Virus record (IMG/VR): IMGVR_UViG_3300005529_000001
Coordinates: 305,476 to 369,475 of that record
Length of the DNA: 64,000 nt
Reading direction: 5' to 3' (one strand)
The notes under the pieces are model-generated. The model was given only the letters and a program-made list of their open reading frames with translations. It had not been told where the DNA came from and did no database searches. Below, in pieces: positions 1 through 64,000 of the stretch. Positions within the stretch are counted from its first letter, which is position 1. Each line of letters opens with the position of its first letter. Made by a program: the position numbers and the translations under genes.

Positions 1-1645
1 ACATCTTAGCGTTGGTCCGGAAGAACCGCTCCCAATCACTGTCAAGGATGTATGACGTGGCATGGTCGGTGTCATTGCGGATCGATCTCCCAAAGGCTTG
101 GATGACTGCTCGGGCCGTCATCATCGCGTACCAGTTGGAGTTCTTGGCTTTTCGCAACTGGATGACTCGGTCACCCAAGTATGGGAACGGAACCTTGCAG
201 AGGATCTGGAACCTGCTTGCGTCATCGGCGAGGTCAACGCCCTCAGTCATCGACGGGCTGATGAGGACAGTGGGCTCATCGCTAGCCATGTGTCGTTCAA
301 TGGTTTCATCGCGGTTCTCGCTGTTGTGTAACAACAACCGTTTGTTCTTCAGTTTCTCGACCAGGTACTGAGCGATCCGGTAGTTGACACAGTGGATGAT
401 GCCTTTTTCCTTGGCATGGAGGTCGAGCAAGTCCTTCACAGTCGACGCCAATACGGGCAATGTCGCATCGATCTGGTTCATCGACATGCTACCAACACCA
501 AGGTAGTGGATGGGACGGTTCTCTTTCGGGAACGGTGAGGGTAGTTGTAAGTACGCCGCGTCGTTTGGGTCAATGCCCACCGACTTGCAGAAAGTGTCCT
601 TGTCAACAACGGTCGCTGACATCAGGAGAGTTCGAGTCCCATAGTGATACAGGTGACTCTCACCGAAAGCGGCGACGTCGACAGGCTTGAATTCAAACTT
701 GCGGCCGCCACGAGTCCCCTCAGGGGCCTTCACGAAATTCATGACCCAACTGTCTGGGGAATACGACTCAATGAAGCGATTGACTTTACAGATGTGCTTG
801 TCAAGCATCTCGTACCGCTTGCTCATCTCGCCAAGGCCTGACGTGACGTTACCGCTAAAGTGTTTGGAGAGCTCTTTCTCGAGCCCCTTCATCTGCCTTG
901 CGACGGTGTTCTTGTATGGTCCTTTCACCCACTCGAAGACCCGTTCAGGCGAGTCGAGCCTGGGGACTTTGCAACCCAGGGCCTTGGCGAACTTCTCAGA
1001 AAAGGTGACCTCGACGAACTTACCAAGCTCGCTTTCGATATTGTGACACTCGTCAATGACCAGCAATGCACGTGGTTGGAGCTGCTTGGCATACATCGTC
1101 TCAGCCAAAAAGTACGAGTTGTTGGTGATTCCGATCGGGTGCTCAAGGAACTCTGACTTGTCGATCATGTATGGGCACGAACCCCGGCAACACTTGTGGA
1201 AGTCGGTCCCCTCCAGCTGCTTACCCAGCTGCTTGAGCAGGCGTCGGCTCTCGGCACACGATTGGTCGCTGTAGAATCTGCACTCGTAGTTAGAAGCCGA
1301 CTTCAGAGACCGCATTAGGTTCCGGCCGCTGCTCGGGCCAAAGTCCTTCATGTATTGCTCTTGCAAAATCTTCTGGGTCGTCAGGACGTATGCACCCGAC
1401 GTCTCAACATCGTCCCCATCTTCAAAACCCGGGAGAGGAGGCGCGAATGTGCGTTCGCCCTGTGCTTCAAGAACACGAGCTAACGTGATGCCGATGGCAC
1501 TCTTTCCGCAGCCGGTACCCAGCTCTAAAATAACAAACCGCTTCTTCTGGTTCAAGAAGGCATCCAGGGCGAACTCGATCGCTTGGTGTTGCTCTTGCCT
1601 TACCGATGAGAAGGGAAAGTATGGGCGGTAATCGGGCACTGGCAT
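1..1645 (-). CDS. dinG: DinG/XPD-family ATP-dependent Fe-S helicase, 3' end truncated by the window edge
   Basis: Hand-translated because it is missing from the ORF track (no stop before the edge). Starts MPVPDYRPYFPF at ATG 1645; Walker A ELGTGCGKS, Cys cluster, IDECHN (DEAH-like), LLMSAT, and C-terminal SPSMTEGVDL...KVPFPYL...QAFGRSIR...YILDSDW typical of the DinG C-terminal helicase domain. Confidence 0.9.
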   Translation of the reverse strand, partial: MPVPDYRPYFPFSSVRQEQHQAIEFALDAFLNQKKRFVILELGTGCGKSAIGITLARVLEAQGERTFAPPLPGFEDGDDVETSGAYVLTTQKILQEQYMKDFGPSSGRNLMRSLKSASNYECRFYSDQSCAESRRLLKQLGKQLEGTDFHKCCRGSCPYMIDKSEFLEHPIGITNNSYFLAETMYAKQLQPRALLVIDECHNIESELGKFVEVTFSEKFAKALGCKVPRLDSPERVFEWVKGPYKNTVARQMKGLEKELSKHFSGNVTSGLGEMSKRYEMLDKHICKVNRFIESYSPDSWVMNFVKAPEGTRGGRKFEFKPVDVAAFGESHLYHYGTRTLLMSATVVDKDTFCKSVGIDPNDAAYLQLPSPFPKENRPIHYLGVGSMSMNQIDATLPVLASTVKDLLDLHAKEKGIIHCVNYRIAQYLVEKLKNKRLLLHNSENRDETIERHMASDEPTVLISPSMTEGVDLADDASRFQILCKVPFPYLGDRVIQLRKAKNSNWYAMMTARAVIQAFGRSIRNDTDHATSYILDSDWERFFRTNAKM

Positions 1646-1685
1646 GTCAGCCACACCATACCCAACGCTGTGTGGTTTCTACAAC

Positions 1686-2291
1686 TCAGGCACCGATGAT
1701 CTTGTCAACAATGCCTAGCTTGATCGCGTCTTCGGGTGTCAAAAAGTAGTCAAGCATCGGGCGCATAAAGTCCTTCTCTACTTTCTCCTTTGACATCTTT
1801 GTCTCTTTCACGAGAGCGCTGACCATCAGCTCCTGGAGCCGGCGCGCTTCTTTTGTCTCGTTTTCCATCTCAAAGATGTTTCCCATGACGCCTCCTGAGA
1901 TCGGGTGGATCATGATGCGTGCAGATGCACCGATCAACCGCTTGCCCTTGACTCCAGATGCCAGCAAGAGCACGCCTGCCGACATCACCTTTCCCAAACC
2001 CACCGTGTGAACGGGACACGGCAAAAACTTGAGGATGTCATAGAGAGAAAACATCTCGTCAACGCTGCCACCGTAGGTTGACACAACAAGATAGATCGGG
2101 TTCCGATTCAGGTTAGCGAGGTGTAGTAATTGCGCGATAACATTCGCAATCGAGTGTTCGCTGACCTCGCTATGCAAGTACACGATCCGAGTGTTGTCTA
2201 CTTGCGACGCTAGAGCACGAGTGAGATGCTCGATCTGATCTTCTTCTTCCGCAGTGACACGGTTCCGGTTTTCAAGCGTCGCTCGACCCAT
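1686..2291 (-). CDS. clpP: ClpP-type serine protease proteolytic subunit
   Basis: YLVVSTYGGSV, GKVMSAG (catalytic Ser), RIMIHP (His), DYFLTPEDAIKLGIVD (Asp region). Confidence 0.93.
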   Translation of the reverse strand: MGRATLENRNRVTAEEEDQIEHLTRALASQVDNTRIVYLHSEVSEHSIANVIAQLLHLANLNRNPIYLVVSTYGGSVDEMFSLYDILKFLPCPVHTVGLGKVMSAGVLLLASGVKGKRLIGASARIMIHPISGGVMGNIFEMENETKEARRLQELMVSALVKETKMSKEKVEKDFMRPMLDYFLTPEDAIKLGIVDKIIGA

Positions 2292-2526
2292 CTGGACCTC
2301 CCATTACAAACAGATCTTCGCCACCCAACTCACGAACGAGCTTGGTGATCGCCTTCATCTGTTCAACATTCTCGAGTTCTGAGCTCAACAGGTAGACAAG
2401 AAACAACGTCTGACGTTGTGTCAAGCCTCCTTGCAAGTTGATTTCACGCACAATCTGGCGACAGTGCTCGTTTTCTTCGGCACGTTTTTCAGATTGCATC
2501 TGCCCATAGCGCACCGCGTCAGTCAC
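2272..2526 (-). CDS. hypothetical protein (84 aa)
   Basis: Overlaps both neighbours in the same minus-strand run. Confidence 0.65.
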   Translation of the reverse strand: MTDAVRYGQMQSEKRAEENEHCRQIVREINLQGGLTQRQTLFLVYLLSSELENVEQMKAITKLVRELGGEDLFVMGGPDGSSDA

Positions 2527-2993
2527 TTGACGACCTCTTCTTCACGTTCAAACCCGGCAACATCAAACATGTTTTCACCCAAGATACGAACGTACTTACC
2601 GGAACGGGTTCCAGCATCAGTGTCAGATGCCAAAACCACGAACTCTCCCCACTTCTTGTTGTCATAGATGTGTTTAGCCATCTCCCACGTTGGAAGGTCA
2701 CAATCACTGCCCTCCAAGATGTCAGCCAACCTGGGTGCAAGCGATGCTTTGATATCAGCGATCGTCACAATTGAGTTCATCGATTCCTTGCCGCTGATGA
2801 TCTCTGAACGGTTGATCTCCACCACACGGTGGACGATGCCACAGTTATTGCACTGAGCATACTTTGGGATCACAGTATCATCGTCAGCAACGACAGAAAA
2901 CACGGTGAACTGGTGCAAGGGTGGCGAGGCTGCCCGTTTGAACTGCGGCAACGTGCAACGACACGTCACCAGGTGCTTCAAGCCCATTGACAT
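2523..2993 (-). CDS. hypothetical protein with CxC and CxxC motifs (possible Zn binding)
   Basis: TCRC and CNNC...H motifs; coupled to neighbours. Confidence 0.7.
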   Translation of the reverse strand: MSMGLKHLVTCRCTLPQFKRAASPPLHQFTVFSVVADDDTVIPKYAQCNNCGIVHRVVEINRSEIISGKESMNSIVTIADIKASLAPRLADILEGSDCDLPTWEMAKHIYDNKKWGEFVVLASDTDAGTRSGKYVRILGENMFDVAGFEREEEVVK

Positions 2994-3038
2994 CAGTTCA
3001 CCCTCTCAGGGCGTGCCATGCTGCCGCCAGCCTGGTTT

Positions 3039-3329
3039 TCAGGGGCGGCCTGCGTTTTTTTTCGCTGTTGACTGTTCACGAGCAAGGGCGGCGGGAGCCG
3101 CAACGACGGCCTGGTCAACAACCTTGCAGTATGACCGGAACCCACGATGGTAGCCTTCCTCAAGGGAGGCGTTGATGATCGCCATCAACTTTGTGACTTC
3201 CTCGGGCTTGATGTCAAGCTGCGAAGCTCGCAATGCTTGCGTCACGTTCGTTGACACGGCGTCTTTCATGCCCTCCATCAACGTCCAAGAGGCTTTGCTC
3301 AGCATGTCGCGCGGGTTCTTCTCTCCCAT
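3039..3329 (-). CDS. hypothetical protein (96 aa)
   Basis: Upstream GGAAGG RBS-like sequence; fits the minus-strand operon. Confidence 0.65.
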   Translation of the reverse strand: MGEKNPRDMLSKASWTLMEGMKDAVSTNVTQALRASQLDIKPEEVTKLMAIINASLEEGYHRGFRSYCKVVDQAVVAAPAALAREQSTAKKNAGRP

Positions 3330-3391
3330 GGTGCACCTTCCAACATTCTAGCTGCCTACTTAGAGCCAGTAAACCAGCAGAGGGGATCTCG

Positions 3392-4822
3392 ATGGCACCA
3401 TCGCTCAAAGAACGGTACGACCAACGCCAGCTGCAACTGCTCCAGGAACACACCAGAGCAGCTGACGCGCAACTGTTGCAAGAACAACAAACCGCTGAGT
3501 TGTTGCTCGAAGCGATGGATCCTGAAGACTTGCAAAAAGTCACCGCGATCGTTCAGAAACTAGACACGATCAAATCTCCAGAGCTTCCTCACCTGTCACA
3601 AGCGATCGAACAAGCCCAGGCTGAACTAAACAAGTACACGGGTGGTGGGCCCATTGCTGCGGCTTGGTCCAAGCTAAAGACCAAGGTCGGTATCGATAAC
3701 CCGGTCGTCAAGGTCACCACGTTTGCCGACGCTCTCGAGCGTGGGTTTTCACAGATCCCAACGATCTTGAAAAACAATGGGGTTGACCTCGCAAAAACGG
3801 ATCTCAACAAGAGCTTGTCGACCACGTTACAAACACAACAGCCCACTGGTGCTGGTGATGGTGAAGGCGGGACCAAGTCAAACGTTACAGGCAAAGCGAA
3901 TGACAAGGAAGACCTTGAATACAAGCCCACGCCCAAGAAGATCGGGGCCAAGAGCGATGAAGAGCTGGGCAAAGCTCGCTTTGGTGACAACAGGAAGAAC
4001 GACGAGACCCACTACGACATTCCAGGTCCATCTGGGACCCAACCCGGGACCAAGCCAGGAACTGCCCCTGCAACGGCAAAGAAACCGCCGCCAGCACAGC
4101 GCACAGGAGGCCAGGACCAGCCACCAAAACCCGCTCCTGGGGTGAAAAAACCGCTAGCAGCTAGCAGGAAGATCTCATCGGCTGACGAGGGACACAACCT
4201 TGATGAGGCAGGGCCGAGCGCGAGCGTTTCGGGTGATCAAAAGCTGAAGAACATTGTCGCTCAAATACGCAAAGCCCTAGCGCCGGGAGGCTTGTTTGGG
4301 GCATTCAAACGAATCCCATACATCGATAGCGCTGCGCTTGCTCAAGAGCTTGTCCAAGCGCCAATCAAGGTCTTTTCGAACGTTGCAAAACGCATCCAAG
4401 CAGGAGCAAAAGCATCTGAGATCGCGCCTGACATGCGTAACCAGATCCAGGGCCAGGGTGACCAACAGACAAAGCACGCGAACACAGCGACTCCCACCAA
4501 ACAAGCTGGGCAATCGCAACCCGGACAGCCAGCCAAGCCGACCACGGCTACGACTGACACGACGAGCACCGGACAGCAGCCTCCCAAGGGTCCGGGTGAA
4601 AAACGTGGTGGTGGAGCCGAAGCGAAAAGCCCGAGCGAAGCGGGCGGAACATCTCCCTCTCAAAAAGCCCAGCAGTTTCGTTCGGGTCTTGACAAGATCT
4701 ACAAGGGAGCCGGCGTTGATGCCAACATGGGCCAGAAGCTCTTGAAGTACCTCATCAACAACAAACTCCTGGACCGCGGTGCCGTTGAAACACACGGTGC
4801 TGGTGAACCAAAAGCAGCCTAG
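3392..4822 (+). CDS. hypothetical low-complexity (Pro/Gly/Lys/Thr-rich) protein, possible internal head protein
   Basis: Start moved to ATG 3392 (MAPSLKERY), after TACTTA and a GAGGGG RBS; several L-x-E motifs; long disordered central region. Confidence 0.7.
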   Translation: MAPSLKERYDQRQLQLLQEHTRAADAQLLQEQQTAELLLEAMDPEDLQKVTAIVQKLDTIKSPELPHLSQAIEQAQAELNKYTGGGPIAAAWSKLKTKVGIDNPVVKVTTFADALERGFSQIPTILKNNGVDLAKTDLNKSLSTTLQTQQPTGAGDGEGGTKSNVTGKANDKEDLEYKPTPKKIGAKSDEELGKARFGDNRKNDETHYDIPGPSGTQPGTKPGTAPATAKKPPPAQRTGGQDQPPKPAPGVKKPLAASRKISSADEGHNLDEAGPSASVSGDQKLKNIVAQIRKALAPGGLFGAFKRIPYIDSAALAQELVQAPIKVFSNVAKRIQAGAKASEIAPDMRNQIQGQGDQQTKHANTATPTKQAGQSQPGQPAKPTTATTDTTSTGQQPPKGPGEKRGGGAEAKSPSEAGGTSPSQKAQQFRSGLDKIYKGAGVDANMGQKLLKYLINNKLLDRGAVETHGAGEPKAA

Positions 4823-6015
4823 GACAGGTAAGCACCGAGCTGAGACAGGGTCTTGATGCACCTGTCGGCATGCACGCGCGCTGACATCTCAGTCGCCACA
4901 AGCTCACCTGTTTCAGTCACGCCAAAATCTACGGCAGACTTGATGGCACGAAGCGCGTTGTCGATGGCTTGCGAACAGACAACATAGTCTCTGTCATCAG
5001 GCAACCTGATGATGACATGGTTTGGGCTCAATGACTTGATCCGCTTGTCAAGGAGCTTTCCCTTGTCATCGACTTGTTCGTCTTCACGGCGCTTACGTAA
5101 GTTAGCGACATGTACAGCGACCTGGGCATGGGTGGAGGTGTTTGCAACGATCGTCCGGCCCTTGAAAACAGTGACCTGTTCAACGTAAGGTGCATCATGA
5201 AACTTGATCGAACTGATCAGATCACCCTTGAGGCTTGACACTAGGTCAGCCCCACAAACAACCGAGAGATCGACCAAAGAGTTCATCCCGTCAAGATCAA
5301 ACGGGGCGCTGATGGGCAACATCCTCAAGCTACCACGGTCATAGTTGACCTTCAAGGTGTGCTTGACATCATTGCTCATCCCACGAAGGAAAACAACGAC
5401 GGGTTCTTTTGCTGTAGCAGCAGCTTCAAGCAAGTGATGGATCTCGGACACTTCTTCAACATACCCGTCGATGCAAACCACTCGCGGATGGACAAAGCTG
5501 GCGTCGATGGGCAAGATCGGGACCAAATCAAACGTGTAACCCCTCACAAGCTCAACGGAAGGAGTGAGGGAGTGTGTCTTCTCGATGATGATGCGGCCGC
5601 CGTAACCAGCTAGCTCGAGAGCACGTTCTAACATCTTTGTGGTACGAACTCCCGCTCGAGAAGCATGGGCGTTGACGAGGCTTCTCACGTCAGCGGCAGT
5701 GGCTGACCTGGGTTCCAATTGGGTGGGACGCGGGGGTACTTCAAGTGCACCCAATTTTTCAAGAACGAGGTCAACGGTGCGGTCAAAGCCCCCGGGACCC
5801 AATTTTTCTGCATGGAGGGCGTGGGTCATGATAGTTTCATGGACCGACCTGTCAAACTCAGAAGACATCTTCGAGTTGAAAACGACCTGCATGTGAGAGT
5901 GGACCAGCAAGCGGTCTTTCTCACGGACCAACGCCGCCCTGACATCCTTCATGGCAACAAGCCGAGCACGCACTCTCCTGAGCGTTGCTGCTGAATCAAT
6001 GTTGACGTCTCCCAC
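4819..6015 (-). CDS. degenerate, shortened GroEL/Cpn60-like protein
   Basis: RIIIEK...VELVRGYTFD, VVCIDG...EIHHLLEAAA..EPVVVF, RMLPISAPF...LVDLSVVCGA and KRIKSL...IIRLP...IDNALRAIKSAVDFGV follow the GroEL intermediate/apical layout; only 398 aa. Confidence 0.7.
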   Translation of the reverse strand: MGDVNIDSAATLRRVRARLVAMKDVRAALVREKDRLLVHSHMQVVFNSKMSSEFDRSVHETIMTHALHAEKLGPGGFDRTVDLVLEKLGALEVPPRPTQLEPRSATAADVRSLVNAHASRAGVRTTKMLERALELAGYGGRIIIEKTHSLTPSVELVRGYTFDLVPILPIDASFVHPRVVCIDGYVEEVSEIHHLLEAAATAKEPVVVFLRGMSNDVKHTLKVNYDRGSLRMLPISAPFDLDGMNSLVDLSVVCGADLVSSLKGDLISSIKFHDAPYVEQVTVFKGRTIVANTSTHAQVAVHVANLRKRREDEQVDDKGKLLDKRIKSLSPNHVIIRLPDDRDYVVCSQAIDNALRAIKSAVDFGVTETGELVATEMSARVHADRCIKTLSQLGAYLS

Positions 6016-6032
6016 CTGGAGACTCTACACCC

Positions 6033-6464
6033 TTACTGTGTGTAGTGGATAAGAAGGTGACCGGTGAGGATATCAAAAACGAGCTTCCCAGCTCCCGTAA
6101 GAGCAGCCGTTCCCGCGAGACCCAAGAGCCCCTTGATGACCCAGTTTGCGGTGTTGATCCAGTTCAACGCACCCTTGACCTTCTGGTAAAGGCCCTCGTC
6201 CTTGTCATAGATCGCTTTGTGAACCTCATCCAGCTTTTTCACCTGGGTGTCCTGGCCCATCTTGACGTCTTTGAGATCGGTCTCAATCGTGTCGATCTTG
6301 CTGATTTTTTCCATGAGGTGATCGAAACCACCGTTCAGGACATGGGCGTCTTCGAGCTTCCTGTCAAGCTTGGCCAGGACATCATCCTGTGCCGCAAGAC
6401 GCTCAACGATCTCCGACGTTGTTGGCTTTCTACCCGGGACTAGTGCAGCTTTCTTGGTGGCCAT
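6033..6464 (-). CDS. coiled-coil protein with C-terminal hydrophobic helix (possible holin-like or membrane protein)
   Basis: Heptad-like N-terminal region followed by WVIKGLLGLAGTAALTGAGKLVFDIL. Confidence 0.6.
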   Translation of the reverse strand: MATKKAALVPGRKPTTSEIVERLAAQDDVLAKLDRKLEDAHVLNGGFDHLMEKISKIDTIETDLKDVKMGQDTQVKKLDEVHKAIYDKDEGLYQKVKGALNWINTANWVIKGLLGLAGTAALTGAGKLVFDILTGHLLIHYTQ

Positions 6465-6489
6465 GCTCTCTCGCGACGCGCGTTAAAGA

Positions 6490-6565
6490 CCCTGATCCCT
6501 AGAGATCTTTACCACTCTGACCACTTAATCCTCTGATCCGCTTTCCGCTAAGATCCTCAGATCTA
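6490..6565. repeat. intergenic array of imperfect 8-9-bp CT(C/A)(T/A)GATCC-like units
   Basis: GATC at 6494, 6504, 6535, 6552 and 6560, plus variants CTCTGACC and CTTAATCC. Confidence 0.45.
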
Positions 6566-6692
6566 CATGGAGGAGTGACAGTTGGACACCGAACCGCGGG
6601 GTCCTACGCTAAGTATTGCAACATATTGAAGATCTGTAGAGACTACTGACAACCTGAACAGACACGCATGGGAGAGCTACAATCTGCTCACC

Positions 6693-8603
6693 GTGTTTGA
6701 TTTCAACCAAAGCATCTTCGGGTCCGAAATAACCATCCCACATACTGCAAGGGTGATCTTTGTCTCTGACATGTTCGTAGAAGACTATGTCGGGGGTGCA
6801 GAGCTGACAAGCCAAGCCTTGCTTGACGCAGCGCCTTTCGAGGTTTTCAAGCTGCATTCCAAAGATGTCAGCATGCAACTGTTGCAAGCGGGTGCTGACA
6901 AGTTCTGGATCTTTGGAAATTTCTCACAGATGAACCCGCAACTGATCCCAACCATCGTTGGGAACCTGAGATATTCCATCCTCGAGTACGACTTCAAGTA
7001 CTGCCGCGCTAGGTCACCCGAAAAGCACTTCGCTGAGCATGGCATGCCCTGTGATTGCCACGATCAGATAAATGGGAAGATCATCAGCGCCTTCTACTAC
7101 GGTAGCATGGGACTCTGGTGGATGTCTCAAAAGCAGAAAGAGCGATACCTCCAGCTGTTCCCATTCCTTGCAGAGCGAAGCAACACCGTCCTGTCCAGCG
7201 TCTTCGACGCCAAGACGCTTGGCATGCTCAAGGCATTGCGGGTCCAGCGTGAAAAGTGTGGAGACAAAAACGGGTGGGTCGTCCTGGGCAGCGAGTCATG
7301 GATCAAGGGCGCTGATGACGCAAAAGCTTGGTGCGAAGCAAACGGGAAAGACTACCAAGTCCTGTGGGGCGAGCCTTACGCCCTTGTTCTCAAGAAGTTG
7401 TCGATGGCCGAGGGCTTCGTCTACCTGCCCAAGGGAGGCGATACCTGTCCCCGGATGGTCATCGAAGCAAAGCTGCTCGGTTGCAAGCTGCAGCTGAATG
7501 ACAACGTGATGCACAAGGATGAAGAGTGGTTTGACACTGATGATCTTGACAGCATCAGCGACTACCTTTTCGTCTCTCCCCAGACGTTTTGGAACGGCAT
7601 CCGTGAGATGATGAACTACCAGCCCAAGATCTCGGGCTACACCACGACATACAACTGCATCAAGCAAGCGTACCCGTTCGAGCAGTGCATCCAATCGATG
7701 CTCGCTTTCTGTAACGAGGTCTGCGTCATGGACGGTGGTTCAAGCGATGGAACGTACGAGAAACTCAGCGAGATGGCTGAGAAAGAACCTCGTTTGAAGA
7801 TCAAGACCCGCCAGCTTGACTGGTCTACCAAACGTCACCCGGTCTTCGATGGCATACAAAAAGCTGAAGCTCGTAAGATGTGTACGGGTGAGTTCTGTTG
7901 GCAGATGGACAGCGATGAGGTTGTTCACGAGAGCGACGGAAAGAAGATCAGCGACCTGTGCCGGATGTTGCCCAAGGGTGTTGACGTCATGTGCTTGCCC
8001 GTCATTGAATATTGGGGTGGCTATGACAAGGTTCGCATGGACATCCAACCCTGGAAGTGGCGTTTGAGCCGTAACCTTCCTCACATCACCCACGGCATCC
8101 CGGTAGAACTGAGAGCCACAGACGCCGAAGGCCAGCTCTATGCCAAGCCGGGTACCGACGGTTGTGACATGATTGACCAGGATGGCAACAGATTGCCCGT
8201 TCTCAACTTCTATACTCCTGACGTCGAACAGGTTCGCCAGGTTGGCATGCTGGGAAATGCAGAAGCCCAACGCCAGTACGAAGCTTGGCTGAACAACGTT
8301 GCGCTCAACCTTCCATGCGTTTACCACTACTCTTGGTTCGATCTGCCCCGGAAGATCCGGCTTTACCGTGACTACTGGCAGAACCACTGGAACGCCCTGT
8401 GGGACCGCGACACTTCAGACACCGCAGCGAACAACATGATGTTTGGCAAGCCCTGGAGCGAAGTTACCGATGAAGACATTGCCCAACGTGCCGCTGAGAT
8501 GAAAGAGAAGCTGGGCGGTTGGATCTGGCACAAGCCGTGGGATGGGAAAGCGATGACGCCCCACGTGACCATTCACAAGACACCACCTAGGATCATGCAA
8601 TGA
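6693..8603 (+). CDS. two-domain glycosyltransferase (GT-B/GT4-like fused to GT-A/GT2)
   Basis: N-half FVYLPKGGDTCPRMVIEAKLLGC (GT4 ExF-G-x-x-x-x-E-A-like); C-half ISGYTTTYN...VMDGGSSDGT...WQMDSDE (GT2 with DxD). Confidence 0.8.
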   Translation: MFDFNQSIFGSEITIPHTARVIFVSDMFVEDYVGGAELTSQALLDAAPFEVFKLHSKDVSMQLLQAGADKFWIFGNFSQMNPQLIPTIVGNLRYSILEYDFKYCRARSPEKHFAEHGMPCDCHDQINGKIISAFYYGSMGLWWMSQKQKERYLQLFPFLAERSNTVLSSVFDAKTLGMLKALRVQREKCGDKNGWVVLGSESWIKGADDAKAWCEANGKDYQVLWGEPYALVLKKLSMAEGFVYLPKGGDTCPRMVIEAKLLGCKLQLNDNVMHKDEEWFDTDDLDSISDYLFVSPQTFWNGIREMMNYQPKISGYTTTYNCIKQAYPFEQCIQSMLAFCNEVCVMDGGSSDGTYEKLSEMAEKEPRLKIKTRQLDWSTKRHPVFDGIQKAEARKMCTGEFCWQMDSDEVVHESDGKKISDLCRMLPKGVDVMCLPVIEYWGGYDKVRMDIQPWKWRLSRNLPHITHGIPVELRATDAEGQLYAKPGTDGCDMIDQDGNRLPVLNFYTPDVEQVRQVGMLGNAEAQRQYEAWLNNVALNLPCVYHYSWFDLPRKIRLYRDYWQNHWNALWDRDTSDTAANNMMFGKPWSEVTDEDIAQRAAEMKEKLGGWIWHKPWDGKAMTPHVTIHKTPPRIMQ

Positions 8604-8944
8604 GAGAAATGACCCCTGTTGTCGTCGAGTCCCCGTACGCAGGTGACATCGAAAAGAACATGCGCTATCTACGTGCATGCATGCGTGACTGCCTGGTCAA
8701 CCACCAGGAAGCTCCTTATGCCAGCCACGCTCTGTACACCCAGCCAGGAGTGCTGCGTGATGAGGTGCCAGAAGAGCGCCAGCACGGCATTGAAGCGGGT
8801 TTCGCTTTCCGACCGCTGATGAAAAAGACCGTCGTCTACACCGACCTTGGGTACAGCTCTGGCATGAAGTATGGCATCAAGCATGCTGAAGAGATCGGTC
8901 ATCCAATCGAGTATCGCACCCTGGGTGGCGAGTGGGCACAATGA
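8600..8944 (+). CDS. conserved phage hypothetical protein (flavodoxin/deoxyribosyltransferase-like fold suspected)
   Basis: VVVESPYAG...EAPYASH..Y...G....VYTDLGYSSGM..GI, a pattern I recognise from phage proteins. Confidence 0.6.
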   Translation: MREMTPVVVESPYAGDIEKNMRYLRACMRDCLVNHQEAPYASHALYTQPGVLRDEVPEERQHGIEAGFAFRPLMKKTVVYTDLGYSSGMKYGIKHAEEIGHPIEYRTLGGEWAQ

Positions 8945-9153
8945 ACTCATCGCTCTCTTATGAGAAGCTGGTCATGTTCTTGTATCTGCTGATGCGTGAC
9001 GTAGCACCAACAGGCTTTGTCGTCAGCGCTCTCAGGGAAACGGTGAAAGCTGTCGCAGAGACTGAAGTCACGCCCGAGAGCCCAAATACATACTCCAGCA
9101 AGGAGTTACAAGCATATGCTGAGAGGTTGGCAACGGAAATGGTGACGGGATGA
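8941..9153 (+). CDS. hypothetical protein
   Basis: ATGA overlaps on both sides. Confidence 0.6.
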   Translation: MNSSLSYEKLVMFLYLLMRDVAPTGFVVSALRETVKAVAETEVTPESPNTYSSKELQAYAERLATEMVTG

Positions 9154-9362
9154 CGATCCGTCAACGTGTCATCCATGTGTTGCTCGACTCAAGCACGCCA
9201 CGAACTGCATCAGACATCTACCACGTCCTGAACAACAGCGGGTATGTCAAGCTGTCATCCTTGTCCGGCATCTTGAAGAGGATGTATGATGCTGGAGAGC
9301 TACGACGAGTTGATGAATACGGCCCCCGCGGTGGGTACGGCTACTTGGTGAATCACTCATGA
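9150..9362 (+). CDS. small winged-helix-like DNA-binding protein
   Basis: TASDIY...LSSLSGILKRMYDAGELRRV...GYGY pattern. Confidence 0.55.
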   Translation: MTIRQRVIHVLLDSSTPRTASDIYHVLNNSGYVKLSSLSGILKRMYDAGELRRVDEYGPRGGYGYLVNHS

Positions 9363-10087
9363 GACACGTCAACATCAAACAAAAGCTTGAGGAAATCGGC
9401 GTCTCGCTTGATTCGATCATGATGGGTGACTTCGATTACATCGGAGAATACACTGCCAAACGTGATAGGAAGCCGAACGATGCCAACTACAAGAAGTACG
9501 GCGCGTATTACCGCTCCAACTATGAACGGGGGATTCTAATCTACTACCTAATCCGCCAGTTCAACCTAAGGTCATTCCTTGAGGTTGGTTTTGGTCGCGG
9601 TTATGGGACGTTTTGTGCTGCACGAGCTTTCCATGACGCAGGAATCGAGGGAAAAGTCCTAACCATCGACCCCGCTCTTGACGAGAAATACCTGACTGCA
9701 CTCCAACAGGTCTTTCCCAAAGAGTGGTTCAAGTGCATCCAGTTTGCCAAGGGCACGTCACAAGCGATACTTCCTCAGGTCAAAGATCACTATGATCTTG
9801 TCTATGTTGATGGCGACCATTCGTATGACGGCACCAAACATGACTGGGAGAAGACCAAAGACTTGTGGGACAAGTTCTTGCTGTTTGACGATTACCACCT
9901 CCCCACGAAAGACGACCCAGGCATCCAGTGCTCACGACTGATCGATGAGATCGACGATCCATCAAAGGAACTCATCATCATGGACCGCCGGATGTTTTTC
10001 GATGACCGCCGCTTCACCGATGATCAGATCGATTACGGTCAGGTGTTATTGAGCAAACCAGGAACGGGCCGTGATGATTGGGAATGA
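9359..10087 (+). CDS. class I SAM-dependent methyltransferase (Methyltransf_24-like, sugar O-methylation type)
   Basis: FLEVGFGRGYG, YDLVYVDGDHSYDG, LLFDDY. Confidence 0.88.
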   Translation: MRHVNIKQKLEEIGVSLDSIMMGDFDYIGEYTAKRDRKPNDANYKKYGAYYRSNYERGILIYYLIRQFNLRSFLEVGFGRGYGTFCAARAFHDAGIEGKVLTIDPALDEKYLTALQQVFPKEWFKCIQFAKGTSQAILPQVKDHYDLVYVDGDHSYDGTKHDWEKTKDLWDKFLLFDDYHLPTKDDPGIQCSRLIDEIDDPSKELIIMDRRMFFDDRRFTDDQIDYGQVLLSKPGTGRDDWE

Positions 10088-10439
10088 TAAATGCGTAGTC
10101 CCACCTGATGGGTGGTATTGCACTCGCAAAGCGGGTCATGACGGTCCCTGCGCTGCGTTGCCTGTCGTTGACGTTGAGAAACCTAATGATGTTGCGTTCT
10201 CGTATTCGGTCACCAAAAAGCAAGTCGCGCAAGCCAAGGTGTGGGTGGAGAAACATGACCTTGAGAAGCACGCAAAGGCAATGAAACCCTACGGCGAGGG
10301 TGGCAAGCTGATCCGTTACAGCGGAGCTATCGGCGGGGCATATACGTGGGAGTTCACTCCAACCAGCTTGGGAATCGCCGTAAACCTTCGATGTTCATGC
10401 GGAGAGAAGTTTGATGTCACGGACTATGATCTCTGGTGA
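10071..10439 (+). CDS. hypothetical protein with Cys motifs
   Basis: YCTRKAGHDGPC and LRCSCG; overlaps neighbours. Confidence 0.6.
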   Translation: MMIGNDKCVVPPDGWYCTRKAGHDGPCAALPVVDVEKPNDVAFSYSVTKKQVAQAKVWVEKHDLEKHAKAMKPYGEGGKLIRYSGAIGGAYTWEFTPTSLGIAVNLRCSCGEKFDVTDYDLW

Positions 10440-11166
10440 GAATCGCTTTGTCTTTGTTGCGCCGATGTACAATGCATCGGCAACACTAGACCAGTGTCTC
10501 GCTAGCTTGGTGGGCCAGTCTTACAAGAACTGGAAGATCATTCTTATTGATGACGTGTCTGACCAACACGAGGTGATGAAAGAAGCTGAGATCATCCGTC
10601 GGTGGCGACCCATGTGTTATAGCGGTGGCATGCAGATCGTGGATGTCTGGAACGATGAGAAGAAATGGGAGGTTGCCAACGTCCTACATGGCATCAGCAT
10701 GTGTGAACCCAATGACATCGTCTGTCGCATGGACGCCGATGACTGGTTGACGGAGCTTGATGCGCTGTGCATGCTTAACGCAGCATACACCCAGATGAAG
10801 TGTGACTGCTTATGGACTGCACACAGGTGGGGTTTTAGCGACAAGAACATCAGCGGGCCCATGTCAGACGGCACCGATCCCTACAAACACCCTTGGGTAT
10901 CAAGCCACCTGAAAACGTTCCGAAAGAGCCTCATCGATGGTGTCAATGACCAGAACTTTAGGGGTGAGGACGGGAGTTACATCCGACGTGCTGGTGACCA
11001 GGCAATCTACTTGCCGGTCTTGCAACATGCCCAAAAGAGACTGTTTGTCCCCAGGGTCATGTACCACTACACGATAGACGATGTTCCAGAAACGTACCAG
11101 ACTGATGATGCACGCTTCCAGCGTGATGAAGCATTGTTTCTTCGAGCGAGGGGCTATGTACAGTGA
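10426..11166 (+). CDS. GT2 glycosyltransferase
   Basis: FVAPMYNAS.TLDQCLASLVGQSYKNWKIILIDDVS; CRMDADDWL. Confidence 0.9.
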   Translation: MISGENRFVFVAPMYNASATLDQCLASLVGQSYKNWKIILIDDVSDQHEVMKEAEIIRRWRPMCYSGGMQIVDVWNDEKKWEVANVLHGISMCEPNDIVCRMDADDWLTELDALCMLNAAYTQMKCDCLWTAHRWGFSDKNISGPMSDGTDPYKHPWVSSHLKTFRKSLIDGVNDQNFRGEDGSYIRRAGDQAIYLPVLQHAQKRLFVPRVMYHYTIDDVPETYQTDDARFQRDEALFLRARGYVQ

Positions 11167-11740
11167 TGATTTCTTCAAGGCTTATGCGGATTACCTGAAA
11201 GAGCCCATTGTCCGTAAGAACCACGACCGCATCTTCCGTGATTGGTTCGAAGAGACGTGCCCATGTCAGCTCAAGGTCGTCGACATTGGTTGTGGTTTAG
11301 GTGAGTTCCACCAACATGGTTTCAAGTTGCAGTATGTAGGACTTGATCTCAACCCACGTGTCAACGCTGATACTTTGAAGGTCGACTACACTAAGCGTGA
11401 ATGGGTGAAGGACCTGCCCTTCCTACCCAATGCATTCGTCAGCTTGTTCTCGTTGGAGCCCATGCTCGATGTAAGCGAACGGTATTCCTACTACGACTGG
11501 CTTTTTGATGCCATTCCAACGCTTCAATTCGGTCTGTCAGCCGGTTTCTACTACGCCAGCAAGGCCGATCACTTCATGGTCGGTGAGGCAGGCGATATCA
11601 CCAGCTACCAGACTATTGAGAAGCTCGGCGAGCACGGCAAGGGCTCATACCACGAGGAATGGACGGTCATGCACACGCCATCTGTCATGTTCGGACAAGA
11701 TGTGGTCGAGATCTGGAAAAAATTCACGAGGAAAGTATGA
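11156..11740 (+). CDS. putative class I SAM-dependent methyltransferase
   Basis: VVDIGCGLGEF...YVGLDLN; start set at ATG 11156. Confidence 0.7.
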   Translation: MYSDDFFKAYADYLKEPIVRKNHDRIFRDWFEETCPCQLKVVDIGCGLGEFHQHGFKLQYVGLDLNPRVNADTLKVDYTKREWVKDLPFLPNAFVSLFSLEPMLDVSERYSYYDWLFDAIPTLQFGLSAGFYYASKADHFMVGEAGDITSYQTIEKLGEHGKGSYHEEWTVMHTPSVMFGQDVVEIWKKFTRKV

Positions 11741-11973
11741 GAAGGTTCTACCTACAACGCAACCAGGACGCCTCGGGCGTCTCGGGCCTGGGTAAGGTCG
11801 CTGAGGGTTGCCAGTTTGACACGGGTTGGTGTGCGTTGATCTGGCTGACGGGTAAGTCAGCGATGAGTTACTATCCAGACATCGAAACAATCATCATGAT
11901 CCACGGTCATAATGGGATGACACAGGTCACTTGGGTCGATGACGAAAGCTCGAACGTTGTCATTGAACGTTGA
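11737..11973 (+). CDS. conserved phage hypothetical protein
   Basis: RRFYLQR..DASGVSGLGKVAEGCQF...IHGHNG.T.VTW pattern seen in phage proteins; ATGA overlap at 11737. Confidence 0.7.
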   Translation: MRRFYLQRNQDASGVSGLGKVAEGCQFDTGWCALIWLTGKSAMSYYPDIETIIMIHGHNGMTQVTWVDDESSNVVIER

Positions 11974-12203
11974 ATGGTCCAGTGAAAATGAATCTAAAAG
12001 TGATCTTCGAAGCAGCAAACGGTGAACGTGTAGAACGTGAGCTCAAGACGGCGTGGTCTACCGAAGTGATGCGTGACCTAAAGTCGTACAAGGGGATCAC
12101 GGTGGGGGAGGACATGAAACAGATCCTCGCAAATACGATCGCAGAATGTATCAACCCTGAGTTCGTCATGAGCGTGCTGACTGAGTTTGAAAACAAGACG
12201 TAG
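11970..12203 (+). CDS. hypothetical protein
   Basis: Coupled within the operon. Confidence 0.55.
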   Translation: MNGPVKMNLKVIFEAANGERVERELKTAWSTEVMRDLKSYKGITVGEDMKQILANTIAECINPEFVMSVLTEFENKT

Positions 12204-12466
12204 TGAACCCATCCACTTTAGAGTGGTATGGTAAGGGAAACATGCTACGAATCGTTGTGACGGGACACCCAGCTGAGGGCAAGACGACGATCGCGATGAT
12301 CATCGAGAAAGCTCTCAAAGACCACGGTATCTTGGTCAAGAACCTAGACCCCGACGTCGTCTACGGGTCAAGCAATCCCGACCTCCAGTCCAACCGAATC
12401 GAAACACTTCGAGTTCGTTCTAGGGCTGAAAACGTTCACATCGAGACCGACCAGGTTCACAAATGA
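12203..12466 (+). CDS. small hypothetical protein with P-loop-like motif
   Basis: IVVTGHPAEGKTTIA; too short for a full NTPase. Confidence 0.55.
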   Translation: MNPSTLEWYGKGNMLRIVVTGHPAEGKTTIAMIIEKALKDHGILVKNLDPDVVYGSSNPDLQSNRIETLRVRSRAENVHIETDQVHK

Positions 12467-13419
12467 GAATGTATATCAACCGTTTGCCTGTCAGCGGGCC
12501 CTGGGGAGGTGGCAACCTTTTTGTCAGCGCGTTTCACAAGCGTGCTCCTGCCCTGGGCGAGAACAGGGACATTGAGCTGGTCATGGACGAAACTGGGCGC
12601 ACGCCCATTGACGTCATCCTGCTCGCGGGCTTGGATAACGACGGCACGGGCATCAGCGTTGACCAAGCGGTGATGTACCAGATGTACGTGAAACCCGACT
12701 GCAAAATCGTCCTCCGCGTCAACGAAAATGACGCTCGGAAGGGCACCACGCACATGGATGACATGTTGGTCAGGGTGTCAGAGCACCTGGATGGGACAGT
12801 CTTTGTCTCTCATTACTTGCAAGACTACTTCAACGAACGTGGGTGGAAGTGTCCAAACCAGGCTGTCATCTACAACGGCGTTGCTCACGATGTCTTTTCG
12901 CCACAACCCAAGTTTGACGACAACAAGCTCCACATCGTGGCACATCACTGGAGCGATAACCGGATGAAGGGTGCCGACATCTACGAGCAGCTCGACGTTT
13001 TCGTGGGAGAGCGGCCTGACAAGTTTGCTTTCACCTACATCGGTCGGCACCAGTGTGACTTCAAGAACACCACCGTGGTGAAGCCGCTTGCGGGCAAGGC
13101 TCTTGGCCAGGAGTTGGGAAAGCATGACGTGTACGTCAGCGCTAGCCGGTTTGATCCGGGCCCGAATCACATCCTCGAGGCGTTGTCATGTGGTTTGCCC
13201 ACCTGGGTCCATCGTGACGGTGGTGGATGCGTTGAGTTCGCTGGTGATGACCATGCCTATGAAAACTGGGATCGGTTGCAGGAGATCTTGCGAGCTCCAA
13301 ACCCAGTGGCGCCCAACTCAAACGCGGTGAAGCTTCGAACGTGGCAGGAGTGCGTCCAGGAGTATATTGACTACCTGGAGACCACATGGAAGGCCACATC
13401 AGGTTCGCAGAGCTCCTAG
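12463..13419 (+). CDS. GT4-like glycosyltransferase
   Basis: FVS..LQ.YF, VIYNGV, HDVYVSASRFDPGPNHILEALSCGLP. Confidence 0.88.
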   Translation: MRMYINRLPVSGPWGGGNLFVSAFHKRAPALGENRDIELVMDETGRTPIDVILLAGLDNDGTGISVDQAVMYQMYVKPDCKIVLRVNENDARKGTTHMDDMLVRVSEHLDGTVFVSHYLQDYFNERGWKCPNQAVIYNGVAHDVFSPQPKFDDNKLHIVAHHWSDNRMKGADIYEQLDVFVGERPDKFAFTYIGRHQCDFKNTTVVKPLAGKALGQELGKHDVYVSASRFDPGPNHILEALSCGLPTWVHRDGGGCVEFAGDDHAYENWDRLQEILRAPNPVAPNSNAVKLRTWQECVQEYIDYLETTWKATSGSQSS

Positions 13420-13784
13420 AGCTCCACATCACCAACCAGATCAACAAGAAGTTCGTTAATGCAACCGCTGATAACAAGACGCTGCACGAGATGCGAGACG
13501 TGGTCAAGGACCAGGTCTTCACCGTGTTTGGCAAGTCATCACACAAAGTGACTGAAGCGGGTCTCAACTGGCTTGTCAACCAGATCTTCAAGAACTTGCA
13601 ACTCAGCAGCAAAGACGCTGATGGCAAGACAACCAAGACAGCCGTCTATGAGCTCGTCATCTTCAACGAGTACAACCTGGCTGATCTGCCGTACAGTGAC
13701 ATCCAACTCTTGCGAAACCTCTTCAGCCAAGCTCCGTACGGGCAGCAACTTGAAGAAGAATACAAGAGCCGGAGCGCAGCATGA
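13386..13784 (+). CDS. hypothetical protein
   Basis: Operon position; plausible codon usage. Confidence 0.6.
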   Translation: MEGHIRFAELLELHITNQINKKFVNATADNKTLHEMRDVVKDQVFTVFGKSSHKVTEAGLNWLVNQIFKNLQLSSKDADGKTTKTAVYELVIFNEYNLADLPYSDIQLLRNLFSQAPYGQQLEEEYKSRSAA

Positions 13785-14173
13785 GCGAGTCAAAGATCAA
13801 GCCCGGCCAGTTTCACCAGGTGTTTTCCCAGCTCTTGGGCCAAAAGCTGAAACGCTTTGAGTCCAAAGATGGCGCGAAGGTTGACCTCAACCTTGTCACT
13901 TGTGTTGAGATCTACACAGAGATTTTCGAGACCTGTGTTGAAGTCATCACCACATCAGAGATCGAGCTGACCAATGAGGGGATGAACTACCTCGCACAAC
14001 AGTACTATGACGGCGTCCTGATCAACGGTCACCAAGAGCTCGATCCTGAGATCTTTAGCCAACGGGCAAAGGTCGAGAACATGGAGACAGAAGAGCTGAC
14101 ATTGTTGGCCGTCTTGCTGTCTGCTACTGACTTTGCTCTGCCCGTCCTTGAGGAGATCAGGAAGCGACAATGA
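13781..14173 (+). CDS. hypothetical protein
   Basis: ATGA overlaps. Confidence 0.65.
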   Translation: MSESKIKPGQFHQVFSQLLGQKLKRFESKDGAKVDLNLVTCVEIYTEIFETCVEVITTSEIELTNEGMNYLAQQYYDGVLINGHQELDPEIFSQRAKVENMETEELTLLAVLLSATDFALPVLEEIRKRQ

Positions 14174-14472
14174 ACGATCACTTGCCCGGCATCCATTACG
14201 CGTGTCCTGTGTCGAGCTCGACAGACGTCGATCGGGTCTATAACTCCATCGATGACATGCTCCTGACTGGACATGCTAACAAGGTGGACGAACTGCTGAC
14301 ACAGGTTGACGTCACCAAGTGTTCGATCACCATCATGCTGTCTTACCTGACCATCACTCTTGTGTGGAAAGACGCACTAAAGAACCGTGCAGCTCTCTAT
14401 GATCGGATCTATGACCGCATCGGATTGGTTGACCTTACACGACGGGAGAGCTTGCTACAGGGACTCAAGTGA
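14170..14472 (+). CDS. hypothetical protein
   Basis: ATGA/GTGA overlaps. Confidence 0.6.
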   Translation: MNDHLPGIHYACPVSSSTDVDRVYNSIDDMLLTGHANKVDELLTQVDVTKCSITIMLSYLTITLVWKDALKNRAALYDRIYDRIGLVDLTRRESLLQGLK

Positions 14473-15404
14473 AGATACACTTCGATAACGTCAACTTAGA
14501 CGCTCGAACAGGCCCGAACACGTTTGCTAGTCGACTAGCAAGAAAACTGTTCGAGATGGGACATTCTTGCCAGTTTGATGCCAAAGATGCCGACCTGAGC
14601 CTTGTTTTCATCGAACCCTCAGGAGCTTCCTTAGCAGCCAAAGTCGTCCAGCGGTTAGATGGTCTGTGGTTCAAGCCTTGGGAATTTGAGACAAAGAATG
14701 CTCGCATCAAAGAGCTGTACCAAAAAGCCGACGCCATAGTCTTCCAGTCGGAGTTTGACCGTCAGTTCACCGAAAAACACTGGGGTTTGCAAGCGGCAAC
14801 AGTCATTCACAACGGCATTGAGCTAAACCCAGTCAAGCAGCTAACGATCCCGAAGCTAGTCGAGATGCGAGAAGCTTACGACCAGATCTATGTCTGTTCC
14901 AGCAACTGGCACGCTCAAAAACGCCTTGAGACCAACGTCAGGCTGTTCAATCACCTGCGTAGCAAACACCCGAACTCGTGTCTCATCATTATGGGTGACC
15001 ATCCTGACTATCGAGCAACGGGCCCCCATACCTTCTACACCGGTCCGGTGGGCCCCGAAGTCTACAACCAGATCTACTCAGCAGCAAACTGGATGCTTCA
15101 CCTAGCCTGGGCTGATCACTGTCCAAACGTGGTAGTTGAAGCTTTGGCCCAGGGCACGCCCGTTGTTTGCAGCAACGTGGGTGGAACCCAAGAACTGGTT
15201 GGCAAGTATGGCAAGGTTCTCGTAGACCAACCTTATGATTACGAGCTTTCTGATTATGATAACCCGCCGACCATCAACATTGAACAGGTCGATGACCTCC
15301 CCGACCGACAGAAGCTGGATTACACGGGCGTCGCCAACCTGATCGACATCAACACGGTGGCGAGGCAGTACGAGCTGATGTTTGAGGAGGTGGTTTCTCG
15401 CTGA
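14469..15404 (+). CDS. GT4-like glycosyltransferase
   Basis: ADAIVFQSEF, VIHNGI, DHCPNVVVEALAQGTPVVCSNVGGTQELV. Confidence 0.9.
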   Translation: MKIHFDNVNLDARTGPNTFASRLARKLFEMGHSCQFDAKDADLSLVFIEPSGASLAAKVVQRLDGLWFKPWEFETKNARIKELYQKADAIVFQSEFDRQFTEKHWGLQAATVIHNGIELNPVKQLTIPKLVEMREAYDQIYVCSSNWHAQKRLETNVRLFNHLRSKHPNSCLIIMGDHPDYRATGPHTFYTGPVGPEVYNQIYSAANWMLHLAWADHCPNVVVEALAQGTPVVCSNVGGTQELVGKYGKVLVDQPYDYELSDYDNPPTINIEQVDDLPDRQKLDYTGVANLIDINTVARQYELMFEEVVSR

Positions 15405-15422
15405 TTGGTGTACATTTGTTCT

Positions 15423-16007
15423 ATGGGCAAGACGCGAAACGGCTTTGCGACGTGTACAGATTGCGGAGACGTTCGCTTCATGAAACGTCTAAGCTCGTCT
15501 GGATTTCGACTCTGTCGTAAGTGTGCTGCCAAACTGACAAATGCTCGAAGCAACTCTGCCTCGAAAGGCGGAAAAGTAGGCGGGAAACGAACGGCTGATC
15601 TGGGAAAATTGCAGGTTGCTGGACAGTTTGCTCACACTCCAGAAGCGGAGCGTAAGCGACACGAAACGTTGAAACGCATGGGCAAACTCTTTTCTTCCAA
15701 ACCAGAAGAACATCTTCATAAATTGCTCATTGATCGGTTCGGTCCAGAAGATGTCGACCACCACATAATCGTGGCAGGGTTTCGGATCGACTTTTACGTC
15801 AAAAGTATCAATACTTACATCCAGTTGGATGGCGCTTACTGGCACGGACTTCAACAACCCTACGATCAGTTGAAAGGTACACCCAAAGCGAAGTACGATC
15901 GAGACAGACGATGTGATGCCTACTTCACCGAAGTTGGAGTCCGTCTCGTCAGGATCATTGATACTGAGCTAGCGAAGGACGCTCAACATGCCCTCCAACG
16001 GATCTGA
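15423..16007 (+). mobile_element. putative free-standing homing endonuclease (Zn-finger/NUMOD-like N-terminus plus DUF559/Vsr-like PD-(D/E)XK domain)
   Basis: CTDC...CRKC, HTPEAERKRHETL, SKPEEHL, IDFYV...IQLDGAYWHG...DRRCDAYF...LVRI; sits between two GT4 genes. Confidence 0.7.
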
Positions 16008-17043
16008 AAAAATTTACGTTCTCCCGCCCCAAGAGGACTGGATTGTGGATCGTATGACTGATGAGTGGTATACACACAACGCTGACATCAGCACCAGGAG
16101 TCCCCAAAAAGCTGATGTCATTTGGTTGATGGCAGATTGGGCTTGGCAGGCGTTGTGGCACGTCGGTCTTCTCAAAAACAAGAAGGTGTTGACGACTGTC
16201 CATCACATTGTGCCCGAGAAGTTCGGTCCTATGGAACGGGCTGACTTCGAACTTCGCGACACTGTTACTACTGCCTACCATGTCTTCAACCAGTACACCC
16301 ACGATTTCATCCGGCCTCTGACCCTGAAACCCATCCACCTCATCAAGTACTGGGCAAATCAGGATCTGTGGAGACCTACTGGGACGAAGGAAGAATTCAG
16401 GAAAAAGTACAAACTTCCGCTAGATGTCTTTCTAGTAGGATCGTTCCAGAGAGATACTGAGGGTTCAAGTTTGGTGCTACTTGATCCAAAGCCTAAACTT
16501 GAAAAGGGCCCTGACAAATTTGTCGATTACGTGAAGATGCTTTCACAATATCGTGCTCAACACCAGATGTCGCCCGTTGCTGTCTTGTTGGGTGGATGGA
16601 GACGGCAATACATCACGACTCGTCTGCGCACGGAAGCTCCACACATCATGGTGTTTTCAACGGCTCCTGAAGATCGTATGCAGAAATGGTTTGAATACCC
16701 ACAACCCGTTCCAGTTGTATGGACCTCGGCGAAATTGGTGCAGTCTCAACCTGTACCTCTGAAAGATTTTTTGCCCCCTCTCGAAACCATCAACGAGCTG
16801 TACCAGTGTCTTGACCAGTACGCGGTGACCGCGCGCCAAGAGGGCGGTCCCCAAGCCTTGATCGAGTGTGGCTTGCTGGGAGTGCCCACCGTGTCCACGC
16901 CAGTGGGCATTGCGGAGCAGGTGTTGCCACCATCAGCGATCTGTGAAAACGTTTTCTCCGCCTCACCTGCGGTCCCCAACGTCGAGAACTGGAAGCTACC
17001 GGGCGGGTTTGAACTATATAGGGAGTTGTTGCAGTCGTTATGA
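15988..17043 (+). CDS. GT4-like glycosyltransferase
   Basis: TTVHHIVP, GSFQRD...EKGPD, YAVTARQEGGPQALIECGLLGVP.VSTPVGIAEQV. Confidence 0.85.
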   Translation: MPSNGSEKIYVLPPQEDWIVDRMTDEWYTHNADISTRSPQKADVIWLMADWAWQALWHVGLLKNKKVLTTVHHIVPEKFGPMERADFELRDTVTTAYHVFNQYTHDFIRPLTLKPIHLIKYWANQDLWRPTGTKEEFRKKYKLPLDVFLVGSFQRDTEGSSLVLLDPKPKLEKGPDKFVDYVKMLSQYRAQHQMSPVAVLLGGWRRQYITTRLRTEAPHIMVFSTAPEDRMQKWFEYPQPVPVVWTSAKLVQSQPVPLKDFLPPLETINELYQCLDQYAVTARQEGGPQALIECGLLGVPTVSTPVGIAEQVLPPSAICENVFSASPAVPNVENWKLPGGFELYRELLQSL

Positions 17044-17855
17044 GCGTAGCTTTTTTGCTTGTCACCTGCTGTCTTGAGCAGTCTCGTGCCGATCTCCTCG
17101 ACAGGGTGGTCGAGAACCTGTGCGAACAAGCGCCTGAACTGCGAGAGACGATGCTTGTTTTTGACAACGCATCGACTGTCCCTGGCGTCAGGACCTTGCT
17201 GACATCAAACTTCCGTCATGTCCGTCAAGCTGACAGGAACGTCGGCTACTGGTCTGCGGTCGACTGGTGGCTCACGGTGCTCGATTCGGCACCCAAGAAG
17301 CCCGACTTCACGTACATCATTGAGAGCGACATGATCCACTACAACTTCAATAAGCTGTGGGAATGTGCCGTCTACCTCGAACGAAACCCAGATGTGGGTT
17401 CGTGCCGGCTGCACCAGTACTCAGTCGTAGACAGGCACCTCTACAACAAAGACAGACCCCTGCCTGACAGCAAGCGCAATCTGTGGCAATCGCATCAAAA
17501 CAAAGTGACGGGCGAGCAAGTCATCTTTTCACAATCAGAGGGTGACATCTGGACATCAACGTTCTTGACACAGCTCCCGGCACTGAACCGTTTTGAGACG
17601 ATGAAAGAAGTCTTCCAAACGCTCCGAAGCTCTCCGATGTTTTCTGAGCTCGATTTCCAGATGAATTACTGGAAACGTTACCATCGAACAGCTATCCTCG
17701 ACGGCGGGATCTTTCACTGTGATCTGAACCCACATGATGCTGGGACGCTAACTGGTTCGTGGTCATCGCCTGAACAACTAAAGCAGATCGGGTACAAGAC
17801 CACGAGGATCGCAACAATCACTCCGCAAGACCAGTACACCGTTTGCTCGCTGTGA
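17040..17855 (+). CDS. GT2-like (GT-A fold) glycosyltransferase
   Basis: LVFDNAST, NVGYWSA, YIIESDM. Confidence 0.65.
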   Translation: MSVAFLLVTCCLEQSRADLLDRVVENLCEQAPELRETMLVFDNASTVPGVRTLLTSNFRHVRQADRNVGYWSAVDWWLTVLDSAPKKPDFTYIIESDMIHYNFNKLWECAVYLERNPDVGSCRLHQYSVVDRHLYNKDRPLPDSKRNLWQSHQNKVTGEQVIFSQSEGDIWTSTFLTQLPALNRFETMKEVFQTLRSSPMFSELDFQMNYWKRYHRTAILDGGIFHCDLNPHDAGTLTGSWSSPEQLKQIGYKTTRIATITPQDQYTVCSL

Positions 17856-17868
17856 TACAGTTCACAGG

Positions 17869-18909
17869 ATGTCTGGGACCCTTATCTTTGGCGGCACTGG
17901 TTCGCTCGGTCGCAAGCTGATTGAACGTCTCCTTCCCAAGGGAGACGTTGCTGTCTACTCACGTGATGAAGCGAAACACTGGACTATTCGAAATGAACTT
18001 TCGGGGTTCATTGAGAAAAGCTTGCCCTGGAAGCTTCAGTTCTTTGTGGGTGACGTCAGGGACAAAACTCGAGTCGAAGACGTCATTCGTCAGTACAACC
18101 CTGATACGATCATCATTGCTGCGGCGCTGAAACAAGTAGACACTTGTGAGCTCAGCCCCAACGAAAGCGTGTTGACAAACCTGATTGGGACTCAGAACGT
18201 CATCGACGCAGTCAACAAGTCACGGTTCTCCCCTGGTGTCTCAGTCATGTTCGTCAGCACCGACAAAGCTTGCGCACCTGTCAACGTCTATGGAATGTGC
18301 AAAGCAATCTCAGAACGCGTCGTGACAAGCCAGGCTCGTACGGGGCTATCAAACGTCAGGTACCTAGCGGTCCGTTATGGCAACGTTCTCGAGTCTAGAG
18401 GTAGCATCATACCGTTGTTCAAACACCAGTGTGAGAAAGGCGAGTTCTTGACGGTCACCGATCCCGAGATGACGCGGTACGTGATGACGCTAGATGACAG
18501 CGTGGATCTTATCCAAAAAGCAATAGAGTTTGGAATCTCAGGTGAGACGTGGATCCCGTGTCTTCCAGCAATGAAGATCGGTGACCTTGCTGACATTTTT
18601 TCTCAACGATATAACAAACCCGTCAAGGTCATTGGTTTACGGCCGGGAGAGAAGAAACACGAAGACCTGGTCAACGAGTCGGAGTCAGTTAGGACGCGTA
18701 AAATCAATCCACCCGTGGGATTTAACTACGTCATCGACCCCGCGTTTCGTTCCGGCAATGGTCAACGGTTCACTTACTCTAGCTCGGACCTGGTCATGAA
18801 TCGTGAAGATCTAGAGGTGTACCTCAACAAGCTTGGCATCTTTGACAAGCCGTTAGACCAGTTCAAGGGCCTTGCCATCGAAGAGATCGTCACCAACCGA
18901 AAGGAATGA
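17869..18909 (+). CDS. UDP-GlcNAc 4,6-dehydratase (PseB/PglF/CapD-type SDR)
   Basis: LIFGGTGSLG, YSRDEAKH, AAALKQV, STDKA..PVNVYGMCK, VRYGNVLESRGS, GLRPGEK.HE. Confidence 0.93.
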   Translation: MSGTLIFGGTGSLGRKLIERLLPKGDVAVYSRDEAKHWTIRNELSGFIEKSLPWKLQFFVGDVRDKTRVEDVIRQYNPDTIIIAAALKQVDTCELSPNESVLTNLIGTQNVIDAVNKSRFSPGVSVMFVSTDKACAPVNVYGMCKAISERVVTSQARTGLSNVRYLAVRYGNVLESRGSIIPLFKHQCEKGEFLTVTDPEMTRYVMTLDDSVDLIQKAIEFGISGETWIPCLPAMKIGDLADIFSQRYNKPVKVIGLRPGEKKHEDLVNESESVRTRKINPPVGFNYVIDPAFRSGNGQRFTYSSSDLVMNREDLEVYLNKLGIFDKPLDQFKGLAIEEIVTNRKE

Positions 18910-18910
18910 C

Positions 18911-20056
18911 ATGAAGACGTACCCGCTGTTCAAAGTCCACGTTCCCAAAGAGGAAGCTTTGGCCCAGTTGGGTCAGGTCTTCGACTCGGGTTTCATCAAC
19001 GAAGGTACGCAGGTCACCGCCCTGACCAGCCAGCTGTCTGAGTACCTAGAAAGCAATCACCTCATCCTGGTGAACAGCTGCACTAGCGCCTTGTTCATGG
19101 CGCTAAAACTCGCTGGGGTCGGTCCTGGAGACGAGGTCATCAGCACGGCGATGACGTGTGTGGCAACCAACGCTGCCATCGCAATGACAGGCGCTAAGAT
19201 TGTCTGGGCTGACGTAGATCCTGAGAGCGGGATGCTTGATCCTTACAGCATCATGGAGAAGATCACTCCTCACACCAAAGCAGTCATGGCGGTGGCTTGG
19301 GCGGGAACCCCACCTCACATGTTCATGTTGAAAAACACGTGCAAGGCATTTCATGTCAAGCTGATCTTGGATGCTGCACACGCGTTCGGCGCCTATTACA
19401 AAAATGCTCCCGTTCACGAGTGGGCTGACTACACTTGTTACTCATTCCAGGCTATCAAACACTTCACTACGGGGGACGGCGGCGCTCTTATCTGTACCGA
19501 CAAGGCTGATTACCAGCGATCTAAGTCGATGAAATGGTTCGGGCTTGACCGTGACAAAACCAAGGATGCTGCGGGCAACTGGAAAGGCCAGCAGTGGGAC
19601 ACCGACATCGAGGAGATCGGCTACAAGTTTAACATGAACAACGTTTGTGCAGCCATCGGTCTGTCGCAGATGAAGCACGTTGACATGATCGTGGACGGCC
19701 ACGTCAGGAACGGGGGCCGATATGACATGCTGTTCCTCGACTACGAGCCCGTTAGGCCAATCACGCGGCCAGACGGTAGCATCTCGGCACACTGGGTCTA
19801 CACCATGAAGGTGAACCCCGACAAGTGCAAGCTGTCACGTGACGATCTGTTGAAAGCTCTCAACGCTGAGAAGATCATGGCGGGAGTGGTACACGTTCCG
19901 AACGACGATTACACCTGCTTTCAGGACATCAAAGACCATAACCTGAAGGGTCTCAAGCAGTTTGCACCCCACCAGTTCTCATTACCGTGTGGGTGGTGGC
20001 TTGAAGAGGAAGACATCCGTCACATCGCCAAGCGTGTCAAGGAACTCACACAATGA
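18911..20056 (+). CDS. DegT/DnrJ/EryC1/StrS PLP-dependent sugar aminotransferase
   Basis: NSCTSAL, GPGDEVI, LILDAAHAFG, YSFQAIKHFTTGDGG (PLP Lys), GYKFNMNN..AAIG. Confidence 0.95.
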   Translation: MKTYPLFKVHVPKEEALAQLGQVFDSGFINEGTQVTALTSQLSEYLESNHLILVNSCTSALFMALKLAGVGPGDEVISTAMTCVATNAAIAMTGAKIVWADVDPESGMLDPYSIMEKITPHTKAVMAVAWAGTPPHMFMLKNTCKAFHVKLILDAAHAFGAYYKNAPVHEWADYTCYSFQAIKHFTTGDGGALICTDKADYQRSKSMKWFGLDRDKTKDAAGNWKGQQWDTDIEEIGYKFNMNNVCAAIGLSQMKHVDMIVDGHVRNGGRYDMLFLDYEPVRPITRPDGSISAHWVYTMKVNPDKCKLSRDDLLKALNAEKIMAGVVHVPNDDYTCFQDIKDHNLKGLKQFAPHQFSLPCGWWLEEEDIRHIAKRVKELTQ

Positions 20057-20577
20057 GAGTTGATGTCCCGGACCAATATTACTTGCGTCCCGTTGAAAAC
20101 GATGATCACCCATTTCTTGTTGACTTGCACAATGATGAGCTGGTCCTCAGGAACTTGACACATCCAGAAGCCATCACTATGGAACAACACATGAAGTGGT
20201 GGGAGAAAACCAAAGCCGATCGGAAACAGCTTAGGTTGATCTTTGTGACAGACGGTCACCGGACGGGTGTTGCCAAGTTCTATGATTATGATGCCATCAA
20301 CCGGACGATTGTCCTGGGAGGCGACATCCACAAAGCACACAGGGGTCATGGGCTCGCTAAGTACATGTGGACGTTGATGCTTGAACGTTGTTTCGAGAGC
20401 TTCCACGTTCACCGCGTTGGCCTGACGACCGCCGAATACAACGTGATCGGTCAAAGCGTCTACAAAAACTTGGGCTTCATGGAAGAGGGCCGGATCAAAG
20501 AATCGTTGTACCGTGATGGAAAGTTCTATGATCAGATCTGCATGTACCTAACAGAACACGATTGGGCGCTTCAGTGA
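20053..20577 (+). CDS. GNAT N-acetyltransferase (PseH/RimJ-like)
   Basis: YLRPVE..D..FL...N, H..WW, HRGHGLA, VYKNLGF..EG. Confidence 0.88.
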   Translation: MRVDVPDQYYLRPVENDDHPFLVDLHNDELVLRNLTHPEAITMEQHMKWWEKTKADRKQLRLIFVTDGHRTGVAKFYDYDAINRTIVLGGDIHKAHRGHGLAKYMWTLMLERCFESFHVHRVGLTTAEYNVIGQSVYKNLGFMEEGRIKESLYRDGKFYDQICMYLTEHDWALQ

Positions 20578-21308
20578 ACGAACTGCCTCGTATCTTTGTG
20601 GGTACCATGTACACCCAAGAGGGTGAGTTTGAGGGCTGTCTCAAACAGATCCGTGCGCAACAGGACGTCGTTGTTGCGCATGTCATCATTGCTAACATGC
20701 GTGAGAAAGAGGCACACAACGCTCTGTGGCACGCCTGGCGTCACCAGGGCTCAAGCCACGATCTCTTTGTTAAGGTCGATGCTGACACCATCCTAGCTTC
20801 ACCACACACGCTAAGGCTGATCTGGGAACAGTTCAATAACAACCCACGAGTCACGGGTCTCCAGGCACCGTTACATGATTACATGACTGATGGCCTGATC
20901 AACGGGCTCAATGCATTCTCAACCAAGGTCGTCTTCAATGATACCCAAGACGAACTGTACTGCGACAGGCAAGTGGACACGAACCATGATGTCGTCCTAC
21001 GAGAGAAAGACCTACCATCAACGTTGATCCCGGCAGGTTTTCACTGTTGGAACTCGACTGACTCACAAGCTTTTCATTATGGCCTCCATCGGATGTTGAA
21101 GGGGCAACGAACAACCATCGACAAAGTCAGAATGGCTTGGAACCGTGACCATGACAGACCAAGAGCTTGGGCTCTGATCGGCGCAAAGATGGCGGACCAG
21201 TTTACCATCAATCGTCAGTTCAACTACAACGATCCGACGTTCAAAACAGCATTCGCTGAGGCAAATACACGTTATGATGAGCTCACCCAGAATCTTGCAG
21301 TTGGTTGA
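20574..21308 (+). CDS. putative GT-A-fold glycosyltransferase
   Basis: IFVGTMY, LFVKVDAD (DxD); cluster context. Confidence 0.55.
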   Translation: MNELPRIFVGTMYTQEGEFEGCLKQIRAQQDVVVAHVIIANMREKEAHNALWHAWRHQGSSHDLFVKVDADTILASPHTLRLIWEQFNNNPRVTGLQAPLHDYMTDGLINGLNAFSTKVVFNDTQDELYCDRQVDTNHDVVLREKDLPSTLIPAGFHCWNSTDSQAFHYGLHRMLKGQRTTIDKVRMAWNRDHDRPRAWALIGAKMADQFTINRQFNYNDPTFKTAFAEANTRYDELTQNLAVG

Positions 21309-22215
21309 CACCCTCGAGTACGCCAAGACCAACTGCTTCCAACACCAGTTGCTAAAGAGCCTACGAGGCATTGCACAAACAGAAACGTGTGCCTTGCCAG
21401 CGCTGGAACGTGCCCTGGACATGGATGACCGTCCTGTCATCGTTTGCCTGAAACAACGAACCCTGGCACAAAATCTGGACGTGCTCAAAGATCATTTAGG
21501 AGACACGCCCATTGTCATATACGATCAGGACCCGTGGCAAGCCTACATGGATGATCCTGGTTATGTTGGCAAGGGAGTCTATGAACGCGCTGTCGAGCAA
21601 CTAAATGTCAAAGCGATCTGCGTTACCACCCAATGGTGGGCTGATTTCTTAGCGCACCGCGGTTTACCTGGCATTTTCGTCAACATGTGGATGTTACCCG
21701 AGTATTGCACCGAAACGCCAACATACGAAGACAGATCAATATCTGTAGGTTTCGTCGGCAGCCTGCATCCGCACCGTCAAAAGCTGTTTGACCAGCTCGA
21801 AGACATGGGCATCATCGTCAACGTCCAAGGGGGAGGTCTGTCTTACCAGAGCTATTTGAACGAGCTATCAAAGATCCGTGTCTTCATCCATAGCGAAGAT
21901 TGCCCAATCATGTGTGAAAAGCAAGAACTCAACCTGAAAGACGCCCTGTGGATCAAAGACATTGAAGCCGCGGCTCGGGGTTGTTTCACCATTCGTAATG
22001 CGGGCGCGGGTTTCTTATCGTATTATGATGGGTGTTTGACGTCGTTTCTCTACGAAAACGTCGAAGACATCCCAAACATCCTGAGTGACATCCAGAAAAT
22101 GGATCCCACGTCAAGGCAGTTGCTAATCAACAGCGCCGTCAGGTACATCCGTGAGTCAAACAAGTGGGAAGAAACGGCACGCACGTTGGTTACTTTGGCA
22201 ACAGAGGGAACATGA
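21274..22215 (+). CDS. CgeB-like (GT-B) glycosyltransferase
   Basis: YDQDPW, VGFVGSLHPHRQKLF, YLNELSKIRVF, IEAAARGCF. Confidence 0.7.
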   Translation: MMSSPRILQLVDTLEYAKTNCFQHQLLKSLRGIAQTETCALPALERALDMDDRPVIVCLKQRTLAQNLDVLKDHLGDTPIVIYDQDPWQAYMDDPGYVGKGVYERAVEQLNVKAICVTTQWWADFLAHRGLPGIFVNMWMLPEYCTETPTYEDRSISVGFVGSLHPHRQKLFDQLEDMGIIVNVQGGGLSYQSYLNELSKIRVFIHSEDCPIMCEKQELNLKDALWIKDIEAAARGCFTIRNAGAGFLSYYDGCLTSFLYENVEDIPNILSDIQKMDPTSRQLLINSAVRYIRESNKWEETARTLVTLATEGT

Positions 22216-23489
22216 AAATAGGGTTCATGGGTCTGGGCAAGCTCGGGTTACCCGTTGCCCTGGCGGTGGAAGCCGCGGGCCACGAGGTGATGGGTTATGA
22301 TCCTGGCGCTCAAGTTGTTGACATCATATCGACAAAGAAGCTACCGTATGTCGAAGAGAACGCCCAACCGTTGCTCGACAACACCAAGCTCCGGCTAGTA
22401 GGTCCCGGTGACCTGGTCGAACAGTGCGACTTGATCTTCGTAGCTGTCCAGACGCCCCACCACCCACGTTATGAGGGAGTCAGTCGCCTTCCGACCAAGC
22501 GAGTCGATTTTGATTACACCTGGCTAAAGCAGTCGATCACCCAGCTCGCTGATGCTGCGGCCCAGAAAGCGAAGACGACCCGTGTTGTTGTCATCTCAAC
22601 GGTGCTTCCCGGGACGATCGAACGTGAGATCTTCCCAATCATGCATGCGTACGGAAACTTCATCAAGCTGTGTTACAACCCGTTTTTCATCGCGATGGGA
22701 ACCACGATCCGTGACTTCACCAACCCAGAATTTGTTCTCTTTGGGGTAGACGATCACGAAACAGCAACCCTTGCTGAAACGTTTTACAAGACCATCCACG
22801 CTCGTCCCTTCTACAAGACGGGAATCAAGGAAGCTGAGCTGATCAAGGTTGCTTACAACACATTCATCAGCACAAAGATCGGGTTTGTCAACACGTTGAT
22901 GGAGATCTGTCACAAGACGGGTGTCAATGTCGATGCGGTCACAGACGGCTTGAAGCTAGCTAACGAACGTCTGATCAGCACCCGCTACATGACGGCTGGC
23001 ATGGGCGATGGTGGCGGGTGTCACCCTCGCGATAACATCGCGTTGTCTTGGCTCGCTCGTAAGCTTGAATTGGGCTTTGATTTCTTTGAAGCGATCATGC
23101 TTTCCAGAGAACGACAGACGGATTGGTTTGCTGATGTGCTTGAAGAGCAGATCGAACAATGCCGGAAGATGGGCTGGAACCCGCCCGTTGTCATCCTCGG
23201 TCTATCTTTCAAACCGGAGACAAACCTGGTCACGGGCAGCCCGGCAATCTTGCTTGCAAACGTCATAGCGGAGCGTGGCATCACTCCCATGTTCTATGAT
23301 CCCATTGTCAACCCCAATGACCGGACCCGGACGCTTCCCCCACCACCTGCTCTGTTTTTTGTGGGTACCAAGCACGCTGAGTTTGCAAACATAAAGTTTA
23401 GCGTAGGATCGATCGTTATCGACCCACACCGGTACATCCCCGATCAGCAAGGCGTCACTGTCATCAGGTTGGGTGATGGGACCAAGTGA
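22212..23489 (+). CDS. UDP-glucose/GDP-mannose dehydrogenase family protein
   Basis: MKIGFMGLGKLGLP, IFVAVQTP, ISTVLPGT, YNPFF, AELIKVAYN, GGGCHPRD, LGLSFKPET. Confidence 0.93.
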   Translation: MKIGFMGLGKLGLPVALAVEAAGHEVMGYDPGAQVVDIISTKKLPYVEENAQPLLDNTKLRLVGPGDLVEQCDLIFVAVQTPHHPRYEGVSRLPTKRVDFDYTWLKQSITQLADAAAQKAKTTRVVVISTVLPGTIEREIFPIMHAYGNFIKLCYNPFFIAMGTTIRDFTNPEFVLFGVDDHETATLAETFYKTIHARPFYKTGIKEAELIKVAYNTFISTKIGFVNTLMEICHKTGVNVDAVTDGLKLANERLISTRYMTAGMGDGGGCHPRDNIALSWLARKLELGFDFFEAIMLSRERQTDWFADVLEEQIEQCRKMGWNPPVVILGLSFKPETNLVTGSPAILLANVIAERGITPMFYDPIVNPNDRTRTLPPPPALFFVGTKHAEFANIKFSVGSIVIDPHRYIPDQQGVTVIRLGDGTK

Positions 23490-24180
23490 GTTTTTGGTCT
23501 CAGTCCTTGTCCCAACTCGAAACAGGGTCAAGTTGTTAGAGAAATCGTTGCGTTCGTTAAAAGACAACGCTCGGCTTGATTTCAAGCAGAAAATTGAGAT
23601 CATCATAAAGCTCGATGAAGATGATGTAGCGACCCAAAACTGGGTGATACAAAACAACGCCGAGCTGTGGACAACGCTGTTACCTGGGCCGCGCGGGCGC
23701 GGTTACGCTGACCTCCACGTCTACTACAATGACATGTGTCGTTTGGCTCGGGGCGAGTTCTTGTTCCTCTGGAACGATGATGCTGAGATGTTGACGCCGG
23801 GCTGGGACCTGGAGATCAACCGACAACTTGATGGCAAGCCGTGTTACTTGCAATCTGAAGTCAGCGACATTCGTGGACGTGACGCTTTCTTGTTTCCTAT
23901 CGTTCACAGGTCATGGTACGACAGCTGCGGTCACTTCTCGATGTCACCGCACAATGACACGTACGTGTTTAACGCATTCATCAAGTACCCGCAGCTGTTC
24001 CGTAAAACGGCGATCGTGGTGCGACACGCCGCGTTACAAAATTTGCATGACATCACCAGCTTAGAAGCACGAGGGTGGTGGCCGACAACCAAGAGAGGTT
24101 GGGGCAGCCCGGAAGTCCAGGACTCGCTAGCGTCTGACATCAAACGCTTGGGAGAGCTGGTGAAACAGTATAAGCTGTAA
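23473..24180 (+). CDS. GT2 glycosyltransferase
   Basis: VSVLVPTRNR..LL..SL.SL, KLDEDD, LFLWNDD. Confidence 0.85.
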   Translation: MMGPSEFLVSVLVPTRNRVKLLEKSLRSLKDNARLDFKQKIEIIIKLDEDDVATQNWVIQNNAELWTTLLPGPRGRGYADLHVYYNDMCRLARGEFLFLWNDDAEMLTPGWDLEINRQLDGKPCYLQSEVSDIRGRDAFLFPIVHRSWYDSCGHFSMSPHNDTYVFNAFIKYPQLFRKTAIVVRHAALQNLHDITSLEARGWWPTTKRGWGSPEVQDSLASDIKRLGELVKQYKL

Positions 24181-24196
24181 AGATTACATTCTACGC

Positions 24197-25177
24197 ATGA
24201 AGAGCATCGCCGTCGTGGGCCAGGGTTTCGTTGGTGGATCGCTAACGACAGTTTTTGCAGAGCGTGGCTTTGACGTGTATGCTTATGACAAAGCGGGCAA
24301 GATCGCTACGGGTGCTAAGGTTCCTCGCTTCCATGGCCACGGAACTGGGCCTGATGGAATCGAAGCTACATCTGTCAAGGGCTTGGTCTTTGCGATGGAT
24401 GAATTGGGTAAGGCTTTCAGCAACGTCTACTTCGTGTGCTTGCCGACCCCCATGTTCGAGGACGGCGAGGCTGACCTGTCGATCGTTGAGGGCGTCCTCG
24501 CTGAGCTCGCCGAAGCGCACAAGGTCCTGGAGCGTTGGGGGATCGCGGTCGTCAAATCGACGGTCCCGCCGGGCTCAGTCGAGCGATGGAACAAGGCTTT
24601 CAACTCACAGGGTCTCTACATCGTCTTCAATCCAGAATTCCTGACAGAGGCCAACGCCCTGGACGACATGCGCAACCAGGATCGGATCATCCTGGGCGGG
24701 CCCCGCCCCTACATCAACATTGTCAAGCTGCTGTTTCAGACGGCGTTCAAGGGCGTCCCCGTCATCAAGACCTCATCGACGACGGCGGAGATGGTGAAGT
24801 ACACCATCAACTGCTTCCTGGCGACCAAGGTCGCCTTCGCCAACGAGATCGCGCAGATCACTGAAGCGCTGGACGCTGACGGTCTTAACGTCGACTATGA
24901 CAAAGTGGTTGAGTACGCCAAGCTCGACAAGAGGTTGGGCAACAGCCATTGGGCAGTACCAGGGCCCGTGCCCACGCACGATGGGCGATACGTGCGCGGT
25001 TTCGGAGGGCACTGTTTCCCCAAAGACTTGAATGCGCTTGTTTTCGTTGCGAAACAACTCGGGGTTGACCCGAAAGTCCTCACCAGTGTCTGGGCCAAGA
25101 ACCTTGAGGTCCGCGGGCCCGAAGACCGCGACTGGGAACACATGCAAGGCCGAGCTGTCAGCAAGAAAAAGAAGTGA
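24197..25177 (+). CDS. second UDP-glucose 6-dehydrogenase-like protein lacking the C-terminal domain
   Basis: VVGQGFVG, FVCLPTP, VKSTVPPG, FNPEFLTE, AEMVKY..N.FLATKV.FANE, GFGGHCFPKD; ends at 326 aa. Confidence 0.9.
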   Translation: MKSIAVVGQGFVGGSLTTVFAERGFDVYAYDKAGKIATGAKVPRFHGHGTGPDGIEATSVKGLVFAMDELGKAFSNVYFVCLPTPMFEDGEADLSIVEGVLAELAEAHKVLERWGIAVVKSTVPPGSVERWNKAFNSQGLYIVFNPEFLTEANALDDMRNQDRIILGGPRPYINIVKLLFQTAFKGVPVIKTSSTTAEMVKYTINCFLATKVAFANEIAQITEALDADGLNVDYDKVVEYAKLDKRLGNSHWAVPGPVPTHDGRYVRGFGGHCFPKDLNALVFVAKQLGVDPKVLTSVWAKNLEVRGPEDRDWEHMQGRAVSKKKK

Positions 25178-25242
25178 AACATTCAGTTTGGGCTGAATAG
25201 GGTATGCTCAAGACGGGAATCCCACCGTCGCCTTGACGTTGA

Positions 25243-25283
25243 AGCCAGTGAGGCTGAGTCAGGGACTCAACACGGAGAGTGTC
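25243..25283 (+). promoter_or_regulatory. structured 5' element upstream of nadM (copy 1)
   Basis: AGCC-AGTGA-GGCT, TGAGT-CAGGG-ACTCA and ACAC-GGAGA-GTGT hairpins; the last holds the RBS; ATG at 25284. Confidence 0.6.
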
Positions 25284-26291
25284 ATGAGCGAGTTTGGAAT
25301 TGTCATCATGCGGGCACAGCCCTTTCACAATGCGCACCTGGAATTGGTGCGTTTTGCGCTTAAGGAAGCGCAAAAAGTAGTCATCATCCTGGGAAGTGCC
25401 AACGCGCCCCGGGACACAATGAACCCCTTCACCGCCGACCAACGGCGTGACATGGTCAGGAGTTGCCTGACTGCCGACGAGCTCTCTCGTGTCGAGATCA
25501 TCTCCGCGAAAGACTACCTCTCAAACAACATGTGGATCGCAGCGGTCCAAAACTCGGTCGATGCTGTCACGGGCGGGTCCAGTGATATCAAGCTGATCGG
25601 TCACAAGAAAGACGCCTCAAGCTTCTACTTGAAGCTGTTTCCACAGTGGAGCTTCCATGAGACGGGAGCTTTCTCTGAGCTCAATGCGACGAGCGTCAGG
25701 GAGAACCTGTTCCGACAGGATAAGATCACCATCAAGACGCAGGTGCCGAAGCCGGTCTACGACTACCTGTGCTCTTGGATGGAGAGCGCTGAGTACAAGC
25801 GCCTCCATGGTGAGTACAAGAACGTACAAGAAGAACATGCCGCTTGGGAGGAGAGCCCTTACGTCCCCACCTTCGTGACGACAGACGCCATCGTCATCTG
25901 CAGCGGTCACATCCTCATCGGCCGCCGGGGTGGAGCTTACGGCAAGGACCTGCTGGCTTGGCCAGGTGGGTACCTAGAGCAAGACAAGTCAATCCTGGAC
26001 TCTTGCATCCGTGAGCTCCGGGAGGAGACGAAGCTCAAGGTCTCGACCGAAGACCTGAAGAAGGCGGTCATCGATAAGGACGTTTTCGATGACCCCCGGC
26101 GCGACCAACGCGGGCGTGTCATCACCCATGCCTTCTGTTTCAAGCTGCCCGATGGGCGGCTACCTGAGGTCCAGGGTGCGGACGACATGGCCAAGGCATG
26201 GTGGATGACCATCAACGAGTTCTACACCCGAGAGCTCGAGTTCTTCGCAGACCATTTCAAGATGGGCTGCCGTTTCATCAATCGATTTTAA
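25284..26291 (+). CDS. nadM: bifunctional NMN adenylyltransferase / Nudix ADP-ribose pyrophosphatase
   Basis: MRAQPFHNAH (HxxH), ILGSAN...NPF, Nudix box PGGYLEQD...CIRELREET, DDPRRDQRGRVIT, GADD..KAWW. Confidence 0.95.
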   Translation: MSEFGIVIMRAQPFHNAHLELVRFALKEAQKVVIILGSANAPRDTMNPFTADQRRDMVRSCLTADELSRVEIISAKDYLSNNMWIAAVQNSVDAVTGGSSDIKLIGHKKDASSFYLKLFPQWSFHETGAFSELNATSVRENLFRQDKITIKTQVPKPVYDYLCSWMESAEYKRLHGEYKNVQEEHAAWEESPYVPTFVTTDAIVICSGHILIGRRGGAYGKDLLAWPGGYLEQDKSILDSCIRELREETKLKVSTEDLKKAVIDKDVFDDPRRDQRGRVITHAFCFKLPDGRLPEVQGADDMAKAWWMTINEFYTRELEFFADHFKMGCRFINRF

Positions 26292-26308
26292 AAAGTTCCG
26301 CCCGATCG

Positions 26309-26347
26309 AGCCAGAGAGGCCCGCGAGGCGCATCACGGAGAGTGAAT
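26309..26347 (+). promoter_or_regulatory. structured 5' element upstream of nadV (copy 2)
   Basis: AGCC-AGAGA-GGC ... TCAC-GGAGA-GTGA; ATG at 26348. Confidence 0.6.
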
Positions 26348-27799
26348 ATGAGAACCACATACATCAGGACGTACCTTAGAAAACCCGACCTCGAGCTCAG
26401 CGCGATCGAGGACACTGACTCGTATAAATTCAGCCACTTCCCCATGTACCCGGGCATGTCGTACATGGAGAGTTATCTCGAGGCTCGGGGCGGCGAGTTC
26501 GACACCTGTACCCTGTTTGGGTTGCAGTACGTCATCCACAAGTACATCGCCAAGCGTGTGACAGCAGCTGATGTCGAACGTGCTGAAGCCTTCGCCCTGG
26601 CACACGGTGAGCCGTTCAACCGCAAAGGTTGGATGCACATCGTCACGAAGTACCACGGTTACCTTCCCATCACCATCCGCGCCATCCCAGAGGGCATGGT
26701 GGTGCCCGTCAAGAACGCCGTGATGATTGTCAGGAGCCCGGTCGATCCCGAGTGTGCCTGGATCACTAACTGGTTGGAGACGTTGCTGTCCAGGGTCTGG
26801 TACCCGTCGACGGTCGCCATCGCGAGTCGCGAGATCAAGAAGGTCTGGAAGCATTACCTCGACCTGACCAGCGACACCCCCGAGGAGATCAGCTTTAAAC
26901 ACCATGACTTCGGTTCGCGTGGCGTCACCAGCCAGGAGCAGGCGATGCTCGGCGGCGCGGCCCACCTGCTTAACTTCCTCGGTAGCGATACCATCGCGGG
27001 CATCCGCATGGCGAATCACTATTACGACGAAGCCATGGCGGGTTTCAGCATCCCAGCCACCGAGCACTCGACGATCACCATCTTCGGTCGTGACCACGAA
27101 CGTGATGCCCTCAAGCTCTGGATCCAGAAGATGCTGGTCGAGCGTCAGGTCCCCGAAGGGCTGCCCAAGCTCGCTGCTTGCGTTGGCGACTCTTACGACA
27201 TTTACCGTTTCACGGAGATGGTTTGCGAACCCGAGATCTACGCCATGATTAAGGGTTCGGGCGGCACCCTGGTCGAGCGCCCCGATTCGGGCGACCCGAT
27301 CGAGGTGCTTCTCAGGATCCTCGGCATCATGGAGGATCGCCTCCCAAAGGGTGAGATCACTGTCAACTCTAAGGGTTTCAAGGTGTTGCCTGCGTGCCTC
27401 CGTCTCATCTGGGGCGATGGCATCAACCGTCGCAGCATGAAGACGATCCTGAAGGCAATCACAGACGCAGGATGGAGCGCCTCAAACCTGGCTTTCGGTT
27501 CGGGCGGTGGCCTGCTGATGGATTTCAACCGCGACACCCAGAAATGGGCGTTCAAGCTGTGCTACGCCATCGTGGACGGCACACCGCGCAAGGTGTCGAA
27601 GGACCCGATCACCGACCCGGGCAAGCGCTCGAAAGAGGGTCACCTCGATTTGATCGTCACCCCAAATGGCGTCGAAACGGTCACTATTCCAGACAATGTT
27701 GCAGCTCATCACAACAGCGTCATGGTGACCTACTACGATGGTGGTGACATCACATTCCACACCGACATGACCGCCTGCCGGACAAGGATGGCGATCTGA
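26348..27799 (+). CDS. nadV: nicotinamide phosphoribosyltransferase (NAMPT)
   Basis: TDSYKFSH, WITNWLETLLSRVWYPSTVA, HDFGSRG, GFSIPATEHS, GDSYD, RPDSGDP, IWGDGI, AFGSGGGL, KDPITDPGKRSK.G. Confidence 0.96.
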   Translation: MRTTYIRTYLRKPDLELSAIEDTDSYKFSHFPMYPGMSYMESYLEARGGEFDTCTLFGLQYVIHKYIAKRVTAADVERAEAFALAHGEPFNRKGWMHIVTKYHGYLPITIRAIPEGMVVPVKNAVMIVRSPVDPECAWITNWLETLLSRVWYPSTVAIASREIKKVWKHYLDLTSDTPEEISFKHHDFGSRGVTSQEQAMLGGAAHLLNFLGSDTIAGIRMANHYYDEAMAGFSIPATEHSTITIFGRDHERDALKLWIQKMLVERQVPEGLPKLAACVGDSYDIYRFTEMVCEPEIYAMIKGSGGTLVERPDSGDPIEVLLRILGIMEDRLPKGEITVNSKGFKVLPACLRLIWGDGINRRSMKTILKAITDAGWSASNLAFGSGGGLLMDFNRDTQKWAFKLCYAIVDGTPRKVSKDPITDPGKRSKEGHLDLIVTPNGVETVTIPDNVAAHHNSVMVTYYDGGDITFHTDMTACRTRMAI

Positions 27800-27818
27800 G
27801 GTGTTGTAGAATCTATGG

Positions 27819-28253
27819 ATGGATTACACCGCAAGCAAGATCGCCGATCACCTGTTCCAAGGCGGACGACCACCCCCGGGTGACGGCCTGAAAAACGCCG
27901 GGGTAGACGTCCTAGTCCTCTGTGCCAGAGAGTGGCAAGAGAGCGCGCTCTACCCCGGACTCATCGTCATCAAAGCTCCTGGTGATGATGATCGACGTGA
28001 ACATCGGTTAATGCAGTCCATCGACAAGTGGAAGCTCGCCGCAGAACTCTCAGCCGAACATGTCATGGCAGGTCGCAACGTCTTGATCACTTGCATGCAG
28101 GGACTCAATCGTTCAGGACTAGTCATGGCTATGACGTTACGGATTCTGACGGGATGGTCGGGAAAGAAGATCGTCGAGCACATCCAGAATCACCGCGAGC
28201 ATGCCTTGTTCAACGATACGTTCGTTCGTTACATTGAGACCAACTACCCATGA
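27819..28253 (+). CDS. dual-specificity / protein-tyrosine phosphatase family protein
   Basis: HLFQG, VLITCMQGLNRSG (CX5R). Confidence 0.85.
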   Translation: MDYTASKIADHLFQGGRPPPGDGLKNAGVDVLVLCAREWQESALYPGLIVIKAPGDDDRREHRLMQSIDKWKLAAELSAEHVMAGRNVLITCMQGLNRSGLVMAMTLRILTGWSGKKIVEHIQNHREHALFNDTFVRYIETNYP

Positions 28254-28756
28254 TCAACTACCTTGTCGGAGACGCAACTGATCCACGGGTTACGGGCAAC
28301 AAGATCATCGCTCATGTCTGCAATGACATTGGTGGCTGGGGCAGAGGGTTCGTCTTGTCGGTGTCCAAGAAGTGGTCCGAGCCCGAAGCGGTTTACCGTC
28401 AAGGGAAAGACCTGACCTTGGGATCTGTCATGTTTGTCCCGGTATCCCACACCGATACAACCATCCAGGAGACGATCTACGTCGCAAACATGATTGGCCA
28501 GCGCGGTGTCATTGCAGCCGAAGACGGCACCCCACCCATCCGTTACGAAGCCATCGAAACGTGCTTGGGACGCGTCAGAGCGTTTGCGTTGCAGCTCGGT
28601 GGAGCAAGCGTCCACATGCCCCGGATCGGTTGCGGCCTGGCAGGAGGTAAATGGAGCAAGATGGAACCCATCATCGAGCGAGCGCTTGATGGCATCGACA
28701 CATACGTGTATGATTTTGACACGAAAGACTCCCGGACTGTTTCCTGGAACAAGTGA
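28250..28756 (+). CDS. macrodomain protein (ADP-ribose deconjugase-like)
   Basis: YLVGDAT, IIAHVCNDIGGWGRGF, VHMPRIGCGLAGGKW. Confidence 0.9.
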   Translation: MINYLVGDATDPRVTGNKIIAHVCNDIGGWGRGFVLSVSKKWSEPEAVYRQGKDLTLGSVMFVPVSHTDTTIQETIYVANMIGQRGVIAAEDGTPPIRYEAIETCLGRVRAFALQLGGASVHMPRIGCGLAGGKWSKMEPIIERALDGIDTYVYDFDTKDSRTVSWNK

Positions 28757-28787
28757 CACGGGATGAATAGAGTATGACCATGAGCAC

Positions 28788-28905
28788 CGAGAAACTCGTC
28801 CGAGTCCTCTGAATGCAAGGCGGTTGAACCGCGGACACGAGGACCTCCTCTGTTGAAACAACTCCGAATTTTCGTTGAGAGTTTCGACATTGTCAAGTAG
28901 AGGTT
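28788..28905 (+). ncRNA. candidate structured leader RNA
   Basis: Stems GTCCTC/GAGGAC (28804-09/28839-44) enclosing GCGGT/ACCGC, GTTGAAAC/GTTTCGAC (28852-59/28881-88), and CCTCT (28847-51) complementary to the RBS AGAGG (28899-903). Confidence 0.45.
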
Positions 28906-28909
28906 CATC

Positions 28910-29392
28910 ATGTCATATCACATCGGCCTGCGGGTGCTGCGGGCAAAAATCAGGGGCTTTCAGGCCGCTGGTAGCACCATCGCGTCACGCATCTCGAAGT
29001 CCGAGAAGGACCGCAAGAACCGTCTCTGGAACGAGAAGCGGCTCCTCGGCGTTCACTGTCGTGCTCACCTGGTTGCATATGGGCTGCTCCGTGGGGTACC
29101 GTATGACCAGATCGAGAAATGCGCACCAAACAACAAGCTAAACCCACAGCTCGTCCTCGACATCATGCTGGCTCACAACGGCTGGGACGCAAAACGAGGG
29201 TACGTCAAGTACGACCTAGCGGTGGTCGAAAAGCTGCTGGCTCCTGCTTCAAACGAGACTGGGAGCGTGCAGGAAAGCCCAACGGTTGTTGCTGCCCCAG
29301 CTGCCTCGCCGAACTCGGGCGTAGTCCACGTGGTCAAGAGCTTGCTAGGCTTGTCCGCGAGGTCTCAAACCGCCCCAAGAAGCGCCCAGTGA
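28910..29392 (+). CDS. hypothetical protein (basic N-terminal domain)
   Basis: RBS AGAGG; AHLVAYGLLRGVPY.QIE motif that I recall from genes next to phage Pth2-like genes. Confidence 0.7.
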   Translation: MSYHIGLRVLRAKIRGFQAAGSTIASRISKSEKDRKNRLWNEKRLLGVHCRAHLVAYGLLRGVPYDQIEKCAPNNKLNPQLVLDIMLAHNGWDAKRGYVKYDLAVVEKLLAPASNETGSVQESPTVVAAPAASPNSGVVHVVKSLLGLSARSQTAPRSAQ

Positions 29393-29400
29393 GACAGGCC

Positions 29401-29757
29401 ATGGCCACCATCAAAGAGGGTGACAAGCTTTACGTGGTGACCCGGAGAGACATCTCTCCAGGCTATCAGGGCGTCCAATCACAACATGCAGCCATCCAGT
29501 TTGCGTTTGACCATCCCGAACGTGGGACGGAGTGGTTCAAGAACTCGAACTACTTGGCATGGCTGTCGGTCGAGAATGAGGTTGAGCTGATGAAGCTCAT
29601 CACTGATGCTGCGGACGTCGGGCTCAAATGGTCAGCGTTCAGGGAGCCCGACGTGGGTGGCCAGATCACTGCGATCGCGCTCGAGCCCCACCCACGGACT
29701 GCCGCGCTGTGCAAAGCATTGCCGCTTGCGCTTAGAGAACTGGAACAGGTGAAGTGA
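29401..29757 (+). CDS. peptidyl-tRNA hydrolase 2 (Pth2)-like protein
   Basis: KLYVVTRRDI..G..GVQS.HAA, LSVENE.EL, FREPD..GQITAIALEP; start set at ATG 29401. Confidence 0.75.
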   Translation: MATIKEGDKLYVVTRRDISPGYQGVQSQHAAIQFAFDHPERGTEWFKNSNYLAWLSVENEVELMKLITDAADVGLKWSAFREPDVGGQITAIALEPHPRTAALCKALPLALRELEQVK

Positions 29758-29758
29758 C

Positions 29759-30118
29759 ATGGACCAAGCACTTAATACCATCGTCTATGACGATTTCGCC
29801 AGAGTTGACATGCGTGCGGGCCTCATCACAGCCGCAGAGGCTTTGCCAAAGTCAGAGTTGCTGAAGCTCCAGGTTGACTTCGGTGAGCTAGGAACTCGGC
29901 AGGTCCTTGCTCGTCTCGGCAAGAGCTACGAGCCAGCAACTCTTGTCAACCTCACCGCAGCGTTCGTCGTCAACTTGCCCCCACGTACCATGAAGGATCT
30001 TGAGAGTAACGGCATGATCCTTGCGGCAGAAGTCAAGGATTCTGATGTTCCTGCTCCACACCGCGTTGCCGTGGTGTTGCTCCCCGGGACAGTCCGACCA
30101 GGAACGAGGTTGGGATGA
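29759..30118 (+). CDS. stand-alone tRNA-binding OB-fold protein (CsaA/Trbp111/MetRS C-terminal-like)
   Basis: YDDFARVDMRAG.I..AE....S.LLKLQVDFG..G.RQV, VVNLPPR.M...ESNGMILAA. Confidence 0.9.
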   Translation: MDQALNTIVYDDFARVDMRAGLITAAEALPKSELLKLQVDFGELGTRQVLARLGKSYEPATLVNLTAAFVVNLPPRTMKDLESNGMILAAEVKDSDVPAPHRVAVVLLPGTVRPGTRLG

Positions 30119-30741
30119 CAGAGAACCGCGCGACGTTCTTCGCTAGGTTGGAACCTGTGTTGGCTCCGAGCGACCTGCTCGATGTCCAACTCGCTTACAC
30201 CCTGGCGAAATTCGGCCATCGGGCTCAGGCTCGCAAGGAGCTGGGGCCTGCAGGCAAAGCAGTGCGTTATTTCGAGCACTGCCGTCGTGTCGCGCTCATC
30301 CTCATTGATGAGGTCAAGATCGTCGAACCTGGGCTTGTCATCACCGCCCTTCTACATGATTGTCCGGAAGACACTAAGGATGTCAATCCCGCCATCATTG
30401 AGCACTGCTTTGGGCACAAGGTCGTCACCAGTGTCAAGGTCCTGAGCAAGACGCCCAAGGAAGGCTACAACGAGCGATTTTGGGCTTGTTCGCTTTGGCA
30501 GCCCTACATCATCAAGGGATGTGATAGGCTTGACAACCTGAGGTCACTGTACTGCTGCCCGGATGACTTCCGAGCCAAACAGGTGGCTGAGACACGGGAG
30601 AAGTACTTCCCGCTGTTCGACCGGATGATGCACCTGGTCCCCATCAAACACCGCGAACGAGCGGCATGGCTTCGCGACGCGGTGCGTCGCGAGACCGAAC
30701 GCCAAGCAACGTTACTGGAGGCGTCACATGAAGAAGTCTGA
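30115..30741 (+). CDS. HD-domain small alarmone hydrolase ((p)ppGpp hydrolase, RelA/SpoT HD or Mesh1-like)
   Basis: H..Q.RK....YFEH...VA, ALLHDCPEDT, FG..V...V..LSK, IKGCDRLDNLRSL. Confidence 0.85.
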   Translation: MTENRATFFARLEPVLAPSDLLDVQLAYTLAKFGHRAQARKELGPAGKAVRYFEHCRRVALILIDEVKIVEPGLVITALLHDCPEDTKDVNPAIIEHCFGHKVVTSVKVLSKTPKEGYNERFWACSLWQPYIIKGCDRLDNLRSLYCCPDDFRAKQVAETREKYFPLFDRMMHLVPIKHRERAAWLRDAVRRETERQATLLEASHEEV

Positions 30742-31156
30742 GCTGGAACACTTCATCACCCTGACCCTGGGTGACTGGTCACATGACGGTCACAGCCAGA
30801 CTGACGTCATCACCGTCAGGTGTAACGTCGACAAGAAGGACCTCGAGAAAGCATATAAAAAGGGCACCAAGAAATTAGGTTTCGATCTCACCGAAGATGT
30901 CTGCGCCGACTACGAAGACATGTCGGCATCAGCCGACGTCATCGAAAAGCTCAAAACTGCTGGTATCAAGCCCGAAGATTTCATCGAGAACGAAGATGAA
31001 GATGACGAGGGATGGTCATTCGCCTACAATGTCGAAGCCTTCGCCAGTCTCTGGCTGCGTATCGCTCAGTTGGGCGATCCCGATCTCAAGTACGAGCTCG
31101 TCGAAACCAACCCGAACAATATTAACATCGGAGGTTACGGCCTATTTGGATCTTGA
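30728..31156 (+). CDS. conserved phage hypothetical protein
   Basis: LGDWSHDGH ... NIGGYGLF; acidic. Confidence 0.7.
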   Translation: MKKSELEHFITLTLGDWSHDGHSQTDVITVRCNVDKKDLEKAYKKGTKKLGFDLTEDVCADYEDMSASADVIEKLKTAGIKPEDFIENEDEDDEGWSFAYNVEAFASLWLRIAQLGDPDLKYELVETNPNNINIGGYGLFGS

Positions 31157-31163
31157 ACATAAC

Positions 31164-31236
31164 GGGTCCGTAGCTCAATGGCAGAGCAGCTCGATTTCAA
31201 CCGAGTGTGTTGCGGGTTCAAGTCCCGTCGGGCCCC
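31164..31236 (+). tRNA. atypical tRNA with 8-nt anticodon loop AUUUCAAC (UCA or UUCA anticodon possible)
   Basis: GGGTCCG/CGGGCCC acceptor, GCTC/GAGC D-stem, GCTCG/CGAGT anticodon stem, 5-nt variable loop, GCGGG-TTCAAGT-CCCGT T-arm. Confidence 0.85.
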
Positions 31237-31242
31237 CAAAAA

Positions 31243-31316
31243 GCTCCCGTAGCTCAGAGGCAGAGCAGCCGGATTTCAACCCGATGCGGTCGTGGGTTCG
31301 ATCCCCACCAGGAGCG
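31243..31316 (+). tRNA. second atypical tRNA with the same 8-nt anticodon loop AUUUCAAC
   Basis: GCTCCCG/CAGGAGC acceptor (one mismatch), G73, GCTC/GAGC D-stem, GCCGG/CCGAT stem (one mismatch), GTGGG-TTCGATC-CCCAC T-arm. Confidence 0.8.
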
Positions 31317-31319
31317 CAA

Positions 31320-31544
31320 ATGAGGATCAGGGGACCACAACCCGGAAAACAAGTCATTCGCTGTAGCGGTTGTGATCGTGAATGTGATGCAGTTGATCTC
31401 ATCGTGTTTGGGATCGATGACGTTGGTTTTCCGCCATTTGGTGGCATGTACTGTTCTGGGAAGTGCATGCCACCGCCACCCCGTCCCAAAAACCTCTGGC
31501 AACGCATACGCGCTGAGTTGGGACTTGGATACATCACCAAATGA
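31320..31544 (+). CDS. small Cys-rich hypothetical protein (74 aa)
   Basis: ATG 31320 right after the second tRNA; CSGC...YCSGKC. Confidence 0.55.
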   Translation: MRIRGPQPGKQVIRCSGCDRECDAVDLIVFGIDDVGFPPFGGMYCSGKCMPPPPRPKNLWQRIRAELGLGYITK

Positions 31545-31577
31545 ACATTCGCGTAGATCGAAGATACGATCTGCGCA

Positions 31578-32426
31578 ATGCCCCGTGAAGCACTAACTCC
31601 CGAGCAAGAGGCTGAACAAGCAAAGTACGAGAAGCTGCCAACCGGGAAACCGCATGTCAGCTTCTCTGAGCTCCGTGACTGGAGCGAGTGCTCGTACCGT
31701 CACCTTCTGAAGTACGTAAAGAAGATCAATGCAGATATGCCTGGAATCCACATGGATTTTGGGACTGCAATCCATGCAGCTTGCGAGAACTACCTAAAAA
31801 CGCGGGTGATGGACAAGAAGATCTTTCTTAATACGCTGAAGAAGCTGTGGGAAGCCAACGGGCCAAAGCTACCCGAAGAGTACACTGTCAAACAGTTCCA
31901 GGAGTTTGGTAAGCAAGGGATCAGCATCCTGGGTGACGTGCCCAAGTGGCTGGACGAGCAATTCCCGGGATGGGAATATGTGGACGCTGAACATGCCCTT
32001 TATGAGCCCGTTGAGGGAAGCTCACATGCCTTTAAGGGCTACATCGATGCCATCATACGAGCGCCTGGCCCCAAGGGCAAGATATTGGTATGGCTCCTTG
32101 ATTGGAAGACAACGTCGTGGGGCTGGTCCACCTACAAGAAAAGTGATGAGCTTGTCAGGTCACAGCTTGTTCTATACAAGAACTTCTGGTCCATCAAAAC
32201 AGGTCACAACGTCAAGGACGTACGTTGTGGCTTTGTCCTCCTGAAGCGGACGGGTAAACCGGGCAAGCACTGTGAGCTGGTTACCACATCAGTTGGTGAA
32301 ATCACGACTGGAAAGTCGCTGAAGGTTGTCAACAACATGATCACGAGCGTCAAGCGTGGGATCGCGCTCAAAAACAGAAACAGCTGCCAGTTCTGTGACT
32401 TCTATAACACCCCTCACTGCACATGA
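31578..32426 (+). CDS. Cas4/RecB-like PD-(D/E)XK exonuclease with Fe-S ligands
   Basis: SFSEL....C.YR, FGTAIH, KGYIDA, LLDWKT, QL.LY, CQFCDF...C. Confidence 0.88.
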   Translation: MPREALTPEQEAEQAKYEKLPTGKPHVSFSELRDWSECSYRHLLKYVKKINADMPGIHMDFGTAIHAACENYLKTRVMDKKIFLNTLKKLWEANGPKLPEEYTVKQFQEFGKQGISILGDVPKWLDEQFPGWEYVDAEHALYEPVEGSSHAFKGYIDAIIRAPGPKGKILVWLLDWKTTSWGWSTYKKSDELVRSQLVLYKNFWSIKTGHNVKDVRCGFVLLKRTGKPGKHCELVTTSVGEITTGKSLKVVNNMITSVKRGIALKNRNSCQFCDFYNTPHCT

Positions 32427-32477
32427 AGTGCAGAACACTGTTACAGTTGGTCGTCCGGTGGATAGGATGGAACCACG

Positions 32478-33797
32478 ATGACGGAACTGTCCCAATCGAC
32501 TGTCAACTTCTCAACTGTCCCCCCTGAGATCGCTAAGATCCCAACGATGGCACCCAAAAAGAAGGTGTTGATGTTGAGCGATCATCCTCTCTCAACGAGC
32601 GGTGTTGGCGTGCAAGCCCGGTACCTGATCACGGGTCTCCTTCAGACGGGCAAGTACACGTTCCGTTGCTTTGGTGGCGCTGTCAAGCACGATAACTACA
32701 ACACCATCAAAGTCAACGATGATTTCATCGTCAAACCGACCAACGGCTTCGGGGACAAGAATCTGTTGCGGATGACGCTAGCCGTCGAGAAGCCTGACAT
32801 CCTGCTCCTGTTCACTGATCCAAGGTTCTTCATCTGGGTCTGGGAGATGGAGGACGAGATTCACCAGATCTGCCCGATCGCCTACAATCACCTGTGGGAC
32901 AACCCTCCCTGGCCCGAGTTCAACCGGGTGCTGTACGAGTCAACTGATCTGATCAACTGCATCAACTATCCCACTTACGAAATGGTTCACAAGCGGTTCC
33001 CAGAGAAAACGAACTACATCCCCCATGCCGTTCCCAAAGAAGTCTTTCACCCACTGCCAGCCTCTGAACGAGCTAGGCTGAAAACGATGATCATCGGCAA
33101 TGAACGTGCCGATCACTTTGTGGCTCTTTACGTGTCACGAAATGCCAGGAGAAAGATGCCGAGTGACATCATCCTGTCATTCAAGCAGTTTCTGGATGAG
33201 ATGGAAAAGAAGCATGGCCATCGTAAGGGTACCCTAATCTTGCACACCGATCCGATGGACCCTGAGGGACCCAACCTTCACCATGTCATTGACATGTTTC
33301 ACTTGAAGAACAACGTTGTCTTTTCAAAGGACCGCATTGGATTTGAGCAGATGAACGCTCTGTACAACATCGGTGACTGTGTTGTGAACCGGTCGTGCAA
33401 CGAGGGGTTTGGGTTGCCCACGTTGGAGATGATGATGTGTGGAAAGCCCATCATTGCTATCAAGACAGGTGGTTTGACTCGACAGGTTGAGAACCACGAG
33501 ACGGGCGAACAGTACGGGATTGGCATGGACCCCGATGTCAGGACGTTGGTTGGAAACCAGCTTGTTCCTTACATCTATGAAGACTTCGTGTCACATGAAA
33601 AACTGAGTGCCGCGTTTACAAAGCTGTATGAGATGGGCGAAGAAGAGCGTCTCCGTCTTGGCGAGAGAGCTCGCCAGCACGCCCTCAAAGATTATGACAT
33701 CCAGAACATGGTCAATGATTGGGATAGGACGTTGACGGGCCTGACCGACAGCTGGAACAAGACAAAGCTCACGCGGTGGGAAAAGGTGGAGATCTGA
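32478..33797 (+). CDS. GT4 glycosyltransferase
   Basis: LMLSDHP...SGVG, YIPHAV, SRNARRKMP, NEGFGLPTLEMMMCGKPII. Confidence 0.92.
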   Translation: MTELSQSTVNFSTVPPEIAKIPTMAPKKKVLMLSDHPLSTSGVGVQARYLITGLLQTGKYTFRCFGGAVKHDNYNTIKVNDDFIVKPTNGFGDKNLLRMTLAVEKPDILLLFTDPRFFIWVWEMEDEIHQICPIAYNHLWDNPPWPEFNRVLYESTDLINCINYPTYEMVHKRFPEKTNYIPHAVPKEVFHPLPASERARLKTMIIGNERADHFVALYVSRNARRKMPSDIILSFKQFLDEMEKKHGHRKGTLILHTDPMDPEGPNLHHVIDMFHLKNNVVFSKDRIGFEQMNALYNIGDCVVNRSCNEGFGLPTLEMMMCGKPIIAIKTGGLTRQVENHETGEQYGIGMDPDVRTLVGNQLVPYIYEDFVSHEKLSAAFTKLYEMGEEERLRLGERARQHALKDYDIQNMVNDWDRTLTGLTDSWNKTKLTRWEKVEI

Positions 33798-34954
33798 TGA
33801 AGACCGTCGTATTGCGAGCCCCGTCACTGACACAGTCTGGCTACGGTGTCCATGCAAGGCAGCTAGCGAGGTGGTTGTTGTCGAAGCCCAACCTTGACGT
33901 AAGGTTCGCGACGTTGCCCTGGGGAGAGACGCCCTGGTTACTGAACCAAGAAGCACACGATGGCTTGGTCGGTGAGATCATGAAACGAAGTGTCAAGCCC
34001 GATCACAGAGCTGATGTTTCGGTGCAATTACAGCTACCCAACGAGTGGGACCCGTCAGTTGCGCCCGTGAACATCGGCATCACAGCGGGTGTCGAGACTG
34101 ATAAGTGTCACCCATCATGGCCAGCGGCATGTAACAAGATGACAACAGTTGTCGTCCCGAGCCAGCACACCAAGCTGTGTTTGACCAACTCAGGTCCCAT
34201 CACGGTGCCACTTCATGTCATTCCTGAGGCGTACTCAGACGCATGCCGCGAGAAAGACCTGCCTCAAGTCGTTGACTTTGACACGTCGTTCAACTTTCTG
34301 GTCTTTGGCCAGTTGACGGGCAACAACCCAGAAAACGATCGGAAGAACATCTTCTACACCATCAAGTGGTTGACTGAAGTCTTCAAAGACGATCCAGACG
34401 TTGGTATTGTCCTGAAGACCAACGTGGGTCGTAACAGCAGGATCGACAGGAATGTTACAAAAGGATTGTTGACGACTGTCGCTCAAGAAAGCCGAAGGGG
34501 CGGGACAGGACCAAAGATTCACCTGTTACATGGTGACCTTGATGATGTTGAAATCGCAAGCCTGTACCGTCACCCGAAGATCAAAGCGCTTGTCGCTCTG
34601 ACACGCGGCGAGGGATTTGGGCTACCGATCCTCGAGGCTGCAGCGAGCGGGTTGCCGATCATCGCCACGGGATGGTCAGGCCATCTGGACTTTCTGAGGC
34701 ACGGAAAGTACATCAGCATCTACTACCAGTTGGGCGAAGTCCATCCGTCTAGGATCGACAGCAAGATCTTTGTTCCTGGCTCACGTTGGGCTAACCCAAG
34801 CGAAGAAGACTTCAAAAAGCGCGTCGCCAAGTTCCGAGCAAGTAACCACACTCCGAAACAGTGGGCTGAAGAGCTAAAACCAACGATCCAAGAACAGTAC
34901 AGTCTCGATGCAATTTGCAAACGATATGATGAGCTCTTGGGGGAGTGTTTCTGA
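33797..34954 (+). CDS. GT4 glycosyltransferase
   Basis: LTQSGYGVHAR, VVVPSQH, DRKNI, RGEGFGLPILEAAASGLPIIATGWSGHLDFL; TGATG overlap. Confidence 0.92.
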   Translation: MKTVVLRAPSLTQSGYGVHARQLARWLLSKPNLDVRFATLPWGETPWLLNQEAHDGLVGEIMKRSVKPDHRADVSVQLQLPNEWDPSVAPVNIGITAGVETDKCHPSWPAACNKMTTVVVPSQHTKLCLTNSGPITVPLHVIPEAYSDACREKDLPQVVDFDTSFNFLVFGQLTGNNPENDRKNIFYTIKWLTEVFKDDPDVGIVLKTNVGRNSRIDRNVTKGLLTTVAQESRRGGTGPKIHLLHGDLDDVEIASLYRHPKIKALVALTRGEGFGLPILEAAASGLPIIATGWSGHLDFLRHGKYISIYYQLGEVHPSRIDSKIFVPGSRWANPSEEDFKKRVAKFRASNHTPKQWAEELKPTIQEQYSLDAICKRYDELLGECF

Positions 34955-35268
34955 TGCTGTGGGCGTGGGCCATCATAACGACATTGCTATTGGGAGCCGC
35001 TGTCTGGTACGGCGTCTTTGTCACGCGTAAGAACCTAGAGCTGAACGACCAGCGTGAGAACCTAGTCGATCAGATCGAAGAAAGCCTTGATGTGCTAGAC
35101 CAGTGTTATTCGCGTTTAGCACACCATGCAGACATCCCGGTCCTCAGCGATGAACCGATTATCCAGGAGCTTGTTTCTGACATGAAGCGCGCACGTAACG
35201 CTGTTTTGAAAGTCGCAAGCCTGATTGTCACCTATGGCGGCGAAGAAAGAGATGAGGCCGAGACATGA
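34945..35268 (+). CDS. membrane-anchored coiled-coil hypothetical protein
   Basis: N-terminal hydrophobic helix followed by a heptad region. Confidence 0.65.
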   Translation: MFLMLWAWAIITTLLLGAAVWYGVFVTRKNLELNDQRENLVDQIEESLDVLDQCYSRLAHHADIPVLSDEPIIQELVSDMKRARNAVLKVASLIVTYGGEERDEAET

Positions 35269-36185
35269 AAGCCGTCGCCAAGCCCAAGGCAAAAGCCGTC
35301 AAGAAAGACAAATCCCAAAAAGCGTCTAAGCCCAAGATGCCCAAGGCAGCGAAGAAAGTCAGAGAACCCGAGATTGTTGAGCAGTCAGTGACCGCAAAGC
35401 TGCCCGTCGTTCCTGAGATCCAACCTACAGCCGAAGAACTGAAACAGAAAGAGCTGACCGCGGAAGAAAAAGCCGCGGCGGCCAAAGCTGCAAAGCAAGC
35501 CCGGATGTACTTCAACCAGAACACTCAGGCATGCATTGTCGCTTACCAACAGGCAAAGGAAAACAAGAAAGAACGTGACAGGCTCTATGTCACGGGCATC
35601 ATGCCCGCTTTCGAGAAGCTGGTTGAGAACCTAATCAACATCCACAAGTTCACCAGCCTTCATGACACGTATGACGACCTGAAAAATGACTGCGTCAACT
35701 TCTTGTTCGAGACGATCGGCAAGTTTGATTCCACACGTGGGACAAACGCTTTCTCGTATTTCAATGTCGTTGCAAAAAACTGGCTCATCATCCGCACCAA
35801 GCAGAAGAGCCAACGCATCCGTCGTAGCGTCAGCCTGGATGATCCTGAGGCTCTGTCAGTCAACGAACAACGCATCGTCGAAGACCACGCCACGATTCCG
35901 AGCCAGGACGTCCTTTTAGAAAAAGAATCAAGTGCCAAGGCGGTCGTGAACATGCTGTACGAGATCCGTAGCAAGGTCAAGACTGAAAACGAGCTTGCAT
36001 GCATCAACAGCATCATCACTATCTTTGAGAACATCGATGACATCGATCTCCTTAACAAGAGCGCGATCTTGCTCTACATGCGAGAGCTCAGTGGCCTGAG
36101 CCCGAAGCAACTCACGACGACAATGCAAAGCGTAAAGAAACATTACAGGCGAATGAAGATCGACCCGAAGTTTCGGTTGTTCTGA
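35265..36185 (+). CDS. T4 gp55-like late-transcription sigma factor with Lys/Ala-rich N-terminal extension
   Basis: MYF......I..Y...DDLKNDCV.FLFETIGKFDSTRGTNAFSYFNVVAKNWL resembles sigma region 2 of gp55-type factors; lies just upstream of the baseplate genes. Confidence 0.65.
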   Translation: MKAVAKPKAKAVKKDKSQKASKPKMPKAAKKVREPEIVEQSVTAKLPVVPEIQPTAEELKQKELTAEEKAAAAKAAKQARMYFNQNTQACIVAYQQAKENKKERDRLYVTGIMPAFEKLVENLINIHKFTSLHDTYDDLKNDCVNFLFETIGKFDSTRGTNAFSYFNVVAKNWLIIRTKQKSQRIRRSVSLDDPEALSVNEQRIVEDHATIPSQDVLLEKESSAKAVVNMLYEIRSKVKTENELACINSIITIFENIDDIDLLNKSAILLYMRELSGLSPKQLTTTMQSVKKHYRRMKIDPKFRLF

Positions 36186-36292
36186 TGTACATTGTCTACT
36201 ATCATACCAATCGAAACAACGGCAAACGTTACGTTGGATGGGCCATCATTGGTGTGAATCAGACATATCATGAAGCTGATCCAAGCAGATAA
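36185..36292 (+). pseudogene. GIY-YIG endonuclease N-terminal remnant (35 aa)
   Basis: Hand translation MYIVYYHTNRNNGKRYVGW...DPSR*; starts in a TGATG overlap and stops early. Confidence 0.55.
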
Positions 36293-36345
36293 GCTCATCA
36301 TCGCCAAGTGGGAGAACCGAGAGACCATCACAAAGTTACCTGGTT

Positions 36346-36750
36346 ATGAAAAAAGATGAAAGAAGTGGCCCTATCAAGATAGGTCAGATCATGATCACAC
36401 CATCAAACCGTTGTTTCTACGTCGAGAGGGACTATCTCGCTCATTCAATGCCCGATGAACTACATTTTGTGAATAAATGTTTTGAACCAAAGTCTGACAC
36501 ATCTCCAGAAATGTGGAACAAACTTGTTAAACAAGTTTCACGATATTCACAACTAAAATACACTCGAGGCTTTAGTAAGAACGTTGGTCATCGATTTCAA
36601 GATCTGCATGAACAGCTGCTACGTAGAAGCATCATCACTCATGAGTGGACTGATCGTGTCCGAGTAGATCCATACTCTCATCAAAATATTGGAAGATATG
36701 TTTTGAAGACGGGTTCTCCTCCCGCTGACATCCTTGATACACATTACTGA
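36346..36750 (+). CDS. AT-rich hypothetical protein
   Basis: 134-aa ORF; a sampled 60-bp line (36481-36540) is 35% GC. Confidence 0.5.
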   Translation: MKKDERSGPIKIGQIMITPSNRCFYVERDYLAHSMPDELHFVNKCFEPKSDTSPEMWNKLVKQVSRYSQLKYTRGFSKNVGHRFQDLHEQLLRRSIITHEWTDRVRVDPYSHQNIGRYVLKTGSPPADILDTHY

Positions 36751-36755
36751 TTATC

Positions 36756-37145
36756 ATGGCTGAAGCAGATGACAAGAAGGCGCTCGAGGGCATCGTTGAG
36801 ATGTCAGAACGTTCCGTTGAGGAACGGATTCGCGACTTTGGAGCCATCCTTGAAGACATCGAGTCGATGGACTCGAAGCAACGACGTCTCTGGAAAGAGA
36901 TTTATGAGAATGCCATCGCTGATCGACAGAACTCATACGTCATGTTCACCAAGCTCGTCAAGATGACGGGTGACAAGAGCTCAGAGCACGCGGTGCACGG
37001 TAAGGGCATTGCAACCTACATAGAACGCATGCAGAGGGCAAATGACCAGCTGGTGAAACTGGCTGAGCTCATCGCCGATGCCAAGAAGAAAGACGAAGCG
37101 ATCAACTCTGACTCAGTGTTTGACCAGATCAGAAACAAGGGTTGA
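36756..37145 (+). CDS. hypothetical helical protein
   Basis: Helical/charged pattern; lies between the sigma factor and the baseplate genes. Confidence 0.7.
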   Translation: MAEADDKKALEGIVEMSERSVEERIRDFGAILEDIESMDSKQRRLWKEIYENAIADRQNSYVMFTKLVKMTGDKSSEHAVHGKGIATYIERMQRANDQLVKLAELIADAKKKDEAINSDSVFDQIRNKG

Positions 37146-37183
37146 GCCAGTGCCCGACGGGTACATAAACCCAGAGGAGCCCC

Positions 37184-38662
37184 GTGCCCAATCCCAAGTA
37201 CGACGCTAGAGACATTGTCAAGCACATCGCGGAGGGCCGCCATGACGAGGTGCTACGGGAACGGGCTGCTTATCGCACTCCAGACCCCCACTTCCCAACA
37301 TTCTTGCGGTTCGTTATCTTGGATGTCATCCACGATCCATCGATGGTTGACAGCACCAAGCTGTCTCACTACGTTCATGACCTGGGTGTTGCTAACCCGA
37401 AGTACGTCGGTGTAGCACCCAGGAACAGCATCATCGCCCGACGCGTGTTGGCACCTGATGCCGCCGCGAGCGAAAAGGTGATGGTGCTCTACCCGTTCTG
37501 TCCACCCCACCTAGCGATGCCAGCCAAGCCTGGCGAACACGTTTGGGGCATGATGGAGCACCCAGACGCTAAGGTGAACGACATCGGTTACTGGCTGTGG
37601 AAGATCACCATGCCAGACTTTGTGGAGGACGTCAACTACACCCATGCTGACAGGCAGTTTGATGCTTCTTTCTTGCCGGGACTCAACGACCTGTTTGATG
37701 GAACCGCAAACCCTAAGTATGAGTTCCATAACGGAGCAGTTGACACAGATGCCGCGAGTGGCAACCCATATGTCATCCAAGACACTGCATCGTTGCCCGG
37801 TGATGATACGCAATACAAGAAGCTACTGACCAAGAGCGATGCTGCACAGATAGCACAGTATGAATCGGTTCCGCGTTTTCGTAAGCGCCCGCAGGATACT
37901 GCGTTTGAGGGAAGCAACAACACTCTCATTGTCCTGGGGACTGACAGGACGGGACCCGCCTCTGACTACGGCACTGACCCAAACAACGGACAGGTCCCCA
38001 AGGCTCACCCCGCTGATGTAACAGGCAATGCAGGCGCAATTGACCTTGTCGCGGGCAGGGGTCAAACGGACGCGACAGCAGGCAAACCTGTCCAGAACAC
38101 GCTCAACAACAAGGAGTTGGGCAAAGACAAGCAAAACCTGCAACCGACTGAGGGCGACGTTGATTTGCTTAACGACAGGTCGCGCGTCCTGATCTCACAG
38201 AAAACAAAGCCTGACACGAACTTCAGCATCACGAGCGTTGTGTCAGCACATTCGTCTGAGTCTTCGATCCAGGACGGTAACGGTGAGGGAGCCATCGTCG
38301 TAAAGACAGACAAGGTCAGGATCATCGCTCGGCATGACCTTGTCATCCTCGTCAGTGGCGTGACTGACACCGACGGCAACGGGAATGTGAAAGATCCGGG
38401 CGCCAGCATTGACCCTTCTAAGTGTGCATCGATTATTCTGAGAGCAAACGGTGACATCGTTTTCACGCCCTCGAGCACTGGCGTGGTGCGTTTGGGCGGT
38501 GATGATGCAACACTGTCACCGTTGTGCACCCGAGTAGGAAACTCACCCGGGATGAACAGCCCGATCCCACCGCCGAGCCCGATCGTGGACACAATGGGTG
38601 GTTCCCAGGGCGGTGCCGATGGATTGAATGGGACATTTGCAACGAAAGTTCTTCTGAAGTGA
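37184..38662 (+). CDS. baseplate hub/spike protein (gp5/gpV-like OB fold plus beta-rich C-terminus)
   Basis: YPFCPPHL.MP.KPGEHVW, FEGSNNTLIVLG, beta-repeat-like C-terminus; first gene of the baseplate block. Confidence 0.6.
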   Translation: MPNPKYDARDIVKHIAEGRHDEVLRERAAYRTPDPHFPTFLRFVILDVIHDPSMVDSTKLSHYVHDLGVANPKYVGVAPRNSIIARRVLAPDAAASEKVMVLYPFCPPHLAMPAKPGEHVWGMMEHPDAKVNDIGYWLWKITMPDFVEDVNYTHADRQFDASFLPGLNDLFDGTANPKYEFHNGAVDTDAASGNPYVIQDTASLPGDDTQYKKLLTKSDAAQIAQYESVPRFRKRPQDTAFEGSNNTLIVLGTDRTGPASDYGTDPNNGQVPKAHPADVTGNAGAIDLVAGRGQTDATAGKPVQNTLNNKELGKDKQNLQPTEGDVDLLNDRSRVLISQKTKPDTNFSITSVVSAHSSESSIQDGNGEGAIVVKTDKVRIIARHDLVILVSGVTDTDGNGNVKDPGASIDPSKCASIILRANGDIVFTPSSTGVVRLGGDDATLSPLCTRVGNSPGMNSPIPPPSPIVDTMGGSQGGADGLNGTFATKVLLK

Positions 38663-38668
38663 GGACGC

Positions 38669-39616
38669 ATGGGTGATCCGTACGGACCGATATTGACGGG
38701 CATCGGGATGCTCGACAGCGGAAAGCTGACAGACGCGGGCAAGAAAGCTTATGTCGGGGATGTCCTCGCCCTTTTGACCGGCGGCAACGACAAGGGAATG
38801 GGCAACCCATTGTGTTCTCTAGGTTTCCAAGCCTTCACTAAGCTGGTTCCCTTGCCACCCATCCCCGGACCCAACATCATCAACGTGACAACGCTTCAGT
38901 CAGAACCGCTGTTCTGGTTCAAACCCGATCCGGCTGCTGCGTTGATGGCGACGTTGTTAGCAGACAAAGAGAAGACACCCATCTGGAACACTCTGTTTCC
39001 CGATGGCATCCTAACGACGACAGCGCAAGCGCTCGATCTCACGGGCAACACGCCCCTGTTTCCGATCTTTGATTTCACTGTGGCATTTCCCAGCCTAAAG
39101 ATCCCGCCGTTCCCGTTGGCGTTGCCAGACCTAGCCGTCAACGTCAACTTGCCACCACCCCAGCTGTTGCTCAAGCTCGCTGGGTTGGGCATCCAACTGA
39201 AACTGCCATCGTTGCCCTCAATCCCATCGTTGTCGCTACCAAACTTTGGGTTCCCGCCGGACCTCGCTTTGAAAGCTGCAGCAACCATCCCGCAGCTGAT
39301 CCTTGGCCTGATCCAGTTGCCGTTCAAGCTAATCATCAAGCTCTTGCTACCGCCGGACATCGGACTGGTTTTGAAAATGATCTCGCTTGATATCAGCGCG
39401 GTTTTCAACATTGCGCTAGACCTTCTCATCCAGTTGTTGGTCGATCTGGGCTTGTTGCTGATCATACCCAAGTTGTTGGTTGCTTCGTTGTTGATCTACC
39501 TCAAAGACATCGTAGCAATGGTCTGTGTGGATCTGGCTGGGCAACTCGTGGGTTCTGGTGGAGCTATCACCAAGCTTATTGGCGAAGTGACGGGGCTGAT
39601 TCCGCTCACGTCGTAA
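38669..39616 (+). CDS. Pro/Leu-rich hydrophobic hypothetical protein
   Basis: LPSLPSIPSLSLP repeats and long aliphatic C-terminal helices. Confidence 0.7.
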   Translation: MGDPYGPILTGIGMLDSGKLTDAGKKAYVGDVLALLTGGNDKGMGNPLCSLGFQAFTKLVPLPPIPGPNIINVTTLQSEPLFWFKPDPAAALMATLLADKEKTPIWNTLFPDGILTTTAQALDLTGNTPLFPIFDFTVAFPSLKIPPFPLALPDLAVNVNLPPPQLLLKLAGLGIQLKLPSLPSIPSLSLPNFGFPPDLALKAAATIPQLILGLIQLPFKLIIKLLLPPDIGLVLKMISLDISAVFNIALDLLIQLLVDLGLLLIIPKLLVASLLIYLKDIVAMVCVDLAGQLVGSGGAITKLIGEVTGLIPLTS

Positions 39617-39677
39617 GGGCCGGCATAGTTACCTGACATGAGCCGTAATCGGTCTCAAATCCCTTCTATGCGTTTCT

Positions 39678-40166
39678 GTGAACGGAGAACTCAACGTGGG
39701 ACAGTTTAGCTTCAAGTCTTCCGGAGTTACCCCACAGACGAACCCGGCAACTAGCATCACGACGACTCCCCCAAACATAGGCATCTTGACGCCCTTGTCT
39801 TTGGGAATGACCGACCTGCTTCGGACATCAACTGACGTAGCCACACAGATGGCAGACAACCTCCGAAACCTCATCCAGACGAACTGGGGTGAACGGTTGG
39901 GCAAGTACAACTACGGTGCCAACCTAAAACCGTTGCTAGTCAATCTAGTATCTCTGGATGATTTTGACGCTTCAGCAATGACGGCGATCAAGACCGCGGT
40001 CGCTCTCTGGATGCCGTATGTTGAGCTAGTCGATTTCGCATCTGTCATCGACACAACGGGCAAGCTGGTCCAGGGTATCGCTCAGGTGTCCATCACCATG
40101 ACGTATAACATCCCAAGCCTCAAAGTCACTGGAAAAATGATCAAAGTCACGCTGTACGCGCTCTGA
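39678..40166 (+). CDS. baseplate wedge subunit, T4 gp25/gpW-like
   Basis: ADNLRNLIQTNWGERLGKYNYGANL...AV..WMPYVEL...I..TY.I. Confidence 0.85.
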   Translation: MNGELNVGQFSFKSSGVTPQTNPATSITTTPPNIGILTPLSLGMTDLLRTSTDVATQMADNLRNLIQTNWGERLGKYNYGANLKPLLVNLVSLDDFDASAMTAIKTAVALWMPYVELVDFASVIDTTGKLVQGIAQVSITMTYNIPSLKVTGKMIKVTLYAL

Positions 40167-40191
40167 TGCAGGAAGGTACTTAACGGGTGCC

Positions 40192-42048
40192 ATGACACTC
40201 CAAAGAGATGATCTGAAAGCTGTACGTCAAAGAAAATTCCTCGCAAAGGACTTTGACGCGCTGCGGAACAATTTGTTGGAGTATGCGAAGCTGTACTACC
40301 CAGACAGGCTACGTGACTTTTCTGACAACAGCTTGGGAGGCCTGCTGCTCGACATGGCGGCATACGTGGGCGACAACATGTCGTTCTACCTCGATCACCA
40401 GTTTGGTGAGCTCGATCCAACGACGGCCGTCGAGAGCCTCAACATCCAGCGATTGCTGCAACAAGCCGGAGTCCCGATCGTTGGTGCTTCGCCTGCTTTG
40501 TGTCCTGTTACGTTTTATGTGGAAGTTCCAGCGACCGTCATCAACAACGTGATGGGACCAAATCCTGATTGTTTGCCAATCATCAAAGCAAACTCAACGT
40601 TTTCTGCAAACAACGGGACCATCTTTGCGTTGCTTGAAGACCTTGATTACACCGCAACTACGTCCAACGGACAACTCCAAGTGATCGCAAGCGGCATGGC
40701 GAAGATCGGGCAAAAAGGTTCGAATGGTGTCCCGCAGACTTATATCCTAGCGATGACGGGCTTGTGCATCTCAGGCCAAGAAACGACAGAAAACATCGTT
40801 GTCGGAGCGACGTTCATCCCATTCAACAAGCTTCTGTTGGCTAACCCTGACGTATCACAGATAGTCAGCATCAACGACTTGCTCGGAAACATCTACTACC
40901 AGGTTGACGCATTGTCAAACGACACTGTTTACCAAAATGTTCTTAACACTGCTTCCGATAACGATCTGGTTTCTCAGGTCATCAAGGTCATCCCAGCCCC
41001 GTATCGTTACACTGTTGACGTTGACCTGTTGAGTCGAAAATCCATGCTCACGTTTGGCGGTGGCAACGCCGACTCGCTTAATGATGACATCATTCCTGAC
41101 CCATCATCATTTGCAATCTCATTTCCTTATACCACGACTTTTTCTCGGATTTCTGTCAACCCGCAACAGCTGCTCCAAACAACAACAATGGGTGTCGCCG
41201 CTGCAAACACCACGTACCAAATCACGTACCGCTATGGGGGCGGTCTTAGCCACAACGTGCCTGCAAACCAGATCCAAAGCGTCAGACAGCTGAACATGAT
41301 CTTCCCGGGCAACCCAACACCAGCTCTGGCAGGTGCAGTAAGGAGCTCACTGACTCTGACAAACAAGGTCCAAGCGTCTGGTGGTGAGGATGCTCCGTCA
41401 GCTGACGACCTCAAGTCTTTGATCCCATCAATCAGGAACAGCCAAGAAAGAATCGTCACACGTGAAGACTTGCTAGCACGTGTATACACGATTCCCGCTA
41501 ACTTTGGCCGCGTCTTTAGGTGCGCTGCTCGTAGCAACCCAAATAACCCGCTGGCAACGTTGCTCTATATCGTCAGTCGCAACACCCAGGGACAGCTCAT
41601 TACCTCGCCTGACACGTTGAAACAGAACCTGGTCAAGTATCTCAACCCATACCGGATGATCAGCGATGCGATTGATATCCTCGATGCTAGGATCGTAGAC
41701 TTGCAATTTACGTTCGATGTGTTGATCGATCCGAGCCTGAACCGTACTATCGTCATCCAAAACATCATCACTGCGTTGACGTCGTTCTTTGCGGTTCAAA
41801 ACTTCCAGATTGACCAGCCCATTGTCATCGACAACGTCAGAAACACCATCTTCAGCATCCCAGGTGTGGTGTCGATAAACAGCATGAAGTTCACGAATGT
41901 CCAGGGGACGGTCAACAACATGCAATACAGCAGCGTCATCTTTGATGTGGACTCAAACACTCGAAAGAACATCCTGTTCCCTCCAGCGGGCGGGATCTTT
42001 GAAGTACGGTATCCAACCGTTGACATCGTTGGGAGGGCGTCAGTCTGA
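40192..42048 (+). CDS. baseplate wedge protein, T4 gp6/gpJ-like
   Basis: KDFDALRNNL..YAK.YYP....DFSD.SLGGLLLDMAAYVGD..SFYLD.Q, YRYGGG, SGGEDA, QERIVT.ED...R.Y.IP..FG.V. Confidence 0.9.
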   Translation: MTLQRDDLKAVRQRKFLAKDFDALRNNLLEYAKLYYPDRLRDFSDNSLGGLLLDMAAYVGDNMSFYLDHQFGELDPTTAVESLNIQRLLQQAGVPIVGASPALCPVTFYVEVPATVINNVMGPNPDCLPIIKANSTFSANNGTIFALLEDLDYTATTSNGQLQVIASGMAKIGQKGSNGVPQTYILAMTGLCISGQETTENIVVGATFIPFNKLLLANPDVSQIVSINDLLGNIYYQVDALSNDTVYQNVLNTASDNDLVSQVIKVIPAPYRYTVDVDLLSRKSMLTFGGGNADSLNDDIIPDPSSFAISFPYTTTFSRISVNPQQLLQTTTMGVAAANTTYQITYRYGGGLSHNVPANQIQSVRQLNMIFPGNPTPALAGAVRSSLTLTNKVQASGGEDAPSADDLKSLIPSIRNSQERIVTREDLLARVYTIPANFGRVFRCAARSNPNNPLATLLYIVSRNTQGQLITSPDTLKQNLVKYLNPYRMISDAIDILDARIVDLQFTFDVLIDPSLNRTIVIQNIITALTSFFAVQNFQIDQPIVIDNVRNTIFSIPGVVSINSMKFTNVQGTVNNMQYSSVIFDVDSNTRKNILFPPAGGIFEVRYPTVDIVGRASV

Positions 42049-43934
42049 TGTTTAAGGTTCTTCCAGCTATCAAAGATGCGTACATCCAGAACCGGTTTGT
42101 TAACGGCGTGACACAGGTTTCAGGCAACGTAGGATTGGCGGGTTCGTTAGACCTGTTCAAGCTTTACGGGTACACTTCCACACAAACTGCATCAGGGACC
42201 ATTCCCAATGTAGAGCTGTCACGTTTGTTGGTTCATTTCAATTTGCAACCGCTACGTGACATGGTCTCAGCGGGACAGGTTGACATCAACAATGCGAGTT
42301 TCAACGTTCGCTTGCACCTGTTTGATGTTTATGGCGGCCAACCCACGCCCGACAATTTTAGCGTCATCGTTTATCCTTTGTCAGCTTCGTTTGATGAAGG
42401 TCATGGACGTGATGTTGTCTACTATTCTGACTATGATGCTTGCAATTGGCTCAACTCTTCGCTGGTTTCTGGATCATGGCAAGGACAAGGTTGCGTTAGC
42501 GGTGGTTTCTACCCACAAGCATGTGACTTCTTCACCGGATCAAACAACCTAAACCTGGGTGTCCAACAAACGTTTTTCAAGGGAACAGAGGACCTTGACG
42601 TTGACATAACAACAATCGTTAGTGCAACGCTCGCTGGGTTGCTGCCAGACGCCGGGCTTCGCATCGCTTTTGCTCCAGCACTGGAAAACGACACACACTC
42701 ATACTTTGTCAAACGCTTTGGTTCACGGCAAGCATTCAATCCCGAAAAACGTCCGTGCTTGTTTGTCAGGTTTGACGACTCCGTCCAAGATGACACTCAA
42801 AACTTTTATCTTGATTCACCTAGCTATCTGTTCCTTTATAACTACGTCAGGAACTCACGTCTAGGTAACCTGATCTCGGGTTCCACGTCGGTAACAGGAA
42901 GCAATAGTCTTGTTCTGAAACTGTACGGACAATTCCCGTCGGTGACTCCCGTTGTGGTCAGCAGCAGTCAAGCTCTGATACAATCGGGGAAGTTTACGTT
43001 TTCAAACCCAAGCGATGTGCTTTTTGCGGGAACGTACAGTATACTCAATTCAACGTCGGGGACTATCACAACAGGTAGCCAGCTTTACGCGGGCGTGCTA
43101 TCAGGTTCTTACACCACCCAACAGATCGTGGGAAGCGGCAGCTTTGTGTATGCTGACACCACGGGCATCCACGTCGCAATCTCAGGAACAGCAACCTTCA
43201 ATGGGACGCTTGATGGAACGGCCGGAGTCTATGCCCTGACGGGAACATACCTTCCCAACGGCGGTTTCCTGTTCAGCGCAAGCTACTTCCTCAGCCAGAC
43301 AATGGGACCGGGACCGTACGTGGCGGGACCGTTTGTGGGTAGCCAGCTGTCTTTGGGAAGCAACTTCCAAACGGGAATCTATTCCGCATCGGTTACGTTG
43401 TCATCAACAGACCCAAGCTTGCAACCACAGTGGCAACACTCGGGCAGCGTCACCTTCATCCCAGTCTGGGGCAGCCTTGATGGCACCGTTGCCTTCCTGA
43501 CCGGGAGCGAGATCAAGGCTTATCCCCCGGTCAGGGGCCCACAGTCACAGAACTGGAAACACCTGAACGTTCGCATCATCGGCTTGAATGATGAGTACGA
43601 TAACCAGACGCAACAGGTGCTAAGAGTAAACCTTTGGGACTTCACGCAACCCGTCTTGCTCAGTGCGGTTCGCTTGCCCGTAGAGTTGCCCGGAATCATC
43701 ATCCGAGATGTTCATTACCAGATCCGTGACAACAGTGATGGATACATCGCGGTTCCTTTCGATCTAGTCACAAATTCGACAAGGTTGTCTAACGATTCAC
43801 AGAACATGTTCTTCACCCTCGACACGTCAAACCTAATCTCAGGTCACTCTTATGTCATCGACATCATGGTGGTGACAGACAACGTCAAACAGCTTTACAA
43901 GGGCGCATCATCGCCGTTCAGAGTGGCTGGATGA
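42048..43934 (+). CDS. putative baseplate/tail structural protein
   Basis: Coupled to the gp6-like gene; beta-rich and Ser/Gly/Thr-rich. Confidence 0.7.
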   Translation: MFKVLPAIKDAYIQNRFVNGVTQVSGNVGLAGSLDLFKLYGYTSTQTASGTIPNVELSRLLVHFNLQPLRDMVSAGQVDINNASFNVRLHLFDVYGGQPTPDNFSVIVYPLSASFDEGHGRDVVYYSDYDACNWLNSSLVSGSWQGQGCVSGGFYPQACDFFTGSNNLNLGVQQTFFKGTEDLDVDITTIVSATLAGLLPDAGLRIAFAPALENDTHSYFVKRFGSRQAFNPEKRPCLFVRFDDSVQDDTQNFYLDSPSYLFLYNYVRNSRLGNLISGSTSVTGSNSLVLKLYGQFPSVTPVVVSSSQALIQSGKFTFSNPSDVLFAGTYSILNSTSGTITTGSQLYAGVLSGSYTTQQIVGSGSFVYADTTGIHVAISGTATFNGTLDGTAGVYALTGTYLPNGGFLFSASYFLSQTMGPGPYVAGPFVGSQLSLGSNFQTGIYSASVTLSSTDPSLQPQWQHSGSVTFIPVWGSLDGTVAFLTGSEIKAYPPVRGPQSQNWKHLNVRIIGLNDEYDNQTQQVLRVNLWDFTQPVLLSAVRLPVELPGIIIRDVHYQIRDNSDGYIAVPFDLVTNSTRLSNDSQNMFFTLDTSNLISGHSYVIDIMVVTDNVKQLYKGASSPFRVAG

Positions 43935-43971
43935 GAGTAGATTTTGATAGGTAAGGCCAGGTCCTGCGCCG

Positions 43972-46900
43972 ATGCCCGTCACCGTTAACCCATACATCCC
44001 CTCGTTCTTGAGGGCGACCATGACCGGCAGCCGTCCCCTGGTGCTGACAGGGCAATCGTTGGCGGACACGAACGTGCTGTCTTCAGCTTCGTTCCAATAC
44101 GATCCTGCATACAGTGCCCTCAAATCAACGCAACAGCTCAACGTTGACTGGTCACAGTTCCAGAACCACACGTTTTTCATGTCAGCCGAAGCCAAGGTTA
44201 ACCTTGCTTTCGACCAGGTCATCAACGGGTTTCCGTTCGATGGGACACGTTTGGAGACCGAAGTCTTCTTTGACAACCTGACGGGTTTTGACAAGTGGGT
44301 CTTTGATCAGTTTCCCACGTTTCATGGTGAGCTGTTCTTTTCGAGCTCCACGATAGGAACAGGTTCAGTACCCGCTACGGGCCCAACTGCGGTTTCAAAC
44401 CAAGCGGGCGGCACGTGGATCGCGGTCCAGAACAAGGTGGGAGCTCTGTTCCCGGAGCTGGTGACAAACCAGAACACACAGACTGGGCAATCTGTGCTCA
44501 ACCCAACCGGGTCCACGTCATTGACGATCGAGATGCAGATCTACTTGCCTCCCGCTGCAAACGATGTGCAAGTCATCTGCCAGATGTTGGATCAGACCAA
44601 CACGGGATCATTGGGAGGTTCGCAACAGGGCTTCTCATTGTTCCTTACCCAATCGCTGTCAACGACCTCAGTCAACGCTATGTTTGTGGTCGTGTCTGGC
44701 TCGTCATTCATGACGGTCCCTCTAACCCTCAACAAAGGCCAGTTTAACCACGTTGCGTTTGAGCTTAACCGCGACAACGGGTTGCCTTTCTTGGAGTCGT
44801 TTGCCCTATCGTCTCCAGTTGCCGAAAGCGTAACCCAAGTTGAGATCGGCGACCTAGCGATCGATAACACGAACTTCCTGATCGGCGTGGGAACCCCCGT
44901 CCAGTATGGTAACCAGCTTGTGACTCCCATCCAGACCCTGGGAGCAACGATCGATGAGTTCCGAGTGTTTCACTCAGCTCGTACGCCGCAACAACAAGCG
45001 GCGTATGCGTCCAAAGCTCTCTACGCAACATCAGACCTAGTCCTTTACTTCAAATTCAATGAACCAACGGGCTCGCTAAACAGCCAGAACCAGGTAGTGT
45101 TGTTAGACAACACCAACAACTCTTCAAGCCCGATCAACAGCATTGTCCTTGACTCAAGCGGTAACTCGCTCCATTCGCTGGTCGCAAACTTCACGTCTAG
45201 CTGGCGTCGAAATTCTTTGCTAGACGCCTTGAATCCCGTTGTCAATGAGCGTGATGATCAATCACCAATCTTGTTCCCGGCATACCCACCGGTAGTTGCT
45301 TTTAACGCGCAGCTGTTACAAAGCGCAAGCTTGTATGATCAAGAAAATCCTAACCTCATCACCAAACTGATCCCGCAACACTACCTCCTAGAAGGTGCCC
45401 AACAGGATGGTTTTGTTGACCCGCCCGAGGGAAATGCTAACCAACCCTTTGCGGGGACGGGCATCCCAGGCCAGGGACAGATGGGCAACGTGCAGATCCT
45501 AGTGTCGTTGCTTTACATCTATGCTCGGTTTTTTGATGAGATCAAGCTGTTTATCGATTCGTTCAGCAACGTCAGGACCGTCGATTACGACACGAATGAC
45601 ACGGTTGCTGCAGACACGGTCCCCGACACGTTTCTCACCAAGTTGATCAGCAACTTTGGCTTCCACATGCCTCCCCTGTTTCAGGATGCTGACATCGACC
45701 AGTACGTCAGGGGAGAGAACGTTGATATCGACCAGTACGCAACAAACGTCAACACACTGCGTTACGTCCAACACACCCTGACACGCCGCATCCTGAAAAA
45801 CTTGCCCAGTGTCCTCCGGTCAAAGGGCACCCAATACAGCATCCAAGCTTTCCTCCGCGCCGTTGGTATCGATCCCAACAACATCATGCGCATGCGTGAG
45901 ATGGGAGGCCCAACAACCCAACAGCTGCAGTTTGTCCGTGACAACAAGGTAGAGCCAGGAACCATGACGCTGTTCAGCGGCAGCTCGTTGGTCAAGAGCT
46001 CGGTTTATGTAGCATCTCCATACCTTTCAGCATCACGTGTCGAACCAGGATTTCCACTTCCACAAGGCCAATTTGTCATAGACCCTAACACGGGACGAAA
46101 CATAAAAACGACAGTCCCCAGCGACAACGTGTTGACATCAGGATCTTGGACTTGGGAAGGGATTGTCAAGTTCACTCCTTCTGACATCAGGTCTATGACT
46201 GCCGCAACTCAGTCGCTGATGCGTATGTGTGTGGCAAGCGAGCCAAACATTGGTGTCTTCGGAACTGATATCTTTGGCGTTGACTCTCCCTTTGGTTATT
46301 TGGCGGGAAACTCTCTAACAGTTGGCCTGGTTGCAAACTTGTTGGCGATATCATCATCGATGGACACTCCGGGTAACGGCCCTAAACTGGTCTTGTACCT
46401 ACGGCCCAACGCGTTGCCCGCTGGCGCTGATAACCCTTCGATCTCACCCGTCCTACGTCTAGAGATTGACACAGCCCTACCAAATCTGTTCACCGGATCG
46501 CCAACAATCGGCATCTTCAATGGCGACAGATGGAACGTTAGCTTTGGTTGTCAACGAGGTGATGATGGTCTCAACAGCAGCGTATCATCGTCGTACTTCT
46601 TGCGCCTAGCTTACCAGAACGGCGGCGAAATCCAACACTTCTTCGCAACAAGCTCATTCTTCCAGGAAGATCCCAAAGGTGGTGACAACATCTTCCGTGG
46701 CTTCATGACGACGAGCAGCTTCCCAGGCCCGTTCTTCGCAGTGGGCCCAGGACAAGTCATCCTAACGGGAAATGGTACTGGCTCTTTGTTCCTCAACAAT
46801 AATCTGGCAGTCCCCGCCGAGGCACGAGCCACCGATTTTACGGGCCGTCTCAGCAACACAAGGTTCTGGAGTAAGGCTCTGAGCCTTGACGAGTGGCGAG

Positions 46901-47718
46901 AACACGTCAGGAACTACAACTCTGTTGGTGTAGAAAACCCGCTCGCGAACTGGAACTACGTTCACAACGTAACGGGGTCATGGGGACGCCTCCGCATGAA
47001 CACGATGGTGAAGCAAGACACGCGCAACGCTGATTCCCTGGGAAACATCACGTTCCTTGACTTCAGTGAGAACAAGCTTCACATGACGGGCTCTGGTTTC
47101 CAACCCAACCAAGAAGCAATTGTCGGTGAGATCTTTGACCTCAGCTTCTTCAACCCGTACTTTGATGAAGCATCGACTAACAACAAGGTTCGTGTTCGGT
47201 CATTCCTCAATTTTGACCTGGTTGAACAGACGCCCTGGGCTCAGCTAGCGCCTGTCTATGAAGTGCCACCCAGCGAGACGCCAACTGATGACGTCAGGTT
47301 CATCATGGAGTTCTCATTGATTGAGGCCCTGAACCGTGACATCATCAACATCTTCTCCACTCTTGACGCGCTAGACAACGCAATGGGCGATCCCGACCTG
47401 ATGTTCAGCGTTGATTACCCAGTCATCGAGAATTTGCGTGACATCTACTTCAATCGCATCAAAGCAAAACTGAATTTCGATGCCTTCCTTGTTTTCTTCC
47501 GGTGGTTCGACACAACCATAGGCCAGTTCATCAGCCAGCTGATCCCCCGCAAGACGAATTTCAAAGGTGTCAACTTCACAGTTGAGTCTCACATGCTTGA
47601 GCGACACAAGATGAACTATGAGTCACAGGCTCAAATCTATGTTGGTGATAACAACCGAACCAACCTAAACGCAGTGCTGTTGTTGCAACAGATCGCAGGC
47701 TCGGTGCGGAAGTTTTAG
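43972..47718 (+). CDS. large baseplate wedge/tail protein with LamG-like domains (gp7/gpI-like)
   Basis: FNHVAF...GATIDEFRVFH...LVLYFKFNE and GRLSNTRFWSKALS (LamG-like); RRILKNLP..LRSKGT..SI..FL..GI (gpI/gp7-like). Confidence 0.7.
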   Translation: MPVTVNPYIPSFLRATMTGSRPLVLTGQSLADTNVLSSASFQYDPAYSALKSTQQLNVDWSQFQNHTFFMSAEAKVNLAFDQVINGFPFDGTRLETEVFFDNLTGFDKWVFDQFPTFHGELFFSSSTIGTGSVPATGPTAVSNQAGGTWIAVQNKVGALFPELVTNQNTQTGQSVLNPTGSTSLTIEMQIYLPPAANDVQVICQMLDQTNTGSLGGSQQGFSLFLTQSLSTTSVNAMFVVVSGSSFMTVPLTLNKGQFNHVAFELNRDNGLPFLESFALSSPVAESVTQVEIGDLAIDNTNFLIGVGTPVQYGNQLVTPIQTLGATIDEFRVFHSARTPQQQAAYASKALYATSDLVLYFKFNEPTGSLNSQNQVVLLDNTNNSSSPINSIVLDSSGNSLHSLVANFTSSWRRNSLLDALNPVVNERDDQSPILFPAYPPVVAFNAQLLQSASLYDQENPNLITKLIPQHYLLEGAQQDGFVDPPEGNANQPFAGTGIPGQGQMGNVQILVSLLYIYARFFDEIKLFIDSFSNVRTVDYDTNDTVAADTVPDTFLTKLISNFGFHMPPLFQDADIDQYVRGENVDIDQYATNVNTLRYVQHTLTRRILKNLPSVLRSKGTQYSIQAFLRAVGIDPNNIMRMREMGGPTTQQLQFVRDNKVEPGTMTLFSGSSLVKSSVYVASPYLSASRVEPGFPLPQGQFVIDPNTGRNIKTTVPSDNVLTSGSWTWEGIVKFTPSDIRSMTAATQSLMRMCVASEPNIGVFGTDIFGVDSPFGYLAGNSLTVGLVANLLAISSSMDTPGNGPKLVLYLRPNALPAGADNPSISPVLRLEIDTALPNLFTGSPTIGIFNGDRWNVSFGCQRGDDGLNSSVSSSYFLRLAYQNGGEIQHFFATSSFFQEDPKGGDNIFRGFMTTSSFPGPFFAVGPGQVILTGNGTGSLFLNNNLAVPAEARATDFTGRLSNTRFWSKALSLDEWREHVRNYNSVGVENPLANWNYVHNVTGSWGRLRMNTMVKQDTRNADSLGNITFLDFSENKLHMTGSGFQPNQEAIVGEIFDLSFFNPYFDEASTNNKVRVRSFLNFDLVEQTPWAQLAPVYEVPPSETPTDDVRFIMEFSLIEALNRDIINIFSTLDALDNAMGDPDLMFSVDYPVIENLRDIYFNRIKAKLNFDAFLVFFRWFDTTIGQFISQLIPRKTNFKGVNFTVESHMLERHKMNYESQAQIYVGDNNRTNLNAVLLLQQIAGSVRKF

Positions 47719-48422
47719 AACGCAGGGAGCACCGGCACGGTGCCTGCCGTCTGCATCTTGGACATGACTGTAACGTAGTCGTTACCAGACTGTGCGTTAG
47801 TGCCGTTCTCGTCGGTGACTATCGCCACGTAGATGTACTTGTTCCGATCGACGACCGACGAGGTAATGGGGCAGACGAGCTCCTTGATATGACCGCTCTC
47901 GAACCAGCTGGCCCCCGTCGGGTAGGATGACGTCGAGAAGGTAACCGAACCGATCTGCGTTTGCGCCGGAAATGTACCGCTGATCGAGGTGTCGATCTTG
48001 TAGACCTGGACCTGCGGGAAGTTCTGGGGCGCGCCGCCGGCGTGGGTACCCCCGACGGCGATTGACAAGGTGACGCTGAGCAACGTCGCGCTTGTGACCA
48101 AGTCTGGTAGTATAAACGCCTGGGCAGCGTTCGTCCCCGGGCCGGCGGGAACTCCAAATGATCCTATGGTCCAACCCGTTCCCAGAGCCGGGAAGATAGG
48201 CCACCCTCGCTTGGTGATGACCTGCGGTGCGGCCAGGTTGACGGTGTTGAACGTGCCCGTCGATGTGCTGACGAAGGTGTCAACCGAGATAGTGATGTTG
48301 TCCTTGTTTCCTGTGACGATGATCCCTCCGCTTCCCGTGACGACGGTGGTGGGGGACGCGACGGGAGGTGCCCGGAAGAAGGAATAAGTCTTTCGGCCCC
48401 GGTTCTGGTCAAGGACTGACAT
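47715..48422 (-). CDS. GC-rich, oppositely oriented fibre/adhesin-like protein
   Basis: 235-aa beta-rich ORF; its TAA overlaps the upstream gene's TAG; a sampled line (48001-48060) is 75% GC versus 42% at 47161-47220. Confidence 0.7.
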   Translation of the reverse strand: MSVLDQNRGRKTYSFFRAPPVASPTTVVTGSGGIIVTGNKDNITISVDTFVSTSTGTFNTVNLAAPQVITKRGWPIFPALGTGWTIGSFGVPAGPGTNAAQAFILPDLVTSATLLSVTLSIAVGGTHAGGAPQNFPQVQVYKIDTSISGTFPAQTQIGSVTFSTSSYPTGASWFESGHIKELVCPITSSVVDRNKYIYVAIVTDENGTNAQSGNDYVTVMSKMQTAGTVPVLPAF

Positions 48423-48521
48423 GATCTGTTTCTAGGTATCCGGCAGGGGGAGCCTGCAGCGCGGTCAATAAGTAGGATCGTGCAGACGGTCTGCTCGACG
48501 TCCTGAAGAACAATCTAACCC

Positions 48522-49385
48522 ATGGCAACATCAACGATTAGGCTTGAATCTCCCTCAGAGTTTCAACCCATCTTCACATCGCTACCCGTGCACCAGAAGC
48601 TGTTCTTCGACGAAGGGCCGCATGTTCGTCCCACGGTGAAAACTAGTCTGTCGGGAAGCGACACTTCAGCGATCGATGCCTTCACGCAGGGCGTCGAGCT
48701 GACAAACATATCACGGTACGACGCAGGAGTGGTGAAGGTGTGGTCAGGAGAACCCGGTCACGTGCTGCCGCAGATGGTCTACGGGCAGGACAAGACCTTC
48801 TTCTTACCACCCCAGTATGTTGATGTCGATAAGTTCAACCCGATTAACTACATCAAGGCTCAGGACAAGCTGAACAGCCTGGACTACGTCTACGAAAACC
48901 TGTTCACGTTCCCAATCGTCACGGGTGACAATGATCAGCTTGAAACCACTAACTTCAACGGCGTCATCGAACCGCTCGCTGTTCGTCAGGTTGTTTCCTT
49001 CTCATCGATCAACGTCCCGATCGAACCTCATGCTTTCCGGGGTGTAATTGAGAGCGGGAACGAGAGTCTCATCAAAGGATCGGATCGAGTGGTGACAGTC
49101 TACGTTACGAACGTCAAAAAGCAAACGACGGCGTTCTTGGACACCGGGTATTTCTTATCTGACATCGCAACCTTGCTCCCGTTCGTTGACCAGCGGCTTG
49201 TGAGGAACACGTTAGCTCCTTCCACGGTCAATGAAAGCGCTCTGGTACCTGCTTTATCGCTCATGACTGGTTCAACTGACAATTATGTCAGGTTCGATCA
49301 ACGATCAGCTACGTGCGGGTGGAGATATGATAACGCCATGGTAACGGGAACTGACTCGCTGTCCTTTGGGGGGATGACGTACTGA
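48522..49385 (+). CDS. putative structural protein
   Basis: 287-aa ORF coupled (TGATG) to the next giant gene. Confidence 0.7.
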   Translation: MATSTIRLESPSEFQPIFTSLPVHQKLFFDEGPHVRPTVKTSLSGSDTSAIDAFTQGVELTNISRYDAGVVKVWSGEPGHVLPQMVYGQDKTFFLPPQYVDVDKFNPINYIKAQDKLNSLDYVYENLFTFPIVTGDNDQLETTNFNGVIEPLAVRQVVSFSSINVPIEPHAFRGVIESGNESLIKGSDRVVTVYVTNVKKQTTAFLDTGYFLSDIATLLPFVDQRLVRNTLAPSTVNESALVPALSLMTGSTDNYVRFDQRSATCGWRYDNAMVTGTDSLSFGGMTY

Positions 49386-52300
49386 TGACTGGAACACCCG
49401 TATCAACACGAACCGCTCCCTCACGTAGGTTCGAAAACTACGTCCTGACACGTGTCGTGGACCAGAGCGCCGGTTTGACTGCGTTCAAAGACTCAAATTT
49501 CACGCAGCTGAATGGTCCGAACGACTACACTGGGTTCAACATTGGCCAGGGCTTCTGCGACGATGGGTACTCTTTCGTCACACCGATCGGTTTCGACTTT
49601 CAGCTTGATGGGATCACGTACAAGCAATTCGTCGCCAACTCTAACGGATGGATGGCGCTCGTCGACCCAACGCTGGGTACCTTCACGCCGCGAGATGTTC
49701 TCTCAGCTTCATATTCTTCGATCGACCCGATCACTTCAGGGACGATCTTCACGAACTCTAGTTCGATCAACCCAGCAATCGGTAATGGTTCGTGGCAGAA
49801 CGCCGCGATCAAACCTTCGTTTGCTTCGAATGCCGTCATCATCGCTCCCTGGTTCGATGACCTTCGCAACACCCCTAACACGACCGCGCAGTTGCTGCTG
49901 AGCCCGTTCAGCTTCGGCGCCACGAAGGCGAACAACGTTGCCAAGGGTATCGAACCCAGGCCAACCCAACTCGATCAGGTCGCTTATGGCGTGAGCTACC
50001 TGAACGATAGGCAATCTACCAAAGGTCGTCGCCTGATCATCAGGTGGAATTGCCTCAGCAACTACGTGGCTCCTTCAACGACGCTAAAGTTTGAAGCCAT
50101 CCTCTACGAGAACGGGGCCATCGAGTTTCGTTACGCATCCAGGGCGTTTCTGAAGTTGCAGGGTTCATCGCTCGAAGGTGCTACGATCGGGGTCTTCATG
50201 CCCAACGGGACTAACAGGTTCCGTGACTTTGCGATCGGATTGGGTTATCGGGATGACGCTCGTCAGGAGTACATCTACGGTGGGTACATCTACACCGCAA
50301 GCTACGTCGATTCAGAAACACCATCTCAAGAAGACTTCCCGGCGACGGCGTCATACACCATCAACTTGCAGCCTGCACACTACTGGCCCGGGTTGATCAA
50401 CGGTGGTAGCATCTTCACGTTCTCGCCTCCCGTCAAACGGCGTAAAGTTCTGCCCCGCCTTGAACAGCGTAAACACGATGCTCGGATCAACCATCCGACC
50501 GTCGCACGGACGGGTGACAGCAGGTTGGGAATTGGGCAATCGACCTTTGATGATCGGCGCTCGCCACAGTATCTGCAGAACTCTGGAACTATCGTCAACT
50601 ACCCAACCACGATGCCCAGGTTTTTCGGGGGTACCGGGATCGGGACGCTCGAGCGCCAGAACCTGTTCTCTGGCGACATGCTGGTCACAGGCAACATCGT
50701 TAAGAGTGCCATCGACCCGTTCCTTAACGAGGACCCCTTCACGTCAATCGCCGCTTTTAATGAGACCCAGAATTACGAACAGTCGTCTACATCTAGTTTC
50801 TACTTGACGGGCTCGTCGATCAGCGAAGTTGGTGCCGGCTTCGACCAACCGTTGAAATCCAAGACGCAGATCAAGCTGCAGTTTCCAGTTGACATAGCCG
50901 TGCAGCTCCCGGGTGCCACCTCTAGCATCTACTATTACAACCGCGCTAACAAGTCGTGGAACGTCCCGCAAAACAGCTCATACACGCTAGCGAACGGTGC
51001 GACTACCCATCCTGCGGGCCAACCCGGCGGCGATTGGATGGATCCGACGTGGAACCCGAACAAAGGCTTTGAGTGGTTCGCTGAGGATGCTCGAGGCTTC
51101 GGACCCATCGGTAACGTCCGCGTATCAGGATCGCACCAGCAATCAGGATCGTTCGATCAGACCGATGGCAACTTTGGTCCGATCATCGCCTACAACTCAA
51201 CCACCGCGACCAACGCGTTGAAGCGGTTCTACCCAAAAAGTATTGCGAACAACAACGAGTACCAACCTACCAACGATGAAACCTTCACGCTACCCATCAC
51301 CGCACCGTTCCTGATCGAGAAAGCTGTCATCGAGATCCCGTTCTCGATGGGACCGGGCTGGTTCCTGGATCAGACCCAGACCCGATGGCCCGTTCCCGCC
51401 ACAAGCACTTCTGACTTCGGTGGACCAGCCATGACAGTTGCGCTGCACCGGGTGGTGCAGCTATCAGAGAACAGTTCGACTCCTGCGCGGCGTGACCTGA
51501 TCTTGACAGGAACCATCACTCACCAGGCTGACAACATCAAGTCGGTCGTTTTGACCCAAACTCCTGACATCACGGGATCGCTCGATCCCGGGCTCTTTCA
51601 ACTACGCAACGTCGGCTTCCTCAGCTACGCTGATCGCGCTAGCGCAGTTGTATCACCCATCAAATACAGCACTGATCCAACTTCTGTCATAAACTACTTC
51701 ACCGGTTCAGTGAAGATTGAGTGCGAGGCAACTGTTGCACACGGTCTGATTCTAGACTTCCAACAGGACATCCAGGGGGCAGCCGGATCGATCCAGTCGT
51801 TATTGACGACCCCCAGGCTGACGTTACAACTTTTTCTAGGATTAACATCGATCCAGAACCCAATTCCGTTCGGTCGTGGAGGCACTGGGTTTGAGCAGTC
51901 AGGACGCTCGATCCTGGGCAAAGAGTTTGCCACCTTCCAGAACCTGTCTGACCCCAGCGGTCTGACGGTTCCCAACCCATTCTATGTTGCTAGCGGATCG
52001 ATCCCGAGCAACATAACCAGCGCGCAAATCGCCCTAGCACAGAGCTCAGGTACCATTGCCAACACGACGATCCCGTTGGTGGGACACTTCAAGTCGCCTT
52101 ACCTGGTGATGCCAGGTGACAAGCTGGTTCTCAGCCTTAGCAAGACCAGGCCCGCGATCTTTAGCAGGGTTCTATCGTGGTTCTCGGGAACCTTCCCAAG
52201 CACGGGTCACGACGTCCAGCTCACAGCGGGACAGATTAACATCACGCTCTACGGAAGCCAAATCAAAGAGGGTGCGGAGTTCCACGATACGTTGAACCAA

Positions 52301-53722
52301 CCCCTGGGATCTGACATGGTCCATGAGATCATCGGTGCTGAGCCCGTCATCGATCAGTTCGAATCATCGTACCGCGATGAGTACACAGGCAGCTACAGTG
52401 ACAACGTGATGCTGGGAAATTTGCTAACATCTAAAATTGTCGGTGGTCAGTTCAATTTTGTGCAAGGTGTACGAGATCGCAAGTTGAGCAAGCTAAATGC
52501 TCGAAATGCTCCTTCCCTAACGTCTCACGTTGCTGACGTCCTGATTAACCCATACAAGGGATATCGGTTGCAACCATGGTTTGAACGAGCTGGTGGCGTT
52601 AGGCTGTCTCAGTTTTCAACTGATAGCGAACGTTTCTGGGATTCAATGTTGCCATCTTTTGCCGGCTGCCTTCAAGCCAACGGCGTTGGGATCTTTGTTC
52701 AGTCACTAGCGTCTGTCAATAATGCTGGGTTCCGTGACATGCCCGGCGTCCCAGATGGATTGCTTCCATCAATAGGACAGGTCTGGTTGGATTCTACCGT
52801 CAATGGTGGCGGGCTCTTTGACAAGGTCAGCGATAGATGCTGGACACACTCATACCCTTATGAACCACGTTATAACGGTGTCAACAGACTATTGAACACA
52901 TCAAATGGATTCATTGCTAACTTCCTGCTAGACCCTAGCGTGATCTTGGGAGTGATGACACCCACACCAGTACAGGGTTTGTTTCCGTTGATGCCATCTC
53001 CAAAGACAGTCTCATCATCGATTGTCTACCCAGGTAACGCAGTCCAAACGATTTCGATCAACTATCACTCAGCTGACGCTCTTGTCGGATCAACAGTCAA
53101 CGGTCTCATTGTTACGTCATCTGCACCCGTGGACGATGTCGCTCGAACGCTGTTCGGTTTTGGCGACCGAAACACGCTTCATTTCACCGATAACAACACA
53201 GGATTTGTCGTGCCATATAAGGCGGGATCAACGACACAACAGGGGACCGTACATTACGCTGACTTCAGAAGCTTTGATGACGTCAATGTAAACAACGCTA
53301 ATCAGCAGTTTTATTCCCCGTTCTCATTCAGCCCAATCATCCGGGGTTGGAAGTATGGGATCTATAACGGGTTACCGACGTTCAGCAAGAACTACTGGCG
53401 TAGGGGCAAGTTCGGCCAGTTCCGTGACATGCTCGAGCAACGTTTGTTCACCAAGTACTATGAATCACCTGAAAATGACCCAACGGATCCTAACTTCCAA
53501 CAGGGCGTAAAAGATGCCGTTGTCAAGGTGAAGTTCTTGACTCCGTCGGGCCAGCTAACAAACCCTGAGAGCACCTGGTCCAGCAACCTGGACTTTGAAT
53601 GCACCTCATCACTGCCATATTTCGATGGCGTGTCAACCAACAGACCTCCCATTATCGTGTCGACGCTTAACCGTTCGATTGTCAACCTGAGCGCAGACAA
53701 CAATGGCAACGTGATTCTGTGA
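49385..53722 (+). CDS. large virion structural protein with N-terminal nidogen(NIDO)-like domain
   Basis: PIGFDFQLDGITY....NSNGW, IIAPWFDDL, LIIRW, FEAILYENGAIEFRY. Confidence 0.7.
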   Translation: MTGTPVSTRTAPSRRFENYVLTRVVDQSAGLTAFKDSNFTQLNGPNDYTGFNIGQGFCDDGYSFVTPIGFDFQLDGITYKQFVANSNGWMALVDPTLGTFTPRDVLSASYSSIDPITSGTIFTNSSSINPAIGNGSWQNAAIKPSFASNAVIIAPWFDDLRNTPNTTAQLLLSPFSFGATKANNVAKGIEPRPTQLDQVAYGVSYLNDRQSTKGRRLIIRWNCLSNYVAPSTTLKFEAILYENGAIEFRYASRAFLKLQGSSLEGATIGVFMPNGTNRFRDFAIGLGYRDDARQEYIYGGYIYTASYVDSETPSQEDFPATASYTINLQPAHYWPGLINGGSIFTFSPPVKRRKVLPRLEQRKHDARINHPTVARTGDSRLGIGQSTFDDRRSPQYLQNSGTIVNYPTTMPRFFGGTGIGTLERQNLFSGDMLVTGNIVKSAIDPFLNEDPFTSIAAFNETQNYEQSSTSSFYLTGSSISEVGAGFDQPLKSKTQIKLQFPVDIAVQLPGATSSIYYYNRANKSWNVPQNSSYTLANGATTHPAGQPGGDWMDPTWNPNKGFEWFAEDARGFGPIGNVRVSGSHQQSGSFDQTDGNFGPIIAYNSTTATNALKRFYPKSIANNNEYQPTNDETFTLPITAPFLIEKAVIEIPFSMGPGWFLDQTQTRWPVPATSTSDFGGPAMTVALHRVVQLSENSSTPARRDLILTGTITHQADNIKSVVLTQTPDITGSLDPGLFQLRNVGFLSYADRASAVVSPIKYSTDPTSVINYFTGSVKIECEATVAHGLILDFQQDIQGAAGSIQSLLTTPRLTLQLFLGLTSIQNPIPFGRGGTGFEQSGRSILGKEFATFQNLSDPSGLTVPNPFYVASGSIPSNITSAQIALAQSSGTIANTTIPLVGHFKSPYLVMPGDKLVLSLSKTRPAIFSRVLSWFSGTFPSTGHDVQLTAGQINITLYGSQIKEGAEFHDTLNQPLGSDMVHEIIGAEPVIDQFESSYRDEYTGSYSDNVMLGNLLTSKIVGGQFNFVQGVRDRKLSKLNARNAPSLTSHVADVLINPYKGYRLQPWFERAGGVRLSQFSTDSERFWDSMLPSFAGCLQANGVGIFVQSLASVNNAGFRDMPGVPDGLLPSIGQVWLDSTVNGGGLFDKVSDRCWTHSYPYEPRYNGVNRLLNTSNGFIANFLLDPSVILGVMTPTPVQGLFPLMPSPKTVSSSIVYPGNAVQTISINYHSADALVGSTVNGLIVTSSAPVDDVARTLFGFGDRNTLHFTDNNTGFVVPYKAGSTTQQGTVHYADFRSFDDVNVNNANQQFYSPFSFSPIIRGWKYGIYNGLPTFSKNYWRRGKFGQFRDMLEQRLFTKYYESPENDPTDPNFQQGVKDAVVKVKFLTPSGQLTNPESTWSSNLDFECTSSLPYFDGVSTNRPPIIVSTLNRSIVNLSADNNGNVIL

Positions 53723-53743
53723 GACAGACACTAGATAAAGCAC

Positions 53744-56700
53744 ATGGCAGGTAACCTTTCAGACGCCAAGCAATCGTTCTTTATCTTTGTCCGTGATCCC
53801 AACACGAACAAGATAGAACGCGTCGCGATCCCAGGCGATGTCCAAGTTGGGTTAAAAGACAACCCGGCGGATCTGACTTTGATGGGTCGATTTGCTATCA
53901 ATGCTAGCGAGTATTCGATTACCACAGCAAACGCAGGCATCATCAATGCAAGCTCCGATGATTGTATCATCGGCATCAAACTGATCTCAAGTCCTCTGAA
54001 CAACAAAGCAAACCTCCTGCTTCCCCAGAATCCTCGTGAAGGTCAACTAGCCTTTGTCAAGGACATGACGGGGACCAGCACAAGTGTTCCCGTTACCATC
54101 AACCCGGGAACTGGCTTATTGATTGACGATAAACCGACCGCTCTTTTGTCGGCATCGTATGGTTCATCTGCACTGGCGTGGTTTGATGGCCAATGGCGTA
54201 CAATCGGAGGGGGTGGAACAGGTGGTGGAGGTGGCACCATCACCAACATCCTGGGAGCGGGCGGATCCACAGTCACTAACGTGGGGTCAGTCTACACTGT
54301 CTCAAGCAGCATCGGTGTCAGCAACGTTGTGGGCACTGGTGGTTCAATCGTCGTTAAGATCGGTACGGGAACAGAGTATCAGGTCTCCAGTAGCATTGGG
54401 GCAGATGCAAACGCATCTTACATCCTCGTAAAAGCAAATGCAAACGACCCAAATGCTCGGATCCTTTCGGGTGGCGTTGGGATCAACATCCTGGACAATG
54501 GACCGGGTAACACGCTTGTCATCAACGGTATCACGGGTGATGGGTGGTACACGGCCCTAGACGTCGATCTGACGGCGCAAGGAAACATCAATCCGCTAGT
54601 TGATCAAGCATATACCTTCACAGGAAATCCGGGTGGGACGTTGACCAAGATCAACAGCTCTCACGATGACACACCGTCTCAAATCATATCTGGACAGGGA
54701 TGGAAAGTAACGCCAAGCAACTCCAACCTCGGTCTTAATAACGGAAAATACAGCACCCACACTCTGAGCTCGTTCACCATCCCGTTAGCCAACCTTGATT
54801 CAACTATCGATCCCCTAACACCGATCCGGATCTGGGTTTACATCGCTTCACAAACGCAGGCACCTCAAGGAAGCGGGGGCGTCGGAGAGGGTCAATGGAT
54901 CTACGTTGACGATTGGAACGGAGCACAATACACCTGGTCATGGCACTGCAATGCGGGTTTCGGTGGTTCGGGCAACGGGTGGTACGCCGCAATTCAAAGC
55001 CCCACAGGAGCAGGTAGCACGGGCATCGTTGACGCGTACACGAACCCACCCAATGTGATGATGTTGTACCTCCCACAAGGAATTGGAGGTCGGATCGGGT
55101 ACGTTTTCAGAAAGGACATTGCTGGGAATTCATGGCCATCGTTAGCAACGATGGTTCCCTATTTGTATTTCGATCAGAATACACTAGACTTCAACTCGGG
55201 AACATTGAACGCATACGTTCTTCCGTCTGCAGCCAACATCTCTTGGGGCGTGACGGGCGACCCGGCTTTCAGCGGTGGCTCCGGATATTCAACTATCATC
55301 AGCAGGATCCGCGTTGATTATTACCGTGCAGGTGTGGGCAACGCAGGTCCGACAGGATCGCAAGGCCTCCCAGGTACGCAGGGTATCAGCGCATCGTGGA
55401 AGGGCACGATACTGCCCCACAATCCTTACACAAACGTCGATTTCAGCAACGGCATCTTTGCTGGCGAACTGAACTCACTGACTGCATCAGTCCAGATTGA
55501 TAACAGCGTTGTCGCAACGTTGTCTGGATCTACGTTTTCAGGACCCATCATCGCCACAGATAACCCGGGCATCACGGGCAGCTTGACTAAACTAAGGGCT
55601 GGTTTGGCATACTTGGTCGGTGTGGGCACTGTCGGCATCAGCACCAATTCATTGGGACAGGTGATCATCAGCGGATCAGGTGGCACCGGGACAGTGACCA
55701 GTGTGACTGCCTCAGGCGGATCATCAGCATCACACGTCGGAACCGTCTACACGATCTCTAGCAGCATCGGCGCCGATTTGTATGCTAGCTACCTCATCGC
55801 TTCAGCCAGCGCGGTCGACCCCAATGCTCGGGTGCTTGCGGCAGGCGCTAACATCACGCTAGTGGACACGGGTCCGGGCGGCACGTTAACCATCGCCGCC
55901 CTGGCGGGAACTGGCAGCAACGTTTTCACGGGCAGCCTGACTCAGACGGGCATCCCGGGGTTCCCATACCTCGTTGGCTTGGGAAGCGTCACCATCTCAA
56001 CGAACTCGCTGGGTCAAGTTCTTGTCAGCGGATCAGGTGGAGGTGGTGGTGGCGGGACCGTCATAAACCAGATTGTCAGCGCATCGACCGCAGGTTGGGT
56101 AACAGTCGTTGACATCCCGTTTGACGCTCAACCATCACAGACGTTCACGGGCAACTCATCTGTAACGATTGACGGATTTGGATTCACCCAACTAAACCCG
56201 GCTAACGCTTCTGCTGCAGCGGTCGTTCCGGGCACCGGCGTCCAGTGGACAAACTCTGCAGTAGATGACATCTTCGGTGGGACGTTCTCAGCGCCTGTCT
56301 TGGCGATCCCGTTCCAAAGCCTGTTCTCAGCCTACTCTTTGCCCGATCATGATATCAGGATTTGGTGGTGGATCAATCAAGACAGCGTTACCACAAATTT
56401 TGATTCTGCCGTTTACGGCGTGTTGCTGGGTGGGACAGCAACTGGATTTACACCCACGACCGAGAACATCACCAACAAGAAGGGCTTCCTCGGCGGCGCG
56501 CAGGGTTACAACCCACAGCTGAACATCAACGCAACGAACTACATCAACACCGACATCGCGGGATTCGAGACATACAACGTCCAGATGTTGCAGTACAACC
56601 GCAATGGTCGGTTCTACGCTTGGTACATCGGTTCGGGTAGCATCATCAACGGCGTTGACGTATGGCCCGCAACGAACCAGATGCAGTTGTTGGCAGCGGG

Positions 56701-58348
56701 AGACGCAACCCCCAACAGCGAACTGTTAACGCAGCTACCGATCACCGGATCAGGAAACCCATCTGTCTTTTTTGGTCTTGCTTCAACGGGTGGCCGTGCG
56801 ATTGTTGAGTCGTTCCGCAAACTGCGCTTCGACTACCTGAATCCCAACAACGTGACGGTGAACGGTAGCGCTTCTCCGGGACAGGGGGCTTACTACGGTT
56901 TCGTTACATCATCAGTCTGGTGGGTCGCGACGGGATCCTGGCAACCATTCGTGTCCGCATGTCCCGATGGGATCGTGACGGACGTCTTTTCCCAAGGTAT
57001 CGTCCGCAGCGGGTCCACATTCACGGTCACCAATGGCGGGTTGTATTCATTCCACGCAGGTTTCAATGCCTACGGTAGCGATGCATACATTAGCCTGAGG
57101 TTGAGCAGCTCAAATGGCATCGCTCTGTCAAGGTCAACGTATAGGACCGACCCAGCTGACCAGAACCTAGTAGTCCTGGATGGCATCTTTTCTGCCACGA
57201 TAGGCCAAACATACACGCTGCAATACGTCAGCTCGGGAACGGTCTTTGCTTGGACGGGATCGAACCCACTGCCTGGTGTAGATGCTGCATCGATGCACAC
57301 TGGTGACATCAGCATCTTTTTGGTGAATACCAGCGGCAGCACTCAATGGCTCGATAAGGGTAACGTACTGGTTACGACCGCGAGTGTTAGCATTGATGGA
57401 CAAGCACGAACAGCAATCCAAGGATCTGGGATCGACGCTTATCTGTGGGTAAGCGGCACGCAAAGCATCAGTGGCGCGTGGAATAGCCCATCAGCCGTAA
57501 CGGGTTCAGCTGCACGACGTGCAGTGTTTGGTGGAGACGTGGTCATCTCAGGTACCCTTTCAGTGCTCAGGGGATCACCATTCTCGCCATGGACAACCTT
57601 ACTAGATGTTGATTTCACCGCTCAACCTGCACAGACGCTTAGCTCCGACGGTTTCTATGACATCGCGGGCTTAACTTGGTTCAAATCAAACACTGCGAAT
57701 GAAAATGCTCCTACGACGATCGGATCCGCAGGTTTAACGTTCGCTCCCGTAGCCGCCACAGATTATTCAAACACCACGAGAACGGGGCCGTTGTTGTGGT
57801 TGCCTCTCAGCCAATCGTTGCTGTTGCCCAACCTTGATTGGACATATTCTTTTAGGTTGTGGGTCTACGTGACTGTTGACAACCCATCTGTCAACTTTGA
57901 CGAGTGTATCGTGGGTCTGGATAACAACGGAACCACGTTGTCGATGTTCTTTGCACGTGGCATGGATCCCGCCGGCGGCACAGGTGGATTCATGCGTAAC
58001 ATTGTCAACGGAGCAAACGTCAGCGCACAGAACAACATCAGCTTCACGACCAGCAGTCTAAACAACGTGATGATCATGGAGTGGAACGTCTTGAGCAGGC
58101 AAACAACAGCCACGGTCAACAGCTCTACCCCCAGGTTGTTCACCCATGCAATGAGCGGGACGGTGACTAACAGTTCTTGGCCACCTTACCAGACAAGCAC
58201 GTACCAGAGCATGTGGGACACGTCAACACTGAATCCAGGTACGGTTTTCAACGCATTGGGGGTCGTCCTGGGTGCCGTTCGCGGTGGCGCCGGCGGCACT
58301 CATTATAGCTGTTCAATCGGTAGGATCAAGTTGGATTATCATGCTTGA
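53744..58348 (+). CDS. long tail fibre/adhesin with duplicated stalk repeats, short collagen triplets, a C1q-like domain and three lectin-like modules
   Basis: Repeats SSSIGAD..ASY......DPNAR.L..G..I...D.GPG.TL.I (x2) and TGSLT......YLVG.G.V.ISTNSLGQV..SGSG (x2); GPTGSQGLPGTQG; FTVTNGGLYSF; W.T..D..F.AQ...(R/K)I/L.DY (x3). Confidence 0.8.
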   Translation: MAGNLSDAKQSFFIFVRDPNTNKIERVAIPGDVQVGLKDNPADLTLMGRFAINASEYSITTANAGIINASSDDCIIGIKLISSPLNNKANLLLPQNPREGQLAFVKDMTGTSTSVPVTINPGTGLLIDDKPTALLSASYGSSALAWFDGQWRTIGGGGTGGGGGTITNILGAGGSTVTNVGSVYTVSSSIGVSNVVGTGGSIVVKIGTGTEYQVSSSIGADANASYILVKANANDPNARILSGGVGINILDNGPGNTLVINGITGDGWYTALDVDLTAQGNINPLVDQAYTFTGNPGGTLTKINSSHDDTPSQIISGQGWKVTPSNSNLGLNNGKYSTHTLSSFTIPLANLDSTIDPLTPIRIWVYIASQTQAPQGSGGVGEGQWIYVDDWNGAQYTWSWHCNAGFGGSGNGWYAAIQSPTGAGSTGIVDAYTNPPNVMMLYLPQGIGGRIGYVFRKDIAGNSWPSLATMVPYLYFDQNTLDFNSGTLNAYVLPSAANISWGVTGDPAFSGGSGYSTIISRIRVDYYRAGVGNAGPTGSQGLPGTQGISASWKGTILPHNPYTNVDFSNGIFAGELNSLTASVQIDNSVVATLSGSTFSGPIIATDNPGITGSLTKLRAGLAYLVGVGTVGISTNSLGQVIISGSGGTGTVTSVTASGGSSASHVGTVYTISSSIGADLYASYLIASASAVDPNARVLAAGANITLVDTGPGGTLTIAALAGTGSNVFTGSLTQTGIPGFPYLVGLGSVTISTNSLGQVLVSGSGGGGGGGTVINQIVSASTAGWVTVVDIPFDAQPSQTFTGNSSVTIDGFGFTQLNPANASAAAVVPGTGVQWTNSAVDDIFGGTFSAPVLAIPFQSLFSAYSLPDHDIRIWWWINQDSVTTNFDSAVYGVLLGGTATGFTPTTENITNKKGFLGGAQGYNPQLNINATNYINTDIAGFETYNVQMLQYNRNGRFYAWYIGSGSIINGVDVWPATNQMQLLAAGDATPNSELLTQLPITGSGNPSVFFGLASTGGRAIVESFRKLRFDYLNPNNVTVNGSASPGQGAYYGFVTSSVWWVATGSWQPFVSACPDGIVTDVFSQGIVRSGSTFTVTNGGLYSFHAGFNAYGSDAYISLRLSSSNGIALSRSTYRTDPADQNLVVLDGIFSATIGQTYTLQYVSSGTVFAWTGSNPLPGVDAASMHTGDISIFLVNTSGSTQWLDKGNVLVTTASVSIDGQARTAIQGSGIDAYLWVSGTQSISGAWNSPSAVTGSAARRAVFGGDVVISGTLSVLRGSPFSPWTTLLDVDFTAQPAQTLSSDGFYDIAGLTWFKSNTANENAPTTIGSAGLTFAPVAATDYSNTTRTGPLLWLPLSQSLLLPNLDWTYSFRLWVYVTVDNPSVNFDECIVGLDNNGTTLSMFFARGMDPAGGTGGFMRNIVNGANVSAQNNISFTTSSLNNVMIMEWNVLSRQTTATVNSSTPRLFTHAMSGTVTNSSWPPYQTSTYQSMWDTSTLNPGTVFNALGVVLGAVRGGAGGTHYSCSIGRIKLDYHA

Positions 58349-58360
58349 TGGGAGATCAAC

Positions 58361-59410
58361 ATGAGCGGGATGGGAAAACCAGGCACGGGTAAGATCTGGG
58401 TGTTTGAAACGCCCGGCGTTTGGGCTGGTACATACATTGCCTCGACGGGTCTCGCCAGCGCGCGACCCGCTGCGGCTGGTTCAGGTGCTTTGTACTTTTG
58501 CACCGATGTTCCCATTGTTTATGTAGATGATCCCACGACCGCAACTTGGCAGGGGTTCGATCACAACGGTTACAACGTGGGAGGAGGACCTGGTCCGGTT
58601 GTCAACTGGACGGTTGTTGGAAGCGTTGGCCTTATGTCGACTGGCGACGCAATTCTTTCCACTGCTGCGGTAAACAACTTGTCAAACCAAGTGTTACAAC
58701 CCATACCCGCCGGTGTTACGGGCGCGGGACCTTGGAAAGTCACGTTTACGGGAGAGATGTCTTTTACCCGGGGTGCAACGTTTCCTGAAGTTGGGGTGTG
58801 CGTCTCAAACGGGACAACGTCAGGAACATCAATTGCATTGTTCTGCGGCGCTTACCAGTTCAGCTCTAACAACATGGTTCCGGGTGCATGGCAGGAGACA
58901 CTACACACGCAGACCAGGCCCGCTATCTATTTTGGCGATAACACTTTCACGCAGATGACAGGGCCGTGGTACTTCCGCATCCTGAACGATGGGACGAACT
59001 ACTTGTACCAATACAGCCAGCATCATGGAGCATTTTGGCGAACGTTCTTCAACAACACTGTTGCGGGTGTTGGTTTGACGATCACTGACTTCGGATGGAC
59101 AGTTGGTTGCGTCAACGGTAGCGGTTATGCATCGGCACTGGTCACTGGGTGCAGCATGCAAACGCTGTCGCAGACCGCCATCTCAAACGTGACCGAAGCA
59201 GCGTCTCTCTATACCATCACCACATCAACAGCGCATGGGTTGAACACTGGCGATTCAGTCACCATCACAAGCGTCACGGGGACGGGCACCAATCCTAACG
59301 GCGTTTATGAGAACACTGTCATTGTCACGAACCCGACGACATTCACGCTTCCCGCGGGAGGAGCATTCACCTACACGTCGGGCGGCAACGTGACGTTGAC
59401 CAGCCGCTGA
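58361..59410 (+). CDS. putative fibre tip / receptor-binding protein
   Basis: GGAG RBS; beta-sandwich-like core; C-terminal ITTSTAHGLNTGDSVTI..V.G.....NG motif common in phage tail proteins. Confidence 0.65.
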   Translation: MSGMGKPGTGKIWVFETPGVWAGTYIASTGLASARPAAAGSGALYFCTDVPIVYVDDPTTATWQGFDHNGYNVGGGPGPVVNWTVVGSVGLMSTGDAILSTAAVNNLSNQVLQPIPAGVTGAGPWKVTFTGEMSFTRGATFPEVGVCVSNGTTSGTSIALFCGAYQFSSNNMVPGAWQETLHTQTRPAIYFGDNTFTQMTGPWYFRILNDGTNYLYQYSQHHGAFWRTFFNNTVAGVGLTITDFGWTVGCVNGSGYASALVTGCSMQTLSQTAISNVTEAASLYTITTSTAHGLNTGDSVTITSVTGTGTNPNGVYENTVIVTNPTTFTLPAGGAFTYTSGGNVTLTSR

Positions 59411-59584
59411 TCACTTCTGGGTGACAGGGACGATCTGGAGCGTGGGTTGGGGCGAGCGACGGAAGATCTCTTCGAGAGCACGCTTGCGCATCTCTTCCTT
59501 GCGTGCAATCTCTTCGGCGCTGTCTTCAGCTCCCATGACGATCATATCGTCATCTCCCATCAAGTCGATTACGATTGTCGCCAT
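59411..59584 (-). CDS. small hypothetical protein (57 aa), absent from the ORF track
   Basis: Hand translation MATIVIDLMGDDDMIVMGAEDSAEEIARKEEMRKRALEEIFRRSPQPTLQIVPVTQK*; AAAGGAG RBS; TACTTA upstream. Confidence 0.7.
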   Translation of the reverse strand: MATIVIDLMGDDDMIVMGAEDSAEEIARKEEMRKRALEEIFRRSPQPTLQIVPVTQK

Positions 59585-59703
59585 GTTGAGCTCCTTTGCG
59601 TAAGTATCAGTGACCTGCTAGATCCACCGTAACCACGGTCATGAGGGCTGTACAGGCCGCCCACCGTGGGCTCACTGACAATTCACCGCCTCGCATGTGA
59701 GGG

Positions 59704-61047
59704 TTACAGGGTCAGCTTCGCAAGAATGTTGTCGAGCGACGAGTCAGACAGCTTGTTGTTCTTGCACGCGGACGTGAACCACTCTCGAGCGTTCTTAGCC
59801 CGGTTCTCCCACAGGTTGAAGTAGACCGCGGTCCAGTCGCCGGACTCTTTCACCTGTTCAGCGTAATGCTTGCGTGAACCGTTAGCTTCTTGCCTGAATG
59901 TAGCGACATTGGCATCGATGTGCTGGCAGTACTCGCCGAAGGCTCGCTGCATGTTCAGCAACCTGTCCTGGACGTCCTTGGGAACCAGAGGGATGATGTC
60001 ATCAGCCTTCTCGAGGATGACAGCCTCTAGAGCGTTGCGAACTGACGACGTCACTGTGTCTTTCGACTTGTGAGCCAGCACGTAGGTCTTATTCTTGACT
60101 TTCAACCTCTGGAAGGAGGCACCCGTCTGGACACAGACGACAGCACCCTCGAGCTCTGCTGGGTTGGCCGAGTCGACGAAACATGACAACGAGGCTATGT
60201 CACGGATCTCCCACGTCTTCGGCCGCCGCACGTGTTCGATCCTGAGGCTCTCAATCGGGACCTCACGACCCGTCTGGGTGTGACGAGCGGCCAACAGGTA
60301 GACTCGCGGCTCTGGATAGACAACGACGATCTGGTTGTGAGGCGAGACAAGCTCGAAGACGTACGTCATCTCCTTGTTGAGGTGGATGACCTTATCAGGC
60401 CCGTCGACGACCCAGTCGTGCGGGTACTTGTCGTCTTTTGGGCACAGCAAGTCGGGGTGTGCACACTCCTCACGCATTACGCTGCACTTCGAGCAATGAG
60501 CCCATCCGATGGGACCTGATAGCTCTTCCCGCGTCCTCACAAGCGCTTTGAGGAAAAGCTGTGAGAACGTCATCTCACCGATTTCGAGGTTACCCGCGTT
60601 GATGGGCAAGTCAGCCTCGGGTACAGACCGTGTGCCCGCGTGCCACTTCCCGTGAAGCGGGTCCCAGTAACAGATGATGCAGGTGCCATCGACTTTTTCA
60701 TAGACCCTCAACGAGGGATGTGACCAGTCGATGTTCACAGCGCTGGGATCGCCGAAGTTGTAGAAACGGCACATGGGCCACGCCAGCACTTCGATCTCGC
60801 CAACCCTGATGTCTTTCCAATCACGGTTGGTGAATGATTCCATCATGCTGAACCAATCAAGTTCGACGGGCCGGATGACGAGGCCACGGCACTGCTCGGA
60901 GACGGGGTCGCCATTCTTGGCTAGGATCTGATCATAGTTGAGCGCGAACTTGTCACCCGTTGCGTTGGGCCTTGCACAGACACCGTGCTCCTCTTCGAGC
61001 TGACGAAAGGTGTGGTTGCGAAGGTAGTCCCTGACAAGGAGATCCAT
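59704..61047 (-). CDS. RNA ligase, T4 Rnl1-like
   Basis: LNYDQI, CRG, WPM.RFYN.G, EKVDGT (motif I), TYVFELVSP.NQIVV.Y, EGAVV, LKVKN..Y. Confidence 0.9.
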   Translation of the reverse strand: MDLLVRDYLRNHTFRQLEEEHGVCARPNATGDKFALNYDQILAKNGDPVSEQCRGLVIRPVELDWFSMMESFTNRDWKDIRVGEIEVLAWPMCRFYNFGDPSAVNIDWSHPSLRVYEKVDGTCIICYWDPLHGKWHAGTRSVPEADLPINAGNLEIGEMTFSQLFLKALVRTREELSGPIGWAHCSKCSVMREECAHPDLLCPKDDKYPHDWVVDGPDKVIHLNKEMTYVFELVSPHNQIVVVYPEPRVYLLAARHTQTGREVPIESLRIEHVRRPKTWEIRDIASLSCFVDSANPAELEGAVVCVQTGASFQRLKVKNKTYVLAHKSKDTVTSSVRNALEAVILEKADDIIPLVPKDVQDRLLNMQRAFGEYCQHIDANVATFRQEANGSRKHYAEQVKESGDWTAVYFNLWENRAKNAREWFTSACKNNKLSDSSLDNILAKLTL

Positions 61048-61109
61048 GTCCCAACCCTACCTCACATGCCGGCCAAGATACACTGTGCACACATTGGGTA
61101 CGATTGATC

Positions 61110-61694
61110 ATGGGTTCATCGACGAAGCTCCTGAAGGAGTACATCAGGACCGTCAAGACAACCAAGCCACGTCGTAAGCGATGGGTCTTTGATTTTGACT
61201 ACACCTTAGTCAGGACGGATGCATGCACTCACGTTACCAACTCCGTGGGAAAGAAATTTGACCTTGACCCACACGAGTTCGCGATCTACGAGAGGCAGCC
61301 TGGCGATGTCTTTGACTACACCGATTTCGAAAAACTGATCAACCCACGGCCCATCAAGTGGATGAATCGCATCCTCCACAACGTGTGCGAGCACCACGGC
61401 CATGAGGCAGCGCTAGTGTTGTCAGCCCGGTCGTACAGCGATCCCATCCGCCAGTATCTGGTTGGTGTTGGCCTGGCTGATGTTGAGGTTGCAACGCTCA
61501 ACACTCCAGCACCCGAAGCCAAAGCTGCTTACGTCAGCGAGCTCATTGAGACAGAAGACCTAGAAGAGGTCGAGTTTTTCGATGACAGTCACAAAAACGT
61601 CGCTGCTGTTGCTGCTTTGCGAGCAAAGCACCCGAACGTTGCCATCTTCTCGAGACACGTCATCCACAACCGGATCAACCGGTGTTTGTCCTGA
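61110..61694 (+). CDS. HAD-superfamily phosphatase-like protein
   Basis: WVFDFDYTL (DxDxT), VLSARS, EFFDDS.KN. Confidence 0.8.
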   Translation: MGSSTKLLKEYIRTVKTTKPRRKRWVFDFDYTLVRTDACTHVTNSVGKKFDLDPHEFAIYERQPGDVFDYTDFEKLINPRPIKWMNRILHNVCEHHGHEAALVLSARSYSDPIRQYLVGVGLADVEVATLNTPAPEAKAAYVSELIETEDLEEVEFFDDSHKNVAAVAALRAKHPNVAIFSRHVIHNRINRCLS

Positions 61695-62156
61695 TCAATC
61701 GTCAGTGACGATCGGGATCTCATCATTGAAGAGAGAAGCCAGGTCCAGGCGTGAGTCACCGTCTTCGACGAGCACCACGTCGATGTGCGGGTCATTGTAA
61801 CGCTTCATCGGCAGCATGTTTCCCATCACCCACCCAGCATGGGTGCTGACCTCGGTGCCCGATGCGTTCTGTGGTTCATGCGCCTTGGCCAACCTAACCA
61901 AGTCCAGTCGCTTGCCCTTCACCGAAGTCGGGATCTTACCCGGCTCGACAGCGTCATCATAAGCGTAATCGAAGCCCCTCAGCTCGGCTTCAATGAAGCC
62001 TCCGGGCTCCAACACGAGCTCATGGATTCCGTCAACTTGAACCTGTTCGTTCCGTTCGAGAGCACACGCCCAAACATAGAGCGCTTCGGAACTGGGGAAG
62101 AGGTGAAACTTCCGTCCTGGAGAATTGGGTTTGAGAGTGATTCTGACCTTTTTCAT
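61695..62156 (-). CDS. hypothetical protein
   Basis: 153-aa ORF abutting the upstream gene's stop. Confidence 0.6.
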   Translation of the reverse strand: MKKVRITLKPNSPGRKFHLFPSSEALYVWACALERNEQVQVDGIHELVLEPGGFIEAELRGFDYAYDDAVEPGKIPTSVKGKRLDLVRLAKAHEPQNASGTEVSTHAGWVMGNMLPMKRYNDPHIDVVLVEDGDSRLDLASLFNDEIPIVTDD

Positions 62157-62558
62157 TCACTGCCACTCCATTGAGCCACGTTCTGGTACGTCAGATTCGT
62201 TTTGATAGCTCGACATCGTAACTAGGTCTTGGGCACGCCTGATCCCAAGGGCGTTGGGCAAATCGATCCAAAGCTCCTCTTCTGCCACGGATTTTCGCAA
62301 CAGGTTCAGGTTTACGTTGGTGTCAACGCCAGCGTTCTTTCGCGACTTGGTGATCAACCTTGCCGCGCAGTGATCGCAACAGTGAATTCCCAACGTCTGG
62401 TGACGGACCGTAGCGGCTTGCTTGCAACCGTTGCACGCGCACCTCTCAAGCGTCTGGAGCATCAGCGCGGCGTGCTCAGCAAAGCCCTGTGACAACACGC
62501 CAATCATGTTGTCATTCTTGAGTGTCAGCTTCGTCAGGAGGTCAAACAGCGACGCCAT
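62157..62558 (-). CDS. hypothetical protein with Cys motifs
   Basis: Start moved to ATG 62558 because the longer ORF runs into a tRNA; CACNGC...CCDHC. Confidence 0.65.
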   Translation of the reverse strand: MASLFDLLTKLTLKNDNMIGVLSQGFAEHAALMLQTLERCACNGCKQAATVRHQTLGIHCCDHCAARLITKSRKNAGVDTNVNLNLLRKSVAEEELWIDLPNALGIRRAQDLVTMSSYQNESDVPERGSMEWQ

Positions 62559-62597
62559 CCGATCACATAGTACCCCAATCGAAGGGCTTTTGCAAGG

Positions 62598-62677
62598 TCG
62601 GCCGCGCGGGAATCGAACCCATAGCACATACGCTTATAAGACGTACCCCTCCGACCAGGCGGGTTAGCTCGCGGCCG
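62598..62677 (-). tRNA. tRNA-Ile(UAU)-like gene with atypical D-region
   Basis: CGGCCGC(G)/(C)GCGGCCG acceptor, A73, TACGT-CTTATAA-GCGTA anticodon arm, TGGG-TTCGATT-CCCG T-arm; 25 nt between acceptor and anticodon stem. Confidence 0.7.
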
Positions 62678-62680
62678 CTC

Positions 62681-63379
62681 TCACTTGAGCGCGTTCCGGA
62701 GCTCTATGTTGTCGCCACAGTAAATGTCAAGCTTGTCCAGCCATGCCCGCGACTTCTGCTTGAACATGATGGGCATCTTGGTCTTCTTGTCGTTCTTCGC
62801 CTTGCAAACGACGCCCTCGAATGTCATGCCGGGCAACGTACCAGCCCTGACAGACTCGATGAACTCAGGAGTGACGTCACCTTCATACAGGACCTTGGCA
62901 TGGTCCAGTCCTTCAGCAAGCTTCAGGAACCGCGCTGGCTCCAAGATGCCCTGGGCGAAGGGGGCGATATCAAACAAGGTGACCGTCAGCTCTTCCTGCA
63001 GGTTGTGCATCCCCGCAAAGGAGCTGGGTCCCCAGAGCTCGAAAAAGCACATGGCTCGGTCGATGTTAGCTTCTTGGAGACGTTGTGCTAACGTCTCGCC
63101 GTACTTAGCCTGCACCAGCCCCGGGGCCTGCCCGAAGATGGGATCGGTCTCATCGACCAGCCGGTTGCGAGTGCCAAACTTGTGCCAGCCCTTCTTGCTG
63201 GTCCACTCGGCACGGATGTTGCTGCCGTCGAGCTTGTCGAAGGCAACGATGGGAAGGTGAGATTCAGTTGCATATACGATGCTAGGATATGTTTTCACGA
63301 TAGACTCCGGATCTCTTCGTTCATCAAGATCATAGTTCAGGCGCTTATCACGCCGGCGGTAGTGTTCTCGTTCAGACAT
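62681..63379 (-). CDS. second RNA ligase-family nucleotidyltransferase (Rnl2-like adenylation domain only)
   Basis: FDKLDGSNIR, FGTRN, FFELWG, LFDI, EGVVCK, FKQK. Confidence 0.75.
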   Translation of the reverse strand: MSEREHYRRRDKRLNYDLDERRDPESIVKTYPSIVYATESHLPIVAFDKLDGSNIRAEWTSKKGWHKFGTRNRLVDETDPIFGQAPGLVQAKYGETLAQRLQEANIDRAMCFFELWGPSSFAGMHNLQEELTVTLFDIAPFAQGILEPARFLKLAEGLDHAKVLYEGDVTPEFIESVRAGTLPGMTFEGVVCKAKNDKKTKMPIMFKQKSRAWLDKLDIYCGDNIELRNALK

Positions 63380-63658
63380 TCATGGCTCGTTCGCAATTCG
63401 TGCTAGGACGTCACCGTGACACGCTTTCGGCGCACACCAACATCCCAACACTTTTCCTTTCAGTTCTCGTTTCGCTCTCTCGATGATCTCTGGATGCTGT
63501 CTCAGGTACTCTTCATAACAAGCGATCGCTTCTTCTCGAGTATCTACCTTGACTTCTGCCAAGCTCTTGGGCTTGTCAGAGAATGGGTTCCCCCACTCTG
63601 AGGGCCGTCCGATGTAAACGTCGTACGGTTCCTTCTTGCAATGGACGACAAACTTCAT
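63380..63658 (-). CDS. DUF4326-family protein
   Basis: VVHCKKE.YDVYIGRPS.WGNPF...L.GK.LGCWCAP..CHGDVL. Confidence 0.9.
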   Translation of the reverse strand: MKFVVHCKKEPYDVYIGRPSEWGNPFSDKPKSLAEVKVDTREEAIACYEEYLRQHPEIIERAKRELKGKVLGCWCAPKACHGDVLARIANEP

Positions 63659-63661
63659 CCG

Positions 63662-63745
63662 TACTCACGGTGGGATTCGAACCCACACTCCCTTGCGGGA
63701 ACCGGGGTTTGAGCCCGGCGCGTCTGCCAATTCCGCCACGTGAGC
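63662..63745 (-). tRNA. trnL: tRNA-Leu(CAA)
   Basis: GCTCACG/CGTGAGT acceptor, A73, GGCGGAATTGGCAGACGC D-arm, CCGGG-CTCAAAC-CCCGG, long variable arm, GTGGG-TTCGAAT-CCCAC. Confidence 0.95.
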
Positions 63746-63760
63746 GTGATCTCTGCGTTC

Positions 63761-63949
63761 CTAAGTCTTATGTAGTTTTGGAACAACACGGTCCCAATCG
63801 TAATAGATCACATCAACCCGAGTAAGCCTACCGTCGTCGCCCACCGCGAAAGCTTGGTTTCCCTGTCGGAGCTCGACTTCGCGATTCATCGCGTTCACTT
63901 GTTCCTGTGTCACCTTCCGGCGAGCATGCTTGATCTTCTTGTCTTTCAC
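63761..63949 (-). CDS. small basic hypothetical protein
   Basis: 62-aa ORF with GTG start and GAGAG upstream. Confidence 0.5.
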   Translation of the reverse strand: MKDKKIKHARRKVTQEQVNAMNREVELRQGNQAFAVGDDGRLTRVDVIYYDWDRVVPKLHKT

Positions 63950-64000
63950 TTCAATCTCTCGCTCGCTTTGATCGCCTGTTCGTGACTACTCCCGATCATC

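What the first reader, a model, noticed from the sequence alone, without database searches (positions are those of the whole stretch)
6693..25177. An 18-kb self-contained glycan-synthesis cluster in a tailed phage
Seen: about 9 GT genes of GT2-, GT4- and CgeB-like types, 2 SAM methyltransferases, a dehydratase/aminotransferase/acetyltransferase trio and 2 UDP-sugar dehydrogenases; two more GT4s lie at 32.5-35 kb. No flippase, polymerase, ABC transporter or undecaprenyl-phosphate initiating transferase is recognisable. Established: giant viruses (Mimiviridae, chloroviruses) use comparable toolkits to glycosylate virion proteins, and some mycobacteriophages glycosylate virions with a few GTs. 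Inference: a cytoplasmic pathway building a methylated amino/uronic-sugar glycan on virion proteins (or DNA), at giant-virus scale.
Basis: partly seen in the sequence, partly recalled or inferred. Interest (0 to 1): 0.75.

Follow-up and report, generated by a model that had tools for sequence, protein, structure and literature searches.

The report
Huge soil phage's conserved glycan-building cluster
A 369-kb T4-like soil phage carries a real, clade-conserved set of about a dozen sugar-adding and sugar-making enzymes with no membrane-export parts; it most likely coats a phage-made target, probably virion proteins, with a complex variable glycan, though the target is not shown.

Summary
Window 6693-25177 encodes 9 glycosyltransferase (GT) genes carrying 10 GT domains, a PseB/PseC/PseH-like trio, two NDP-sugar dehydrogenases, one solid SAM methyltransferase and one weak one. 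Two further GT4 genes lie at 32.5-35 kb.

The window is the end of a complete 369,475-bp T4-like huge phage from a soil metagenome. The whole genome lacks an initiating phosphoglycosyl transferase, any polytopic membrane protein, an ABC exporter, NeuB and a CMP-transferase. It also lacks a sugar nucleotidylyltransferase, so the cluster is not fully self-contained.

New points:
- The cluster is a syntenic hallmark of a very abundant uncultured clade. It has a conserved frame and a swappable sugar cassette.
- Its first gene is a fused GT-B + GT-A enzyme.
- A PD-(D/E)XK–GT4–GT4 trio is shared with the cultured Flavobacterium phage immuto and Microcystis phage Mel-JY01.
- The genome also encodes a T4 gp42-type dCMP hydroxymethylase beside a 4-epimerase and a separate GT-B, 124 kb away. 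This is a dedicated candidate DNA-glycosylation module.

This makes DNA a less likely target for the big cluster. Best reading (about 0.45): cytoplasmic, lipid-carrier-free glycosylation of phage proteins. The acceptor is unidentified. Rivals are host-envelope remodelling and DNA glycans.

The parts
6693..8603 (+). Fused two-domain glycosyltransferase (636 aa): GT-B/GT4-like N-terminal half (residues 17-310), then a GT-A/GT2 domain and a helical C-terminal part. First gene of the cluster and a clade hallmark.
   Evidence: Pfam GT2. AlphaFold model pLDDT 91. VIA Z 20 to GT-B enzymes for residues 17-310. Best Foldseek matches are the SunS and ThuS peptide S-glycosyltransferases. More than 2200 homologues.
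8600..8944 (+). DUF7768 protein of unknown role, conserved in some relatives.
   Evidence: Pfam E 2e-27. Found in 7 loci. Same position in L175.
9359..10087 (+). SAM-dependent methyltransferase (Methyltransf_24 / O-methyltransferase-like), a candidate sugar O-methylase.
   Evidence: Conserved in 21 loci.
10071..10439 (+). Small conserved protein of unknown function (122 aa).
   Evidence: No Pfam hit. Found in 11 loci.
10411..11166 (+). GT2 glycosyltransferase.
   Evidence: Pfam E 1.7e-13. Found in 29 loci.
11081..11740 (+). Possible second SAM methyltransferase (motif I only). Specific to this genome.
   Evidence: GCGxG motif in the translation. Methyltransf_23 E 0.02. No homologue in 47 loci.
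12463..13419 (+). GT-B (GT4-like) glycosyltransferase.
   Evidence: Weak Pfam hit. hhalign 93% over the full length to the 14469 family.
13386..14173 (+). Two paralogous small proteins (132 and 130 aa) of unknown function, conserved inside the cluster.
   Evidence: hhalign 98.7%. Found in 20 and 28 loci.
14469..15404 (+). GT4 glycosyltransferase.
   Evidence: Pfam Glycos_transf_1 E 4e-14.
15988..17043 (+). GT-B glycosyltransferase.
   Evidence: All 24 orthologues hit Glycos_transf_1. Conserved E-x7-E motif.
17040..17855 (+). GT-A fold glycosyltransferase.
   Evidence: Model pLDDT 88. Top Foldseek matches are all GT-A enzymes: TarS, SpsA, LH3, Mimivirus R699. 5 of 24 orthologues hit GT2.
17869..18909 (+). 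UDP-GlcNAc 4,6-dehydratase of the short inverting type (PseB / FnlA / Mg534-like).
   Evidence: Polysacc_synt_2 E 1.5e-78. PseB 258 bits, below the equivalog cut-off. Best PDB match 4TQG, 262 bits.
18872..20056 (+). PLP sugar aminotransferase (PseC-like DegT family).
20053..20577 (+). GNAT N-acetyltransferase (PseH-like).
20562..21308 (+). Probable GT-A-like transferase (tentative). A paralogue lies at genome 117007-117759.
   Evidence: Atlas look-alikes. Paralogue. Found in 34 loci.
21274..22215 (+). CgeB-like GT-B glycosyltransferase.
   Evidence: Atlas, own model pTM 0.83, TM 0.8 to Glyco_trans_1_2 clusters.
22164..23489 (+). Full-length NDP-sugar 6-dehydrogenase (UDP-Glc or UDP-ManNAc dehydrogenase family). 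Accessory: present in few relatives.
23473..24180 (+). GT2-like glycosyltransferase (weak). A paralogue lies at genome 129413-130117.
24197..25177 (+). Short NDP-sugar dehydrogenase without the C-terminal UDP-binding domain. The catalytic Cys motif is kept. Part of the conserved frame.
   Evidence: Found in 35 loci at the same length.
31578..32426 (+). PD-(D/E)XK nuclease, the conserved left neighbour of the GT4 pair from this clade to immuto and Mel-JY01.
32478..34954 (+). Pair of paralogous GT4 glycosyltransferases, both with E-x7-E. The oldest conserved part of the module.
   Evidence: hhalign 94%. Invariant motifs. Homologues in immuto, Mel-JY01, RM378 and LR756508.

Best explanation
The cluster is a late-module, cytoplasmic, lipid-carrier-independent glycosylation system.

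Inferred pathway:
- It draws on host UDP-GlcNAc and UDP-Glc.
- 17869, 18872 and 20053 convert UDP-GlcNAc into a UDP-2,4-diacetamido-2,4,6-trideoxyhexose.
- 24197 and 22164 oxidise a UDP-sugar to a uronic acid.
- 9359 methylates a sugar.
- About eleven soluble GTs, including a fused GT-B/GT-A enzyme and an ancient GT4 pair, assemble a hetero-oligosaccharide or polymer directly on a phage-encoded acceptor. That acceptor is most probably a surface protein of the virion.

The frame of GTs is conserved across the clade, while the sugar cassette is exchanged. Related phages would therefore display different glycans.

Shown: enzyme families, absence of export genes, conservation, cassette swapping.
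Inferred: product chemistry, timing, acceptor.
For: - All cluster proteins lack convincing TM segments.
- The complete genome has no Bac_transf, no polytopic membrane protein, no ABC_tran above cut-off, no NeuB and no CMP-transferase.
- The cluster is syntenic in at least 30 related contigs, and identity tracks that of the capsid protein. A relative found through its capsid gene keeps the frame but has another sugar cassette.
- The cluster lies on the same strand as, and directly upstream of, a gp55-like sigma factor and the baseplate and fibre genes.
- The dehydratase's best solved relative is Megavirus Mg534, which makes sugars of virion fibrils.
- The fused GT's GT-A half is most like peptide glycosyltransferases SunS and ThuS.
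- A CgeB-like GT is present. From my own knowledge, CgeB belongs to spore-crust glycosylation in the mother-cell cytoplasm.
- A separate hydroxymethylase, epimerase and GT-B module can account for DNA glycosylation.
- Homologous PD-(D/E)XK–GT4–GT4 clusters occur in phages without any hydroxymethylase.
Against: - No acceptor was identified. There is no Ser/Thr-rich protein in real frames. Asn-x-Ser/Thr sites in the variable capsid insertion are only partly conserved.
- Immuto has a cluster but its capsid match lacks the insertion.
- The cluster is about 45 kb from the capsid gene, unlike in mycobacteriophages.
- Soluble GT2 and GT4 enzymes also build lipid-linked glycans with host initiating and export proteins.
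- No expression data exist: only DNA runs hold the sequence.
- Fold matches among GT-A enzymes are generic.
- Anti-defence genes (Acb5, NAD salvage) are interspersed, which could instead point to a counter-defence role.
Confidence: 0.45

Rival explanations
1. Host-envelope remodelling. The phage GTs and sugar enzymes act on host undecaprenyl-phosphate-linked intermediates. They rely on the host's initiating transferase, flippase/polymerase or ABC exporter. The result changes O-antigen, capsule or EPS during infection, for superinfection exclusion or to avoid progeny being trapped on debris.
For: - GT2, GT4, DegT, dehydratase and UGDH sets are typical of O-antigen and capsule loci.
- The frame-plus-variable-cassette design resembles such loci.
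- Similar clusters in cyanomyoviruses such as P-SSM2 have been read this way (PMC7824862).
- Relatives' genes are annotated as cell-wall GTs.
Against: - No lipid-carrier or export component is present in a complete 369-kb genome.
- The module is a vertically inherited core in synteny, not a sporadic moron.
- A GT frame conserved across phages at 40-80% identity, and down to immuto and Mel-JY01 with hosts in different phyla, argues for a phage-supplied rather than host-specific acceptor. This last point is inference.
Confidence: 0.22
2. DNA hypermodification. Some or all of the cluster's GTs extend a glycan on 5-hydroxymethylcytosine (or another modified base) of phage DNA, to block restriction and other nucleases.
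For: - The genome encodes a T4 gp42-type dCMP hydroxymethylase, 253 bits to 1B49, with the Asp residues of the hmC type.
- Phage DNA glycans up to trisaccharides, including uronic and ulosonic acids, are known.
- The GT4 pair always sits beside a PD-(D/E)XK nuclease, and in RM378 among DNA-metabolism genes.
- Anti-defence genes are interspersed.
Against: - A dedicated trio of hydroxymethylase, UDP-hexose/HexNAc 4-epimerase-like SDR and GT-B lies 124 kb away. It is conserved in relative G001.
- Cluster-bearing relatives G003-G006 carry a different TS homologue.
- Immuto and LR756508 have only canonical ThyA. Mel-JY01 and RM378 have no TS-family gene, yet keep the GT4 genes or clusters.
- No Tet/JBP gene is present.
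- Ten GT domains far exceed any known DNA glycan.
Confidence: 0.12
3. Another soluble product. The enzymes would make a free oligosaccharide, glycolipid, glycosylated peptide or modified RNA that acts on host physiology or defence rather than becoming part of the virion.
For: - The fused GT resembles glycocin peptide glycosyltransferases.
- A tRNA-queuosine mannosyltransferase cluster is among the structural neighbours of the separate 477-aa GT-B at genome 184060-185493, not of a cluster enzyme.
- The phage has 59 tRNAs.
- Two conserved small paralogous proteins of unknown role sit inside the cluster.
Against: - No precursor peptide, transporter or tailoring genes of natural-product type were recognised.
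- The number of GTs and the cassette variability fit a displayed surface glycan better.
Confidence: 0.1

Closest known systems
Megavirinae / Mimivirus fibril glycosylation clusters (e.g. Megavirus Mg534-Mg539)
   Same: - Virus-encoded enzymes make rare UDP-GlcNAc-derived sugars.
- They sit with multi-domain GTs in a 6-12-gene, clade-specific cluster with no lipid carrier.
- Mg534 (PDB 4TQG) is the best solved relative of 17869-18909.
- Giant-virus MAG homologues reach 42-47% identity.
   Different: - The host here is a bacterium and the virus a T4-like tailed phage.
- The dehydratase is followed by an aminotransferase and an acetyltransferase, not by a 4-reductase and 2-epimerase.
- Glycans on the particle are not shown here.
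Mycobacteriophage virion glycosylation (Freeman et al. 2023, as summarised in PMC12619734)
   Same: Phage-encoded GTs act in the cytoplasm on capsid and tail-tube proteins.
   Different: - From my own knowledge, those phages use a few GTs next to the structural genes and C-terminal acceptor tails.
- Here there are about 11 GTs plus sugar-nucleotide synthesis, 45 kb from the capsid gene.
- No acceptor tail was recognised.
Glycan clusters of Flavobacterium phage immuto and Microcystis phage Mel-JY01
   Same: - True homologues (26-36% identity) of the PD-(D/E)XK–GT4–GT4 trio lie in the same order.
- They are followed by GT2, aminotransferase, methyltransferase, acetyltransferase and epimerase genes.
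- The capsid lineage is related.
   Different: - The clusters are smaller (about 7-11 kb).
- The other genes are not orthologous.
- The extra genes lie downstream, not upstream, of the pair.
- Their function is untested too.
LPS-like gene clusters of cyanomyoviruses such as P-SSM2 (PMC7824862)
   Same: Large T4-like phages carry about 15-gene clusters of epimerase/dehydratases and several GT families.
   Different: - Those clusters are sporadic and polymorphic, and include kinases and nucleotidyltransferases.
- Here the frame is a clade core and no nucleotidyltransferase is present.
Pseudaminic acid pathway (PseB, C, H, G, I, F)
   Same: The first three steps have their best family matches here, in the same gene order.
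   Different: - All three matches are below the equivalog cut-offs.
- No PseI/NeuB or PseF was found in the genome.
- The two genes that follow are GT-like, not PseG or PseI.
Phage DNA glycosylation (T4 hmC glucosylation; RB69, DLP3, RL38J1; TET-linked GT clusters)
   Same: The genome has the gp42-type hydroxymethylase and a neighbouring epimerase plus GT-B, like the epimerase-dependent GT clusters.
   Different: That module is separate from the reported cluster. Known DNA glycans need one to three GTs.

Membership tests
Pseudaminic acid biosynthesis | PseB, PseC and PseH equivalogs | tested here: inconclusive
   These are the best NCBIfam matches, but all are below cut-off: 258 vs 408, 242 vs 424 and 51 vs 93 bits.
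Pseudaminic acid biosynthesis | Pse synthase (NeuB family) and CMP-Pse synthetase | tested here: not met
   No PF03102 or PF02348 match in the complete genome at E <= 1.
Wzx/Wzy-dependent surface polysaccharide locus | Initiating phosphoglycosyl transferase (WbaP or WecA type) | tested here: not met
   No Bac_transf. No ORF with more than 6 predicted TM segments, so no WecA/MraY-type protein. PF00953 itself was not searched.
Wzx/Wzy-dependent surface polysaccharide locus | Wzx flippase and Wzy polymerase (10-14 TM proteins) | tested here: not met
   A hydropathy scan of all 539 ORFs finds no candidate. The HMMs were not run.
ABC-transporter-dependent polysaccharide locus | ABC ATPase plus ABC-2 permease | tested here: not met
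   ABC_tran gives only two sub-threshold P-loop hits. No 6-TM protein of about 260 aa.
Giant-virus-type autonomous virion glycosylation | Virus-encoded nucleotide-sugar modifying enzymes and several soluble GTs in one cluster | tested here: met
Giant-virus-type autonomous virion glycosylation | The glycan is attached to particle proteins | not testable with these tools
   This needs virion glycoproteomics. No acceptor was found in silico.
T-even-type hmC DNA glycosylation | dCMP hydroxymethylase of the thymidylate synthase family | tested here: met
   Genome 181786-182553 (-), 253 bits to T4 gp42 structures. It lies outside the window and 124 kb from the cluster.
T-even-type hmC DNA glycosylation | The cluster's presence depends on the hydroxymethylase | tested here: not met
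   Relatives with the cluster, or with its GT4 trio, have another TS homologue, only canonical ThyA, or none.
Mycobacteriophage-type virion glycosylation | GT genes adjacent to the capsid and tail-tube genes that they modify | tested here: not met
   The capsid gene is at genome 267737-269659 and the cluster at 312168-330652. The cluster adjoins the baseplate module instead.

The most novel reading that the evidence does not exclude
The cluster, fed by the hydroxymethylase pathway, builds a hetero-oligosaccharide larger than any known DNA glycan directly on the phage's hydroxymethylcytosine DNA. The glycan would contain diacetamido-trideoxyhexose, uronic acid and methylated sugars. The swappable cassette would then give related phages different 'DNA serotypes'.
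Probability: 0.08. Interest if true: 0.9.

Novelty: new variant of a known kind. Interest (0 to 1): 0.62.

Why it matters
Virus-encoded, host-independent glycosylation at this scale is established for giant viruses of eukaryotes. For phages, only small GT sets are known.

Here a very abundant clade of soil huge phages keeps a GT frame of about 11 enzymes as core genes and exchanges the sugar cassette. The fused GT alone has more than 2200 homologues. If the glycan sits on virions, phages would have serotype-like glycan coats. That would bear on adsorption, defence evasion, grazing and persistence in soil.

The finding also names cultured, tractable relatives with homologous core genes: Flavobacterium phage immuto and Microcystis phage Mel-JY01. 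The question is therefore directly testable.

It also separates a compact candidate DNA-glycosylation module from the large cluster in the same genome.

Tried and rejected
- Megablast of the cluster and tblastn of the 492-aa and 636-aa proteins against GenBank phages found nothing.
- Late-promoter search failed. There is no T4 TATAAATA site, and no enriched upstream or intergenic k-mer apart from the tRNA T-loop. Expression timing stays inferred.
- The search for Ser/Thr-rich acceptors returned only wrong-frame ORFs.
- Asn-x-Ser/Thr sites in the variable capsid insertion are only partly conserved: 58, 39 and 27 of 78. This is no evidence for N-glycosylation.
- The reading as a pseudaminic acid pathway was rejected.
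- The 248-aa and 313-aa proteins as PseG and PseI was rejected. They look like GT-A and CgeB-type GT-B.
- hhalign did not link 17040 or 20562 to the GT2 families. 17040 was settled by its fold. 20562 remains tentative.
- No RNA run holds the sequence.

Full report
**What the window is.** The window is the last 64 kb of a single 369,475-bp contig. IMG/VR classes the contig as a virus record with direct terminal repeats, and CheckV rates it 100% complete. The first and last ~110 bases are identical. GC content is 56%, and there are 59 tRNA/tmRNA genes, including a CTA suppressor tRNA.

The capsid protein is of the T4 gp23 type, 640 aa, at genome 267737-269659. Downstream of the finding lie a gp55-like sigma factor, gp25- and gp6-like baseplate proteins, very large fibre-like proteins and an Rnl1/gp63-like ligase. 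The only run holding the whole stretch is a soil metagenome. 'Tailed phage' is therefore correct. More precisely, it is an uncultured T4-like huge phage.

**Checking the observation.** Pfam, NCBIfam, profile comparisons, two AlphaFold models and ESM-Atlas look-alikes confirm nine GT genes in 6693-25177.
- GT-A type: 10411, 17040, 20562 (tentative), 23473, and the C-terminal half of 6693.
- GT-B type: 12463, 14469, 15988, 21274 (CgeB-like), and the N-terminal half of 6693.

The first gene is thus a fused GT-B + GT-A enzyme, giving ten GT domains.

The other enzymes also hold up.
- 9359 is a solid Methyltransf_24 enzyme.
- 11081 has only a motif-I signature and is unique to this genome.
- The dehydratase, aminotransferase and acetyltransferase trio is real.
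- Both NDP-sugar dehydrogenases are real and keep the catalytic cysteine. The second one (24197) lacks the C-terminal UDP-binding domain in this phage and in all 35 relatives.
- The two GT4 genes at 32.5-35 kb are confirmed.

Nine of the genome's ten Glycos_transf_1 and Glycos_transf_2 matches fall in this 28 kb.

**The absences, now genome-wide.** The complete genome has:
- no Bac_transf;
- no ORF with more than six predicted TM segments, hence no Wzx, Wzy or WecA-like protein;
- no ABC_tran above cut-off;
- no convincing TM segment in any cluster protein;
- no sugar nucleotidylyltransferase.

Because of the last point, the pathway must start from host UDP-sugars. 'Self-contained' is too strong.

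**Sugar chemistry (inferred).** The trio's best family matches are PseB, PseC and PseH, all below the equivalog cut-offs. The dehydratase's best solved relative is 4TQG (262 bits, against 185 for the next). [quoted passage not shown]

There is no NeuB and no CMP-transferase anywhere in the genome. The two genes after the acetyltransferase are GT-like. The likely product is therefore a UDP-2,4-diacetamido-2,4,6-trideoxyhexose used directly as a donor, not pseudaminic acid. The dehydrogenases would supply a uronic acid and 9359 an O-methyl group. Stereochemistry and substrates are untested.

**Conservation.**
- The capsid protein has at least 597 relatives in IMG/VR at about 70-90% identity.
- The dehydratase found 47 loci, about 36 of them in this clade.
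- tblastn of all window genes shows the cluster in the same order in at least 30 contigs, some 278-340 kb long.
- Where fragments from the same sample can be compared, cluster identity tracks capsid identity: 90% capsid with about 76% cluster, 79% with 75%, and 72-74% with 58-64%.
- In several relatives the NAD-salvage block (25233-31544) is absent. The short dehydrogenase is then followed directly by the PD-(D/E)XK nuclease and the GT4 pair. The 'two more GT4s' therefore belong to the same module.
- The fused GT has more than 2200 homologues. The top 120 are all at least 59% identical, nearly all over 96% or more of its length, on contigs up to 361 kb.

**Frame and cassette.** To avoid bias from searching with the dehydratase, I examined a relative found through its capsid gene (G016, 187 kb, capsid 71% identical).
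- It keeps synteny and the frame: fused GT, GT2, 13781, GT4, GT-B, short dehydrogenase, nuclease and GT4 pair.
- Its centre holds other genes: a nucleotidyltransferase, several SDR epimerase/dehydratases, a 2OG-Fe oxygenase, a distant DegT and GNAT, a CgeB-like GT, a GT2 and a Methyltransf_11.
- Forest-soil and other relatives carry an extra epimerase where this genome has an endonuclease-like ORF.

This is the design of a displayed, diversifying glycan.

**Deep homologues in cultured phages.** The GT4 at 32478 has homologues in just those GenBank phages that share the capsid lineage: Flavobacterium phage immuto, Microcystis phage Mel-JY01, Rhodothermus phage RM378 and the 484-kb metagenomic phage LR756508. 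In immuto and Mel-JY01 the order PD-(D/E)XK–GT4–GT4 is conserved (26-36% identity). It is followed by further GT, aminotransferase, methyltransferase, acetyltransferase and epimerase genes. No paper on these clusters was found.

**The DNA alternative.** The genome encodes a clear T4 gp42-type dCMP hydroxymethylase, 253 bits to 1B49/1B5E. The Asp at the ThyA-169 position and the Asp at 177 mark hmC-forming rather than 5-hydroxycytosine-forming enzymes (criteria from PMC13326640; residues read).

Its neighbours are an SDR closest to UDP-hexose/HexNAc 4-epimerases (WbgU, WbpP) and a 477-aa protein. That protein's look-alikes are all GT1/GT4 enzymes. The trio recurs in relative G001. It matches the epimerase-dependent DNA GT clusters described by Pyle et al.. 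It is the natural candidate for DNA glycosylation, 124 kb from the big cluster.

The cluster does not depend on this enzyme.
- Cluster-bearing relatives G003-G006 have a different 332-aa TS homologue.
- Immuto and LR756508 have only canonical ThyA.
- Mel-JY01 and RM378 have no TS-family gene.
- No Tet/JBP gene is present.

DNA as the acceptor of the large cluster is thus possible but disfavoured.

**Which acceptor?** None could be identified.
- The capsid protein carries an insertion of about 160-190 residues, rich in Gly, Ser, Asn and Thr. It is the most variable part of the protein.
- Its Asn-x-Ser/Thr sites are only partly conserved, and immuto's capsid match lacks the insertion.
- There is no mucin-like protein.
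- The GT-A half of the fused GT is most similar to the glycocin peptide S-glycosyltransferases SunS and ThuS. A CgeB-like GT is also present. Both are weak hints at protein acceptors.
- The conserved paralogous small proteins 13386 and 13781 are unexplained.

**Verdict.** I put cytoplasmic, carrier-free glycosylation of a phage-encoded (probably virion) protein at about 0.45. Host-envelope remodelling via host machinery is at about 0.22, DNA glycans at about 0.12 and other products at about 0.1.

Large glycan clusters in big T4-like phages are known but functionally untested (PMC7824862; PMC12619734). This is therefore a new variant of a known kind. It is notable for its size, its core status in an abundant clade, its frame-and-cassette design, the fused GT, and its coexistence with a separate hmC module.

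Noticed in passing
G000 genome 181786-185493 (outside the window; loci L142, L146): T4 gp42-type dCMP hydroxymethylase, a UDP-hexose/HexNAc 4-epimerase-like SDR and a 477-aa GT-B-like protein lie in a row, among thymidine kinase and dCMP deaminase genes. This is a candidate module for glycosylated hydroxymethylcytosine DNA.
   Followed up: yes
window 25233-27799: An NMN adenylyltransferase + Nudix fusion and a nicotinamide phosphoribosyltransferase together form an NAD+ salvage pair. From my own knowledge this pair is known as a phage counter-defence pathway. The block 25233-31544 is missing from several relatives, so it is an insertion into the glycan module.
   Followed up: partly
window 11737-11973 (+): Small ORF 83% identical to a relative's gene that carries Pfam Acb5. 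That family comprises anti-CBASS enzymes that cleave cGAMP (bioRxiv 10.1101/2025.07.12.664507). It sits between two GT genes.
   Followed up: partly
window 11970-12203 (+); also genome 120709-121317: A 77-aa ORF matches part of the gp23 capsid profile (positions 148-196, 29.6 bits). Another ORF elsewhere carries a copy of the capsid N-terminal motif. These capsid-gene fragments are of unknown meaning and are absent from relatives.
   Followed up: partly
window 15405-16007 (+); paralogue at genome 177136-177795: An ORF with a REase_MTES_1575-like endonuclease domain is inserted between two GT genes and flanked by AT-rich islands. A 35%-identical paralogue lies in the nucleotide-metabolism region. 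It is probably a mobile endonuclease. Relatives have an epimerase gene or Endonuclease_7 at or near such sites.
   Followed up: partly
window 24197-25177: The NDP-sugar dehydrogenase lacks the whole C-terminal UDP-binding domain but keeps the catalytic Cys motif. This short form is conserved in 35 related loci, so it is not a truncation artefact. How it binds its substrate is unexplained.
   Followed up: partly
window 12203-12466 (+): An 87-aa P-loop ORF matches only the N-terminal third of APS kinase (29 bits, above cut-off). It is too short for a kinase and has a homologue in only one relative.
   Followed up: no
window 27819-30741: A run of small enzymes lies between the NAD block and the nuclease: a dual-specificity phosphatase-like protein, a weak macro domain, PTH2 peptidyl-tRNA hydrolase and an HD domain. 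They may act in ADP-ribose or tRNA-related counter-defence.
   Followed up: no
genome 117007-117759 and 129413-130117 (outside the window): Two further GT-like genes are paralogues (32-35% identity) of cluster genes 20562 and 23473. Their neighbourhoods were not examined.
   Followed up: no
genome 765-39338 (outside the window): There are 59 tRNA/tmRNA predictions, including a CTA (amber suppressor) tRNA and a tmRNA. ORFs in the window read normally with code 11.
   Followed up: no
genome 267737-269659 (outside the window): The gp23-type capsid protein has an extra segment of about 160-190 residues (about 181-360). It is much more variable among 78 orthologues than the rest of the protein (0.45-0.6 against more than 0.9 column conservation).
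   Followed up: partly

Follow-up and report, generated by a model that had tools for sequence, protein, structure and literature searches.

Natural tRNAs whose anticodon loop departs from seven nucleotides are very rare, and a handful of them is given in a 2016 review on recoding (PMC5009743). In SufJ, a Salmonella tRNA-Thr with a C inserted at position 31.5, the zero-frame triplet is bound in the A site with normal affinity; the tRNA reads ACC-N, and its +1 shift is independent of the fourth base (PMC4238358). The yeast mitochondrial tRNAThr1 has a loop of eight nucleotides, UUUUAGGU, with the anticodon UAG, and reads CUN triplets in frame (PMC3113583). Stop-codon anticodons are carried by tRNAs of recoded phages, in which the stop codon is depleted before recoding and the published pattern is TGA to Trp and TAG to Gln (10.1101/2021.08.26.457843). 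Phage tRNAs that are proposed to escape anticodon nucleases have substitutions in the 7-nt loops of sense tRNAs and replace cleaved host tRNAs (PMC10264068). In the literature we found neither a description of the tRNA family presented here nor a case in which an enlarged loop and a stop-codon anticodon occur together. The work of Pope et al. 2014 on cluster M mycobacteriophages is possibly relevant, as it may be the source of the phage tRNAs with non-standard loops cited by the 2016 recoding review.

Here we describe a tandem pair of tRNAs in a 64,000-nt stretch of viral DNA, the whole of which is referred to as the window. Their 8-nt loop is kept across a clade of huge phages, on two different tRNA bodies, in genomes that still end most genes at UGA. 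As putative UGA readers, the tRNAs contradict the usual picture in which suppressor tRNAs come only once their stop codon is rare.

The pair resembles SufJ in that the extra base appears to lie between the anticodon stem and position 32, with positions 33-37 canonical. SufJ, however, derives from a sense tRNA by laboratory mutation and has an extra C, whereas the phage loop is natural, conserved in a clade, carries a probable stop anticodon and has an extra base that is mostly A. With tRNAThr1 it shares an 8-nt loop that occurs naturally, is conserved and, in the favoured layout, has three bases before and two bases after the anticodon. That tRNA serves a changed codon meaning; the codons it reads (CUN) are sense codons, and its organelle no longer has the competing tRNA, while the phage tRNAs would compete with release factor at the main stop codon of the genome. 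The Sup-UCA and Sup-CUA phages of Borges et al. are similar in their phage-borne tRNAs with stop anticodons, as proposed for the window pair and as seen in its CUA-type sister phages with an in-frame TAG at a Gln position, and their 'code change modules' include a release-factor gene, which the window phage also has in its genome (10.1101/2021.08.26.457843). They differ in loop length (7 nt versus 8 nt in the window phage), in GC content (low versus mid-to-high), in the use of the stop codon (depleted versus TGA at about 77% of gene ends) and in the presence of in-frame stops (no in-frame TGA found in the conserved genes compared for the window phage); unlike them, the window phage keeps two different tRNA bodies in tandem. 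With TGA not depleted and no in-frame TGA found in the conserved genes compared, the pair lacks the context that defines recoded phages. With the nuclease-escape tRNAs, non-standard loop bases, RNA ligases encoded in the window genome and C33 in the phage's own tRNA-Glu are held in common; unlike the window pair, those tRNAs are described with mention of neither insertions nor stop anticodons (PMC10264068).

Genomic context of the tRNA pair

The window is the end 64 kb of the record IMGVR_UViG_3300005529_000001 (369,475 bp). The same genome was recovered independently in an ENA assembly (369,506 bp), which runs on beyond both ends of the window, hence the genome is circular or circularly permuted. 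Across the tRNA region, two of the related loci (L003 and L016) are identical in sequence to the window. By its gene content, which includes NAMPT, glycosyltransferases, a late-sigma-like protein, a baseplate wedge protein and two RNA ligases, the source is a huge tailed phage. ARAGORN detects three tRNAs in the window; besides the tandem pair there is an ordinary tRNA-Leu(CAA) on the minus strand (63661-63745). Just past the right end of the window, and thus apart from the tandem pair, lies an array in which at least 36 canonical tRNAs with 7-nt loops were counted, including Glu(UUC) and Glu(CUC). The tRNA-Glu(UUC) of the phage has the 7-nt loop CCUUCAC, with C33, and a U at position 11.

Upstream of the pair, on the same (plus) strand, are genes for a PTH2-like (peptidyl-tRNA hydrolase 2) domain protein (29119-29757; Pfam PF01981, 24.3 bits), which is also present in L002 and L013, for a tRNA-binding domain protein of the Trbp111/CsaA-type fold family (29759-30118; PF01588, 58 bits; 72 bits for the L002 homologue) and for an HD_4 protein with an HD domain of the RelA/SpoT-hydrolase type (30115-30741; PF13328). 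Immediately in front of the pair a gene matching phrog_20092 is located (30728-31156, plus strand). The pair is directly followed, again on the plus strand, by a small Cys-rich ORF of 74 aa (31320-31544), for which no family match was found, and by a PD-(D/E)XK nuclease gene (31578-32426; PF12705), with glycosyltransferase genes further downstream. These flanks are syntenic across relatives. The PTH2-like, tRNA-binding and HD neighbours are suggestive of tRNA handling; peptidyl-tRNA hydrolase genes adjoining tRNA genes are common in tRNA-rich phages.

Structure of the two tRNAs

Both RNAs, on the plus strand at 31164-31236 (tRNA 1, body type A) and 31243-31316 (tRNA 2, body type B), are recognised by ARAGORN and by the Rfam model RF00005, with 52.2 and 46.9 bits at a gathering score of 29. 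The ARAGORN run, which had been proposed as a check, places them at 31164-31237 and 31243-31317 and labels each tRNA-???(ttca), i.e., with a four-base anticodon. In agreement with the original prediction, they are tandem tRNAs with different bodies and the same 8-nt loop; the discriminators (C versus G), the lack of a long variable arm and a common 10-mer, GATTTCAACC, are likewise present as described.

tRNA 1 has the acceptor stem GGGUCCG/CGGGCCC, discriminator C73 and a variable loop of 5 nt; CCA is not encoded. Its minimum-energy fold, calculated for the RNA alone, is the cloverleaf, and it aligns with the homologues described below. The anticodon loop AUUUCAAC (31194-31201, plus strand) is closed unambiguously by the perfect 5-bp stem GCUCG/CGAGU, supported by covariation. 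In tRNA 2 the acceptor stem GCUCCCG/CAGGAGC contains a C6.A67 mismatch and is followed by G73. The same loop AUUUCAAC (31273-31280, plus strand) is here closed by the stem GCCGG/CCGAU, with a C28.A42 mismatch that is found again in type B relatives. Forcing the 7-nt loop of the Rfam model onto tRNA 2 costs two mismatches, compared with the one C.A mismatch of the 8-nt register. As the free-energy minimum of tRNA 2 alone is a non-cloverleaf pairing, its register rests on comparative data.

Generally, both RNAs have the features of RF00005, with a 7-bp acceptor stem, a D-arm with GG, a T-loop of the GTTCRANYC type and covariation in all four helices. They depart from it in the anticodon loop, where the model expects seven bases and no register does better than the 8-nt one in any of the 31 members of the family to which they belong.

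A conserved tRNA family at one syntenic locus

Pattern scans also located this loop in further contigs, viral and metagenomic, at loci syntenic with the window. Homologous loci were gathered with the PD-(D/E)XK nuclease, which could be aligned and placed in a tree, as anchor. Among the 80 related loci obtained, about 25 carry a tRNA, or two, in the position of the pair, and after removal of duplicates 31 distinct UUCAA-type tRNAs remained, from independent metagenomes and about 20 related phages. Their loops are AUUUCAAC (17 sequences), ACUUCAAG (6), CUUUCAAU (3), ACUUCAAA (3), CCUUCAAC (1) and UUUUCAAC (1). The consensus N-Y-U-U-C-A-A-N is eight nucleotides long in every case, with an invariant pentamer UUCAA.

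In each of the 31 homologues, no other register yields more stem pairs than the 8-nt one, and loop bases 1 and 8 never pair. In the alignment 94.6% of the cells are paired, compared with 75% in shuffles, and double changes occur in 18 of 21 pairs. In the three anticodon-stem pairs nearest the loop, pairing is kept at 97-100%, and each of them shows 8-9 compensatory changes; the loop-closing pair itself is 97% conserved with 9 double changes. If the 3' strand is slid by one base, pairing falls to about 50% (52% or less). Hence, the stem covariation fixes the register at 8 nt. An error in a homopolymer run is excluded, since loops without a T run (ACTTCAAG, ACUUCAAG) are also 8 nt long.

The bodies around this loop vary. 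All four bases occur as discriminator across the family; type B tRNAs always have G73, while type A tRNAs have A, U or C. The type B acceptor stem together with G73 is common in the relatives. Several members encode CCA, the variable region has 4-7 nt, with 7 bp in the acceptor stem and 5 bp in the T-stem, and pair 11-24 is C-G in all 31 sequences. In a quick maximum-likelihood tree of the nuclease, every tRNA-bearing locus falls into one clade (SH-aLRT 97-99), and 19 of the 21 rows of one subclade have the 8-nt-loop type. Judged from this comparison, both RNAs are real tRNA genes kept under selection. That selection, and not a sequencing error or decay, accounts for the shared loop had been argued from the two window tRNAs alone, and the 31 homologues with their high pairing and compensatory changes bear this out; the proposed search for the loop in other phage genomes thus found it conserved at a single syntenic locus.

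Beyond this locus, a megablast search of the region against GenBank phages gave no match, sensitive blastn returned only generic tRNA similarity to many isotypes, and a blast search against E. coli genomes was likewise without match. A scan of a genome collection for the loop pattern yielded two chance matches only, neither of them in a tRNA. Comparison of the bodies with 83 annotated phage tRNAs and the 36 of the phage itself gave best matches scattered over Val, Gly, Asn, Pro, Ile, Arg and Thr, so that no isotype is assignable by body similarity.

Identity of the anticodon

The loop can be divided in three ways. Read as 3+3+2, it consists of one extra base, position 32, which is only U or C, an invariant U33, the triplet UCA, an invariant A37 and a variable position 38. 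Loop bases 2 and 8 then combine as U.C, U.U, C.A, C.G or C.C, resembling a 32.38 pair, and loop base 1, which is mostly A and would be abnormal as position 32, becomes the extra base. Read as 2+3+3 (anticodon UUC) or 2+4+2 (UUCA), position 32 is A in 84% of the sequences and position 33 is C in one-third. We therefore favour the first layout, which for tRNA 1 would be an extra A in a 31.5-like position, U32, U33, the anticodon UCA, A37 and C38. In this register the family has the architecture of SufJ, with an extra nucleotide between positions 31 and 32 and canonical positions 33-37.

A second line of evidence comes from sister loci. In L041, L042, L043, L047 and L051-L053 the same site is occupied by tRNA(CUA), often in tandem, and several of these tRNAs have an unpaired A ahead of UU-CUA-AN. 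The CUA tRNAs of L042 and L043 share their acceptor (type B, GCUCCYG ... G73) with window tRNA 2. The HD gene of L043 contains an in-frame TAG that aligns to a conserved Gln (..GNRA*VRKEL.. versus ..GHRAQARKEL.. in the window), which argues that the locus holds stop-codon readers in use. Y-U-UCA-A is invariant in the 8-nt family, and the loop statistics together with the orthology to the CUA tRNAs suggest that UCA is the anticodon presented.

The G73 of the type B tRNAs suits TrpRS in combination with UCA and GlnRS in combination with CUA. This would fit the published pattern of TGA to Trp and TAG to Gln (10.1101/2021.08.26.457843).

The original prediction had offered three readings: an opal reader with the anticodon UCA and an extra A, a UUCA quadruplet reading UGAA, and a UUC (Glu) tRNA with an expanded loop. 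UGA as the target is the part that stands best, and the loop statistics and the CUA orthologues let us hold the UCA reading with moderate confidence; the four-base pairing and the Glu reading fare worse, as discussed below. That the pair is not tRNA-Sec was correctly foreseen. A UCA anticodon would be common to the pair and selC, whereas the long variable arm is missing, no selenocysteine-specific features were seen, and the 7-bp acceptor stem and 5-bp T-stem differ from the 8/5 or 9/4 geometry of tRNA-Sec. Loops of the L002b type (ACUUCAAG) resemble the selC loop CUUCAAA. By class, the members of the pair are tRNAs, probably decoders of the opal type, and of the SufJ type by architecture.

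UGA as stop codon of the phage

TGA terminates 59 of the 76 greedy ORFs in the window (about 77%), and many of these stops overlap the following gene, as ATGA or TGATG. This confirms the earlier view that TGA is clearly a stop in the window and that readthrough could be conditional only. In the clade with the 8-nt loop, 248 of 323 terminators are TGA, 45 are TAG and 30 are TAA. A recoding like that of code 4, in which the reassigned stop is rare, is not seen here, as TGA is the commonest terminator.

In the regions covered, the search for genes split by TGA, or by TGAA with a +1 shift, which had also been proposed, found no in-frame TGA split and one +1 split, in the RF1-like gene described in the next section. 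No internal in-frame TGA was found in conserved genes over about 60 kb and about 20 genomes. Comparison of the window proteins with the related loci in the 26-37 kb region revealed no internal stop except the TAG of L043, and in 17 proteins from 31-59 kb, including baseplate genes, no internal stop was present over 282,466 aligned residues from 79 related loci. All ORF pairs joined by a single TGA were either non-coding frames or equipped with a ribosome-binding site and a start codon of their own. Back-up stops after TGA are not enriched in the 0 or +1 frame, so that in this respect the genome does not look adapted to a UGA reader. An all-frame reciprocal tblastn search was swamped by homologous non-coding frames and, when filtered to true gene stops, left only trivial C-terminal differences; a coding-density test for recoding on 10-kb loci gave no signal above noise, and two more 20-kb steps through the genome showed no split genes.

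As UGA is the main stop codon and no internal TGA occurs in the conserved genes compared, UGA is not reassigned, and any decoding of it must be inefficient, conditional or limited to few sites. At the end of one gene (42048-43934) the window sequence ..GGA TGA GAG TAG contrasts with ..TGG GAG TAG (Trp, Glu, stop) in the two nearest relatives. This change of TGG to TGA at the penultimate codon fits a decoding of UGA as Trp and a harmless loss of two residues equally well.

An RF1-like gene with a +1 cassette

About 9 kb beyond window position 64000, within the tRNA array, the ENA assembly contains a release-factor-like gene in two pieces. ORF1, with 37 codons, ends ..CGG AGG TGT CTT TGA A, and ORF2, with 196 codons, lies in the +1 frame; in the RF1 model the two cover positions 105-136 and 157-325. 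The gene scores 179.7 bits with RF1, 115.8 with RF2 and 85.4 with PrfH, and has the GGQ motif, while domain 1 is missing. The junction (GGAGG-UGU-CUU-UGA-A) shares the GGAGG, the 3-nt spacer and the CUU UGA of the prfB frameshift, but is located in an RF1-type gene and at another position. As bacterial prfB motifs contain TGA in 98.6% and TAG in none of the cases, and as prfA is without programmed shift (PMC12421855), the phage cassette looks undescribed.

In 80 huge-phage loci the shift site is CUU UGA 57 times, CUU UAG 13 times and CUU UAA 3 times; the gene is continuous in 3, has an in-frame stop in 3 and was left unclassified in 1. The overall counts for the base following UGA are 39 C, 14 G and 5 A, and all three bases occur within the tRNA clade. 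The CUA-type phage of L043 (L206) has the cassette too, as do many huge phages whose retrieved flanks show no such tRNA. Hence, it does not need the tRNA pair, and we regard the shift site as a candidate target of the pair only. A correspondence between the stop at the shift site and the tRNA anticodon was rejected, since the CUA-type phage (L206) also has CUU UGA. A change of the release-factor tripeptide with the stop at the shift site was rejected as well; PPT predominates in all classes. Separately, in a low-GC phage (L191/L200), an unshifted release-factor gene with an in-frame TGA was observed.

Proposed function and alternative explanations

We propose that the pair are working tRNAs of one conserved family, held at one syntenic locus in a clade of huge phages, and that they would be the UGA counterparts of the CUA amber suppressors at the same site in sister phages. 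The 8-nt loop would be made up of one extra 5' base in a 31.5-like position, followed by a canonical Y32-U33, UCA, A37 and N38. In the A site they would compete with release factor 2 and decode UGA as a triplet, either with low efficiency or at a few programmed sites, and translation may then continue in frame, as with the yeast mitochondrial tRNAThr1, or shift by +1, as with SufJ. Gene structure, conservation, the loop statistics, the orthology with CUA tRNAs and the use of UGA as a stop are observed, and expression, charging, UGA decoding and its outcome are inferred from them; we see the case for translationally active opal readers as evenly balanced. Their assignment to UGA and not to Glu is favoured by the loop statistics, the CUA sister tRNAs, the TAG at a conserved Gln and the presence of a separate tRNA-Glu(UUC) in the genome, which also has, in the RF1-like gene, a UGA that has to be passed. 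If UGA is indeed decoded, the virus would tune termination or frame at a codon that it still uses as a stop, and genetic-code engineering would gain natural scaffolds with which to decode UGA or UGA-N.

A more specific version, which we consider unlikely, is that the tRNAs are natural stop-codon frameshifters; UGA would be bound in the A site, and a +1 shift would follow irrespective of the fourth base. If the analogy to SufJ holds, exactly such triplet pairing with a subsequent, fourth-base-independent shift is predicted. The UGA of the RF1-like gene must be passed in the +1 frame, which a SufJ-type reader would do and an ordinary in-frame suppressor would defeat. In that case the supply of the tRNAs would open CUU-UGA-N gates, e.g., in the phage's own RF1-like gene, with UGA staying the main stop, and would act as a tRNA-controlled switch on termination capacity during infection.

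The pair might instead be non-decoding RNAs, acting as decoys or sponges for a host defence that targets tRNAs (a nuclease, nucleotidyltransferase or pyrophosphokinase) or as ligands of the neighbouring PTH2-like, tRNA-binding and HD proteins. As TGA ends about 77% of the genes, a UGA reader would lengthen most phage proteins and looks costly in such a TGA-rich genome, and the position of the pair, apart from the main array of canonical tRNAs and embedded in a conserved module of PTH2-like, tRNA-binding and RelA/SpoT-type HD genes, would suit a role outside decoding. However, acceptor stem, T-arm and D-arm retain the full tRNA geometry with compensatory change, several members encode CCA, UUCAA stays invariant while the body drifts, and the CUA sister tRNAs appear to decode, given the TAG at a conserved Gln; the common occurrence of PTH genes beside tRNA genes also takes weight from the argument by neighbourhood. 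We rate this explanation as improbable, on a par with the frameshifters.

Somewhat less probable still is a variant tRNA-Glu, in which the anticodon UUC is followed by A37 and an extra A (37.5-type), and which would serve as a nuclease-resistant Glu decoder or as a +1 frameshifter at GAA-N. ARAGORN labels several family members Glu(ttc), and about one-third of the family has the D-arm GCCUAGAGGUCAGGC, which we take to resemble that of tRNA-Glu. For phage tRNAs with altered loops, an escape from anticodon nucleases has been proposed (PMC10264068), and the RNA ligases encoded by the phage would be in line with such a setting. The C33 of the phage's own tRNA-Glu(UUC) shows that C is tolerated at this position; it weakens the argument from the invariance of U33 and leaves the Glu reading some weight. 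Against it, the 7-nt Glu register never beats the 8-nt register in the 31 homologues, the 2+3+3 layout makes positions 32 and 33 atypical, and the invariant C11-G24 contrasts with U11 in the phage's own tRNA-Glu. With the phage's own Glu tRNAs the bodies share an identity of 0.61-0.66, which is low and no higher than with any other isotype; the discriminator varies over A, U, C and G, and the orthologues in sister phages are CUA suppressors. With canonical Glu(UUC) and Glu(CUC) already in the genome, the pair is also not needed for GAA.

True quadruplet decoding, in which UUCA would read UGAA (or, through wobble, UGAG) as one amino acid and the +1 shift would be confined to UGA-purine, is in our view doubtful and ranks slightly below the Glu variant. 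It would account for the four-base anticodon ttca called by ARAGORN, engineered quadruplet tRNAs have 8-nt loops laid out 2+4+2, and the RF1-like site of the window phage, CUU UGA A, is complementary to UUCA. In tRNA-bearing relatives, however, the base after UGA at this site is also C or G, and since the cassette is widespread, present in CUA-type phages and variable in its fourth base, a UUCA:UGAA pairing is not supported. The 2+4+2 layout gives a position 32 that is mostly A and a position 33 that is U or C, both atypical, and 15 of the 59 TGA gene ends in the window read TGAA, which shows no avoidance. Moreover, the structures of SufJ and other suppressors show three A-site base pairs only (PMC4238358).

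Finally, dead or erroneous genes, either a decaying ex-suppressor or an assembly error in the T run, could explain the C6.A67 and C28.A42 mismatches of tRNA 2 and its non-cloverleaf lowest-energy fold, but are ruled out on the sequence data by the register and covariation of the 31 distinct homologues, which come from independent samples, keep the 8-nt loop even where there is no T run and are 94.6% paired with abundant compensatory change, and by the recovery of the same genome in the independent ENA assembly.

A release-factor gene with a frameshift cassette

Walking along the same genome beyond the window end led to a split gene for an RF1-type release factor without domain 1 (L181 8972-9085 + 9054-9644, minus in window orientation), about 8.8-9.5 kb past window position 64000. 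The gene is interrupted by a +1 frameshift cassette similar to that of prfB, consisting of GGAGG, a spacing of 3 nt, CUU and a stop codon. Comparison with relatives (L182-L192 and L201-L280) shows that the cassette is kept in 73 of 80 huge-phage loci, where the stop is TGA in 57, TAG in 13 and TAA in three. In a survey of bacterial prfA and prfB, RF1 genes lacked such a cassette, and TAG was never the stop (PMC12421855).

One phage of 362 kb and low GC content (31%), represented by L191 (about 3034) and L200 (8161-8844), carries the same RF1-like gene in unshifted form, but with an in-frame TGA (ATC TGA ATA). A tRNA(CUA) lies close to this gene, and TGA is seldom used as a stop, ending 2 of 27 ORFs; this phage may thus be a relative with genuine recoding.

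In-frame stops, stop usage and gene fusions

The window gene 42048-43934 has a TGA in place of a Trp codon, two codons ahead of the ancestral stop: it closes with GGA TGA GAG TAG (43929-43940), where the closest relatives, L099 and L101, have TGG GAG TAG. In the sister phage locus L043, the HD_4 gene adjoining the CUA tRNAs contains an in-frame TAG (about 3995) opposite a conserved Gln of the HD family, which suggests amber suppression or the use of TAG for Gln in the sister clade. In the related clade without tRNAs at the locus of the tandem tRNA pair (L045-L095), TGA is the top stop (127 of 223); it is the commonest even in relatives with a GC content of only 33-40%, for which a dominance of TAA would be expected.

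In the window, a nuclease and two glycosyltransferases are encoded by separate genes, whose boundaries lie at 32424-32480 and 33795-33799, with TGATG forming the junction between the glycosyltransferases. Both glycosyltransferases are joined in one ORF in the related locus L133 (544-2977), while a single open frame of 1110 codons holds the nuclease as well as the glycosyltransferases in L047/L159.

The canonical tRNA array and neighbouring genes

Around the RF1-like gene, canonical tRNAs numbering at least 36 form an array that begins in the window with tRNA-Leu(CAA) (63661-63745, minus strand) and runs on into L180/L181/L281. Within the 30 kb read, no tRNAs for Trp, Ala, Asn, Asp, Gln, Ile, Lys or Tyr were seen. 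The tRNA-Glu(UUC) of the array has the loop CCUUCAC, with C33, a nucleotide that may also be present in one tRNA-Gly(GCC) of the array and in tRNA-Leu(GAG). Next to the array are two RNA ligases (T4 Rnl1-like phrog_562 and PF09414; 59704-61047 and 62681-63379, both on the minus strand) and a second PTH2 gene (L180 4763-5293), which together resemble an island devoted to the repair and maintenance of tRNAs.

Immediately upstream of the tRNA-handling module, genes for NAMPT, a dual-specificity-phosphatase-like protein and a weakly matching macro-domain protein (26198-28756) point to NAD and ADP-ribose metabolism.

Other tRNA-like features

A match to the Rfam Y RNA-like family YrlA (31205-31269), which at 30.8 bits stays below the threshold of 69, takes in the T-arm of tRNA1 together with the D-arm of tRNA2, and most likely reflects no more than tRNA-like modules. 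A distant huge phage, in which the RF1-like site reads CUU UAG, has a tRNA with GUCGGG-CUUCAA-CCCGA (L243 799-871). Its CUUCAA core lies in a 6-nt loop, or in an 8-nt loop if the closing G-C pair is open, and this tRNA may be a related oddity.
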